This document shows, piece by piece, positions 1-42,398 of a stretch of DNA of 42,398 nucleotides. The notes under the pieces were generated by a model. The model was not told where the DNA came from and ran no database searches. It saw only the letters and a list, made by a program, of their open reading frames with translations. This DNA comes from Jiangellaceae bacterium (GTDB lineage Bacteria > Actinomycetota > Actinomycetes > Jiangellales > Jiangellaceae), in the NCBI GenBank assembly GCA_014534205.1, contig JACVRX010000001.1, forward strand, positions 1 through 42,398, read 5' to 3'. Positions within the stretch are counted from its first letter, which is position 1, and each line of letters begins with the position of its first letter. Position numbers and translations under genes: made by a program.

Positions 1-3000
1 CGCGGCGCTCACCCGGCCCAGATCCACGCCGTAGAGCTGGCCGAAGGCGAGCCGGTAAGCGGCGAGTTGCACATCGCCGCTGGCGGCTTGGGCTTGGCTG
101 CGTGGCGGTGCGCCGGTCTTCCAGTCGAGGACATCGATGCCGCCGTCGCCGGTCCCGAACACGGCGTCGGCCCGCCCGCGAATCAGCACGCCGCCGACGA
201 GCAGCTCGAACGGTGCCTCGACCTCCAGCGGCGTCCGGTCAGCCCACACCGAGCCGAGGAAGGCGGCTTGCAGCGCCGCAAGCTCCCGGTCCGGCGCGGC
301 GCCGGCGTCGGCCCAGCCGGGGAGCTCGTCGATGTCGAGCAGCCGCGGCGACTTCCAGCGTGACTCCAGCCAGGCGTGGAACAGCGTGCCACGGCGCGCG
401 AGCGGAGCCGGCCGGCCTGGTATCGGCCGTCGGATCGCCCGGGCCAGTCCGTCCGGATCGTCGTGGAGCAGCACCAACCGAGAAACCGAGAGTTCTCCTG
501 GTAGTGGCACGTCCACCCGACGGTCGACCGACGCACGCTCGCGCTCGGCAAGCAGCCGCTCGATCTCGACGTCCCATTCGGCAGCGGCGGCCGCGACCTC
601 GACGTCGGCACCCGGATCGGCCCGGTCGGCGCCGGACATCGCGGTTCGCACCAGCGCGGCTCCCGCTTCGAGTAGCGGCCGCCGCGCGCCCAGCGGGTCG
701 TACGGCCAGCCGTACTCGGCCCGCGTCCCGTCGATCGGGTTCGTGTCACCCGGCTCTTCGACCCAACAGCCGATACGTCCGGCACCGGCCACGCACACCG
801 CCCGCACATCGACCAGGAACTGCGACGGCGACCGCGGCCGTCCGCCTTCGCCCCATCGGTACCCGGTGCACACCAACAGCCGCCGGGCCCGCGTCGCCGC
901 GACATATGCCAGCCGGCGCTCCTCCAACCGCTCGGCGTCGCCGCATTCGTGGGCGAACCGCCGGACCGCGTCACGCAGGCCGCGCTGGTCGCGTACTTCG
1001 TCGATGTCCAGCCGCGGCAGCGCGGACGCGTCGCCGCGCAACGGGTACGGAAGCTCACCGGGCTTGGCCAGCCACGCCTTGTCGTGCGGATGCCCGGCCG
1101 GGAAGACGCCGTCGACCAGCCCGGCGACGAACACCGCGTCCCACTCCAGGCCCTTGGCGCCGTGTACGGTGAGCACTTGCACCTGGTCGCCGACGACGTC
1201 GACCTCGCCCGGGCGCAGCCCCCGCTCCGCGCTCTCGGCGGCGTCCAGGTAGCCGAGGAACGCGGACAGCGTCGGGTTCTCGCCGGCTGCCGCGAACTCC
1301 GCCGCGACGTCCGTGAACCGGTCCAGGTTCGCCCGGCCGGATGGGCCGCGCCGAGCGGCGACCTCCACGTCGACTCCCAGCGCACGGACGACCTCGTGCA
1401 CGAGGTCGGGCAGCGGCTGGCCGGTGTGCCGGCGCAGCGCACGCAACTCCGCCGCCAGCTCCGTCAGCCGGCGTTCGCCCTCGTCGGAAAACCATCCGGC
1501 TGCCGGCATGGAGTCCAGGGCGTCGACGATGCTTCGGCGGTCCACGTCTCCGGGAGCGCCGTCGCCGGTCTCGGCGCCGCTGGCGAGCCGCCGCGCCCAG
1601 CACGCGAGCGCCATCAGGTCGCGCGGGCCGATCCGCCAGCGCGGGCCGGTCAGCAACCGCACCAGCGCGTCGCCGCGGTCCGGATCGGACAGGACGCGCA
1701 GCGTCGCGACGACGTCGCCCACCTCGGGGGTCGTCAACAACCCACCGATGCCGACGACCTGCACTGGCAGCTCGACAGCGCGTAGCGCGGCCTCGATGCG
1801 CGGGATCTGGCTCCGCGCGCGGACCAGCACGGCGGCGGTGCGGCCCGGCGCGGTCGCGTCCCAGAAGGCGCGGGCCCGCCGGGCGACGTCGGCCGCCTCG
1901 TCGTGTGCGGTCAGGTGCAGTGACACGACGACCTCACCGGCCGGGTTGCGAGGGAACGCGGAGAGCACCGGCACGTCGAAGCCCGAGGTGCGCAGCGGCT
2001 CGGCCAGCCGGTTCGCCACCTGCAGGATCCGGGCGCCGTTGCGGAAGCTGGTCGTCAACGTGGTCTGCGTCGCGGGGGCGGCCGCGCCGGAGCGAAACTG
2101 GTCCTGGAACGCGATGAGCGAGCCCGCGCTGGCACCCCGCCATCCGTAGATCGACTGGCACGGATCGCCGACCGCCGTCACCGGGTGCCCGTCACCGAAC
2201 AGTGAACGCAGCAGCACGAGCTGGGCCTGGCTGGTGTCCTGGTACTCGTCGAGCAGCACGACGCGGAACCGCTCCCGCTCGGCCTGGCCGACCTCCGGGA
2301 ACTGCTCCGCCAGCCGGGCGGCGAGCTCGGCCTGGTCGGCGAAGTCGACGGAATCGTTGGCACGCTTCAACGCGCGAAACGCCTCGACGAGTGCGACCAG
2401 CTGGCTGCGGGCGTCCTGGACGGCAAGTGCTTTCTCGACGTCTGCGTAGTAGCGGCGCCGCGATGCCCCGGCCGGCGAAAGCGCGTCGATCTCCTTGCGA
2501 AGATCGGCAGTGAACTCGCCGAGGCGTGACGGGACGACGAGGTGGCCGGCGAGCTCGGCATGCAGCTGGAGTACCTGGTCGGCGACGGTGCTCGGCGCGT
2601 GGAAGACGTGGTGCATCTCGCCGTCGTACGACTCGACCACGCGCGTGGCGTACTGCCAGCACACCGCTTCGGTGACGAGGCGGGCGCCCGGCTCGTGCCC
2701 GAGGCGCAGCGCGTGCTCGGCGACGATCCGCCCGGCGAACGCGTCGTAGGTCACGACCGTCGGCTCGCCGTCGAGCAGCGTCGGATCGTCGTGCCGGACT
2801 CCTCCGGCAGCAAGCTGTGCGAGCCGGCGGTGGATCCGTGCCGCCAGCTCGCGGGCGGCCTTGCGAGTGAACGTCAACCCGAGCACCTGTTCCGGCCGGA
2901 CCACGCCGTTGGCCACCAGCCAGACGATCCGGGCGGCCATCGTCTCGGTCTTGCCGGAGCCGGCACCCGCCACGATGATGCTCGGTGCCACGGGAGCTGC

Positions 3001-3075
3001 GATGGCCGCGGTCTGCTCGGATGTCGGCGGCGCCAGGCCGAGGTGGCGCGCCAGCTCGGCCGGGGTCAGCGTCAC
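1..3075 (-). CDS. adnB: AdnB-like helicase-nuclease subunit (UvrD/Rep SF1 helicase plus C-terminal RecB-type PD-(D/E)XK nuclease). The 3' end runs off the left edge of the window.
   Basis: Absent from the ORF track because no stop lies in the window. My own minus-strand translation from GTG 3075 reads VTLTPAELARHLGL...IIVAGAGSGKTETMAARIVWL (Walker A). It continues with VVLLDEYQDTSQAQ (motif II), GDPCQSIYGWRGA, TVHGAKGLEWD and YVAATRAR. The nuclease motif is GRADAVFG..IDVLDWKTG. The start overlaps the upstream subunit's stop as GTGA. Confidence 0.85.
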   Translation of the reverse strand, partial: MTLTPAELARHLGLAPPTSEQTAAIAAPVAPSIIVAGAGSGKTETMAARIVWLVANGVVRPEQVLGLTFTRKAARELAARIHRRLAQLAAGGVRHDDPTLLDGEPTVVTYDAFAGRIVAEHALRLGHEPGARLVTEAVCWQYATRVVESYDGEMHHVFHAPSTVADQVLQLHAELAGHLVVPSRLGEFTADLRKEIDALSPAGASRRRYYADVEKALAVQDARSQLVALVEAFRALKRANDSVDFADQAELAARLAEQFPEVGQAERERFRVVLLDEYQDTSQAQLVLLRSLFGDGHPVTAVGDPCQSIYGWRGASAGSLIAFQDQFRSGAAAPATQTTLTTSFRNGARILQVANRLAEPLRTSGFDVPVLSAFPRNPAGEVVVSLHLTAHDEAADVARRARAFWDATAPGRTAAVLVRARSQIPRIEAALRAVELPVQVVGIGGLLTTPEVGDVVATLRVLSDPDRGDALVRLLTGPRWRIGPRDLMALACWARRLASGAETGDGAPGDVDRRSIVDALDSMPAAGWFSDEGERRLTELAAELRALRRHTGQPLPDLVHEVVRALGVDVEVAARRGPSGRANLDRFTDVAAEFAAAGENPTLSAFLGYLDAAESAERGLRPGEVDVVGDQVQVLTVHGAKGLEWDAVFVAGLVDGVFPAGHPHDKAWLAKPGELPYPLRGDASALPRLDIDEVRDQRGLRDAVRRFAHECGDAERLEERRLAYVAATRARRLLVCTGYRWGEGGRPRSPSQFLVDVRAVCVAGAGRIGCWVEEPGDTNPIDGTRAEYGWPYDPLGARRPLLEAGAALVRTAMSGADRADPGADVEVAAAAAEWDVEIERLLAERERASVDRRVDVPLPGELSVSRLVLLHDDPDGLARAIRRPIPGRPAPLARRGTLFHAWLESRWKSPRLLDIDELPGWADAGAAPDRELAALQAAFLGSVWADRTPLEVEAPFELLVGGVLIRGRADAVFGTGDGGIDVLDWKTGAPPRSQAQAASGDVQLAAYRLAFGQLYGVDLGRVSAA

Positions 3076-6000
3076 GGCGTGACCTGCCCACCGTCCGGGT
3101 GCGCCGGACACGACGGTAACGCGGGGCAGACGTTGCACCACCGGCTGCGAATAGCGCGAAACGTCGAGCCCGCCATGCGGTCGGCGGTTCGCTGCAGGAG
3201 CTTCACCGCCCAACCTGGGTCCGCGGAGTCGCCGAGCGGGCGCTGCGTCTGCTCCTTGACGCCGGCCACGGCGGCACGCAGCTGGACGAGGCTCGCTCCG
3301 CCCGACCGTCGGGTGCCGCCGGTGACTGCGTCGAACCCGCCGTGCTCGACGGCCAGCTGGTATGCGGCGAGTTGCGGGTGCCCCGCCAACTCCTCCGGGC
3401 TGACGAGGCTGGTGCCGGTCTTGAAGTCGACGACTACGAGCCGGCCCTGCGCGTCGCGTTCCAGCCGGTCCACCTGCCCGGAGATGCCAACCCGGCCGAT
3501 CTGGACGTCGAACGGCTGCTCGACGGCGAGCACGGTGCGCGGGTTCTCCGCCAGCCAGCTACCCAGCCGCTGCACGATCGGCCGGGTGCGCGCGTACTCG
3601 CGGCGGCCGACCCAGCCGCTGCCGACGCCGAGTTCGGGCCAGCGCCGGTCGAGCTCGGCCAGCAGGTCGTCGGTGGACCAGCCGTTGCGTGCTGCGTTCT
3701 CGGCCAGGGAGTGCACCAACAAGCCGACGCCCGCGCTGGTCGTCTCGGTGCTGCTTGCGCCGCACTCGGTGAGCAACCAGCGCAGCTCGCACCGGTCGAA
3801 CTCGGCGACCCGCGACGGGGACACGTGGATCGGCTCGCCGTCGCTCGCGAGCGGAGCGTCGTCGGAGATGGGGCGCAGGCCGTACCACTGTTGCGGATCG
3901 GCGGACCGAACGCCGGCGGCGGCCAGCCTGGCGAGTTGGTGGGCCGCGCCCTGCCGACGTGGGTACGGCTGCGCCGGATCGCAGACGACCCGGCGCAGCT
4001 CTGCCACCACGGAGAGCAGGTCGAGGTTGCGCAGGGGCCGCTCGACCGGCCGGTCGGCCGCATTGCCGACGACCGGGTCGAGGTAGTCCAGGAAACGCGA
4101 CGGCTGGGCGTCCTCCGCGGCCACCGCGGTGACGATCAGCCTGCGGCGCGCCCGCGTCGCCGCCACGAAGAACAGCCGGCATTCGTCGGCGAGCCGCGCA
4201 CTGTGCCGGATCGCCGGCGGGTCATCGCACCCGGCGACGACGTCGAGCAGCGTCTCGATGCCGAGCAGACCACCGCGAGCGCGTAGGTCCGGCCAGCTCC
4301 CTTCCTGCACCGCGGCCACGACGACAAGGTCCCACTCCAGGCCTTTGGCGGCGTGTGCTGTCATCAACTGCACGGCCGTGCTCGGCTGCGCTCGAGGAGC
4401 CAGCGTGTCGGCCGGGATCTCCAACCCGCGCAGCTGATCGAGGAAGCCGGCTGGGTTCTCGCCCGGCAGGCGGTCGGTGAACCGGGCGGCGGCGTCGAAC
4501 AACGCGACCACCGCGTCCAGGTCCCGGTCAGCTGCGGCACCGGCCGGGCCGTCACGCAGCGCCGCCTGCGACCACCGGCTGGCCAGACCCGTCGCGTTCC
4601 ACGCCGACCACAGAACCTCCTCCGCCGTTGCGCCGGGCTTCTCGGCGGCGTCGCGAGCCGCCCGGAGGGCGTCGGCGAGCCGGGTCAGCGGGGCTGCTGC
4701 GTGTTCGCCTACCGGCGCGACGATCGCCGGCTGCTGGATGGCTGCCACCAGCAGTTCCGCCGACGTGCGGCTGCCGCCCGTCGCCACTTCCAGTTTGCGC
4801 AGCGCCTGGCGCAGGCGGCGCAGTGCCAGCGGGTCGGTACCGCCGAGCGGTCCACTGAGCAGGTCGACGGCGAGATCGGCGTCCAGCGGTCGCTGGCCGG
4901 TGGCAAGCGCGAGGACGTCGAGCAACGCCCGGACCGGTGGCTGGTGGACCAGCGGCACCTCCTCCAGCCGGACCGCGACCGGGACGCCCGCCGCGGTGAG
5001 CCCGCGCCGGAGCACCGGGAGAGCGACTGCCGATCGCACCAGCACGGCCATCGACTGCCACGGCACGCCGTCGACGAGGTGAGCCCGGCGCAGCCGGCCG
5101 GCGATGAACGCTGCCTCGGCGCTGGCGCTCGGCAGCAGATGCACCGCGACCTCGCCCGGTGGGCCGTCGTCGCTCGGGCGTAGCTCGCGGTGTCGCGGTG
5201 GCCCACCCAGCCTGGTAGCGATGCGGCGGGTCGCGGCGAGGACCGCTGACCCCAGGCGTCGCGACGTGCCGAGCGCGACGACGGGTGCCGGTTCGCTTGC
5301 CGCGGTGCGGAAGCGGTCCGGAAAGTCGCGCAGGCCCTCGGCTTCGGCGCCACGGAACGCGTAGATCGACTGGTCCGGGTCGCCCACCACGACGAGATCG
5401 CGCCCGCCGCCGGCGACCAACTGCAGCAGCTCCTGCTGGGCTGGGTCGGCGTCCTGGTACTCATCGACGAGCACGACAGCTCGGGTATCGCGCTCGTGGG
5501 CCAGCAGCCCGGCGTCGTGCCGGAGCGCGACGGCGGCGGCACGCACCAGCCCGGCCGGGTCGTAGGCGGGTGGGTGACGCAGCGCGGTTACCGCAGCGTA
5601 CTGCTGCGCGAACCGAGCGGCCGCGACCCAGTCGTCGCGGCCGTGTCGGCCGCCGAGCACGGCGAGTTGCCGCGGACTTACCCGCCGCTCGGTCATCCGC
5701 AGCACCAGGTCCCGCAGCTCGTGTGCGAAGCCGCGCGTCGGGAGCGCCGGGCGTAGCCGCTGTGGCCAGTCGCCCGCGCCGAACTCCTCGACCTCGCCTC
5801 GAAGCAGGTCGCGGATCAACAGATCCTGCTCGGCGGCGGTGATCAGCCGCGGCGGTGGATCGCCCCGGCTCTGCGCCTCCCGGCGCAGCAGCCCGAAGGC
5901 GTAGGAGTGGAACGTGCGTGCTGACGGCTCACGGACCGTACGGCGCAACCGGCGGGCGATGCGCTCGCGCAGCTCGGCGGCCGCCCGGCGACTGAACGTG

Positions 6001-6206
6001 AGCACCAGCGCGTCCTCGGGGTCGATCCCGTCGCGCTCGACCCGGTCGACGACCGACTCCACCAGGGTCGTCGTCTTGCCGGTGCCTGGTCCGGCCAGCA
6101 CGAGAAGCGGCCCGCCGCGGTGCTCGACGACCCGCCGCTGCTCTGAGTCGAGCACTGGAGCATCGACCTCGGCGCGCTCGGTTCGCACCAGCCGGAGGGC
6201 GGTCAC
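3072..6206 (-). CDS. adnA: AdnA-like helicase-nuclease subunit (UvrD/Rep SF1 helicase plus C-terminal RecB-type nuclease with a Cys4 motif)
   Basis: Same frame as ORF 3072..6950. I place the start at GTG 6206, with GAGGAGAA 5 nt upstream. Motifs: VLAGPGTGKTTTLVESV, VVLVDEYQDADPAQ, GDPDQSIYAFRGA, TAHAAKGLEWD, FFVAATRAR, nuclease VVVDFKTG, and C-terminal RWCNVCPALPSCP. Confidence 0.85.
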   Translation of the reverse strand: MTALRLVRTERAEVDAPVLDSEQRRVVEHRGGPLLVLAGPGTGKTTTLVESVVDRVERDGIDPEDALVLTFSRRAAAELRERIARRLRRTVREPSARTFHSYAFGLLRREAQSRGDPPPRLITAAEQDLLIRDLLRGEVEEFGAGDWPQRLRPALPTRGFAHELRDLVLRMTERRVSPRQLAVLGGRHGRDDWVAAARFAQQYAAVTALRHPPAYDPAGLVRAAAVALRHDAGLLAHERDTRAVVLVDEYQDADPAQQELLQLVAGGGRDLVVVGDPDQSIYAFRGAEAEGLRDFPDRFRTAASEPAPVVALGTSRRLGSAVLAATRRIATRLGGPPRHRELRPSDDGPPGEVAVHLLPSASAEAAFIAGRLRRAHLVDGVPWQSMAVLVRSAVALPVLRRGLTAAGVPVAVRLEEVPLVHQPPVRALLDVLALATGQRPLDADLAVDLLSGPLGGTDPLALRRLRQALRKLEVATGGSRTSAELLVAAIQQPAIVAPVGEHAAAPLTRLADALRAARDAAEKPGATAEEVLWSAWNATGLASRWSQAALRDGPAGAAADRDLDAVVALFDAAARFTDRLPGENPAGFLDQLRGLEIPADTLAPRAQPSTAVQLMTAHAAKGLEWDLVVVAAVQEGSWPDLRARGGLLGIETLLDVVAGCDDPPAIRHSARLADECRLFFVAATRARRRLIVTAVAAEDAQPSRFLDYLDPVVGNAADRPVERPLRNLDLLSVVAELRRVVCDPAQPYPRRQGAAHQLARLAAAGVRSADPQQWYGLRPISDDAPLASDGEPIHVSPSRVAEFDRCELRWLLTECGASSTETTSAGVGLLVHSLAENAARNGWSTDDLLAELDRRWPELGVGSGWVGRREYARTRPIVQRLGSWLAENPRTVLAVEQPFDVQIGRVGISGQVDRLERDAQGRLVVVDFKTGTSLVSPEELAGHPQLAAYQLAVEHGGFDAVTGGTRRSGGASLVQLRAAVAGVKEQTQRPLGDSADPGWAVKLLQRTADRMAGSTFRAIRSRWCNVCPALPSCPAHPDGGQVTP

Positions 6207-6344
6207 GGATTCTCCTCGCGTCGTCGGGACACCGCCATCCCAGCAGGCGGCACCGACAGCCCGCGCCTCCCGCAACTCCGCTCGCCAACTCCGCGTGGAA
6301 ATCCGGCAATTGGAACGTCGGATGCGGGGATATCTAGCGAAAGA

Positions 6345-6950
6345 TAAGCGCCTACGCAGCGCACCGACGTATACACCGGCAAGAACCAGCACGCCACCGA
6401 TCACCAAGCCGGCCGTTATGGGCTCGTCGTTCAGCCACACCGACAGCGCCACCGTCACAAACGGGATCAGCACGAATCCAACGCGGCCCGCCACGCTTAC
6501 CAGCGTTGGCCAGCGAACGAGCACGGCCGCCTCTGCGAAGCAACAGACACTGCGAGGGCCGCGACCATGGCCAACGCCGGAACTGGCTCGGCCAACGGTG
6601 CGCTTGTCATGACTGCCACGCCGCCGGCGGCCAGCAGACCGACCGCTACACCGCGGCCCGTAGCGGCTCCTGTCGTGGTGCGACGGCGAACAGCAACCTG
6701 GCCAGCGGGCAGGGGCGAGCAACGTTTGCCCGAAGAAGACAGCCATCAGCCCAGAAGCAACGCGGCAGCCGGCACGAATCAAAGCCCGCACCACAGACCG
6801 GTGCGAGTTCTCGGTTGCTGAACCGATGCAGACAGCGTTGCCGCCGATCAGCACTGCTCCGCCGAAAAACGCGGCAGGGCTACCGGGTCTCGGCGGGCGG
6901 CCGGTGTGCCGGCCTGCTGCCGACCATCGTCGGACGTACCTGAACATCAC
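6345..6950 (-). pseudogene. Decayed DMT/EamA-family transporter remnant (frameshifted, shortened, no stop of its own)
   Basis: The start (GTGATG) overlaps the TGA of the upstream ATL gene. The C-terminal part in frame 1 reads AEAAVLVRWPTLVSVAGRVGFVLIPFVTVALSVWLNDEPITAGLVIGGVLVLAGVYVGALRRR, a typical EamA repeat end. The preceding TM-like stretch GVAVGLLAAGGVAVMTSAPLAEPVPALAMVAALAVSVA is in another frame. Only about 200 codons remain, against about 300 expected. Third-position GC is visibly lower than in neighbouring genes. Confidence 0.45.
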
Positions 6951-7309
6951 CAGGCGGGCAGGCGGCGTGTTGTACCGGCAGGCGTGGTGGACTTGTCCTT
7001 CCCGACTGGGTGCACGGCGGCGCGGCGCATATCGACGCGGCTCGCGTCAGCGGTCAACGGGCAACCTTCGGCGGTCAGCTGGCGCAGCGCGGCCATCTCG
7101 TGACCGGGCGGCAGCCGACCGGCCGCTGTCACCACGCGCCACCACGAGACGGCCGCGCCGTAGCGGGCGAGTACCGCACCGACCATCCGCGGACCGCCAC
7201 GGCGCAGCGACGCCCCCACCGCCACGGCCACGTCGCCGTAGGACATCACTCGTCCGGCCGGTATCCGATCCACGACATCGAGCACGGTCTCGACGTACTC
7301 GTCGTCCAT
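6947..7309 (-). CDS. MGMT-family DNA-binding protein lacking the catalytic Cys (alkyltransferase-like, ATL)
   Basis: ORF 6947..7426, trimmed to ATG 7309 (MDDEYVETVLDVVDRIPAGRVMSYGDVA...). The upstream extension lies inside repeat copy A. The motif position reads AVSWWRVV where active methyltransferases have PCHRV. It is a single domain of 120 aa. Confidence 0.75.
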   Translation of the reverse strand: MDDEYVETVLDVVDRIPAGRVMSYGDVAVAVGASLRRGGPRMVGAVLARYGAAVSWWRVVTAAGRLPPGHEMAALRQLTAEGCPLTADASRVDMRRAAVHPVGKDKSTTPAGTTRRLPAW

Positions 7310-7369
7310 GCGGTCATGGTGCCAGCACCAGGAGCTACCGCACGGGGTGTGGGGAGCCGCTCGATCGCC

Positions 7370-7450
7370 CATCACCAGCCCTGCCGGTACCTCACCCGGC
7401 CTGCAGGCCTGGTGAGGTACCGGCAAGGGTGGCGTACGTGGTCATTCCAG
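7370..7450 (+). repeat. Palindromic intergenic repeat, copy A
   Basis: CCATCACCAGCCCTGCCGGTACCTCACCCGGCCTGCAGGCCTGGTGAGGTACCGGCAAGGGTGGCGTACGTGGTCATTCCAG. It lies between the divergent ATL gene and the 818-aa membrane protein gene. Confidence 0.9.
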
Positions 7451-7511
7451 AACCGCTGCCGCCACGCCGGGCCGGGGCGTACCGGGCATACCGTGCCCCC
7501 AGGCAGCGAGC

Positions 7512-9968
7512 GTGGAAGCATCGGCAACGATGGCGGATACCGGAGTGGACGAGACGCGGGTCCCGGTCCGGGAGATCACGGTCGAGGAGCCGCCGCTTCC
7601 GCGGCGCACCCGCCGGCCGATGGACGTCCTGCGGCTGGTCATCACTGCCCTCGGCGCGGTCGCAATCGTCGGTCTGGCGATCGTCGGCGAACGCACGGCG
7701 ACCGGCCTGGGCGAGGATCTTGCGGAACTCGGCGAGCGGCTGCCACCCGGCCCGGTGGAGCTGCTCGACCTCACCGCCAGCCTGGTCAGCGTGGTCCTGC
7801 CACCGCTGGTCGTAGTCGTGCTCATGGTCCGCGGCCGGCTACGGGCCACCGCGGAGCTCCTCATCGCCGGCGCCATTGCAGCGGTGATAGCCGCCGCGGT
7901 CTCGACGCTCCTCCGCGACGCCGACCCCGGACTCATCGGCGGCGCATTCCAGCCGGTCGACAAACAGGCGGCGACCGAAACCGTGGAACCGGTCGCTCCG
8001 GGGGTCAACGGACCGGCCCAGCTGGTGCCCGCGTACCCAGCGCTGCTCGTCGCCGTGGTCACCGTGACGGCCTGGCTCAACCTGCGCCGAGTCCGGCACG
8101 CCACGATCTTTGCCGTCACCGCGAGCATCGCGGTCGGACTGCTCGAAGGGGTGACGACCGTCCCCGGAGCGCTGCTGTCTCTCGGCATCGGCCGCACGGT
8201 CGGGCTCGGCGTCAGGCTGGCGAGCGGACGCCCGTCGACCGCGCCGGACGGCCGGGCTGTGGGCGTGCTGCTACGCACCGAGGGCTACGACGTGCATGCG
8301 GTTCGTGCTCAGCGGGTGGACCAGCATCGGCGCTACGTCGTCGAGACGTCGACCGGGCCACTGGGCGTGCTGGTCCTCGACCGCGAGAACGAAGGGGCCG
8401 GCCTGCTGGCCGCTCTCATCGCCCAGGCGCGCACCCGCGAAGAAGTGCTGCCCCACGAGGAGCTCAGCCTGCGCGGCGCCCTCGACCGCGCCGCCCTGCT
8501 GTCGCTGGCCCTCAGCGGAGCGGGCGCCCGGACGCCCCGATTACGCCAGGCGCTCAACATCGGCGACGACGCCGCGGTGCTCGTGTTCGACCACATTCCC
8601 GGCCGGCCGCTCGCGGATGTGCGGCCCGGCGAGGTAACCGACGCCGTGCTGGCCGACTTGTGGCAGCAGGTGCAGCACCTGCACCAGAGCCAGGTGGCAC
8701 ACCGGCGGCTCTCCGCACGCACCATCCTGGTCGGAGACGACGGAAAGGTGTGGTTGCTCAACCCGTCCGGCGGCGAGATCGCCGCTCCGGACCTGGCGCT
8801 GCGGGTGGATCTGGCGCAGGCACTGGTCACCGTCGGGCTGGTCGTGGGCCCGGACCGGGCCGTCTCGACTGCGATCACCGCATTGGGCCCGGAACAAGTC
8901 GCCTCGGCGCTCCCGGTGCTGCAGCCCATCGCGCTCGCCCGGACGACGCGACGCGCGCTGCGCCGAAACCACGCCCTGGTCCGGCAGCTGCGCGACCGCA
9001 TCGTCGCACGTACCAAGCTCGAAGAGCCGGTACCGATCCGAATAGAACGAGTGCGGCCGCTTTCGCTGCTCACCGGTCTGGGGGCAGTTCTTGCCGTCTA
9101 CCTCGTGGGCACTCAGCTCGCCGAAGCACCAGTCGGGACATTGCTGTCCCAGGTGCAGTGGGGCTGGGTAGCCCTTGCGCTCGTGTCGATGGCCGTCAAC
9201 TTCGTCGGCGCTGCGTACGCATTACTCGGGTTCGTGCCCGAGCACGTGCCGTTCTGGCGCACGTACGGAGCTCAGGTCTGCCTCGGCTTCGTCCGGCTGG
9301 CCGCGCCAGCCGCAGTCGGTACCGCGGCGATCAACCTGCGCCTGCTGTCTCGGGCTGGTATCGGCGGCCCGCCGGCCGCGGCCAGCGTCGCAGCGAACCA
9401 AGCGGGGAACGTAGCCGTCTCCATTCCGCTGATCATCGTGCTGGGCATCGTCACGGGGTCGTCGGCGACGTTCAGCCTGGACCCGTCGCCCACGACACTG
9501 GCCATCCTGGCCGGCGCAATCGTGCTGGCCGGCGTGCTTCTGCTCATGCCGCCGATTCGGATCAGGGCCCGCGCCGTGTGGGACGACTTCACCAGGCGGG
9601 GACTGCCACGCCTGCTCGACGTCCTCGGCAACCCGCGCAAACTCACCGAGGCCGTCGGCGGCACGCTGCTACAGGCGGCAGCGCTGGTGTTCTGCTTCTA
9701 CGCCTGCATCCGAGCGCTCGGCTCCGACGTCAACATCGCCGCGCTCGCCGTCGTCCAGCTCGTCGGCAACACGGTCGGCTCTGCGGTGCCGACGCCCGGC
9801 GGCCTGGGCGCCGTCGAGGCCGCGCTGACCGCCGGGGTTACCGCGCTCGGCGTCGGCAGCGGCGTCGGGGTGTCGGCCGTGCTGCTGTTCCGCATCGTGA
9901 CGTTCTGGCTGCCGATCCTGCCCGGCTGGATCCTGTGGACCCAGATGCAGAAGCGCGGCCTGCTCTAG
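7512..9968 (+). CDS. Large integral membrane protein: N-terminal TM region, central kinase-like (probably inactive) domain, and C-terminal lysyl-phosphatidylglycerol-synthase-TM / flippase-like (UPF0104) domain
   Basis: ORF 7512..9968 (GTG; alternative ATG at 7530). The C-terminal region is hydrophobic and carries VPTPGGLGAVEAALTAG, typical of the UPF0104/LPG_synthase_TM family. The central region has HLHQSQVAHRRLSARTILVGDDGKVWLLNPSGG, resembling a kinase catalytic loop. Confidence 0.8.
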   Translation: MEASATMADTGVDETRVPVREITVEEPPLPRRTRRPMDVLRLVITALGAVAIVGLAIVGERTATGLGEDLAELGERLPPGPVELLDLTASLVSVVLPPLVVVVLMVRGRLRATAELLIAGAIAAVIAAAVSTLLRDADPGLIGGAFQPVDKQAATETVEPVAPGVNGPAQLVPAYPALLVAVVTVTAWLNLRRVRHATIFAVTASIAVGLLEGVTTVPGALLSLGIGRTVGLGVRLASGRPSTAPDGRAVGVLLRTEGYDVHAVRAQRVDQHRRYVVETSTGPLGVLVLDRENEGAGLLAALIAQARTREEVLPHEELSLRGALDRAALLSLALSGAGARTPRLRQALNIGDDAAVLVFDHIPGRPLADVRPGEVTDAVLADLWQQVQHLHQSQVAHRRLSARTILVGDDGKVWLLNPSGGEIAAPDLALRVDLAQALVTVGLVVGPDRAVSTAITALGPEQVASALPVLQPIALARTTRRALRRNHALVRQLRDRIVARTKLEEPVPIRIERVRPLSLLTGLGAVLAVYLVGTQLAEAPVGTLLSQVQWGWVALALVSMAVNFVGAAYALLGFVPEHVPFWRTYGAQVCLGFVRLAAPAAVGTAAINLRLLSRAGIGGPPAAASVAANQAGNVAVSIPLIIVLGIVTGSSATFSLDPSPTTLAILAGAIVLAGVLLLMPPIRIRARAVWDDFTRRGLPRLLDVLGNPRKLTEAVGGTLLQAAALVFCFYACIRALGSDVNIAALAVVQLVGNTVGSAVPTPGGLGAVEAALTAGVTALGVGSGVGVSAVLLFRIVTFWLPILPGWILWTQMQKRGLL

Positions 9969-10004
9969 CCGCTTGGCCGCTACCCCAGATGGGCAGTCGG
10001 CCGG

Positions 10005-11207
10005 TCAATAGGACGGCTGCGAGGAGTCGATCTGACGCACCCACGCGGCGACGCCACCGCCCACGTGTACCGCGTCGGCGTAGCCCGCGCCCTTGACGAT
10101 GGCCAGCGCGTCAGCGGACCGGGACCCCATCTTGCAGTGCAGTACGACCTGCTTGTCCGACGGCAGTCGCTCCAGTGCGTCCCCGCTGAGGAACTCACCC
10201 TTCGGGATGAGCACCGAGCCCGGGATGCGGTTGATCTCGTACTCCGCCGGCTCCCGGACGTCCACCAGCACGAAGTCACGCTCGCCGCGGTCGCGCGCCG
10301 CAAGCCAGTCGGCCAGCGTGTGCACGGAGATCGTCGAGTCCACGGCAGCCGCCGCCGCTTCGTCGCTCAGCACGCCGCAGAACGCCTCGTAGTCGACCAG
10401 TTCGGTGATCGTGGGGTTCTCGCCGCAGATCGCGCACTCGGGGTCCTTGCGCACCGACACCGTCCGGTACGACATCTCCAGCGCGTCGTAGATCAGCAGC
10501 CGGCCGAGCAGCGGCGCGCCGATGCCCGTCAGCAGCTTGATCACCTCGGTCACCTGCACCGAGCCGACCGACGCGCACAGCACCCCGAGCACACCGCCCT
10601 CCGCGCATGACGGCACCATCCCGGCCGGTGGTGGCTCCGGGTACAGGCAGCGGTAGCACGGGCTGGTGCCGCCCGGCGCGGTGGCCCAGAACACTGACGC
10701 CTGCCCGTCGAACCGGTAGATCGAACCCCACACGTACGGCTTGCCGAGCAGCACGCAAGCGTCGTTGACCAGATAACGGGTGGCGAAGTTGTCGGTACCG
10801 TCCAGGATGAGGTCGTAGTCGGCAAAGATCCGCATCACGTTGTCGTTGTCGAGACGCTCCTCGTGCACCACGACGGTGACGTACGGGTTGATCTCGGCGA
10901 CACTCGCCTTCGCCGACAATGCCTTGGGCGTGCCGATGTCGGACTGTCCGTGGATGACCTGCCGCTGCAGGTTGGACTCGTCGACGACGTCGAAGTCGAC
11001 GACACCCAGCGTGCCGACACCGGCGGCGGCCAGGTACATCAGGGCGGGCGAGCCGAGCCCGCCGGCGCCGATCACGAGCACCCGGGCGTTCTTCAGCCGC
11101 TTCTGGCCGGCCATGCCGACATCCGGGATGATCAGGTGCCGGGAGTACCGGCGGACTTCGTCGACGCTCAGGTGGTCTGCGGGTTGGACCAGAGGGGGCA
11201 GCGACAC
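10005..11207 (-). CDS. moeZ: Adenylyltransferase/sulfurtransferase MoeZ (ThiF/MoeB E1-like domain plus C-terminal rhodanese)
   Basis: ORF 10005..11342, trimmed to GTG 11207 (VSLPPLVQPADHLSVDEVRRYSRHLIIPDVGMAGQKRLKNARVLVIGAGGLGSP). It has CxxC pairs (CYRC, CAIC). The rhodanese active site is VLHCKMGSRS. Confidence 0.9.
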   Translation of the reverse strand: MSLPPLVQPADHLSVDEVRRYSRHLIIPDVGMAGQKRLKNARVLVIGAGGLGSPALMYLAAAGVGTLGVVDFDVVDESNLQRQVIHGQSDIGTPKALSAKASVAEINPYVTVVVHEERLDNDNVMRIFADYDLILDGTDNFATRYLVNDACVLLGKPYVWGSIYRFDGQASVFWATAPGGTSPCYRCLYPEPPPAGMVPSCAEGGVLGVLCASVGSVQVTEVIKLLTGIGAPLLGRLLIYDALEMSYRTVSVRKDPECAICGENPTITELVDYEAFCGVLSDEAAAAAVDSTISVHTLADWLAARDRGERDFVLVDVREPAEYEINRIPGSVLIPKGEFLSGDALERLPSDKQVVLHCKMGSRSADALAIVKGAGYADAVHVGGGVAAWVRQIDSSQPSY

Positions 11208-11225
11208 GTCGGCTCCGAATCGGGC

Positions 11226-11273
11226 TCTGCAATGCGGGCGGTCTGCAATGCGGGCAGTCTGCAATGCGGGCGG
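11226..11273. repeat. Tandem direct repeat, 3 x 16 nt (TCTGCAATGCGGGCRG)
   Basis: Units at 11226-11241, 11242-11257 and 11258-11273 differ at one base. The array lies 19 nt upstream of the moeZ start, in the moeZ / acidic-protein divergent spacer. Confidence 0.9.
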
Positions 11274-11387
11274 GTTGTGCGGTCGTCCACCCCAACGGTG
11301 CCATCCACCAGGCGATTCCCGCGCACCAGGTCCGGCTGACAAGACGCCTGTAGGCTCGGTTGCTCCCCGGACGACAGGAGGGCGCGA

Positions 11388-11606
11388 ATGTCCGAAAGCG
11401 ACATCAGCGAGGTGGAGGACGTCTGGTCGCCGGGCGCTGAACCGGTCGAGCCGGACCTGGAGGCACCGGAGGCCGACGCCGTCGAGCAGCAGCAGGACGT
11501 CCTGGTCGCCGACGACGAGCCGCCTGCCGTGCCGTACGACGTCGATCCGGCCGACGCGGCGGAGCAGAGCCGGACCGTCCCGTACGACGAGGACGACTAC
11601 CGCTGA
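11388..11606 (+). CDS. Small, highly acidic hypothetical protein (72 aa)
   Basis: The ATG is preceded by AGGAGG 7 nt upstream. Third-position GC is high. The sequence is MSESDISEVEDVW...PPAVPYDVDPADAAEQSRTVPYDEDDYR, with two VPYDxD motifs. Confidence 0.6.
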   Translation: MSESDISEVEDVWSPGAEPVEPDLEAPEADAVEQQQDVLVADDEPPAVPYDVDPADAAEQSRTVPYDEDDYR

Positions 11607-11626
11607 GCGGGCAGATCAGCGCGACA

Positions 11627-12244
11627 ATGGATGCCGACGCGCCGGCGCGCGGCGTGCGCCTGCCCCGCTCCGCTCGGCGCGCGCAGCTGCTTAGGGCCGC
11701 GCACGACGTGTTCGTCGCCAACGGGTACCACGCGGCGGCGATGGACGAGATCGCCGAGCGGGCCGGTGTCAGCAAGCCCGTGCTGTACCAGCACTTCCCG
11801 AGCAAGCTCGACCTGTACCTGGCGTTGCTCGACGAAAGCAGCGAGGCGCTGTTGCGCCGGCTCCATGACGCGATGCAGTCGACCGACGACAACGAGGAGC
11901 GGGTCATGGCCACCATGGCCGCCTATTTCGCCTTCGTCGACGACCCGGCGGAGACGTACCGGCTGCTGTTCGAGTCGGACCTGATCAACGAGCCGGCCGT
12001 GCGCGAGCGGCTGGACAAGTTCAATGCGGCGTGCTCGGACGAGGCCGCGAAGATCATCGCCGAGGACACCGGCCTGCCGATGGAGGAGTCGACGCTGCTC
12101 GCCGTCGGTCTGGTCGGCGTGGCCCAAGTCTCAGCGCGGTACTGGCTCGATGCGGAGGGCTCGATTCCGCGCGACGCCGCCGCGCGGCTGGTGGCGACGC
12201 TCTCCTGGCGGGGAATCCGCGGGTTCCCCAAGCGCGACGGCTGA
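11627..12244 (+). CDS. TetR-family transcriptional regulator
   Basis: N-terminal HTH: RRAQLLRAAHDVFVANGYHAAAMDEIAERAGVSKPVLYQHFPSKLDLY. Confidence 0.9.
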   Translation: MDADAPARGVRLPRSARRAQLLRAAHDVFVANGYHAAAMDEIAERAGVSKPVLYQHFPSKLDLYLALLDESSEALLRRLHDAMQSTDDNEERVMATMAAYFAFVDDPAETYRLLFESDLINEPAVRERLDKFNAACSDEAAKIIAEDTGLPMEESTLLAVGLVGVAQVSARYWLDAEGSIPRDAAARLVATLSWRGIRGFPKRDG

Positions 12245-12412
12245 CCGTCCGGGCGGCGCTCATCCGGCCGTCCCGACCCGCGGCTGCCGTGCCCCCATCG
12301 GCAGGCCCGCACGTACGGACCCGGATCCCGTGCATACGGCGGGCGACTGATGCGCCCAGGCGCCGTCGTATGGACCCAAACCCGCCGTTCAGGCGGCCGG
12401 CGACCCTTGCAC

Positions 12413-12494
12413 CCATCACCAGGCCTGCCCGTACATCACCAGGCCTGCAGGCCTGGTGATGTACGGGCAGGGGTGGTGTACGTGGTCATTCCAG
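12413..12494 (+). repeat. Palindromic intergenic repeat, copy B (contains a perfect 48-nt palindrome at 12424-12471)
   Basis: CCATCACCAGGCCTGCCCGTACATCACCAGGCCTGCAGGCCTGGTGATGTACGGGCAGGGGTGGTGTACGTGGTCATTCCAG. It lies between the TetR gene and the DUF3107 gene. Confidence 0.95.
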
Positions 12495-12575
12495 AACGGC
12501 GAGGAGGCCCGGCTAGCCTGGCGATCGGAAAGACACGTGGGCGCGGCGGCGCGCCGAGCGAGTGAGAGGTGGCCC

Positions 12576-12803
12576 GTGGAGGTCAAGATCGGAGTTCACA
12601 ACGCGACCCGAGAGCTGATCTTGGAGAGCACGCAGACGCCCGAGGAGGTCGAGAAGGCCGTGATGGACGCGCTCGGCGGCAAGAGCGATGTCCTCGACCT
12701 GACCGACGACCGGGGTCGTCGGGTCATCGTGGCGACGGCCCATCTCACCTACGTCGAGATCGGCGAGCAGATCGAGCGCCGGGTCGGCTTCGGCGCGCTG
12801 TGA
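12576..12803 (+). CDS. DUF3107-family protein (TB9.4-like)
   Basis: ORF 12456..12803, trimmed to GTG 12576 because the upstream part is repeat copy B. The sequence VEVKIGVHNATRELILESTQTPEEVEKAVMDALGGKSDVLDLTDDRGRRVIVATAHLTYVEIG resembles the conserved mycobacterial TB9.4 protein as I recall it. Confidence 0.75.
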   Translation: MEVKIGVHNATRELILESTQTPEEVEKAVMDALGGKSDVLDLTDDRGRRVIVATAHLTYVEIGEQIERRVGFGAL

Positions 12804-12905
12804 CGGCCGGCACGACACGCCATTCGGTTAGACGTCCTCGCCCGCACGGCCCGCAGGGGGCAGGCTGAGCCGCGCCACGCATACCCGGCTGGAGGGGCAA
12901 GGGAC

Positions 12906-13172
12906 ATGACAATCGGTGGAGTGATCTCGGCGATCATCATCGGCGCGATCATCGGTGCGCTGGGCAGGCTGGCGGTACCTGGCAAGCAGGCGATCCCGAT
13001 CTGGCTGACGATCCTCATCGGCATCGCCGCAGCACTGATCGGCTCGTGGATCGTCGGATCACTGACCGACACCCCGGGCATCGACTGGATCGAGATCCTG
13101 GTGCAAGTACTGCTGGCCGCGATCGGCGTGTTTGCCGTCGCCCGGTTGCGCGGCGGTACCCGAGCGCCCTGA
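12906..13172 (+). CDS. GlsB/YeaQ/YmgE-family small membrane protein (transglycosylase-associated)
   Basis: MTIGGVISAIIIGAIIGALGRLAVPGKQAIPIWLTILIGIAAALIGSWI. GGAGGGG lies upstream of the ATG. Confidence 0.8.
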   Translation: MTIGGVISAIIIGAIIGALGRLAVPGKQAIPIWLTILIGIAAALIGSWIVGSLTDTPGIDWIEILVQVLLAAIGVFAVARLRGGTRAP

Positions 13173-13191
13173 CGCGGGCGCCCGCCCATGA

Positions 13192-13890
13192 TCATGGCCT
13201 TAAACCGAGCGCGTCCATCCGCTTCGTGTGGTTCTCGGTCAGCCGCGCGAAAACGTGCCCGATGGCGGCCAGATCCATGCCGGGCCGGTCGACCCCGCCG
13301 GTGATGAGCGCGGTGAGCGAGTCGCGGTCCGCGGCAACTCGCTGCGCCTGCGACAGCGCTTCGCCAACCAGCCGCCGCGCCCACAACGCCAGCCGGCCAC
13401 TGACCTTCGGGTCGAAGTCGATCGCGGCGCGGACCCGCTCGACCGCGAAATCGGCGTGTCCGGTGTCGGCCAGCACGTCCAACACGAACGCCTTGGTGTC
13501 CGGATCCAGATAGGCCGCGACCTCGCGGTAGAAGTCCGCCGCGATGCCGTCACCCACATAGGCCTTGACCAGCCCCTCCAGCCAGTCCGCAGGCGCGGTG
13601 TGGTCGTGGAACGCGGTAAGCGCCGGAAGGAACGGCGCCATCGCGTCGTCCGGTTCGACGCCGAGCTCGCGCAGCCGCGTCTGCAGCCGCTCGAAGTGGT
13701 GGAACTCGGCAACGGCCATCGCTGACAGCGCGGCCTTGTCCGCCAGTGAAGGCGCCATCTCCGCGTCGGCGGCCAGCCGTTGGAATGCGATCAATTCGCC
13801 GAGACCGAGCACACCGAGCAGGTCGACGACCGCGGCACGGTACGCGGGGTCGTCGAGCGCCGCGGACGCCGGCCCGGCGGAGTCGCTCAT
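13192..13890 (-). CDS. Ferritin-like-fold protein (MiaE-like / conserved Ala-Val-rich protein)
   Basis: ORF 13192..14136, trimmed to ATG 13890 (MSDSAGPASAALDDPAYRAAVVDLLGVLGLGELIAFQRLAADAE...EFHHFERL...). The gene is divergent from the DEAD-box helicase gene. Confidence 0.7.
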   Translation of the reverse strand: MSDSAGPASAALDDPAYRAAVVDLLGVLGLGELIAFQRLAADAEMAPSLADKAALSAMAVAEFHHFERLQTRLRELGVEPDDAMAPFLPALTAFHDHTAPADWLEGLVKAYVGDGIAADFYREVAAYLDPDTKAFVLDVLADTGHADFAVERVRAAIDFDPKVSGRLALWARRLVGEALSQAQRVAADRDSLTALITGGVDRPGMDLAAIGHVFARLTENHTKRMDALGLRP

Positions 13891-13960
13891 GGCGCGCACC
13901 ATAACCGGTGCGGCAACGTGCATCACCGCGAAGCCCGGCCGACTGCGTTCGGTACAGTCG

Positions 13961-15547
13961 ATGTTGAAGTCGGACTGCAGAGGCGAGTTGACCACCTTCC
14001 GAGACCTCGGGGCGCTTAGCGCCATCGCCGACGCCCTCGAGCGCGTCGGCATCACCGAGCCCTTTCCGATCCAGGAGATGACGCTGCCGATCGCGCTTCT
14101 CGGCAGCGACGTGATCGGCCAAGCTCGCACCGGCACCGGGAAGACCCTCGCGTTCGGTATCCCGCTACTCCAGCGGATCGTCGCGCCGGACGATCGGGAT
14201 TACGAGCTGGCCGTGGCGCCAGGCATGCCGCAGGCGCTCGTCGTCGTCCCGGCCCGGGAACTGGCCGTGCAGGTGAGCGCCGACCTCTCCACCGCGTCCG
14301 CGACGCGGCGGGTCCGCATCGTGACAGTTTACGGCGGCCGGGCGTACGAGCCGCAGATCGCGGCGCTGACGAGCGGCATCGACGTGGTAGTCGGCACACC
14401 CGGCCGGCTGCTCGACCTGTCCGACCAGGGTCACCTCGACCTCCGGCATGTCCGGGTTCTAGTGCTCGACGAGGCGGACAAGATGCTCGACCTGGGCTTC
14501 CTGCCCGACGTCGAGAAGATCGTCGGGCTGACCCCGGAGCTCCGGCAGACCATGCTGTTCTCCGCGACTATGCCGGCCGAGATTGTGAGCCTGGCCAGGC
14601 GGTACATGCGCCATCCGCTGAACGTGCGGGCCGAGGCGCCGGACGAGACCCAAACTGTGCCTACGACGGCACAGTTCGTCTACCGGGCGCACCCACTGGA
14701 CAAGGCCGAGTTGATCGCGCGGGTGCTGCAGGCCGAAGACCGCGGCCTCACCATGATCTTCTGCCCGACCAAGCGCCAGGCCGCACGTATCGCCGACGAG
14801 CTGGTCGATCGCGGTTTCGCCGCCGCGGCCGTGCACGGCGACCTCGGCCAGGCGGCCCGCGAGCAGGCGCTGCGCGCCTTCCGCAGCGGCAAGGTCGACG
14901 TGCTCGTCGCCACGGACGTCGCCGCTCGCGGCATCGATGTCGAAGGCGTCACCCACGTCATCAACTACACCTGCCCGGAAGACGAAAAGATGTATCTGCA
15001 CCGAATCGGTCGCACCGGCCGGGCCGGTGCATCCGGCATCGCCATCACACTCGTGGACTGGGAGGACGTCCCGCGCTGGAAGACGATCAACAAGGCGCTG
15101 GGGCTGCCATACGACGAGCCGGTGGAGACGTACTCCTCCAGCCAGCACCTCTACCACGACCTCGGCATTCCGCCGGGTACGAGCGGCCGGCTGCCGGAAG
15201 CGGCACGGACCCGGGCCGGGCTGCGAGCCGAGCAGCTCGAGGACCTCGGAGAAACCGGTCGGACGCGGACTCGCGGACGTGGTGTCCGGGTCCGCGGCGG
15301 CGCCGATCGACGCCGCGGACCGCGATCGGAGCAGGCCGATCGCCGCGACGACGCCGAACGCACGACCGACCTCGAACGCCGGACCCGGCGTAGCCGTACC
15401 AGGCAGCGCACCCGGGCCGGTCAGCCCGTGCCCCGGCCGGCGCCCACAGCCCCCGCCGAGCCGGACACACTCGCACAGGCCACACCCACCGATGCCTCGC
15501 GTCGGCGGCGTCGCCGCCGGCGCAGCACCGGGCCGGCGGAGACCTGA
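13961..15547 (+). CDS. DEAD-box ATP-dependent RNA helicase with an Arg-rich C-terminal tail
   Basis: Frame of ORF 13565..15547, with the start placed at ATG 13961 (alternative TTG 13988). Motifs: AQARTGTGKT, PARELAVQ, VLDEADKML, SAT, HRIGRTGRAG. Confidence 0.9.
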   Translation: MLKSDCRGELTTFRDLGALSAIADALERVGITEPFPIQEMTLPIALLGSDVIGQARTGTGKTLAFGIPLLQRIVAPDDRDYELAVAPGMPQALVVVPARELAVQVSADLSTASATRRVRIVTVYGGRAYEPQIAALTSGIDVVVGTPGRLLDLSDQGHLDLRHVRVLVLDEADKMLDLGFLPDVEKIVGLTPELRQTMLFSATMPAEIVSLARRYMRHPLNVRAEAPDETQTVPTTAQFVYRAHPLDKAELIARVLQAEDRGLTMIFCPTKRQAARIADELVDRGFAAAAVHGDLGQAAREQALRAFRSGKVDVLVATDVAARGIDVEGVTHVINYTCPEDEKMYLHRIGRTGRAGASGIAITLVDWEDVPRWKTINKALGLPYDEPVETYSSSQHLYHDLGIPPGTSGRLPEAARTRAGLRAEQLEDLGETGRTRTRGRGVRVRGGADRRRGPRSEQADRRDDAERTTDLERRTRRSRTRQRTRAGQPVPRPAPTAPAEPDTLAQATPTDASRRRRRRRRSTGPAET

Positions 15548-15861
15548 CCGGCGCTGAGCGCAGCACGACCACCGGTGTGCCGACCGGTGCGAATCCCAGA
15601 GTGGCCTTGGCGTCGACGACGTCCTGGCGGATGCACCCGTCCGACAGGACGTGCCCAGCTGGGCCAGCGTTTGGACTTCCGTGCCGATGGAAGTGTCGAA
15701 GGGCTGTCGTGCCGCCGCCGCTCCTTGTCATGTCGCCCGGGTGACGCGCCGAGATGCGTTGCCCGGCTCGACATTCGCGATCGGTGCGCCGTCACGCGAC
15801 CGACGCGCGGGACGACGTAGGGGCGAAGCACACGTGCCACGCTGGCAGTTACCGTGGCCGC

Positions 15862-16731
15862 GTGAGTGCTCCGCCGTTCCTCGACCTGCCTGACGGCGTG
15901 TGCGCCCGCCGGGTATCGACCGATCGCGCACAGTTCGCCGCCCTGGAGGCGGGCTCAGCAGGCCCGGCAGCGCTATTCGTCCCCGGCTGGACCGGAAGCA
16001 AGGAAGACTTCATCGCGGTCCTCGCCCCCGTCGCGGCGGCCGGGTTCCGTGCCGTTGCGTACGACCAACGCGGGCAGTACGAGACGCCGGGGACGGACGC
16101 CGAGCTCGACTACACCTTGGCGGCGCTGGCGGCCGACCTGCTTGCCGTGGTGCAGGCCGTGAGTGACCGACCCGTGCACCTCGTCGGGCACTCCTTCGGG
16201 GGACTCGTCGCCCGCGGTGCCACCATCGCCGACCCCGGCGCAGTCGCATCGCTCACGTTGCTCTGCTCGGGACCCGGGCCCCAGCCGGTCGACCGCCATC
16301 AGCTGTTGCTGGCTATGGCGGACGCCATACCCGCGGTGGGGTTGCCTGGGAGCTGGCAGGCCAAGCGCGCCTACGAGCGCTCGCTCGACGGGCCGGAGCT
16401 CGCCGCAGAGATCGAGCAGTTCATGCAGCGCCGGTTCCTCGCCAACCACCCGCTCTCGCTGCGTGCCATCACGCTGCTGCTCACCAACGCCGTCGACGAC
16501 TTGGATGCCCTGGCGGCGACACGCGTCTCGGTGCAGATTGCGTTCGGCGCAGCAGACGACGGCTGGCCGCTCGACCAGCAGCGGGCGATGGCCGCCCGGC
16601 TCGGTGCACCGGTCGCCGTCATCGAGGGCGCCGGTCATTCACCCGCTGCCGAACGGCCGGCCGAGACGGTCGCCGCGCTCGTGCGGTTCTGGGCGGATAT
16701 CGAACCCGGTCAGCCCCGGAAAGACGGCTGA
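15862..16731 (+). CDS. Alpha/beta-fold hydrolase
   Basis: ORF 15754..16731, trimmed to GTG 15862. Nucleophile elbow VGHSFGG. ALFVPGWTGSKEDF and AYDQRGQYETPG are also present. Confidence 0.8.
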   Translation: MSAPPFLDLPDGVCARRVSTDRAQFAALEAGSAGPAALFVPGWTGSKEDFIAVLAPVAAAGFRAVAYDQRGQYETPGTDAELDYTLAALAADLLAVVQAVSDRPVHLVGHSFGGLVARGATIADPGAVASLTLLCSGPGPQPVDRHQLLLAMADAIPAVGLPGSWQAKRAYERSLDGPELAAEIEQFMQRRFLANHPLSLRAITLLLTNAVDDLDALAATRVSVQIAFGAADDGWPLDQQRAMAARLGAPVAVIEGAGHSPAAERPAETVAALVRFWADIEPGQPRKDG

Positions 16732-17115
16732 GCGGCGATACGGCGGCTGAGCAGCGGTACGGGCTGCTCGAGCCCGACGTTGGTCACGGCACTCGCAGAC
16801 GCCGCAAACCCCGCGGGGATCCAGCTCGGTGACCAGCTCACCGAGCTGCTCTCTCACCAACCGTCTCGAACATATGCCCACACCAACGGCGGCCACCGAC
16901 AGCACACGATGTGAGCAAGGGCGCTGCGCACAACCCGAATCGCAGCCCGCAGGACAACGAATTCGCCAACCGAGCTGTCAGGTCGCACTCCGCTCGGCGC
17001 GCACGTGAACCTACACATCTAGGCGGCTCGCCGGAGGACTCGTGGCACTGGTTGGCCTGGTCGGCAAGGGCACGCTGCTTATCCGGCGGGCGCTCGGTCC
17101 CGCCCGCCGAGACCC

Positions 17116-17718
17116 TCACGCCCCGGAGACGTACGCCCGCACCGCCTCGGCCACCAGTTGCACCGCAATGGCGGCGAGCAACAGGCCGGCGATCCGGCTG
17201 AGCAGCTGGATCCCGGAGTCCTTCAGGACGCGCCGGATGACCACGCTGAAGCCCAGCACCGCCCACAGCACCAGGTGCACTGCCACGATCGCCAGGCCAA
17301 CGGCGGCGAAGTCCGTGGCGTCCTCGGCGTCCTGGACGAACACCATGGTCGCGACAATCGCGCCTGGCCCGGCCAGTAACGGAGTGCCGAGTGGCACCAT
17401 CGCGATGTTGTCGGCCGCGGGACGCGGCGTCTCGTCCAGCTGGCCGGTCAGCAACTGCAGCGACACCAAGAGCAGCAGCAGTCCGCCCGCGGCCTGCAGC
17501 GCGGGGAGCGTGATGCCGAGGTAGTCGAGGATCACCCGACCGAACAGCGCGAACACGACGATCACCCCGAACGCCACTGCGACGGCCTGCCAGGCCGCCC
17601 GCCGACGCTCGGCAGTGCTCAGGCTGCCGGTCAGCGCCAGGAACACCGGCACGGTGCCCGGCGGGTCCATGATCACGGACAGCGTGACGAACGACTCGCC
17701 GAGCAGCCGCCAGTTCAC
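17116..17718 (-). CDS. MarC-family (UPF0056) integral membrane protein
   Basis: ORF 17116..17928, trimmed to GTG 17718 (VNWRLLGESFVTLSVIMDPPGTVPVFLALT...MVPLGTPLLAGPGAI). Confidence 0.8.
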   Translation of the reverse strand: MNWRLLGESFVTLSVIMDPPGTVPVFLALTGSLSTAERRRAAWQAVAVAFGVIVVFALFGRVILDYLGITLPALQAAGGLLLLLVSLQLLTGQLDETPRPAADNIAMVPLGTPLLAGPGAIVATMVFVQDAEDATDFAAVGLAIVAVHLVLWAVLGFSVVIRRVLKDSGIQLLSRIAGLLLAAIAVQLVAEAVRAYVSGA

Positions 17719-17785
17719 CCGGTCTACCCTCGTGCCATGATCATGTTCACTCTGCTGCCGTCCTGAGCGGCCAGGGGAAGCATGA

Positions 17786-18712
17786 TCACGGGATGGGCCG
17801 CAGCGGACTGCCGCGGCCGGCCACGCGAGTCGACGCCGCGGCGCGCTCGAGCAACCGCTCGTACTCCGCTGGGTCAGTCGTGTTGACGCCCAGCTCGTGG
17901 CCGCTCTTCCCGGTGCCGTGATAGTCACTCGACCCGGTGATCAGCAGGTCCAGTGACTCGGCGATCGCGCGTAGCGCGGCGCGGTCCTGGGCCGAGTGGT
18001 CCTCGTGGTCCACCTCGATCCCGTCCATACCGCTGCGCGCCAGCGCCGCGATCGTGTCGGCGTCGAGCACGCGCCGCGACGCGCGTCCCCACGGATGCGC
18101 GAGCACCGCAACCCCGCCCGCCGCGCGTATCAGCCGGACGGCCTCGTGGACGTCCAGCGCGTACTTCGGCACGTACGCCGGGCCGCCCTCGGACAGGAAA
18201 CGGTCGAACGCTTCGGTGCGGTCGGTCAGGTACCCCTTGGCCACCAGCGCGTCCGCGACATGCGGGCGGCCGATCGTCGTGGCCGGACCTGCCGCTGCGA
18301 GCACGTCGGAAACGTCGACGGGCAGGCCGGCCTCGGTGAGCAGTTGGGTCATCCTGGCCAATCGGTTCGCCCGGCTGTCGCGCACCTTCGTCAGCTCGTC
18401 CCGCAGCGGCTCGAAGGTGGGGTCGAGCAGGTAGCCGAGAACGTGTACGCCGGCGCCGCGCAGCCTCGTGGAGATCTCCGCGCCGGGCACGACCACGACT
18501 CCGGTGTCGTCGGCGGCCGTCAGCGCGATCGGCCAGCCGTCGAACGTGTCGTGGTCGGTGAGCGCAACCACGTCCAAGCCGGCGGCAGCCGCCCGGTGAA
18601 CCAGCGTGTCAGGGGACACGGTGCCATCGGAGACGTTGCTGTGGGTGTGCAGGTCGATGCGCAACGGCCGGCCCCGTTTCCGGTGGAGAGGAAGCGATGG
18701 TAGAGGCAGCAT
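17786..18712 (-). CDS. PHP-domain metal-dependent phosphoesterase (TrpH/YciV-like)
   Basis: ORF 17786..18913, trimmed to ATG 18712, which overlaps the upstream stop as TGATG. Motif: RIDLHTHSNVSDGTVSPDTLVHRAAAAGLDVVALTDHDT. Confidence 0.85.
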   Translation of the reverse strand: MLPLPSLPLHRKRGRPLRIDLHTHSNVSDGTVSPDTLVHRAAAAGLDVVALTDHDTFDGWPIALTAADDTGVVVVPGAEISTRLRGAGVHVLGYLLDPTFEPLRDELTKVRDSRANRLARMTQLLTEAGLPVDVSDVLAAAGPATTIGRPHVADALVAKGYLTDRTEAFDRFLSEGGPAYVPKYALDVHEAVRLIRAAGGVAVLAHPWGRASRRVLDADTIAALARSGMDGIEVDHEDHSAQDRAALRAIAESLDLLITGSSDYHGTGKSGHELGVNTTDPAEYERLLERAAASTRVAGRGSPLRPIP

Positions 18713-19347
18713 CAACCGGACGTGGTCAGCCAGGGCGGCGGGGTCCCGTACGGCAGCAGGTCCACCTCGTGCCCGAGGTCGCGGACGTCCTCTACCGGCA
18801 GATCCTCCAGCAGCAGGATGCCGGCGCTGTTCGGCCGGAAGATCGCCCACAGCCAATCGCCCGCCCACTGCCCGACGTACACCGCACAGTCCCCGCGCAC
18901 ATCGACCCACCACAATGGCAACGGCCGGCTTTCGTACTCCAGCCGCGCTTGCGGCTCCTGCTTCACGGCGTCGCCTGGGTCGGAGCCGTCCATGCCCGCG
19001 TAGCGAGCGCCGAGCCCCACACCGGGCTCCTCGGCAACGAGCAGCAGGTCGGCGGGTCCACCCAGCGGATGCGGCCCGCTCACCGCGACACCGCTGGCCC
19101 GTGTGCCCGAGACGTCGTCACCGGCGTGCATGATCGCGCTCACTACCCAGCCGCGCGGCATCGGCCAGGGCAGCCACAGCGGCACCGCCGACCGCGCGGC
19201 GAGCTGGCGGGCCAGCCGTGCGCTCGGCGCGACTACGGGGTGCAACGGGTAGACCTCCCCGTGCTGCGCGCAGGTCCACCGGTTGGACCACAACCCCGGT
19301 GGGTGCACCTCGCCGCCGCAGCGCGGGCAGGTGGGCTCGGCCTTCAC
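18712..19347 (-). CDS. Conserved hypothetical protein with an N-terminal zinc-ribbon-like motif
   Basis: MKAEPTCPRCGGEVHPPGLWSNRWTCAQHGEVYPL.... Third-position GC is high, and the gene is translationally coupled to the PHP gene. Confidence 0.7.
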   Translation of the reverse strand: MKAEPTCPRCGGEVHPPGLWSNRWTCAQHGEVYPLHPVVAPSARLARQLAARSAVPLWLPWPMPRGWVVSAIMHAGDDVSGTRASGVAVSGPHPLGGPADLLLVAEEPGVGLGARYAGMDGSDPGDAVKQEPQARLEYESRPLPLWWVDVRGDCAVYVGQWAGDWLWAIFRPNSAGILLLEDLPVEDVRDLGHEVDLLPYGTPPPWLTTSG

Positions 19348-19481
19348 GCGGGGAACGCTCCCGCGAAGATCGCCGACTCGTCAACCTCATGCTTCTGGAG
19401 GCGGTCGGGTGAACCACGAGAGGCAAGCTATGCCACAGGTGACAGCGGCCGGTTTGGGCCGGTCGGGTGCGGAGGTGTGCC

Positions 19482-20471
19482 ATGACCGTGGTCGACTGGG
19501 CGTTGTACCGCGACGGCATGCGGGAGTCGGCCACATCGCCGAGGGAGGCGATCGACTCGGCCCGTCGCAACGGTGGTTTCGTCTGGATTGGGCTCCACCA
19601 GCCGGACGAGAGCCAGCTCAACAAGATCGCTCAGGAGTTCTCCCTGCACCCTCTCGCGGTGGAGGACGCGGTGCACGCGCACCAGCGGCCCAAACTGGAG
19701 CGATACGGCGACACCCTCTTCGTCGTCTTCAAGACCGTGCGGTACGTCCCGCACACCGAGGTGACCGAGTCGAGCGAGATCGTCGAGACCGGCGAGCTGA
19801 TGCTGTTCGTCGGGGACTGCTTCGTCGTGACCGTCCGCCACGGCGAGCACGGCGCGCTCAAGCCGGTGCGTGATCGACTGGAAAATGACCCGGACATGCT
19901 GCACCGCGGGTCGTCTGCGGTGCTGTATGCGGTCGCCGACCAGATCGTCGACACCTACCTCGACGTCGCCGACCGGATTCAGGACGACATCACGGAGCTG
20001 GAAGAGGAGGCGTTCTCCGACCCGGGCGGTCGCGACGCCGCTCGGGTGTACCACGTCAAGAGGGAGCTGCTGGAGTTCCGCAGGGCGGTCAACCCGCTTG
20101 CCCAGCCGATGCGGATGCTGACGGGTACACAGCTCCCAGCCGTCGACCCAAAGGTGCGCCATTACTTCCGCGACGTCGAGGACCACCTCACCCGGGTACA
20201 GGAGACCGTCGCGGCCTACGATGAGCTGCTCACGTCGATGCTGCAGGCGAACCTCGCCCAGCTCTCGGTGGCCCAGAACGCCGACATGCGCAAGATCACT
20301 TCCTGGGCCGCCATCATCGCGGTGCCGACGGCGATCGCCGGAATCTACGGCATGAATTTCACGCACATGCCCGAGCTGACGTGGCGGTTCGGCTATCCGC
20401 TGGTGATGGCGGTCATCGGTCTCGTCTGCCTGCTGCTGTACCGCGGCTTCAAGCGCAACGGCTGGCTGTAG
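19482..20471 (+). CDS. corA: CorA-family magnesium/cobalt transporter
   Basis: ATG 19482 has GGAGGTG 5 nt upstream. The GMN signature is GIYGMNFTHMPEL, followed by two C-terminal TM helices. Confidence 0.9.
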   Translation: MTVVDWALYRDGMRESATSPREAIDSARRNGGFVWIGLHQPDESQLNKIAQEFSLHPLAVEDAVHAHQRPKLERYGDTLFVVFKTVRYVPHTEVTESSEIVETGELMLFVGDCFVVTVRHGEHGALKPVRDRLENDPDMLHRGSSAVLYAVADQIVDTYLDVADRIQDDITELEEEAFSDPGGRDAARVYHVKRELLEFRRAVNPLAQPMRMLTGTQLPAVDPKVRHYFRDVEDHLTRVQETVAAYDELLTSMLQANLAQLSVAQNADMRKITSWAAIIAVPTAIAGIYGMNFTHMPELTWRFGYPLVMAVIGLVCLLLYRGFKRNGWL

Positions 20472-20477
20472 GGAGTC

Positions 20478-21815
20478 TCACGGCCGCACGTTCAAGTTGT
20501 GACTGAAAACGTTGGTGGGGTCGTACCTGCGCTTGACCTCCCGCAGGCGCTGCAGCGTGGGCGCCGGGTAGACGTCGGTGACGTCATCGTTCGGGTTGCC
20601 GAGGAAGCCGGGATAGGCCCCAATACCCAACGCCTTGATCGAGTCGAAGGGGCGTAACTCCTGGACCAACTGCTCCGTGGTGGCGTCGGTCGGCAGGAAC
20701 GCGGCGCCGACCAGCATGGCCTCCGCCGTCCGGTGCGCGAACGCCGTCGCCCCGGACGACACTCGACCGACGGCACCGCCCAACGCCCGGACAAAGGCAA
20801 GGCGACCCGCGGTTCCGCCGGCATACCAATCGGCGACCTCGGCAACCACTTCGTCGGACACCGACTCGATCAAGGTGTTGGTGGCCATCGCTGTTACGCC
20901 CGGCGGCGGGTGCGCTTCCTCGAGGACGTCGGCGTATGTCTTCTCGGCGATCTCCGCGCTGACCACGCCATCCAGCGCGAGCAGCGGAGCAAAGGCCGCG
21001 TCCGCGGCGGCTTGGTCGGCCCCGGAGTAGCACACCATGCCTATAGCCATGGCGGGCATCTCGTCGCCGAACGCCGGCATCAACACCAGCGTTGAGTTGA
21101 GCTCGTGGGGACCGGCTCGATGAGCGTCGCACCAGCCACGAAGGAGGCCGGATACATCGCCGACGGAGTACGTGATGGTGCCTGCGTGCACCCTGGTGAC
21201 CCGCTGAGCCAGGAACTCGAAAGACGTGACGACCCCAAAGTTGCCGCCGCCGCCGCGGATCGCCCAGAACAAGTCGGAATTCTGATCGTCGTTGAGCGGT
21301 AGCTCTTCGCCGGCTGCCGTGACGATGTCAGCCGCGACGAGACTGTCGATGGTGAGCCCGTGATTGCGCACCATCCACCCGATCCCACCGCCCACGGTCA
21401 GGCCGCCGACACCGACGGATTTGGTGTCACCCGACGTCAGCGACAACCCGTGCACGCCAAGCGTGGTCGCAACCTCACCCCAGGTGGCGCCAGCACCGAC
21501 GCGAACCCGTCCCGTCGCGTCGTCGAGCACGTCGATGGAGTCCAACCCGGACAGGTCGATGACCACACCGCCGTCGTTGGTGCCATACGCAAGTGCGCTG
21601 TGGCCGCCGCTCTTCACCGACAGCACCATGTGGTGGTCGACGGCGTGCTGGATCCCGGCGGCCACTCCGGCGCGGCTGCGCGGCTGAACCACGAGGGCTG
21701 GGCGGCCGGTGCGCATGTAGGTGGTGGCGGCCTCGTCGTAGCCGGGATCACCCGGTCGGAGCATGATGGCGGAAGTCAGATCTGCGGTCATGTGGAATCC
21801 CGTCGTCGACGTCAC
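20478..21815 (-). CDS. FAD-linked oxidoreductase (PCMH-type FAD-binding domain plus BBE-like C-terminus)
   Basis: VLSVKSGGHSALAYG, WAIRGGGGNFGVVTSFEF, and C-terminal LQRLREVKRRYDPTNVFSHNLNVRP. The start is either GTG 21815 or ATG 21791. Confidence 0.85.
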   Translation of the reverse strand: MTSTTGFHMTADLTSAIMLRPGDPGYDEAATTYMRTGRPALVVQPRSRAGVAAGIQHAVDHHMVLSVKSGGHSALAYGTNDGGVVIDLSGLDSIDVLDDATGRVRVGAGATWGEVATTLGVHGLSLTSGDTKSVGVGGLTVGGGIGWMVRNHGLTIDSLVAADIVTAAGEELPLNDDQNSDLFWAIRGGGGNFGVVTSFEFLAQRVTRVHAGTITYSVGDVSGLLRGWCDAHRAGPHELNSTLVLMPAFGDEMPAMAIGMVCYSGADQAAADAAFAPLLALDGVVSAEIAEKTYADVLEEAHPPPGVTAMATNTLIESVSDEVVAEVADWYAGGTAGRLAFVRALGGAVGRVSSGATAFAHRTAEAMLVGAAFLPTDATTEQLVQELRPFDSIKALGIGAYPGFLGNPNDDVTDVYPAPTLQRLREVKRRYDPTNVFSHNLNVRP

Positions 21816-21907
21816 TCACTACTCTGACCAAAGCCACCGACAGAACTCATCGGCGATCGACGGGGGCATCGACCCCACGGGTGAGGACGCGTGCCGCGGC
21901 CGCCCGT

Positions 21908-22378
21908 CTATGAGATCTTCAAGGCCAGCTTGGCGAGCAGGTCGCGCGCCTGGTCGGCGTGCTGGTGCTGGCAGAAGATCTCATATTTGCTCGCGATCGT
22001 CACACTCTTACTGGTGAAGTCACGACGTCCGCCGGTGGCGGCGTACCCCACCAGCGCGAAGATCAACATGAAGATCGCGCCCCAGATCACGCTGAACAGG
22101 ATGATCCGGCCCCAGCCGCCGGTAGTGAACAGACCGAGCAGCAGGCCGACGAACAGGCCCAGCCAGGCGCCGCCCGCCAGGCCCCCGAGAGCGACCTTCC
22201 CCCAGGTCAGCCGGCCGGTGACCCGTTCCACCTGGCGCAGGTCGGTGCCCACGATGGCCAGGTTCTGGACTGGGAACTTCTGGTCGGACAGGTAGTCGAC
22301 GGCGCGTTGGGCGTCGGCGTACGTGTCGTACGTGCCGACCGGGAGTCCGGTCGGGAGTCCTGGTACCGGGCTGGCCAT
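21908..22378 (-). CDS. Conserved membrane protein (soluble N-terminal domain plus TM helices; general-stress-protein-17M-like)
   Basis: AGGAGGA lies 5 nt upstream of ATG 22378. Sequence: YDTYADAQRAVDYLSDQKFPVQNLAIVGTDLR, followed by hydrophobic helices. Confidence 0.7.
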   Translation of the reverse strand: MASPVPGLPTGLPVGTYDTYADAQRAVDYLSDQKFPVQNLAIVGTDLRQVERVTGRLTWGKVALGGLAGGAWLGLFVGLLLGLFTTGGWGRIILFSVIWGAIFMLIFALVGYAATGGRRDFTSKSVTIASKYEIFCQHQHADQARDLLAKLALKIS

Positions 22379-22515
22379 CTCCGTCCTCCTGTGGATCGGT
22401 GTCCCGGGTCTGTCGTACCGGTCATACCCGTCGACGGCGACGTCGCCACGCCGCTATGCGCGCACGGCGCACCCCTCGGGCAACCGCCGGCCGATGTGTC
22501 GGCCGCCACCGTCTT

Positions 22516-22553
22516 GGAATGATTACGTACAGCCGGCTCATTCGTACGCGCCG
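22516..22553 (-). repeat. Degenerate relic of the tail end of the palindromic repeat
   Basis: GGAATGATTACGTACAGCCGGCTCATTCGTAC, compared with GGAATGACCACGTACACCATGTCTGCCCGTAC at the left end of copy F. GGAATGA, ACGTACA and CGTAC are retained. Confidence 0.4.
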
Positions 22554-22581
22554 TAGCCGCCGAAGAACGCCAGGAACTGGA

Positions 22582-23094
22582 CTACCCAGCGGCGGCCGCA
22601 GCCGCCAACCACTGCGGCATCCGTTCTGCCGCCGTGACGCCGATCGCGAGCACCAGAGCGGCGTGGCCCTTGGGCTCGTACGGCGTGACGAGCAGCCGCA
22701 ACCTCGCTTCGTCCGGCGTCCGATCGGCCTTGGCCTGGTTGCACGGAACGCAGGCGGCCACCGTGTTGAGCCAGCCCCGCTCGTCGCCCCCGCGAGAGAC
22801 CGGCAGCACGTGGTCGATCGTGGTGGCCTTACCGGCACAGTAGGCACAGCGATGCCGATCGCGGTCAAGGACGCCGCGGCGTGACCACGGCAGCTTGCGC
22901 CGGTACGGCACTCGGACGAACTTCAGCAGCCGAACGACCAGCGGGGTGGGCAGTTCGCGGCTCGGTGAGCGGATCGGCCGCTCGTCGTCGGCGTGCTCCA
23001 TGACGGCCTTCTCGGTCAGCACGAGGATCACCGCGCGGCGCACCGACACGACGGCGAGCGGCTCGTAGGAGGCGTTGAGCACCAGCGTCTGCAT
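22582..23094 (-). CDS. HNH endonuclease (stand-alone, McrA-like)
   Basis: ORF 22582..23124, trimmed to ATG 23094, with AAGGAGG 8 nt upstream. Motif: DRHRCAYCAGKATTIDHVLPVSRGGDERGWLNTVAACVPCNQAKADR. Confidence 0.85.
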   Translation of the reverse strand: MQTLVLNASYEPLAVVSVRRAVILVLTEKAVMEHADDERPIRSPSRELPTPLVVRLLKFVRVPYRRKLPWSRRGVLDRDRHRCAYCAGKATTIDHVLPVSRGGDERGWLNTVAACVPCNQAKADRTPDEARLRLLVTPYEPKGHAALVLAIGVTAAERMPQWLAAAAAAG

Positions 23095-23289
23095 GGGTGC
23101 CGCCTCCTTCATTCCACCGCGCAACGAGCAAACTCTAAATGATCGCCCTCAGCGGAACTCAAGACGGATCACCCCCGGACGAGCTGATTACGGTGCGCCC
23201 CCGGACGACCTCAATACAGTGCTCTCGGTGGTGTCGAAGGGAACCGGCATGCCGAGTCACGGGCCCACCCGGCCACAGCGCCGCTCCAA

Positions 23290-23333
23290 CATTGTCGCGG
23301 CATTGTCGCGGCATTGTCGCGGCATTGTCGCGG
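23290..23333. repeat. Tandem direct repeat, 4 x 11 nt (CATTGTCGCGG), followed by a degenerate fifth unit
   Basis: Units at 23290-23300, 23301-23311, 23312-23322 and 23323-23333 are identical. The next 11 nt (CCATGTCCGGC) are a partial match. Confidence 0.9.
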
Positions 23334-23545
23334 CCATGTCCGGCTCGGGAGCGCCATGACGGGGCGCTCACCGCGGCATTGCGGACAATCCAGCCCGTGC
23401 AGCTGTGGCCCGGCGGCGGGCTCCACGGGCCGCTCCGGCGGGCCGGCCAATGCCGGCGACCGGCGCAGTGCTCGTCGTTGCCGCGCGGTCGCGGTGAACC
23501 CGTCCACGCCACCCGAAGGGCATCATCACCGCGGCGGCCGCCGGG

Positions 23546-23626
23546 CCATCACCAGGCCTGCTCGTACATCACCAGGCCTGCAGGCCTGGTGATGTACGAG
23601 CAGGGGTGGTGTACGTGGTCATTCCA
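23546..23626 (+). repeat. Palindromic intergenic repeat, copy C (perfect 48-nt palindrome at 23557-23604)
   Basis: CCATCACCAGGCCTGCTCGTACATCACCAGGCCTGCAGGCCTGGTGATGTACGAGCAGGGGTGGTGTACGTGGTCATTCCAG. It ends 28 nt beyond the stop of the lyase gene. Confidence 0.95.
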
Positions 23627-23653
23627 GAGAGTTACCGGGCCGATCGGGTTGAG

Positions 23654-24655
23654 TTATTCGGTGGCTGGAGGGGTGAACGAGGAGGTGCGGGTGAGGCCGG
23701 CGGCGCGGCCTTGCGCGGCGAGCACCAGGGCCATCTTGCGGGACGCCTCGTCGATCATCTCGTCGCCCAGCATGACCGCCCCGAGCTTCCCGCCCGCCTC
23801 GGACGTGTACCAGTCATAGGCGTCCAGGATCAGCTCCGCGTGGTCGTAGTCCTCCTGCCTCGGCGTATACATCTCGTTGGCGGCCTCGATCTGCCCAGGA
23901 TGGAGCACCCACTTGCCGTCGAAGCCGAGCGCCGCCGACCGGCGGGCCACCCGACGGAAACCGGCGACGTCGCGGATGTGCGGATACGGCCCATCGATCG
24001 CCTGCTTGTCGTATGCCCGCGCCGCAATCAGGATCCGCATCAGGATGTAGTGGTAGGCATCGCCGACGTCGTATCCGGCTGGCTGCTCCCCCACGACGAG
24101 CGAGCGCATGTTGATCGACGCCATGAAGTCCGTCGGCCCGAAGATGATCGACTCGATGCGCGGCGACGCCTGAGCGATTGCGTCGACGTTGACCAGGCCG
24201 ACCGCGTTCTCGATCTGCGCTTCGAAGCCGATCCGGCCGCGCTCCAGCCCCAGACTCCCTTCCAGCTGGGTGAGCAGCAGGTCCAGTGCAACTACCTGCT
24301 CGGCGCTCTGCACCTTCGGCAGCATCAGGCAGTCCAGGTGCTCACCCGCTCCCTCCACCACCTGGATGACGTCGGCGTAAGTCCACGTCGTCGTCCAGTC
24401 GTTGACCCGCACCACTCGTGTCTTGCCGGTCCAGTCCCCACCGGTCAGCGCGGCGACGACGTTCTTGCGCGCGTCTCGCTTGGCGAGCGGCGCCACCGAG
24501 TCCTCCAGGTCAAGGAACACCTGGTCGGCGGGCAGTCCCTGGGACTTGTCGAGCATCTTCGGGCTGGAACCCGGCACAGCCAGGCACGACCGGCGGGCCC
24601 GCGTTGGACGCGACACCGGACGCACTCTAGCCAGCCGTCGTTGCGCCCACCGCAT
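23654..24655 (-). CDS. HpcH/HpaI aldolase / CitE-family CoA-ester lyase (malyl-CoA / beta-methylmalyl-CoA lyase-like)
   Basis: RRSCLAVPGSSPKMLDKSQGLPADQVFLDLEDSVAPLAKRDARKNVV...VVRVNDWTTTWTYADV...LMLPKV. I place the start at ATG 24655. The ORF track begins at TTG 24691. Confidence 0.8.
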   Translation of the reverse strand: MRWAQRRLARVRPVSRPTRARRSCLAVPGSSPKMLDKSQGLPADQVFLDLEDSVAPLAKRDARKNVVAALTGGDWTGKTRVVRVNDWTTTWTYADVIQVVEGAGEHLDCLMLPKVQSAEQVVALDLLLTQLEGSLGLERGRIGFEAQIENAVGLVNVDAIAQASPRIESIIFGPTDFMASINMRSLVVGEQPAGYDVGDAYHYILMRILIAARAYDKQAIDGPYPHIRDVAGFRRVARRSAALGFDGKWVLHPGQIEAANEMYTPRQEDYDHAELILDAYDWYTSEAGGKLGAVMLGDEMIDEASRKMALVLAAQGRAAGLTRTSSFTPPATE

Positions 24656-24718
24656 GTCGTGTCGTGGTGTTGGTTGATCTCCGTTCGACAAGACAACGAC
24701 AAGACAACAAGGGGCGAC

Positions 24719-25237
24719 TCAAAGATCGGGCGCGCGGCGCGGGCGGCGGTGCGCAACCCACGGCAGCTTGCCGACCGTCGTGGCGGGAGAGTCAGGCGGT
24801 GGAGCGGCCAGTGACTCGTCGGGAAACGCGCCCGGGCGCTCCAACACCTCCCCGGATGGCGTCAGCCGGGTGATGGTCGACTCCTCCGCCCAGGCAGCGA
24901 GCAGGTCGACGCCCGGCGGCGCGTTGAGCCGCTCCGCCTTCAACAGCTCGGCGGCCGCTCGCCAGCTTTCGGTGCCGGGCGTCTCGACCGCGGCGGCCGC
25001 CACCCAGCTCACCAGCCGGGCACCGGTGTCCTTTGACCGGTTCGTCACCACGACCCGCGAGGCCTGCTCGATACCGGGCAAGGACTGCTCGGGCCCGCCG
25101 GAGACGACGTACGCCGCGCCGTCGTGCCAGACGTACCACGCGCCGCGGGGCCGGTCGCTGCCCTGGTACGTAAGCCAGGCGATGGCGGACCGCTTCATCG
25201 CCTCCTCGACGAGCGCCTGCACCTCACTGGCTTCCAC
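24719..25237 (-). CDS. Hypothetical protein (possibly a pyridoxamine-5'-phosphate-oxidase-like split barrel)
   Basis: This is the C-terminal 172 codons of ORF 24719..25756, which have protein-like composition (VEASEVQALVEEAMKRSAIAWLTYQGSDRPRGAWYVWHDGAAYVVSGGP...). The upstream part is Arg-rich junk and overlaps the lipoprotein gene. The start is uncertain (GTG 25237 or ATG 25318). Confidence 0.55.
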   Translation of the reverse strand: MEASEVQALVEEAMKRSAIAWLTYQGSDRPRGAWYVWHDGAAYVVSGGPEQSLPGIEQASRVVVTNRSKDTGARLVSWVAAAAVETPGTESWRAAAELLKAERLNAPPGVDLLAAWAEESTITRLTPSGEVLERPGAFPDESLAAPPPDSPATTVGKLPWVAHRRPRRAPDL

Positions 25238-25422
25238 GGTCGCCAGCGTGCCACTTCGCCCGATGGGCAGGTGACGGAAAGGGGCTCGCTGCCACCGGTG
25301 ACGGCAGGTGACCCACATTCCGCGGGCTTCGTGATGCGTGACCGGCGATCGTGCTGCGAATCGCTCGGTGACGCCGTGGAACGTCCGGTCGCCCGCCGTC
25401 GCGGTACTGCGAAGCCACGACC

Positions 25423-26175
25423 TCAGGGCGTCGGCAGGCTGACAGCGTCGACGACCGAGTCCTTCGGCGGAGCCTTCACCGTGATGTCCGCCCCAAAGTC
25501 GCTGAACGTCAGTACGCCGACGCCCGCGGTTGCGCCCTTCTCCTCGAACTGCAGAGGGAGCGGGTCGCCATGCGCCGAGACCCACAACGTGCCGCCGGTC
25601 TCCGCGAAGATCAGCCCGACCGCCGGCCGGCCCTGCACATACCGGACCCCGGTGAGCTCCACCGGCCCCTGTGCGCCGAGCACGCGGGCAGCGAACGTCC
25701 GGCCGTCGGCGAACAGCGCGAACTGCGACGTCGCGTCCGGCGCCAGGAGCAACCACTTGCCGGACATCCGCTTGGCCGCGTCCTTTCCGACGCTCGCCGC
25801 CATGAACTCGTCGTCACCGGTGACGTATATCCGGCCGTCCACGGCGAGGAGCTGCACCCGACTGCCTGCGATCACGGTGCCGGTCGCCGCATTGTCGACG
25901 AAGGAGATGTCGAGCGTCTGGCCACCGACCGTCGTGCCGGTGACGTGGTAGGAATCGTTCGCCTCGACCTCTTGTAGGACCCGGCCGAGCGCCTGGTCCG
26001 CACTCAGCTGATCCAACCCGTTCGGGGCACTGGGTGCCCGAGGCGAGGCGATCTGCTCCAGCGGCAGCGCCGGCGCCTCCTGTGTTTCCTCCGGCGCATC
26101 GCCGCAGCCAACGGCACAAACCAGACAGGTGAGCACGGACAGACCGACGCGCAACACTCGCAGGTCGGACGCCAT
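25423..26175 (-). CDS. Putative secreted lipoprotein
   Basis: Signal peptide with a lipobox: MASDLRVLRVGLSVLTCLVCAVGC|GDAP. Confidence 0.75.
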   Translation of the reverse strand: MASDLRVLRVGLSVLTCLVCAVGCGDAPEETQEAPALPLEQIASPRAPSAPNGLDQLSADQALGRVLQEVEANDSYHVTGTTVGGQTLDISFVDNAATGTVIAGSRVQLLAVDGRIYVTGDDEFMAASVGKDAAKRMSGKWLLLAPDATSQFALFADGRTFAARVLGAQGPVELTGVRYVQGRPAVGLIFAETGGTLWVSAHGDPLPLQFEEKGATAGVGVLTFSDFGADITVKAPPKDSVVDAVSLPTP

Positions 26176-26266
26176 CGTTCCTCTGGTCGGCGGCCCAGGC
26201 AGGGGCGGTCGGGGCGACCGTGGTGTGCCAGTCTACGGGAGGCATCTCGGCCGGTAGCCTGCGGCC

Positions 26267-27529
26267 ATGAGCGCGACGCTGACCAGGGTGTATGTCGCGC
26301 GGTTGGCCGGTACTGCGGTCTTCGACCCCAACGGCGACCAGGTCGGCAAGGTCCACGACGTCGTGGTCACTGCACCGGTGCCCGGCTCCCTGTCGCGCGC
26401 GCTCGGGCTGGTGGTCGAGGTGCCGGTGCGTAGGCGGATCTTCCTGCCGATCACCCGGGTGACGAGCGTCGACGGTGGTCAGGTGATCAGCACTGGGCTC
26501 GTCGACATGCGCCGGTTCGAGCAGCGCCAGGGCGAGACACTGGTACTGGGCGAGATGCTCGACCGCCGAGTCCGGGTCGAAGCGACGGGCGAGGAGGTCA
26601 TCGTCTCCGACGTGGGTATCGAGCAGAGCAGGGCCCGGGACTGGGTCGTGACGAAGGTCGCCGCGCACGGCCGGGGCAAGCGGTTCGGCCGCCGCGGCGA
26701 GACCCGGATCTACTCCTTCGACGAGCTGACCGGGTTCGCGGTCCCCGAGGAGGCGCAAGGCGCGGCGAACATGCTCGCTGCCTTCGAGAAGCTGCGACCG
26801 GCCGACCTCGCCAGCATGCTGCGGGAGCTTTCCACCAAGCGGCGCCGCGAGGTGGCGCTGGCGCTGCAGGACGAGCGGCTCGCGGACGTACTGGAGGAGC
26901 TGGACGCCTCGGAGGCGCAAGAGCTGATCCGCTCGCTGGACGGGGAGCGCGCTGCTGACGTCCTCGAAGCGATGGACCCCGACGATGCGGCCGACCTGCT
27001 GTCGGACCTGCCGACCGAGCAGGCGGAGAAGCTGCTCACGCTGATGGAACCGGACGAGGCGGCACCGGTGCGCCAACTGCTTCGCTACGAGGACTACACG
27101 GCGGGAGGCATGATGACCAACGAGCCGGTCGTCCTGTCTCCGGACGCCACGGTCGCCGAAGCGCTGGCACGCATCCGCAACCCGGATCTCACGCCCTCGC
27201 TCGCCGCCCAGGTGTACGTGTGCCGGCCGCCGCTGGACACGCCCACCGGCCAGTACCTCGGCACCGCGCACTTTCAGCGACTGCTCCGCGAGCCGCCGTC
27301 CTCGCTGGTCTCCGGCGTCATCGAGGCCGACCTGGACCCGCTGCCGCCGAACGCCGAACTAGAGCAGGTCGCCGGCGTGTTCGCGACGTACAACCTGGTG
27401 GCCTGCCCGGTCGTCGACGAGCACGGCCGCCTTCTCGGCGTCGTCACCGTGGACGACGTCATGGACCACATGCTGGGCGAGGAGTGGCGCGCCCGCGCGA
27501 CCCGGGAGGAGGCCAGAAGTGGTGCGTAG
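26267..27529 (+). CDS. Soluble MgtE-N-terminal-domain plus CBS-pair protein (no transporter TM domain)
   Basis: MgtE_N-like repeats: LRPADLASMLRELS...LADVLEELDASEAQELIRSLDGERAADVLEAMDPDDAADLLSDLP. These are followed by a CBS-like region MTNEPVVLSPDATVAEALARIR...VVDEHGRLLGVVTVDDVMDHM. Confidence 0.8.
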   Translation: MSATLTRVYVARLAGTAVFDPNGDQVGKVHDVVVTAPVPGSLSRALGLVVEVPVRRRIFLPITRVTSVDGGQVISTGLVDMRRFEQRQGETLVLGEMLDRRVRVEATGEEVIVSDVGIEQSRARDWVVTKVAAHGRGKRFGRRGETRIYSFDELTGFAVPEEAQGAANMLAAFEKLRPADLASMLRELSTKRRREVALALQDERLADVLEELDASEAQELIRSLDGERAADVLEAMDPDDAADLLSDLPTEQAEKLLTLMEPDEAAPVRQLLRYEDYTAGGMMTNEPVVLSPDATVAEALARIRNPDLTPSLAAQVYVCRPPLDTPTGQYLGTAHFQRLLREPPSSLVSGVIEADLDPLPPNAELEQVAGVFATYNLVACPVVDEHGRLLGVVTVDDVMDHMLGEEWRARATREEARSGA

Positions 27530-28025
27530 CTCGCTGGACCAGCCGCGGGTTCCGGGCGGCTTGCGCCGCCCGAACGTCGACCCGGAGCTCATCGGCAAGG
27601 CATCGGAACGGATTGCGCGGTTCCTCGGCACCGGACGGTTCCTGCTCTACCTCACCGTGTTCATCGTGGTGTGGCTGTCGTGGAACACGCTCGGCCCGGA
27701 GCGGCTGCAGTACGACTCGTACCCGTTCATCTTCCTGACCCTGCTGCTCTCGATTCAGGCGTCGTACGCGGCGCCGCTGATCCTGCTCGCGCAGAACCGG
27801 CAGGACGACCGGGACCGGGTGAACCTGGAGCAGGACCGCGGGGTGAACGCCCGCGCCCGCGCGGACATGGAGTTCCTCGCGCGCGAGATCGCCGCGCTTC
27901 GGATCGCCACCGGGGAGGTCGCCACCCGCGACTTCATCCGCTCCGAGCTGCGCGAACTCGCCGAGGAGTTGAGCCCGGACTTGGCGCGGGCGCGTCCGGG
28001 CAACCGCGTCGACGGCCCTGGCTGA
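27519..28025 (+). CDS. DUF1003-family membrane protein
   Basis: YDSYPFIFLTLLLSIQASYAAPLILLAQNRQDDRDR. The start overlaps the end of the preceding gene. Confidence 0.8.
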   Translation: MVRSSLDQPRVPGGLRRPNVDPELIGKASERIARFLGTGRFLLYLTVFIVVWLSWNTLGPERLQYDSYPFIFLTLLLSIQASYAAPLILLAQNRQDDRDRVNLEQDRGVNARARADMEFLAREIAALRIATGEVATRDFIRSELRELAEELSPDLARARPGNRVDGPG

Positions 28026-28056
28026 CGCAGGGGTAAGCTCGGCGATAACAACTGCA

Positions 28057-28155
28057 GACGACAGGGGAGCGCACAGCGCTGAGAGTGTGGGCCGGGGAGC
28101 CCGCAGACCCTCGAACCTGATCCGGGTAATGCCGGCGCAGGGAGTCGACAGTCAC
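28057..28155 (+). promoter_or_regulatory. TPP (thiamine pyrophosphate) riboswitch, THI-box aptamer
   Basis: CGACAGGGGAGCGCACAGCGCTGAGAGTGTGGGCCGGGGAGCCCGCAGACCCTCGAACCTGATCCGGGTAATGCCGGCGCAGGGAGTCG. This carries the conserved GGGG.GC...CUGAGA...ACCC..GAACCUGAUC.GG.UAAU.CC.GCG.AGGGA core with a CGAC/GUCG P1 stem. It lies directly upstream of ykoE. Confidence 0.85.
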
Positions 28156-28247
28156 GACGCGGCGCGCCCACGGACGATTCGTGGCGCGCCGTTCCAGTGT
28201 CGTGACCGAGCGCGAAGCCACCCTCCTGATTTCGACGGGAGGAAGTC

Positions 28248-28874
28248 ATGAGCGATCAGGACGTTCGACGCGCGACGTCGTCCGGAGCGGTGGAGGGGCA
28301 CCGGCGGGGCTGGCGGACCGTGGACATCGTCGTTACCGCCGTGCTGGGCGTGACGTTCGGCGTGGTGTTCTGGGCGTGGAATGCGTTGTGGGTAGCCCTG
28401 GACCCAGCCTTCAAGGCGTTCCCGCCGGGGCAGGGGTTCATGTACGGGATGTGGCTGGTGCCCGGCGTGCTCGCCATGCTGGTGGTCCGCAAACCGGGCG
28501 CGGCGGTGTTCGCGATGCTGGTCGCGTCGACCGTCAGCGCGTTGCTGGGTGTCACCTGGGGCGTGCAGGTGATCTGGTACGGGCTGCTCGAGGGGCTGGC
28601 GCCCGAGCTGGTCTTCCTGGCTACCCGATACCGGCGGTTCACACTTTTGGTCGCAACGGCGGCCGCCGCCGCCGCAGGTCTGACGGCGTTCGCGCTGGAC
28701 TGGTTCTACTACTACCGCGACTGGTCGGCCGGCTGGCTCACCGCCTATGCGGTGCTGGTGACGCTGAGCTCGGTGGTCATCGCCGGAGTCGGGTCGTGGC
28801 TCCTGGTCCGCCGGCTGGCGGCGACCGGGGTGCTGGACGCGTTCCCGTCCGGCCGGGAACGGACCCGAGTCTGA
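28248..28874 (+). CDS. ykoE: ECF transporter S (substrate-binding) component, YkoE-type (thiamine-precursor/HMP)
   Basis: GGGAGGAAG lies 5 nt upstream of the ATG. The protein is a multi-TM protein of 208 aa (WRTVDIVVTAVLGVTFGVVFWAWN...). The assignment rests on its context between the TPP riboswitch and the duplicated ATPase and T components. Confidence 0.75.
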   Translation: MSDQDVRRATSSGAVEGHRRGWRTVDIVVTAVLGVTFGVVFWAWNALWVALDPAFKAFPPGQGFMYGMWLVPGVLAMLVVRKPGAAVFAMLVASTVSALLGVTWGVQVIWYGLLEGLAPELVFLATRYRRFTLLVATAAAAAAGLTAFALDWFYYYRDWSAGWLTAYAVLVTLSSVVIAGVGSWLLVRRLAATGVLDAFPSGRERTRV

Positions 28875-30352
28875 CCGGCTGCCGGATCGAGGCGCGCGGC
28901 TGGGGCTGGCGGCACGCCGGACGCCGCCGGCCTGCGCTCCGCGAGCTCGACCTCGTCGTCGAGCCCGGTGAGCGGCTGCTGCTGCTCGGCCGGTCCGGCG
29001 CCGGCAAGAGCACCCTGCTCACCGCGCTGGCCGGGCTGCTGGACCCGTCGCACGCGGGCGAGCCGGAAGGCCGGCTGACCGTCGACGGGCTCGACCCACG
29101 GGACGCCCGCGACCGGACCGGGCTGCTGTTCCAGGACCCGCAGACCCAGCTGGTCATGGCCCGGGCCGGCGACGACGTCGCGTTCGGGCCGGAGAACCGG
29201 GCCGTTCCCGCCGAGGCGATCTGGCGGCTGGTCGAGGCTTCGCTGGCGGCCGTCGGTTTCCCATACGGGCGGGACCGCCGCACCGAGCAGCTGTCTGGCG
29301 GAGAGCAGCAGCGGCTTGCGCTCGCCGGCATCCTGGCGCTCTCGCCCCGGCTGCTGCTGTTCGACGAACCGACGGCGAACCTCGACCCGCTGGGCGCCAC
29401 GCTGGTACGCGAGGCGATCGCAGCAGTGCAGCAGGCCACCGGCGCGACGGTCGTACTCGTCGAGCACCGTGTCGCCGAGACTCTGCCACTTGTCGATCGG
29501 GTGGTGGTCCTGGAAGCCGGCGGCGGCGTCGCCGCGGACGGGCCGCCGGACGTCGTCTTCGCGACGTATGGGGACCAGCTCTCAGCAGCCGGTGTCTGGG
29601 TGCCGGCGCACCCCATGCCGGTGCGCCGCGCCACCGGACCCCCGGGCGGTGAGTTGCTGGTGGCTCGCGGCGTGGGCTTCTTCCACCGCGGAGCCGTGCG
29701 GCCGGCGCTGGCCGGGGTGTCGACCGAGCTCCGCGCCGGACAGGCACTCGCCGTCGTCGGCCCGAACGGCTCCGGCAAGTCCACCCTGGCGACGATCCTG
29801 GCCGGGCTAGTGCCGCCGACCGTCGGAACTGTCCGGACAAGCCGGGCACTCGCTGGCGCCGACGAACTCAGCCCGCCACATCGCTGGCCGGCGGCACAGT
29901 TGGCGGACCGGATCGGCATGGTGTTCCAGGACCCGGAGCACCAGTTCCTCACCGGGCGGGTTCGGGACGAGCTCGCCTTCGGGCCGTCGCGGCGCGGCGT
30001 TCCCGCTGAGACAGTCGGCCGGCTCGTCGACGACGTGCTGGCCCGCCTAAACCTCACCCACCTCGCCGAGGCGAACCCGTTCACGCTCTCCGGGGGCGAG
30101 CAGCGCCGGCTGTCCGTCGCCACCGCGCTGACGACGAGCCCGTCCGTGCTGGTGCTGGACGAGCCGACGTTCGGCCAGGACCAGCGGACCTGGTTGCAGC
30201 TGCTGGACCTGCTCGCCGACCGCCGCGACGCCGGCGGAGCCATCTGCGCGGTGACGCACGACGAGGCGTTCGTGACGTCGCTCGCCGACGAGGTGTTGCG
30301 GCTCGACGCCGGACGCGCGGTTTCCGCCGGTGGTCGGGAGGTCGCGGCATGA
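28796..30352 (+). CDS. ykoD: ECF transporter fused double ATPase (A-A' component), YkoD-type
   Basis: Frame of ORF 28181..30352. There are two ABC cassettes: GRSGAGKSTL / LSGGEQQRLALAG / LLLFDEPTANLD, and GPNGSGKSTL / LSGGEQRRLSVATAL / VLVLDEPTFGQD. The start is uncertain. GTG 28796 overlaps ykoE by 79 nt, and the only codon at the ykoE stop is CTG 28871. Confidence 0.8.
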   Translation: MAPGPPAGGDRGAGRVPVRPGTDPSLTGCRIEARGWGWRHAGRRRPALRELDLVVEPGERLLLLGRSGAGKSTLLTALAGLLDPSHAGEPEGRLTVDGLDPRDARDRTGLLFQDPQTQLVMARAGDDVAFGPENRAVPAEAIWRLVEASLAAVGFPYGRDRRTEQLSGGEQQRLALAGILALSPRLLLFDEPTANLDPLGATLVREAIAAVQQATGATVVLVEHRVAETLPLVDRVVVLEAGGGVAADGPPDVVFATYGDQLSAAGVWVPAHPMPVRRATGPPGGELLVARGVGFFHRGAVRPALAGVSTELRAGQALAVVGPNGSGKSTLATILAGLVPPTVGTVRTSRALAGADELSPPHRWPAAQLADRIGMVFQDPEHQFLTGRVRDELAFGPSRRGVPAETVGRLVDDVLARLNLTHLAEANPFTLSGGEQRRLSVATALTTSPSVLVLDEPTFGQDQRTWLQLLDLLADRRDAGGAICAVTHDEAFVTSLADEVLRLDAGRAVSAGGREVAA

Positions 30353-31104
30353 TGGCGATCGCGCTGGAGCCGGTCAGCGCTGGCCGGCTCGCCCGGGCCA
30401 ACCCGGCCGCCAAACTCGGCGCGTGTTTTCTCCTCGGCCTGGGCGCGTCACTCACCGACGACGCGCTCACGCCGGCGCTGCTTCTCGGCGGTGTCGTGGT
30501 CGCCATGGTCGTCGGCGGTGTCCCAGTGCGCGTGCTCGTGACCCGCGGCTGGGTGCTCCTCGTCTCGGCGACCGGCCTGGGCCTCACCACGCTGCTGTTC
30601 GGCGACTCGCAGCAGCCGTGGCTCACGGCGGTTACCGTCACCGTACGGGTGCTTGCGATCGCGCTGCCGGGTGTGATCGTCATGCTCACCATCGACCCAA
30701 CCGACCTGGCCGACTCGCTGGTGCAGAACACCCGGGTACCCGCGCGGTTCGCGTACGCAGCGCTCGCCGCGTTACGGCTGTTGCCGCTGCTTGCAGTCGA
30801 GTGGACGACGATCAAGCTGGCCCGCCGAGCCCGCGGCGTCGACGCCGGGCGCAACCCGGTGCGGCACGCCCAGCAGTTCGCGGGAACCGTGTTCACGCTG
30901 CTGGTCGGCGCGATGCGGCGCGGCACCCGGCTGGCCCTGGCCATGGATGCGCGCGGCTTCGACTCCACCGGCCCGCGTACGGTGGCCCGGACCCAGCGGG
31001 TACGGCGCTCCGACTTCGCGCTGATCGCCGGTTCGGTGCTGCTGGTGGCGGCGGCGTTCGTGCTGAGCACTGCACTCGGCATCTTCCGCCCCGTCTGGTC
31101 GTGA
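30349..31104 (+). CDS. ykoC: ECF transporter transmembrane (T) component, CbiQ/EcfT family
   Basis: ATGA overlap with the ykoD stop. The protein is hydrophobic and carries the LARRARGVD and AMDARGF coupling motifs. Confidence 0.85.
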   Translation: MMAIALEPVSAGRLARANPAAKLGACFLLGLGASLTDDALTPALLLGGVVVAMVVGGVPVRVLVTRGWVLLVSATGLGLTTLLFGDSQQPWLTAVTVTVRVLAIALPGVIVMLTIDPTDLADSLVQNTRVPARFAYAALAALRLLPLLAVEWTTIKLARRARGVDAGRNPVRHAQQFAGTVFTLLVGAMRRGTRLALAMDARGFDSTGPRTVARTQRVRRSDFALIAGSVLLVAAAFVLSTALGIFRPVWS

Positions 31105-31125
31105 CCTCCCGGTCACCTCACCGTT

Positions 31126-31207
31126 CTGAAATGACCACGTACACAACCCCGGCTGGTACATCACCAGGCCTGCACGCCTGGTGATGCACCAGCAGGCCTG
31201 GGAATGG
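31126..31207 (-). repeat. Palindromic intergenic repeat, copy D (reverse orientation)
   Basis: CTGAAATGACCACGTACACAACCCCGGCTGGTACATCACCAGGCCTGCACGCCTGGTGATGCACCAGCAGGCCTGGGAATGG. It lies between the convergent ykoC and marR-like genes. Confidence 0.9.
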
Positions 31208-31227
31208 GCCGGTGCGCCGCCGTCGGG

Positions 31228-31683
31228 TCAATCCTGCAGCCGGGCGACGAACGCCGCGGCCCGCTGCAGCTCCTCGTCGGTGTACTTCGACAGCAGGTAC
31301 TCGTGGATGCCGCGCATATGCGTACCGGTCGCGGTGCGAAGCCGTTCGTATCCCTCATCGGTCAGGACGGCGTAGAAGCTCCGGGCGTCGCTCGCCGACT
31401 GCTCCCGGCGAACGACCCCCGCATCCACCATGCGGTCGACCAGCCGGGTGAGCCCGCTCGGCGACAGCATCACCCCGTCCGCCAGTTCGCTCATCCGCAG
31501 CCGGTGGCCCTCTGCCTCGACCAGCCTGGCCAGCACCTCGTACCATGCAAGCGAAATCCCGTGCCGGTCCAGCAAGTCGTTCTCGAGACGTCGAATGATC
31601 AACGTCACAGCGCGGACCAACGTCCGCCACGCCTCCAATTGCTCGGGTGTGACACGCTCGTGACTGACCTGTGTCGACGACAC
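31228..31683 (-). CDS. MarR-family transcriptional regulator
   Basis: This is the C-terminal 151 codons of ORF 31228..32616, starting at GTG 31683. Sequence: LEAWRTLVRAVTLIIRRLENDLLDRHGISLAWYEVLARLVEAEGHRLRMSELADGVMLSPSGLTRLVDRMVDAGVVRRE. Confidence 0.85.
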   Translation of the reverse strand: MSSTQVSHERVTPEQLEAWRTLVRAVTLIIRRLENDLLDRHGISLAWYEVLARLVEAEGHRLRMSELADGVMLSPSGLTRLVDRMVDAGVVRREQSASDARSFYAVLTDEGYERLRTATGTHMRGIHEYLLSKYTDEELQRAAAFVARLQD

Positions 31684-31689
31684 ACCACG

Positions 31690-32877
31690 ATGGTAAGCGA
31701 GGTCGAGACACGTAGCATCGAAGCCGTGCCCACCCATCCAACAACCGAACAGATCACCGGCGCGCTGGCGACGGTCCACGATCCGGAAATCAAGCGCCCC
31801 ATCACCGACCTCGGCATGGTCAAGTCCGTCCACGTTGCCGACGACGGCCAGGTGCGGGTCGACGTGTTCCTCACCGTGTCTGGCTGCCCCCTCCGCGACA
31901 CGATCACCCGAGACGTCACGGCAGCCGTGTCCGCGCTGCCCGGCGTGACGGGTGTCGACGTCGCACTGGACGTCATGTCCGACCAGCAGCGCGCCGAGCT
32001 GTCGCGGCAACTGCGCGGCGGCGTCGCCGAGCGGGAGATAACGTTCGCCAAGCCCGGGTCGCTCACTCGGGTATACGCGGTCGCCTCGGGCAAGGGCGGC
32101 GTGGGCAAGTCGTCGGTCACGGTCAACCTCGCTGCGGCGATGGCCGCGGACGGGGTTCGGGTCGGGCTGCTCGACGCCGACATCTACGGCCACTCGGCGC
32201 CCCGGATGCTCGCGGTGGACGGTACCCATCCCACCATCGTCGAGCGGATGATCATGCCGGTGCCCACGCACGGGGTGAAGCTGATCTCGACCGAGATGTT
32301 CAAGCCGGACCGTGACGCTCCCGTCGCCTGGCGCGGTCCGATGCTGCACCGGGCGCTGCAGCAGTTCCTCTCCGACGTGTTCTGGGGCGACTTGGACGTG
32401 CTGCTCCTCGACCTGCCGCCGGGCACCGGCGACGTGGCGATCTCGCTCGCGCAGCTGCTGCCGTCCGCTGAGCTCGTCGTGGTCACGACGCCCCAAGTCG
32501 CCGCCGCGGAGGTGGCGGAGCGGGCCGGTTCGATCGCGATCCAGACGCACCAGCAGGTCGCCGGCGTGATCGAGAACATGTCGTACCTGCCGTGCCCGCA
32601 CTGCGGGTCGACGCACCGGCTGGAGTTGTTCGGGTCCGGGGGTGGCGCCTCGGTTGCCGCTGGACTCAGCCGCCGGCTCGGCACGTCAGTGCCCACGCTG
32701 GGTGAGGTGCCCTTCGACGTGCGGCTGCGGGAAGGCGCGGACCGAGGTGTTCCGCTGGTGCTGTCCGACCCGACGGCACCGGCGGCGGAGGCACTGCGTG
32801 AGGTGGCCCGGGCGCTGTCGCACCGGCGCCGTGGGCTGGCTGGATTGTCGCTCGACTTGACGCCCGCCGGGCGCTGA
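31690..32877 (+). CDS. mrp: Mrp/ApbC/NBP35-family Fe-S cluster carrier ATPase
   Basis: Frame of ORF 31204..32877, starting at ATG 31690 (alternative GTG 31726). The N-terminal domain is DUF59-like (ALATVHDPEIKRPITDLGMV). Deviant Walker A: VASGKGGVGKSS. CPHCGS motif present. Confidence 0.9.
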   Translation: MVSEVETRSIEAVPTHPTTEQITGALATVHDPEIKRPITDLGMVKSVHVADDGQVRVDVFLTVSGCPLRDTITRDVTAAVSALPGVTGVDVALDVMSDQQRAELSRQLRGGVAEREITFAKPGSLTRVYAVASGKGGVGKSSVTVNLAAAMAADGVRVGLLDADIYGHSAPRMLAVDGTHPTIVERMIMPVPTHGVKLISTEMFKPDRDAPVAWRGPMLHRALQQFLSDVFWGDLDVLLLDLPPGTGDVAISLAQLLPSAELVVVTTPQVAAAEVAERAGSIAIQTHQQVAGVIENMSYLPCPHCGSTHRLELFGSGGGASVAAGLSRRLGTSVPTLGEVPFDVRLREGADRGVPLVLSDPTAPAAEALREVARALSHRRRGLAGLSLDLTPAGR

Positions 32878-32904
32878 CGGACCTCCGCAGCCGGCACGCC
32901 TGGG

Positions 32905-32986
32905 CCATCACCAGGCCTGCCCGTAGATCACCTGGCCTGCTGGCCTGGTGATCTACGGGCAGTGGTGGTGTACGTGGTCATTCCAG
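32905..32986 (+). repeat. Palindromic intergenic repeat, copy E
   Basis: CCATCACCAGGCCTGCCCGTAGATCACCTGGCCTGCTGGCCTGGTGATCTACGGGCAGTGGTGGTGTACGTGGTCATTCCAG. It lies between the convergent mrp and tatB genes. Confidence 0.9.
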
Positions 32987-32991
32987 CAGCG

Positions 32992-33354
32992 TTACGTGGT
33001 GTCTGGGTCGAAGGGGGTGGCGGCGGGAGTCGCCTGGGTGGGGTTCGCCGATGCGGCGGCGGAACGGTCCGGGCGGCGGCGGTGCGGCTGGTCGTCGTCC
33101 AGCCCGAGGTCCAGCCCGTCGAGCACGTTGCGCCGGACGTAGGACCTCGCGTTGAGGTTCTGCAACTTGCGCAGGTCGTCAGGATCCACGCCGATGCTGT
33201 CGGAGAGGTCCCGCCGCGCGTTCGCCACGAACCGGCGCAGGTCCCCGACCCAGGCCCCGGCTTGCCGGGCCATCTGGGGCAACCGGTCCGGCCCGAAGAC
33301 GAGCAGCCCGACGATCAGGATGACGAGCAGCTCTGGCGCTTCGATGCCGAACAC
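32992..33354 (-). CDS. tatB: Twin-arginine translocase subunit TatB
   Basis: MFGIEAPELLVILIVGLLVFGPDRLPQMARQAGAWVGDLRRF. It is positioned next to htrA, as in the mycobacterial sigE-rseA-htrA-tatB cluster. Confidence 0.85.
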   Translation of the reverse strand: MFGIEAPELLVILIVGLLVFGPDRLPQMARQAGAWVGDLRRFVANARRDLSDSIGVDPDDLRKLQNLNARSYVRRNVLDGLDLGLDDDQPHRRRPDRSAAASANPTQATPAATPFDPDTT

Positions 33355-33406
33355 GTTGCCCCCAGTCGGCGCCTCCGGTCGGTGAACACGGTCCAGCGTA
33401 CGAGGC

Positions 33407-34660
33407 TCAGTCGACCGCCGACCCGAGCACCAAGGTGACGTCGTCGACCGAGCCGCCGCGCTCGACGCGTAACGTCACGCGCTCGCCCGGTTCCCGCGCC
33501 CGCAGCGCCACGATCAGCTCCTCGGCCGAGTTGACGTCCCTGTCTCCTATTCGGGTGATGACGTCTCCTGGTTCGATCCCGGCGCCGGCCGCCGGCCCGT
33601 CCGGCTCGACGCCCGCCGCACGGCCGTCGCCGGCCGCGATCCGCGCGCCGCGCCCGGTGAACGTGCTGTCCAGCCGGACACCCATTACCGGGTATACGGC
33701 CCGGCCGGTCTCGATTATCTGCCCGGCCGTCCGCGCAGCCTGGTCGATCGGGATCGCGAAGCCGAGCCCGATGTTGCCGGGCACCGGGCCGGTTCGGACC
33801 GACGCGATGGCCGAGTTGACCCCGATGACCCGGCCGGCGGCATTCACCAGCGGACCGCCGGAGTTGCCCGGATTGATCGCGGCGTCGGTCTGCAACGCGT
33901 TGATGAACGCCGTCTCGCCTCGTCCGCCGGCCGTCACCGCTCGGTCCACCGCCGAGATGATCCCGCTGGTGACCGTGCTGTCCAGCCCGAGCGGGCTGCC
34001 GATCGCGAGCACCGGGTCGCCGACGGCCACGTCGGCGGACGTCCCCAGCCGCACCGGCCGCAGACCGTCGCGGTCGACCCGCAGCACCGCCAGGTCGTAG
34101 CTTGGGCTGCGGCCCACTACCTCGGCGGGCGTTCTGGAGCCGTCGAAGAAACCGAGCTCGATCCCGGTGCCGTCGGTCGCTGCGGCGATCACGTGACTGT
34201 TGGTGAGCACGTAGCCGTTGGCGGCGATGATGAAGCCGGACCCGGATGCGTCGCCCACCGTCACCGACACGACGCTGTCCAGCACGTCGGCGGCGATTCC
34301 AGCGACGGACTCCGGCGGCCGGTCAGCCACAGCCGTTTCGTCGGCACCGAGCACCGTGACGGTCCCCGGTCGGGATCCGGCGAGCCGGTCGGCCAACAGG
34401 CCGCTGACCGCAGCGCCCGCCGCACCGGCCACCACAGCGATGAGCGCCGCCGTGAGTACCAGCACCCCGGGGCGTATCGCTGCACTCGCAGCGGCATGGG
34501 TACGTCCAGCCGGCGCCTCGAGCGCCGGCTGGACCACCGCGAACGGGTCCGCCTTGCCGACGGGCACCTGGACCCACGGGTCGCGGGAGTTGCCCGAGTG
34601 CCCGGAATCCGGGCCGGGGGGGCGCGACCATCCGGCGGCCGCACGGTTGGCTGCACTCAC
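33407..34660 (-). CDS. htrA: HtrA/DegP-family trypsin-like serine protease with a TM anchor and C-terminal PDZ domain
   Basis: VLTNSHV, DLAVLRV, TDAAINPGNSGGPLVN, and a PDZ-like GIEPGDVITRIGDRDV. GTG start at 34660. Confidence 0.9.
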   Translation of the reverse strand: MSAANRAAAGWSRPPGPDSGHSGNSRDPWVQVPVGKADPFAVVQPALEAPAGRTHAAASAAIRPGVLVLTAALIAVVAGAAGAAVSGLLADRLAGSRPGTVTVLGADETAVADRPPESVAGIAADVLDSVVSVTVGDASGSGFIIAANGYVLTNSHVIAAATDGTGIELGFFDGSRTPAEVVGRSPSYDLAVLRVDRDGLRPVRLGTSADVAVGDPVLAIGSPLGLDSTVTSGIISAVDRAVTAGGRGETAFINALQTDAAINPGNSGGPLVNAAGRVIGVNSAIASVRTGPVPGNIGLGFAIPIDQAARTAGQIIETGRAVYPVMGVRLDSTFTGRGARIAAGDGRAAGVEPDGPAAGAGIEPGDVITRIGDRDVNSAEELIVALRAREPGERVTLRVERGGSVDDVTLVLGSAVD

Positions 34661-34691
34661 TCGGGTCCGCCCGGCATGGCTACCGGCATGG

Positions 34692-35759
34692 CTAGTCGAA
34701 CGGGTTGAGCCACGACACCACCCGTCCAGCCCCGTTTCCGATCCGGGCGAGCAGGCTGCGGTCGTCGTCGTGCTTCGTCGGCGGCAGCTCGGCGAGCAGC
34801 GCGTCGAGCGTCTCCGCCGGCGCGTCCGCGACCACGGTCACCACCCGATCATCGGTGGACCAGGTGAACTGTGCAGGCGGCCCCGGCGTGCTGTAGACGA
34901 CGCCCCCGTTCACCTCCCGCGCAACAAACCCGGCCAGCCGATCGGCGTCGAGGCGGCCGCGCTGCTCGAACACCGACACTGTGGCGACGCCGTCGGAGTA
35001 GCTGAGCTGGAACGCGTCGCCGACTCGACGGGCCTCGTATAGCTGGAACCCGCCCGGCAACCGGCGAGGGCAGCTCCAACCTCCGGCGCGCAACTCGGCC
35101 AGGTCGTCATGGCGTAGCCAGCGGTCCTCCGGGTCGGACTGCGTCGCTTCGACGGCGGCCGGTGCCGGCTCGATGTGAACTTCGATGAACGCGCTAGCCG
35201 TACGGGTCGTGCCGTCCTCGGCATAGATCTCACGGCGCAGTGGCAGCGCCCACTCGCTGTCGAGCCACAGCCGCGCCGCCGGCGTGCCGTCGTCGCGTCG
35301 CGCTTCAACGATGTTCGCGGGGCGGCCCGCCACCGCCGACACGCCGATGATCTCCACGTCGTATCCGCGTACAAGCAGACCGACCGGCCCGCCCGCACCA
35401 GCCAGCCAGGCGGTCCCGCTTCGCTCGTCGACCATCGCGAGCGGCTGAGCGCCGTGAGCCCGGATCCGGGTGGGACCGCCGGGCTCGTGGATGACGTCTA
35501 CAACGGCGCTCGTCGATCGCTCCGCGTCCAGCGGGGACCACGCGGCGACATACTGCGTTCCGCGGAACCAGACGAGCTCGGGCGCGGCGAGTGCCCGGTG
35601 CAGCAGTCCGACGGCTCCCAGATCGTCGCCGGGATCACTCGATGGAGCGGCAAGCGCGGTGACCGCCGAGCACAGCAGAAGCGGCACGGCGAGCGCCGGG
35701 CCGGCCAGCGCCGTCAGGATGTGCGGACCTCGGCGGATCGGCGCCAAGGACCCGGTCAC
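34692..35759 (-). CDS. MucB/RseB-like (LolA-fold) putative sigma-E regulatory protein, with a signal peptide
   Basis: GTGA overlap with the rseA stop. YDVEIIGVSAVAGRPANIVEARRDDGTPAARLWLDSEWALPLRREIYAEDGTTRTASAFIEVHI parallels E. coli RseB YDFISVGRTRIADRLCEVIRVVARDGTRYSYIVWMDTESKLPMRVDLLDRDGETLEQFRVIAF, as I recall it. RLPGGFQL...LSYSDGVATVSVF parallels WLPQGFSE...LYSDGLFSFSV. Confidence 0.7.
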   Translation of the reverse strand: MTGSLAPIRRGPHILTALAGPALAVPLLLCSAVTALAAPSSDPGDDLGAVGLLHRALAAPELVWFRGTQYVAAWSPLDAERSTSAVVDVIHEPGGPTRIRAHGAQPLAMVDERSGTAWLAGAGGPVGLLVRGYDVEIIGVSAVAGRPANIVEARRDDGTPAARLWLDSEWALPLRREIYAEDGTTRTASAFIEVHIEPAPAAVEATQSDPEDRWLRHDDLAELRAGGWSCPRRLPGGFQLYEARRVGDAFQLSYSDGVATVSVFEQRGRLDADRLAGFVAREVNGGVVYSTPGPPAQFTWSTDDRVVTVVADAPAETLDALLAELPPTKHDDDRSLLARIGNGAGRVVSWLNPFD

Positions 35760-36346
35760 CGCCGGTCGCCTGCCACGGCAGGGACGACGACCGCAGCGGG
35801 CTCCGCGAACGGCAGGCCGCCGGTCGCCTTGGCGTGTTCGACGGTGAACTGGCGGATCGGCGGCACCACCGACGCGGGCGGCGATCCGCTGGTTGCCGGT
35901 GCGCCCAGCGTGGCGAGGAGCATCGTGAGTGCGCCCGCAGACAAGGCGCCCACGGCCACTACGCGGACCCGATCACGACGGGTTCGTACGCCCGGCTCCG
36001 GTCGCCGCTGGCCCGGAACGGGACCTGGCCGGCCGGCAGGCGGCCGTCGGGTGATCCAGGCTCGGTCTCGGACAGTTGTGCCTTGTCCCGCGTCCGCTCC
36101 GGGCAGTGGCCGCCGCGGCGGCGGCAGCGGATCCCCTGGTTCGGCCAGCGCGCGTAACGATGCCACCAGCGACGCTGGCGGGCGGGCGGCGGGCAGGCGG
36201 CGCAACGCTGCTTTGGCCTGGCGCTCGAGCTCGACCGCCATCCGGCACTGCTCGCACCTGGTGACGTGGGCCAACGCCCGGTCGCGGTCGTCGTGGCCGA
36301 GCTGGTCGTCGACCAGAGCGGTGACGATCACACCGAGATGTCTCAT
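35756..36346 (-). CDS. rseA: Anti-sigma-E factor (zf-HC2, RseA-like)
   Basis: ATGA overlap with the sigE stop. HxxxCxxC motif: [14 protein letters not shown]. Confidence 0.8.
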
Positions 36347-36999
36347 GGCGCCTCCTCCCGGATGTCGGGCGAGACGGCCGAGTCCTCGCCGGCCGAAGGC
36401 GGCGCGCGATGGTCGAGGGCAGCGCGAAGCTGGGCGCGACCCCGGTGTATCCGGCTGCGCACGGTGCCCAGCTTGACGCCGAGGGTGGCCGCGATCTCCT
36501 CATAGGACAGGCCCTCGATGTCGCAGAGCACGACCGCGGCTCGAAAGTCGGCCGGTAACGCGTCCAGCGCTGCCTGGATGTCGGCGTCGAGCAGCCGGTC
36601 GTCGATCGTGCCGTCCGGCGTCGGCTCCCGGCCGGACAGCCGGTCGACCGCGCCCGCACCGAGCGTGTCGAAACGAAGGCGCTGCTTGCGCCGTACGCCG
36701 TCGAGGAACAGGTTCGTGGTGATGCGGTGCAGCCAGCCCTCGAACGTCCCCGGCGAGTACGACGACAGGGACCGGAACACCCGGACGAACACGTCCTGGG
36801 TGAGGTCCTCGGCGTCGTGCGCGTTACCGGTCAACCGGTAAGCGAGCCGGTAGACCCGGGCGGAGTGCTCGCGGACCACCTCGTCCCAGGACGGCGGGAC
36901 CCACTCCCCGGCCGGAACAGCGTCCGGACCCGGATCGGCGTCGTCGCCCACCTGGGATCCTCCCTCGCGGGTCAGCATGGCCACGAGAACTGTTTCCAT
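36343..36999 (-). CDS. sigE: ECF RNA polymerase sigma factor SigE
   Basis: Region 2: [30 protein letters not shown]. Region 4: [31 protein letters not shown]. The start is uncertain (36999 or downstream). Confidence 0.9.
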
Positions 37000-37141
37000 C
37001 GTGACCCACGTCCCTTTCCCTGGCCAACCGCCTCGGCCGATCGGGTGTTCCCGCCGGCCCGGCGCGCCCGAGCGGCTTGTTCGGGGAACGTCCCGAACGC
37101 ACCGGTGGGTTCCCTAGCCGGGCGCTGCTTTCCGTGACTCC

Positions 37142-37233
37142 GGAATGACCACGTACACCATGTCTGCCCGTACATCACCAGGCGTGTAAGCCTGGTGATG
37201 TACCCACGGGGGTGGTGAACGTGGTCATTCCAG
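37142..37233. repeat. Palindromic intergenic repeat, copy F (variant carrying the tail sequence at both ends as terminal inverted repeats)
   Basis: GGAATGACCACGTACACCATGTCTGCCCGTACATCACCAGGCGTGTAAGCCTGGTGATGTACCCACGGGGGTGGTGAACGTGGTCATTCCAG. It lies between the divergent sigE and O-methyltransferase genes. Confidence 0.9.
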
Positions 37234-37269
37234 AGCGGAGCGGCGGCCGCTGGCCCGGCGTCCAGCGAC

Positions 37270-37980
37270 GTGCGACGCGAGAGCACTAGGCTGCGACCCG
37301 ACCGCTGCCCGTGCGCCGCCCAGGAGGCCGTCATCGCCACGATCAGCCCGGAGTCGTGGAGCTACGCCGAGAACTTCGTCGACGAGGAGCCGGCCATCAC
37401 CCAGGCGCGACGCCGAGGGCACGAGGTCGGTGCCGTGCCGATCGGGCACGGCTGCGGGACCGCACTGCGACTGCTCGCGGCGGCGATCGGCGCTCGCACG
37501 GTGGTCGAAGTCGGCACCGGCGCCGGCGTCTCAGGTCTGCACCTGCTCGCGGGCATGCGTCCGGACGGCGTCCTCACCAGCGTCGACATCGAGTCCGAGC
37601 ACCAGCGGCTGGCCCGGGAGGCGTTCGTCGAGGCAGGCATCGGGCACAACCGGACCAGGCTCATCCCGGGGGCGGCCCTCGACGTGCTTCCACGCCTCAC
37701 CGACGGGGCGTACGACCTGGTGTTCTGTGACGGCGACAAGGTCGAATACGGCGAGTACCTGCAACAGGCGCTGCGGCTGCTGCGCACCGGCGGGGTTGTC
37801 GCCTTCGACAACGCGCTCTGGCGCGACCGGGTGGCCGACCCCGCGCAGCGCGACCCCGAGACGGTGGCGATCCGCGAGCTCGGGCGGGCGATGCGTGCGG
37901 ACGAGCGGCTTGTCCCGGCACTGCTTCCGGCCGGTGACGGGCTACTCGTCGCCGTCAAGCGGGAGCCCGCCGAGAGCTGA
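37270..37980 (+). CDS. Class I SAM-dependent O-methyltransferase (caffeoyl-CoA-OMT-like)
   Basis: SAM-binding VVEVGTGAGVSGLHLL, plus YDLVFCDGDK. It is adjacent to and divergent from sigE, as the O-methyltransferase is in mycobacteria. The GTG 37270 start is uncertain. Confidence 0.85.
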   Translation: MRRESTRLRPDRCPCAAQEAVIATISPESWSYAENFVDEEPAITQARRRGHEVGAVPIGHGCGTALRLLAAAIGARTVVEVGTGAGVSGLHLLAGMRPDGVLTSVDIESEHQRLAREAFVEAGIGHNRTRLIPGAALDVLPRLTDGAYDLVFCDGDKVEYGEYLQQALRLLRTGGVVAFDNALWRDRVADPAQRDPETVAIRELGRAMRADERLVPALLPAGDGLLVAVKREPAES

Positions 37981-37994
37981 CCGCGGCGCCGCCC

Positions 37995-38615
37995 TCAGCG
38001 CCCGGGCACCCCGCCGTCGACGGCCCGCAGTGGAACACCGCGCTCGCCCGTTGCGCTGCGACCTGCGGCCCGCGGCCCCGGACCGGGCGGACGCTGCCCA
38101 ACGGGCTGAGCTGCGGACGGCTGCTCGTCGCGGACCTCGCCGCGGACGCGTAAGTCCTCCTCCCGCTGGATCAGCGCCTCGACCAGGTCAGCAGGGCCGG
38201 TCACCGTCATGGCCATGGCCCGGCCCAGGTCGTCGCGGTCGAGCTCACGGTCGGCGGTGCGGCGCAGCCGGTCGGACAAATCGAGCACCTTGTCCACCGA
38301 GCCGAGCGCCGACCGAGCGGCCATCAGGTGCCGCCGCTGCACTCCGCGGCCCGCGATCATCAGTGCCAGCGCCTCCGCGGTGTCGCTCCAGTCCGCTTGC
38401 GGCGCGGGTTCATCTACCAACCCGGCGACGCCCACCATGACCCGGTCCGAGGCGGCCATCAGCTTCTCGGCGGTCTCGGTGTCGCTGTCCAACGCCGCCA
38501 GCCGCAGGGCGACCCCAGTCACCAGCGCGCTGTCAGCGGCGCTGCGGCGTGGCTCGGCGAGCAAGCGCACGGCACGGGAGACGAGCGGGCGGGTCGGCAG
38601 CCGGTCCTCCAACAC
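37995..38615 (-). CDS. Hypothetical protein co-oriented downstream of pruA
   Basis: GTG 38615 has GAGGAG 5 nt upstream. Composition is protein-like. I recognise no family. Confidence 0.6.
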   Translation of the reverse strand: MLEDRLPTRPLVSRAVRLLAEPRRSAADSALVTGVALRLAALDSDTETAEKLMAASDRVMVGVAGLVDEPAPQADWSDTAEALALMIAGRGVQRRHLMAARSALGSVDKVLDLSDRLRRTADRELDRDDLGRAMAMTVTGPADLVEALIQREEDLRVRGEVRDEQPSAAQPVGQRPPGPGPRAAGRSATGERGVPLRAVDGGVPGR

Positions 38616-38639
38616 GTGGACTCCTCAGGCAGGGGCGGG

Positions 38640-40268
38640 TCAGGACATGTGGGGGTAAGTATGCGTGGTCGGCGGAACGAACGTCTCCTTGAGGGCCCGC
38701 GTACTCGTCCAGCGGATCAGGTTCTGTGCCGCACCAGCCTTGTCGTTGGTGCCGCTCGCCCGTGCCCCGCCGAACGGTTGCTGCCCGACGACGGCGCCCG
38801 TCGGCTTGTCGTTGACGTAGAAGTTCCCGGCGGCGAACCGCAACCGCTCAGTCGCGTCGGCGATTATCTGCCGGTCCTGTGCGATGATCGAGCCGGTGAG
38901 CGCGTACGGCGCAACACCCTCCATCTGGTCCAGGACCCGGTCGTAGTCCCCGTCGTCATAGACGTAGACGCCGAGGATCGGCCCGAAGTATTCGGTTACG
39001 AAGATCTCGTCCACCGGATCGGAGGATTCCAGCACCGTCGGGCGGATGAAAAAGCCCTCCTCGTCGCCACAGTCGCCGCCGGCGAGCACGGTCACCGCGT
39101 CCGAGCCCCGCGCCCGGTCGATCGCCTTGCGGTGCTTGGCATATGCCCGGTCGTCGATAACGGCGCCCATGAAGTTCCGTAGGTCGGTGACGTCGCCCAT
39201 CGGCAGCGAGTCGGTGAGTGACACGAACTCGTCGCGCATCCGGTCCCACGCGCTGCGCGATACATACGCGCGCGACGCCGCGGAGCACTTCTGTCCCTGG
39301 TACTCGAACGCGCCGCGGATGAGCGCGGTGCGCAGGACATCGACGTCGGCGCTCGGGTGCGCGAGGACGAAGTCCTTGCCACCGGTCTCGCCGACGATGC
39401 GCGGGTAGTTGCGGTACTTGGCGATGTTCTCGCCGACGGCGCGCCACAGCGTGTGGAACGTCGGTGTGGAACCGGTGAAGTGGATGCCGGCCAGATCCGG
39501 GTCGGTCAGCGCTACCTCCGAGACGGCCAGGCCGTCGCCGGTCAGCAGGTTGACGACGCCGGGCGGCAGGCCGGCCGCCTCGAGCAGCCGCATGGTGAAG
39601 TGGGCGGACAGCTGCTGGGTTGGGCTCGGCTTCCAGATGACCGTGTTGCCCATCAGCGCCGGCGCGGTGGGCAGGTTGCCGCCGATCGCAGTGAAGTTGA
39701 ACGGCGTGATCGCGTAGACGAAGCCTTCCAGCGGCCGGTGATCCAGCCGGTTCCACACGCCCGGGCTGTGCCGCACCGGCTGGTCCTCGATTATCTGCCG
39801 GCCGAAGTCGACGTTGAACCGCCAGAAGTCGATCAGCTCGCAGGCGCTGTCGATCTCGGCCTGCGCGACCGTCTTCGACTGGCCAAGCATGGTTGCTGCG
39901 TTGAGCGTCTGCCGCCACGGTCCGGCCAGTAGCTCCGCGGCCTTGAGAAAGATCGCCGCTCGGTCGTCGAAGGACAGCGTCCGCCAGCCCGGCGCGGCTT
40001 CTCGGGCGGCATCGATGGCCGCCCGGGCGTCGGCAGTCGTTGCGTTGCGCATCGTGCCCAGCACGTGCGAGCGCTTGTGCGGCTGGACGACGTCGATCTC
40101 GTCACCACCGCCGAGCTTCTGGTCGCCGCCGATCGTGCAGGTGAGCTCGTGGCGTTCCGCCGCCAGCTCGGCGAGGCGCTGCTCGACCTCGGCCCGCTCC
40201 GGGGTTCCCGGCGCGTAGGACAGGACCGGCTCGTTCACCGGCATGGGGACCTGCGTAACGGCATCCAT
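38640..40268 (-). CDS. pruA: L-glutamate gamma-semialdehyde (1-pyrroline-5-carboxylate) dehydrogenase, aldehyde dehydrogenase family
   Basis: 542 aa. Motifs: FNFTAIGGNL, IHFTGSTPTF, ETGGKDF, YQGQKCSAASR (catalytic Cys). GAGGAG lies upstream of ATG 40268. Confidence 0.85.
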   Translation of the reverse strand: MDAVTQVPMPVNEPVLSYAPGTPERAEVEQRLAELAAERHELTCTIGGDQKLGGGDEIDVVQPHKRSHVLGTMRNATTADARAAIDAAREAAPGWRTLSFDDRAAIFLKAAELLAGPWRQTLNAATMLGQSKTVAQAEIDSACELIDFWRFNVDFGRQIIEDQPVRHSPGVWNRLDHRPLEGFVYAITPFNFTAIGGNLPTAPALMGNTVIWKPSPTQQLSAHFTMRLLEAAGLPPGVVNLLTGDGLAVSEVALTDPDLAGIHFTGSTPTFHTLWRAVGENIAKYRNYPRIVGETGGKDFVLAHPSADVDVLRTALIRGAFEYQGQKCSAASRAYVSRSAWDRMRDEFVSLTDSLPMGDVTDLRNFMGAVIDDRAYAKHRKAIDRARGSDAVTVLAGGDCGDEEGFFIRPTVLESSDPVDEIFVTEYFGPILGVYVYDDGDYDRVLDQMEGVAPYALTGSIIAQDRQIIADATERLRFAAGNFYVNDKPTGAVVGQQPFGGARASGTNDKAGAAQNLIRWTSTRALKETFVPPTTHTYPHMS

Positions 40269-40319
40269 GACGATGGCTCCTCGGGCGTGGATGGGTTATC
40301 CCTATCGTGACACGCCCGG

Positions 40320-40808
40320 TCAGCCACGGAGCAGGTCGGGAATCTCCTGGGTTGCGTACCACAACAATTCGACGCCGTCGGTCTCGTCGACGAGGAACTG
40401 GGCGTCGCGATCGCCTCGTGTAGCGGCGTCGAGTGCCTCGACGGCAGCGGCGATGGCCGGCTCAGCGTCGTCGTCATCGGCGTGGATGGCAGCCACTGCG
40501 CGGAGCGGGATCGCCTCGCGGAGACGGACGCCCGCCGGGCCGTGTCCGGCGGCCGGGTCCGCGTCGGGTACGTCGGCGGCGACGACGACCCGACGTCGCG
40601 GCGCGTCTGGCTCGGCGCCGAGAAACGTCAGCGACGCGCGGCTCGCTGTGCTGGAAGCGACGTACTCGAGCTCTTCCGCGTCACCCTCGGCGTAACTCTC
40701 GCGGAGGGCGGGCGTCACCGCGTACCCGATGTCCACGTCGACCGCGAGCTTTCTGCTGCGGTGCAGCTCTGCCAGCCGAGAGAGAGTCGCCGGGACGAAG
40801 ACCCGCAT
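40320..40808 (-). CDS. Conserved hypothetical acidic protein (162 aa)
   Basis: ORF 40320..41150, trimmed to ATG 40808, which overlaps the patatin stop as TGATG. Sequence: MRVFVPATLSRLAELHRSRKL.... Confidence 0.6.
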   Translation of the reverse strand: MRVFVPATLSRLAELHRSRKLAVDVDIGYAVTPALRESYAEGDAEELEYVASSTASRASLTFLGAEPDAPRRRVVVAADVPDADPAAGHGPAGVRLREAIPLRAVAAIHADDDDAEPAIAAAVEALDAATRGDRDAQFLVDETDGVELLWYATQEIPDLLRG

Positions 40809-41797
40809 CAGCCGGCCGTGGACTGCAGGCTCGCGGCGTCGGTCAACGCGCGCGCTGAGGTCCGCAGCGAGGTCTCCAGCACGTGCAGCCTGCGGTTCGT
40901 CTGCATGACGTTGACGCCGATTGCGGCCAAGTCCTCCTGACCCGGGCCGAGTAACGTCACCACTGTTCCTTCTGCGCGCAGCTTGCCGATCTCGTTCATG
41001 CAGCGCCGGGTCACCGCAGCTCGCCAACGCCGTTCCATCTTTCCAAGCAACGACCGCGGCCGGTCGGGATCCAGCGTGACCATCGGCGCCACGACGAACA
41101 CCTCGTCCAGGTGCCGGCCCGCGAGCAGGTCCACCGACGTCGCCGAGCATGCGCCGCCGTCGACGTAGCGGTGGCCGTCGATCACCACCGGTGCGTACCA
41201 GGCCGGGATCGCGCAGGACGCCATCACGGCGTCGACGAGGGATGCTGGCGGTTCCCCGGGACGGCCGAACGGAACCCGGCGTCCCGTCTCGTAGTCCATG
41301 GCCACGATCCAGACGTTGCGGTGGCTAGACCAGCGGCCGTCCGGGGCCAGCGCGGCGACGAGCTGCCCCAGTTCTTCCAGCGATCCCCGGCCGACCGGTA
41401 ACAGCGCGGAGAGGACGGCGGTCGGCGGCAGCCGGCGCAGTCGCCAGGCGTTGCGACGGACCAGAGCTGGCGATCCGACGGCGAGGCGTGGCCACGGCGG
41501 GCGTGCGCCGCCGGAGGACCGGGCGTAGTCCCAGGGCGCCCCGGCGAGCCGACCCTCGGCGCCGCCGAGCTGGTGCGCACGCAACTGTGCCGGCCGGACG
41601 CCCTCACCGAGAAGTGCGGTCAGCACTGCGCCGGCAGACGTTCCCACGATGTAGTCGACGGTCCGCAGGTCGACGCCGGTGTGGTCTTCCAGGGCGCACA
41701 ATGCGCCGACCGCCCAGGCAGCGCCGAGCACCCCGCCGGAACCGAGCACGAGTCCGCGCCGCGGCTTCGTCGCACGCACCACGTACTCAGTGTGCAA
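40808..41797 (-). CDS. Patatin-like phospholipase
   Basis: Oxyanion GLVLGSGGVLGAAWAVG, nucleophile GTSAG, and a catalytic Asp in YVDGG. Confidence 0.85.
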   Translation of the reverse strand: MHTEYVVRATKPRRGLVLGSGGVLGAAWAVGALCALEDHTGVDLRTVDYIVGTSAGAVLTALLGEGVRPAQLRAHQLGGAEGRLAGAPWDYARSSGGARPPWPRLAVGSPALVRRNAWRLRRLPPTAVLSALLPVGRGSLEELGQLVAALAPDGRWSSHRNVWIVAMDYETGRRVPFGRPGEPPASLVDAVMASCAIPAWYAPVVIDGHRYVDGGACSATSVDLLAGRHLDEVFVVAPMVTLDPDRPRSLLGKMERRWRAAVTRRCMNEIGKLRAEGTVVTLLGPGQEDLAAIGVNVMQTNRRLHVLETSLRTSARALTDAASLQSTAG

Positions 41798-42066
41798 GAT
41801 CCGGGCCGGCCGGTGCGCTTACTCGGCTGTGGCCTCGTGGGGGGTCTGTACGGGGCCACGTGTCAGGAACGGTGGCGGCATCCGGCCGGTCAGCGAATTG
41901 TGCCGCCAGACCGATCCTGGCGCCCGACAGTTGTCTGGCGGCGGCTGCCTCCGGCCTGGTCCGCGGGTTGCCCGGCCTGACACGTTCGGCCCGGGGATAC
42001 GACATCGTTGCGCGGGTCGCTGCTGACAAGATGAGCCGTCCTGGCCGACGATGCAGGAGAACCGGC

Positions 42067-42398
42067 GTGCCTTCGACCGGCTCAGCTCAGTGTCTGCCAT
42101 TAAGCGAGCGGGCCCGTACGACGTCGCTGGCGACGCGGACAACGCTGCTCGCGTGCCTCGCCGCGCTGCTCGCGGGGTGTGGCGGCGGCGGTCAGGCGGC
42201 GGCACCGGCAACCACGGCGGGGGCGGCGGCCGCCACAGCGGTGCCGTCCGGCCTTGTTACGACATCGCCGGACGGGCGTCCCTCGTCGGTCGCCCCTGGA
42301 CCCCGCACGGTCGAAGTAACCATCGCCGAGGGCAGGGTAGAGACTGCCGCCGACCGGGTGGAACTCGCTACCGGAGTCGCCGCCCGGCTCGTGGTGAC
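42067..42398 (+). CDS. Putative lipoprotein, 5' part only (runs off the right edge of the window)
   Basis: My own translation from GTG 42067, with AGGAGAA 5-6 nt upstream: ...TRTTLLACLAALLAGC|GGGGQAAAPATT.... It has a lipobox and no in-frame stop to the window end. It is not in the ORF track because no stop is present. Confidence 0.6.
   Translation, partial: MPSTGSAQCLPLSERARTTSLATRTTLLACLAALLAGCGGGGQAAAPATTAGAAAATAVPSGLVTTSPDGRPSSVAPGPRTVEVTIAEGRVETAADRVELATGVAARLVV

Follow-up and report, generated by a model that had tools for sequence, protein, structure and literature searches.

The window analysed here is an entire 42.4-kb contig of an uncultured member of the Jiangellaceae, which carries a hairpin repeat family of six copies and one relic, as revealed by a repeat search and by nhmmer. 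The repeat search grouped the sequences at 7369-7451, 12413-12495, 23546-23628, 32905-32987 and 37152-37234 as a single family, and a reverse-orientation member at 31126-31207 was found as inverted pairs with the five forward copies. The degenerate pattern GCCTGGTGANNTACNNNCNNNGGTNGNGNACGTGGTCATT matches exactly six sites in the window and none in 100 shuffles, and an nhmmer profile gives scores of 88-103 bits for the six copies and 32 bits for the relic. These results bear out an earlier note on this DNA, which had described six near-identical palindromic copies plus a relic, and agree with its forward consensus and with the direct repeat CATCACCAGGCCTGC, two copies of which are contained in the left arm at a spacing of 21 nt.

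Five of the copies are asymmetric (form A) and one is fully palindromic (form B). The form A copy at 7369-7451 (plus strand, tail ACGTGGTCATTCCAGA at its right, 91.8 bits), a solo hairpin end, is located in the divergent spacer between an AdnB-like gene (minus strand, start at or before 6950) and an LPG-synthase gene (plus strand, start around 7512). The copy at 12413-12495 (plus strand, 102.9 bits), whose stem is paired throughout (-61 kcal/mol, z -7.1), was taken as reference and lies in a co-directional spacer, between the stop of the gene at 11627-12244 and a DUF3107 gene starting at 12576. The copy at 23546-23628 (plus strand), detected by the repeat search (98%), the profile and folding, has its tail about 30 nt from the stop of an HpcH aldolase gene (23654-24691, minus strand). 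The reversed copy at 31126-31207 (minus strand, 95.3 bits) is placed between the convergent CbiQ (plus strand, ending at 31104) and MarR (minus strand, ending around 31228) genes, with the tail toward the CbiQ stop. The copy at 32905-32987 (plus strand), identified by the repeat search, the degenerate pattern and the profile, lies between the convergent Mrp (ending at 32877) and TatB (stop at 32992-32994) genes, its tail about 9 nt from the TatB stop. Form B, the unoriented full palindrome CCGGAATGACCACGT...ACGTGGTCATTCCAG at 37138-37235, scores 88.4 and 63.2 bits on the two strands, folds at -74.5 kcal/mol (z -10) and occupies the divergent spacer between SigE and O-methyltransferase genes; in structure it matches the outer half of a left end fused to that of a right end. 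The relic, a degenerate form A at 6924-7006 (plus strand), is 70% identical to the reference (32.3 bits, E 1.6e-8).

The gene contexts (divergent, co-directional and convergent spacers) and the lack of a transposase in the window had been correctly reported in the note. Two of its statements need qualification: the asymmetric tail, described as common to all copies, is a feature of the five form A copies, but the sixth carries a tail at both ends; and strict intergenic location holds for the six copies, but the relic shares bases with the earliest potential start codon of the AdnB-like ORF.

The element is a single long interrupted hairpin of about 40 bp with a conserved tail of 13-19 nt, and contains the motif CAYCACCAGGC four times, twice per arm, 21 nt apart. 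RNA folds of five window copies range from -57 to -74 kcal/mol (z -5.7 to -10), and that of the copy at 31126, the most diverged, is -43 kcal/mol (z -2.95). The copies at 12413 and 23546 differ solely by one compensatory pair (CCC..GGG to CTC..GAG). Stem cells are paired in 84.5% of cases, and in 29-45% once the partner is shifted; double changes in the stem number 51 versus 37.4±7 in shuffles (13/500). In about 40% of copies, mid-stem positions are unpaired. Covariation gives moderate support to the hairpin, much of the stem pairing being inherited palindromy. Since copies were gathered by sequence patterns, estimates of how conserved the right arm and the tail are carry a bias. G:U mismatches do not outnumber A:C ones on either strand (61 vs 83), so that an RNA-level constraint is not visible. 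These copies form a dispersed hairpin-forming family, and the suggestion that the element is more than a terminator hairpin is supported.

Copies beyond the contig, proposed earlier as a check by profile, were found: about 110 further ones occur in related metagenome-assembled genomes (MAGs) and in soil metagenomes. They include 45 strict and 3 weak copies from 42 loci of five related MAGs, plus two odd-labelled contigs, and the element is present in 64 of 98 metagenome loci. Every copy proved intergenic in a gene-context check. Density is uneven, with six copies per 42 kb in the window and 3-16 strict copies in each MAG. Within GGTGTACGTGG, T is found in five of the six window copies and A in all 109 copies elsewhere, and this lineage-specific base suggests that the window copies proliferated within their lineage. 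The sites of the window are all empty in L142-L145, the closest syntenic genomes: the Mrp|TatB spacer, for example, measures 115 nt in the window, including the repeat, versus 3 nt in L145. Conversely, L011 has a copy at a site empty in the window. Orthologous spacers thus differ in presence or absence between lineages, a comparison that the note had also recommended; among close strains no clean filled/empty pair was found, the only polymorphism being a partial deletion in L064. Some orthologous copies are kept across species. Three cognate copies were found within 21 kb of the cultured Jiangella gansuensis; they share the tail and the CACCAGGC apex of the window copies and have a different stem. 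No Rfam family was matched, even at E<=1 with the related copies, in line with the view that this is not a named RNA family.

In relatives, the same hairpins bracket a gene coding for a protein of about 320 aa. The first case (L015/L006/L134) was found through the repeat itself, not through protein homology. In five of five Jiangellaceae loci picked by protein homology alone (L149, L150/151, L152 and L157, their proteins 52-70% identical to that of the first case) the gene is likewise located between two inverted hairpins. The gene-bearing units measure 1213-1318 bp and have their tails outward at every one of these loci, whose contexts differ, except that L152 (J. endophytica) and L157 (J. 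mangrovi) occupy a common site, cysS|PAC2. Each protein subfamily has its specific hairpin variant, and the variant of L150 recurs in L145, there as a solo copy. In the AlkZ|HPF spacer, L149 has a full unit where L060/L070 have form B. The flanks of solo copies show no homology to unit interiors, so solo copies are not deletion remnants. A tblastn search of the window revealed no copy of the gene; as the window is the whole contig, the cognate gene of the source genome is out of view.

The N-terminus of the protein is an AbiEi-type winged helix-turn-helix (wHTH) domain, with a match over residues 5-200 (PADLOC E 1e-18; Pfam AbiEi_4), and the C-terminus is predicted to be a Vsr-like PD-(D/E)XK nuclease. 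In Foldseek comparisons of an AF2 model (pLDDT 91.6), the N-terminal part matched AbiEi (6y8q) and Rv2827c (1zel), and the C-terminal 100 or so residues matched Vsr (1cw0, probability 0.99) and the catalytic domain of the homing endonuclease I-Bth0305I (3r3p, probability 1.0, TM 0.76). In 46 homologues D244, E255 and K261 are conserved, with D257 in at least 90%.

The window repeats are thus probably non-autonomous members of a Jiangellaceae system combining hairpin repeats and a nuclease gene; they resemble the scattered ends of a selfish element, hitherto undescribed, of REP/RAYT-like kind but with a different enzyme class. Because the same hairpins bracket the nuclease gene in relatives, the window copies may be read as solo ends of a larger unit, and fusion of two bracketing ends would account for the fully palindromic sixth copy. 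The complete unit, present in relatives and not in this contig, consists of a hairpin end, the gene and an inverted hairpin end, over 1.2-1.3 kb, each end being a hairpin of about 80-90 nt with its conserved tail (CCGG)AATGAYCACGTYCACC outward. Form A copies would be single ends, spread independently as units of about 80 nt. Form B would be the remnant left after loss of the unit interior between direct-repeat parts of the palindromic ends or, alternatively, a MITE-like copy of such a fused-ends remnant. We infer that the protein binds the CAYCACCAGGC motifs through its wHTH domain and then makes a nick in or close to the conserved tail once the hairpin or cruciform is extruded, and that the hairpin unit may be copied or reinserted by host replication or repair, without target duplication; in this way the nuclease could cleave or mobilise the repeats. 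A PD-(D/E)XK nuclease alone cannot, to our knowledge, perform strand transfer. Copies would survive chiefly 0-45 nt past stop codons, where they would be transcribed as very stable 3'-UTR stem-loops, possibly with some effect on the mRNA.

Solo copies do favour positions 0-45 nt beyond a stop codon, with the tail nearest to it, and are probably tolerated there as 3'-UTR stem-loops. Of 50 orthology groups of form A, 20 have a stop codon within 50 nt at the tail side alone, 3 at the opposite side alone and 5 at both, a tail-side bias (p=0.0005) which rests on crude, GC3-based gene calls. Such strong placement and orientation preference would also be expected of immobile hairpins with a host function (mRNA-end protection, help in termination, insulation or operators), recognized by a dedicated binding protein. 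The AbiEi-like protein would then be a regulator whose gene has its own operator and terminator on either side, and new copies would be rare and retained by selection. This reading, which we consider unlikely, is favoured by the very stable folding of both strands, the orthologous copies kept across species and the scarcity of canonical U-tract terminators in the region. In addition, PMC7319586 describes AbiEi antitoxins as autoregulators, with inverted repeats in their own promoters as binding sites, so the upstream hairpin of the unit could be an operator. A precedent is TRIT ('Tuberculosis Rho-independent terminator', Gardner et al. 2011, PMC3152330) of Mycobacterium, for which the authors suspected a dedicated binding factor. 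Compared by description, TRIT is also an actinobacterial, lineage- or genus-restricted conserved palindrome, present in over 100 copies tightly placed at gene termini, sometimes over the stop codon, and without a classical U-tract; unlike the present family, it has no reported associated gene, two-form structure or asymmetric tail. The repeats described here, in contrast, are also found in divergent promoter spacers (7369 and 37138), and their sites, unlike the genes beside them, are not conserved from one genus to another. Density differs widely between lineages, and sequence variants peculiar to a genome point to a local master as the source of copies. A pure regulator would leave the conserved nuclease-fold domain unexplained, and the G:U counts given above do not favour a function in RNA. 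The hairpins lack a U-tract, which mycobacterial RNA polymerase requires according to PMC3993855.

The preferred reading, of a mobile hairpin and nuclease-gene system, has its closest parallel in the REP/REPIN-RAYT systems of Pseudomonas, Enterobacteria and Stenotrophomonas. These too are short extragenic hairpins in tens to hundreds of copies, whose numbers vary widely between lineages, which lack target duplications and keep the hairpin by compensatory change, and which lie mostly after coding regions (PMC3733652). As in REPtrons, a low-copy gene at a locus conserved across species has its own repeat on both sides, in opposite orientations, and each gene subfamily has its own repeat variant. 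A classical REP/REPIN family, moved by a RAYT (Y1 HUH transposase) encoded elsewhere and with the AbiEi/Vsr-like gene as a frequent neighbour, would also fit the asymmetric ends, the persistence at orthologous sites and the lineage-specific sequence populations, but is very unlikely. No RAYT-like ORF was found in the 362 kb and 276 kb around some 110 copies, in a phmmer search of limited sensitivity with E. coli RayT as single-sequence query. The GTAG or CGTC tag is absent, and the survey of such REP families reports none in Actinobacteria (PMC3733652), now Actinomycetota, the phylum of the present hosts. REPINs are composed of two inverted REPs of 20-40 nt, whereas neither arm here is itself a REP hairpin, hence one long hairpin and not two inverted REPs. 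Finally, the gene bracketed in REPtron fashion in 5/5 tested loci does not code for a Y1 enzyme.

Form B, about 95 nt long with terminal inverted repeats, resembles bacterial MITEs (Correia/NEMIS, RUP, Nezha), and at one site it stands where a relative has the full 1.3-kb gene-bearing unit, a relation like that of MITE to parent. A conventional MITE derived from a DDE-transposase insertion sequence, with terminal inverted repeats GGAATGACCACGTTCACC, would explain that these are perfect in form B, and that tails are conserved across genera while the interior is variable; an IS256-family transposase is indeed present in one syntenic locus, L147. The tail motif is, however, entirely absent from L147, and no RAYT or DDE transposase was seen near any copy. 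Direct repeats of 2-8 bp, i.e. target-site duplications, are missing at the boundaries of both forms, the commonest form has a single tail, and the consensus matched no plasmid or insertion sequence. Moreover, the AbiEi/Vsr-like gene is the only one seen between tails 1.2-1.3 kb apart, and the putative parent encodes no DDE, serine or Y1 transposase. An origin of this kind is very unlikely. The REP/BIME-like and MITE hypotheses of the earlier note pointed to the right neighbourhood, but the element lacks the tag and RAYT of the former and the target-site duplication and DDE parent of the latter; the interpretation in the note is partly supported.

Retaining the nuclease-gene system as preferred reading, two further relationships concern the protein. 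Its predicted C-terminal fold and N-terminal HTH-type DNA-binding region recall the Vsr-like (DUF559-type) homing endonuclease I-Bth0305I (PMC3239194), and enzymes of this type offer a selfish-gene precedent for the fold. Homing endonucleases, unlike the present system, reside in introns or inteins, or are free-standing beside their cleavage target, and spread by homologous repair into one allele, with no bracketing hairpins and no dispersed solo repeats. The AbiEi module is shared with the AbiE type IV toxin-antitoxin (abortive-infection) systems, whose AbiEi binds inverted repeats. These systems pair the AbiEi antitoxin with the nucleotidyltransferase AbiEii, in place of which a nuclease-fold domain is fused here; no AbiEii (DUF1814) partner adjoins the examined loci, whose neighbours are housekeeping genes.

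The unit architecture is also found outside the Jiangellaceae. A Tsukamurella homologue, L153, has no evident flanking hairpins, and the Collinsella hairpin showed no dispersed copies elsewhere in its 0.9-Mb record. Hairpin repeats lie on both sides of the Collinsella gene (4+2), and 67-nt hairpin inverted repeats flank a Tsukamurella gene, with a solo copy elsewhere in the strain.

A repeat search of the window recovered the dispersed hairpin-repeat family that the earlier note had described from the sequence alone, as one group of copies at 7369-7451, 12413-12495, 23546-23628, 32905-32987 and 37152-37234, together with a copy in reverse orientation at 31126-31207 and a relic, 70% identical, at 6924-7006. 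A degenerate 40-nt pattern built from the copies matches the window exactly six times and not once in 100 shuffles, while with the nhmmer profile suggested in that note the six copies reach 88-103 bits, and the relic 32 bits. Pfam searches on the neighboring genes and tblastn with proteins of relatives bore out the intergenic location of all copies, and showed that divergent, co-directional and convergent spacers are all occupied, as had been reported; two of the six copies lie in promoter spacers. Folded as RNA, on either strand, five copies reach -57 to -74 kcal/mol (z -5.7 to -10), and the most diverged one, at 31126, reaches -43 kcal/mol (z -2.95).

Alignments place the ends of the element at CCAYCACC and ACGTGGTCATTCC(GG). 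CAYCACCAGGC occurs twice in each arm, as a direct motif, and neither arm contains a self-complementary REP; the whole element forms one interrupted hairpin. Two forms were distinguished. Form A is an asymmetric hairpin with a single tail, in which GGCCA-YCACC, at the left end, is paired to TGGTGA[ACG]TGGTC, so that the only unpaired part is ATTCC(GG), beside a 3-nt bulge. Form B is represented by the sixth window copy, at 37138-37235, a complete palindrome with a tail on both ends; the left tail is absent from the other five copies, the one at 31126-31207 included, which are of form A. A mini-ORF on the tail-first strand (MTTFTTPARTSPGLQAW) was discarded, being in our reading a by-product of the palindrome in both length and sequence and not kept in the variants of Jiangella gansuensis.

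The family extends beyond the contig: a genome scan with a strict pattern found it in 42 loci, from five related MAGs and two oddly labelled contigs, and a metagenome scan with the tail alone returned 98 loci, 64 of which contain the element, the other 34 being chance matches, as expected. The window makes up a whole contig of 42,398 bp from an uncultured member of the Jiangellaceae. Its Mrp protein is 86-89% identical to proteins of uncultured Jiangellaceae and 80% identical to that of J. gansuensis, and the region 9.6-16.7 kb is syntenic with Jiangellaceae MAG contigs at 72-86% nucleotide identity. When grouped by flank similarity, the 109 copies outside the window (form A, 87; form B, 22) correspond to 64 independent sites; since copies were collected by sequence patterns, the conservation of their right arm and tail is biased. 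Every copy is extragenic, both in the window (six plus the relic in 42 kb) and in relatives (about 110). No match to the consensus was found by blastn among 72,556 plasmids, and no description of the tail sequence or of such repeats was found in the papers searched, the J. gansuensis genome paper included. The two oddly labelled contigs are L021 (Acidimicrobiales SMAG_U16) and L041 ('beta proteobacterium' MFD02840.bin.1.387); as the latter is orthologous to L007 and L024, loci of Jiangellaceae-like MAGs, both are probably mis-binned or mislabelled, rather than instances of horizontal spread.

In two loci of the first scan, L015 and L006, two copies at a distance of 1.25 kb, their tails directed outward, enclose an ORF of about 330 aa with an AbiEi_4 N-terminus, located in the gpmA-phoU spacer. 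Further loci were picked by protein similarity alone and differ in genomic context: L149 (70% protein identity, AlkZ-HPF spacer), L150/L151 (57%, DUF58-SpoIIM spacer), L152 from J. endophytica (56%, cysS-PAC2 spacer) and L157 from J. mangrovi (52%, at the same cysS-PAC2 site). In all of them, inverted hairpin ends of about 80 nt bracket the gene, tails outward, and the bracketed units measure 1213-1318 bp; this AbiEi/Vsr-like gene is the only ORF found between outward tails 1.2-1.3 kb apart. A distinct stem variant goes with each protein subfamily, and the unit ends of J. mangrovi are 91% complementary over 80 nt. A solo copy of the L150 variant is present in L145, a locus syntenic with the window, and the J. 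endophytica variant resembles the solo copies of J. gansuensis. The gene looks low-copy and vertically inherited, because named species occur once each among the best 120 homologues and two Jiangella species carry it at one shared locus. The cognate gene of the window copies was not seen within the window. In a metagenomic contig (L134, 1168-2233) the gene aligns in two frames, as tblastn pieces 1-113 and 119-327, which suggests that this copy is frameshifted and decaying, with the hairpin ends on either side intact.

The AlkZ-HPF spacer holds a full unit in L149 and a form B copy in L060 and L070. Because each end is itself a palindrome, the inner stems of a unit are direct repeats, and a deletion between them would yield exactly form B. 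An origin of solo copies as deletion remnants of full units was ruled out, as their inner flanks have no homology to unit interiors; form A solos must therefore have spread as units of about 80 nt. The best-supported reading of the window copies is that they are non-autonomous members of a system combining hairpin repeats with a nuclease gene, form A copies being solo ends and form B a remnant with fused ends.

Residues ~5-200 of the protein match AbiEi models (PADLOC, E 1e-18), and the C-terminal third has no sequence match in Pfam, NCBIfam or PDB. An AlphaFold2 model obtained from 46 homologues (pLDDT 91.6, pTM 0.86) was compared to known structures by Foldseek, which related the front part to AbiEi (6y8q) and Rv2827c (1zel), and the C-terminal ~100 residues to Vsr endonuclease (1cw0, probability 0.99) and to the I-Bth0305I homing endonuclease (catalytic domain, 3r3p; probability 1.0, TM 0.76), with TnsA among the weak matches. 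Conserved residues are D244, E255 and K261, plus D257 at at least 90%; in our reading, the resulting "D...E-F-D-G-x-x-K" of the predicted nuclease parallels the "E-V-D-G-x-x-H" of DUF559/Vsr. The protein would bind the four phased CAYCACCAGGC motifs of the hairpin and would nick near the tail, thereby mobilising the repeats. Searched against 1.84 billion representatives, a family profile matched 3073 clusters at E<=1e-30, most of them over the full length. AbiE toxin-antitoxin systems are bicistronic abiEi-abiEii operons, whereas the bracketed gene has no abiEii partner: no DUF1814/AbiEii toxin gene lies next to it at L015, L149, L150, L152 or L157, where the neighbors are gpmA/phoU, AlkZ/HPF, DUF58/SpoIIM and, for the last two loci, cysS/PAC2. 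No recurrent flanking protein families were detected, as only orthologous neighbors clustered.

Homologues outside Jiangellaceae were also found by tblastn, three distant ones in plasmid-labelled records. One Tsukamurella gene is flanked on both sides by 67-nt inverted repeats, the left arm being itself a hairpin, and the strain has a solo copy in another, unrelated spacer. A second Tsukamurella homologue (L153, 1222-2142; Tsukamurella tyrosinosolvens NZ_LR134451.1; 31% identity), for which flanking hairpins are not evident, is located in the tatB-mrp spacer, the same that contains a solo hairpin in the window. In the low-G+C Coriobacteriia genome of Collinsella aerofaciens (L155, NZ_OY725717.1), the homologue is bracketed by tandemly spaced hairpins of about 60 nt (TGTCTCGATCTGTAAC...GTTACAGATCGAGACA), four upstream (558-863) and two downstream (1962-2105), with no dispersed copies in NZ_OY725717.1 at E<=1e-4.

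Of the kinds of element that the earlier note considered open, REP/BIME-like and MITE stand in part: the genomic logic of REPIN-RAYT systems is shared, and so is the abundance of short extragenic palindromes, but the system departs from REP/RAYT in the terminal tag, the Y1 enzyme and the REP doublet, and from DDE-type MITEs in the target-site duplication and the DDE parent. By definition a REP has, at one of its ends, the conserved tetranucleotide GTAG or CGTC (PMC3733652), which in the alignments is absent at both element boundaries. A REPIN consists of two inverted REPs, each a small hairpin, with a spacer between them, whereas a single interrupted hairpin is found here, with no REP doublet. 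The gene bracketed in REP/REPIN-RAYT systems encodes a Y1 HUH transposase, here an AbiEi plus Vsr-like protein; the search for such a RAYT proposed in that note, performed by phmmer with E. coli RayT as single query on six-frame ORFs from 638 kb around the copies, gave nothing below E=0.1. As for a DDE-type MITE, terminal inverted repeats are present in form B (22/109) and in the 1.3-kb units, but form A (87/109) has a single tail. Target-site duplications and a DDE parent are typical of these elements, and neither was found: a scan for direct repeats with k=2-8 at all boundary offsets, on representatives of form A (58) and form B (16), gave none above chance. An IS256 transposase from J. mangrovi (L147) was discarded as a parent, the tail motif being absent there. 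Integron attC, parS and LexA-box sites were also set aside, as their motif order or sequence does not fit and the flanks are syntenic housekeeping genes. The suggested Rfam comparison returned, at gathering thresholds, a TPP riboswitch alone in the window and nothing at the elements, and at E<=1 no match overlaps the elements of the relatives' loci L015, L026 and L010.

We tentatively propose, as a serious possibility, a class of selfish or domesticated elements of Actinomycetota, unrecognised before, in which a low-copy, vertically inherited, hairpin-bracketed nuclease of AbiEi-wHTH/Vsr-like PD-(D/E)XK type would take the role of RAYT, making and maintaining populations of ~80-nt hairpins by a pathway combining nuclease and host repair, free of target-site duplications.

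Conservation of the hairpin was evaluated on one representative per site. Stem cells are paired in 84.5% of cases, against 29-45% with a slid partner; 51 stem cells are changed on both sides, where shuffles give 37.4+-7.0 (13/500), and the covariation score is 0.105 against 0.087 (3/500). These figures give moderate evidence that the hairpin is maintained. The middle of the stem is frequently mismatched, and the sole difference between the copies at 12413 and 23546 is one compensatory pair. A strand-specific excess of G:U over A:C, the sign of an RNA constraint, is absent: because G:T mismatches number 61 against 83 A:C, no transcribed strand is favored.

Copies are frequent at gene ends, 28 of 50 form A groups being located within 50 nt of a stop codon. 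At these sites, according to GC3-based gene calls on which the orientation statistic rests, the stop codon lies on the tail side only in 20 cases, with 3 on the opposite side only and 5 on both (p=0.0005). As stop codons favor the tail side, the usual order on the mRNA is stop codon, GGAAUGACCACGUU, hairpin; in about 10 cases the ORF terminates at the TGA of AATGACC. Canonical intrinsic terminators are GC-rich hairpins with a U-tract behind them, and motifs of the TRIT kind are positioned tightly at gene 3' ends. No U-tract follows the hairpin here, and a consensus terminator scan called zero copies. Simple intrinsic termination by the copies seems unlikely, by analogy with the mycobacterial RNA polymerase, which requires a U-tract (PMC3993855). 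The post-stop placement may reflect tolerance, or use of the copies as 3'-UTR stem-loops.

Sites and sequence variants differ among lineages. Five of the six window copies carry a T in GGTGTACGTGG, where an A is found in 109/109 copies from other genomes; the T is a variant specific to the genome of the window. In the closest syntenic genomes (L142-L145) the spacers filled in the window all lack the element, the Mrp-TatB spacer measuring 115 nt in the window versus 3 nt in L145, and L011 carries a copy at a site empty in the window. Copies at orthologous sites are kept among closer species, where the only polymorphism seen is a partial deletion spanning the hairpin in L064 and no clean empty/filled pair was found; intergenus comparisons give no base-precise boundaries, because spacers are too diverged. 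In a 21-kb stretch of the cultured J. gansuensis lie three cognate copies, which keep the tail GRACGTGATCATT and the apex CACCAGGC and differ in the stems; the syntenic 21 kb is free of copies in both J. mangrovi and Phytoactinopolyspora limicola. Taken together, these data describe a family with slow turnover, lineage-specific variants and a density widely unequal between lineages.

The main rival is a host function of the kind described for TRIT, the gene-end palindromes of Mycobacterium (PMC3152330), in which the hairpins would serve the host and the protein would be a regulator recognising them. This is considered rather unlikely, since sites turn over, genome-specific variants exist, promoter spacers also hold copies and the protein conserves a nuclease-fold domain.

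REP/REPIN-RAYT systems, known essentially from Proteobacteria and a few other phyla, are the textbook example of bacterial repeat populations that are long-lived and inherited vertically. Their logic, i.e. dispersed hairpins, a gene bracketed by its own repeat and co-variation of protein subfamilies with stem variants, recurs here in high-G+C Actinomycetota, and the enzyme is of an unrelated class. If the nuclease truly drives the repeats, the repeat-population lifestyle would have arisen independently, with a new mobilisation chemistry free of target-site duplications. If the finding is general, thousands of annotations as 'type IV toxin-antitoxin system AbiEi family antitoxin domain-containing protein' (the 3073 clusters above) would be mis-assigned, and repeat families like that of the window, perhaps also other actinobacterial gene-end palindromes, would find an explanation. 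The repeats flag gene 3' ends in organisms without classical terminators, are hotspots at which spacers turn over, and would interfere with the assembly and the binning of MAGs from Jiangellaceae. Direct tests of the hypothesis are possible, because hosts that are cultured and fully sequenced are available (J. gansuensis, J. mangrovi, J. endophytica).

Additional features were observed in the surroundings of the copies. In L142 (11160-11370, MAG MFD08497.bin.1.32), the Mrp-TatB spacer contains two copies of an unrelated palindrome of about 70 nt (CGTGAAGATCGTCGTGAAGAA...GGCGATCTTCACGAC); hotspots for differing hairpin repeat families thus seem to lie at convergent ends of genes. Tail-outward pairs of elements also bracket non-cognate genes. 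One such pair, in J. gansuensis (L146, KI911782.1; 4973-5067 and 9337-9431), encloses a 1375-aa ThuA/GSDH/PKD/CBM6 gene, present in J. gansuensis and J. mangrovi and missing from the window's synteny; another, in the window (31126-31207 and 32905-32987), encloses MarR and Mrp. These arrangements could be coincidence or the result of element-mediated rearrangement.

Within the window, region 1-6950, on the minus strand, contains two neighboring AdnA/AdnB-like genes of the UvrD-helicase + PD-(D/E)XK nuclease type, with internal paralogous similarity (families D3, D4 and D8); where the second gene is given its longest possible start, the relic at 6924-7006 overlaps that start. Upstream of a SigE-like ECF sigma gene, at 36999-37135, blocks such as CGGGTGTTCCC and GTGGGTTCCCC are kept across genera in the alignment with L142, L145 and L148, and may represent an ECF promoter under autoregulation. 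Just past them sits the form B copy. The TPP riboswitch (RF00059, 65.5 bits), located at 28053-28160 on the plus strand, precedes an ECF-type transporter operon composed of ABC_cobalt (28248-28874), a duplicated ABC ATPase (to 30352) and CbiQ (30349-31104), presumably a thiamine-related uptake system.
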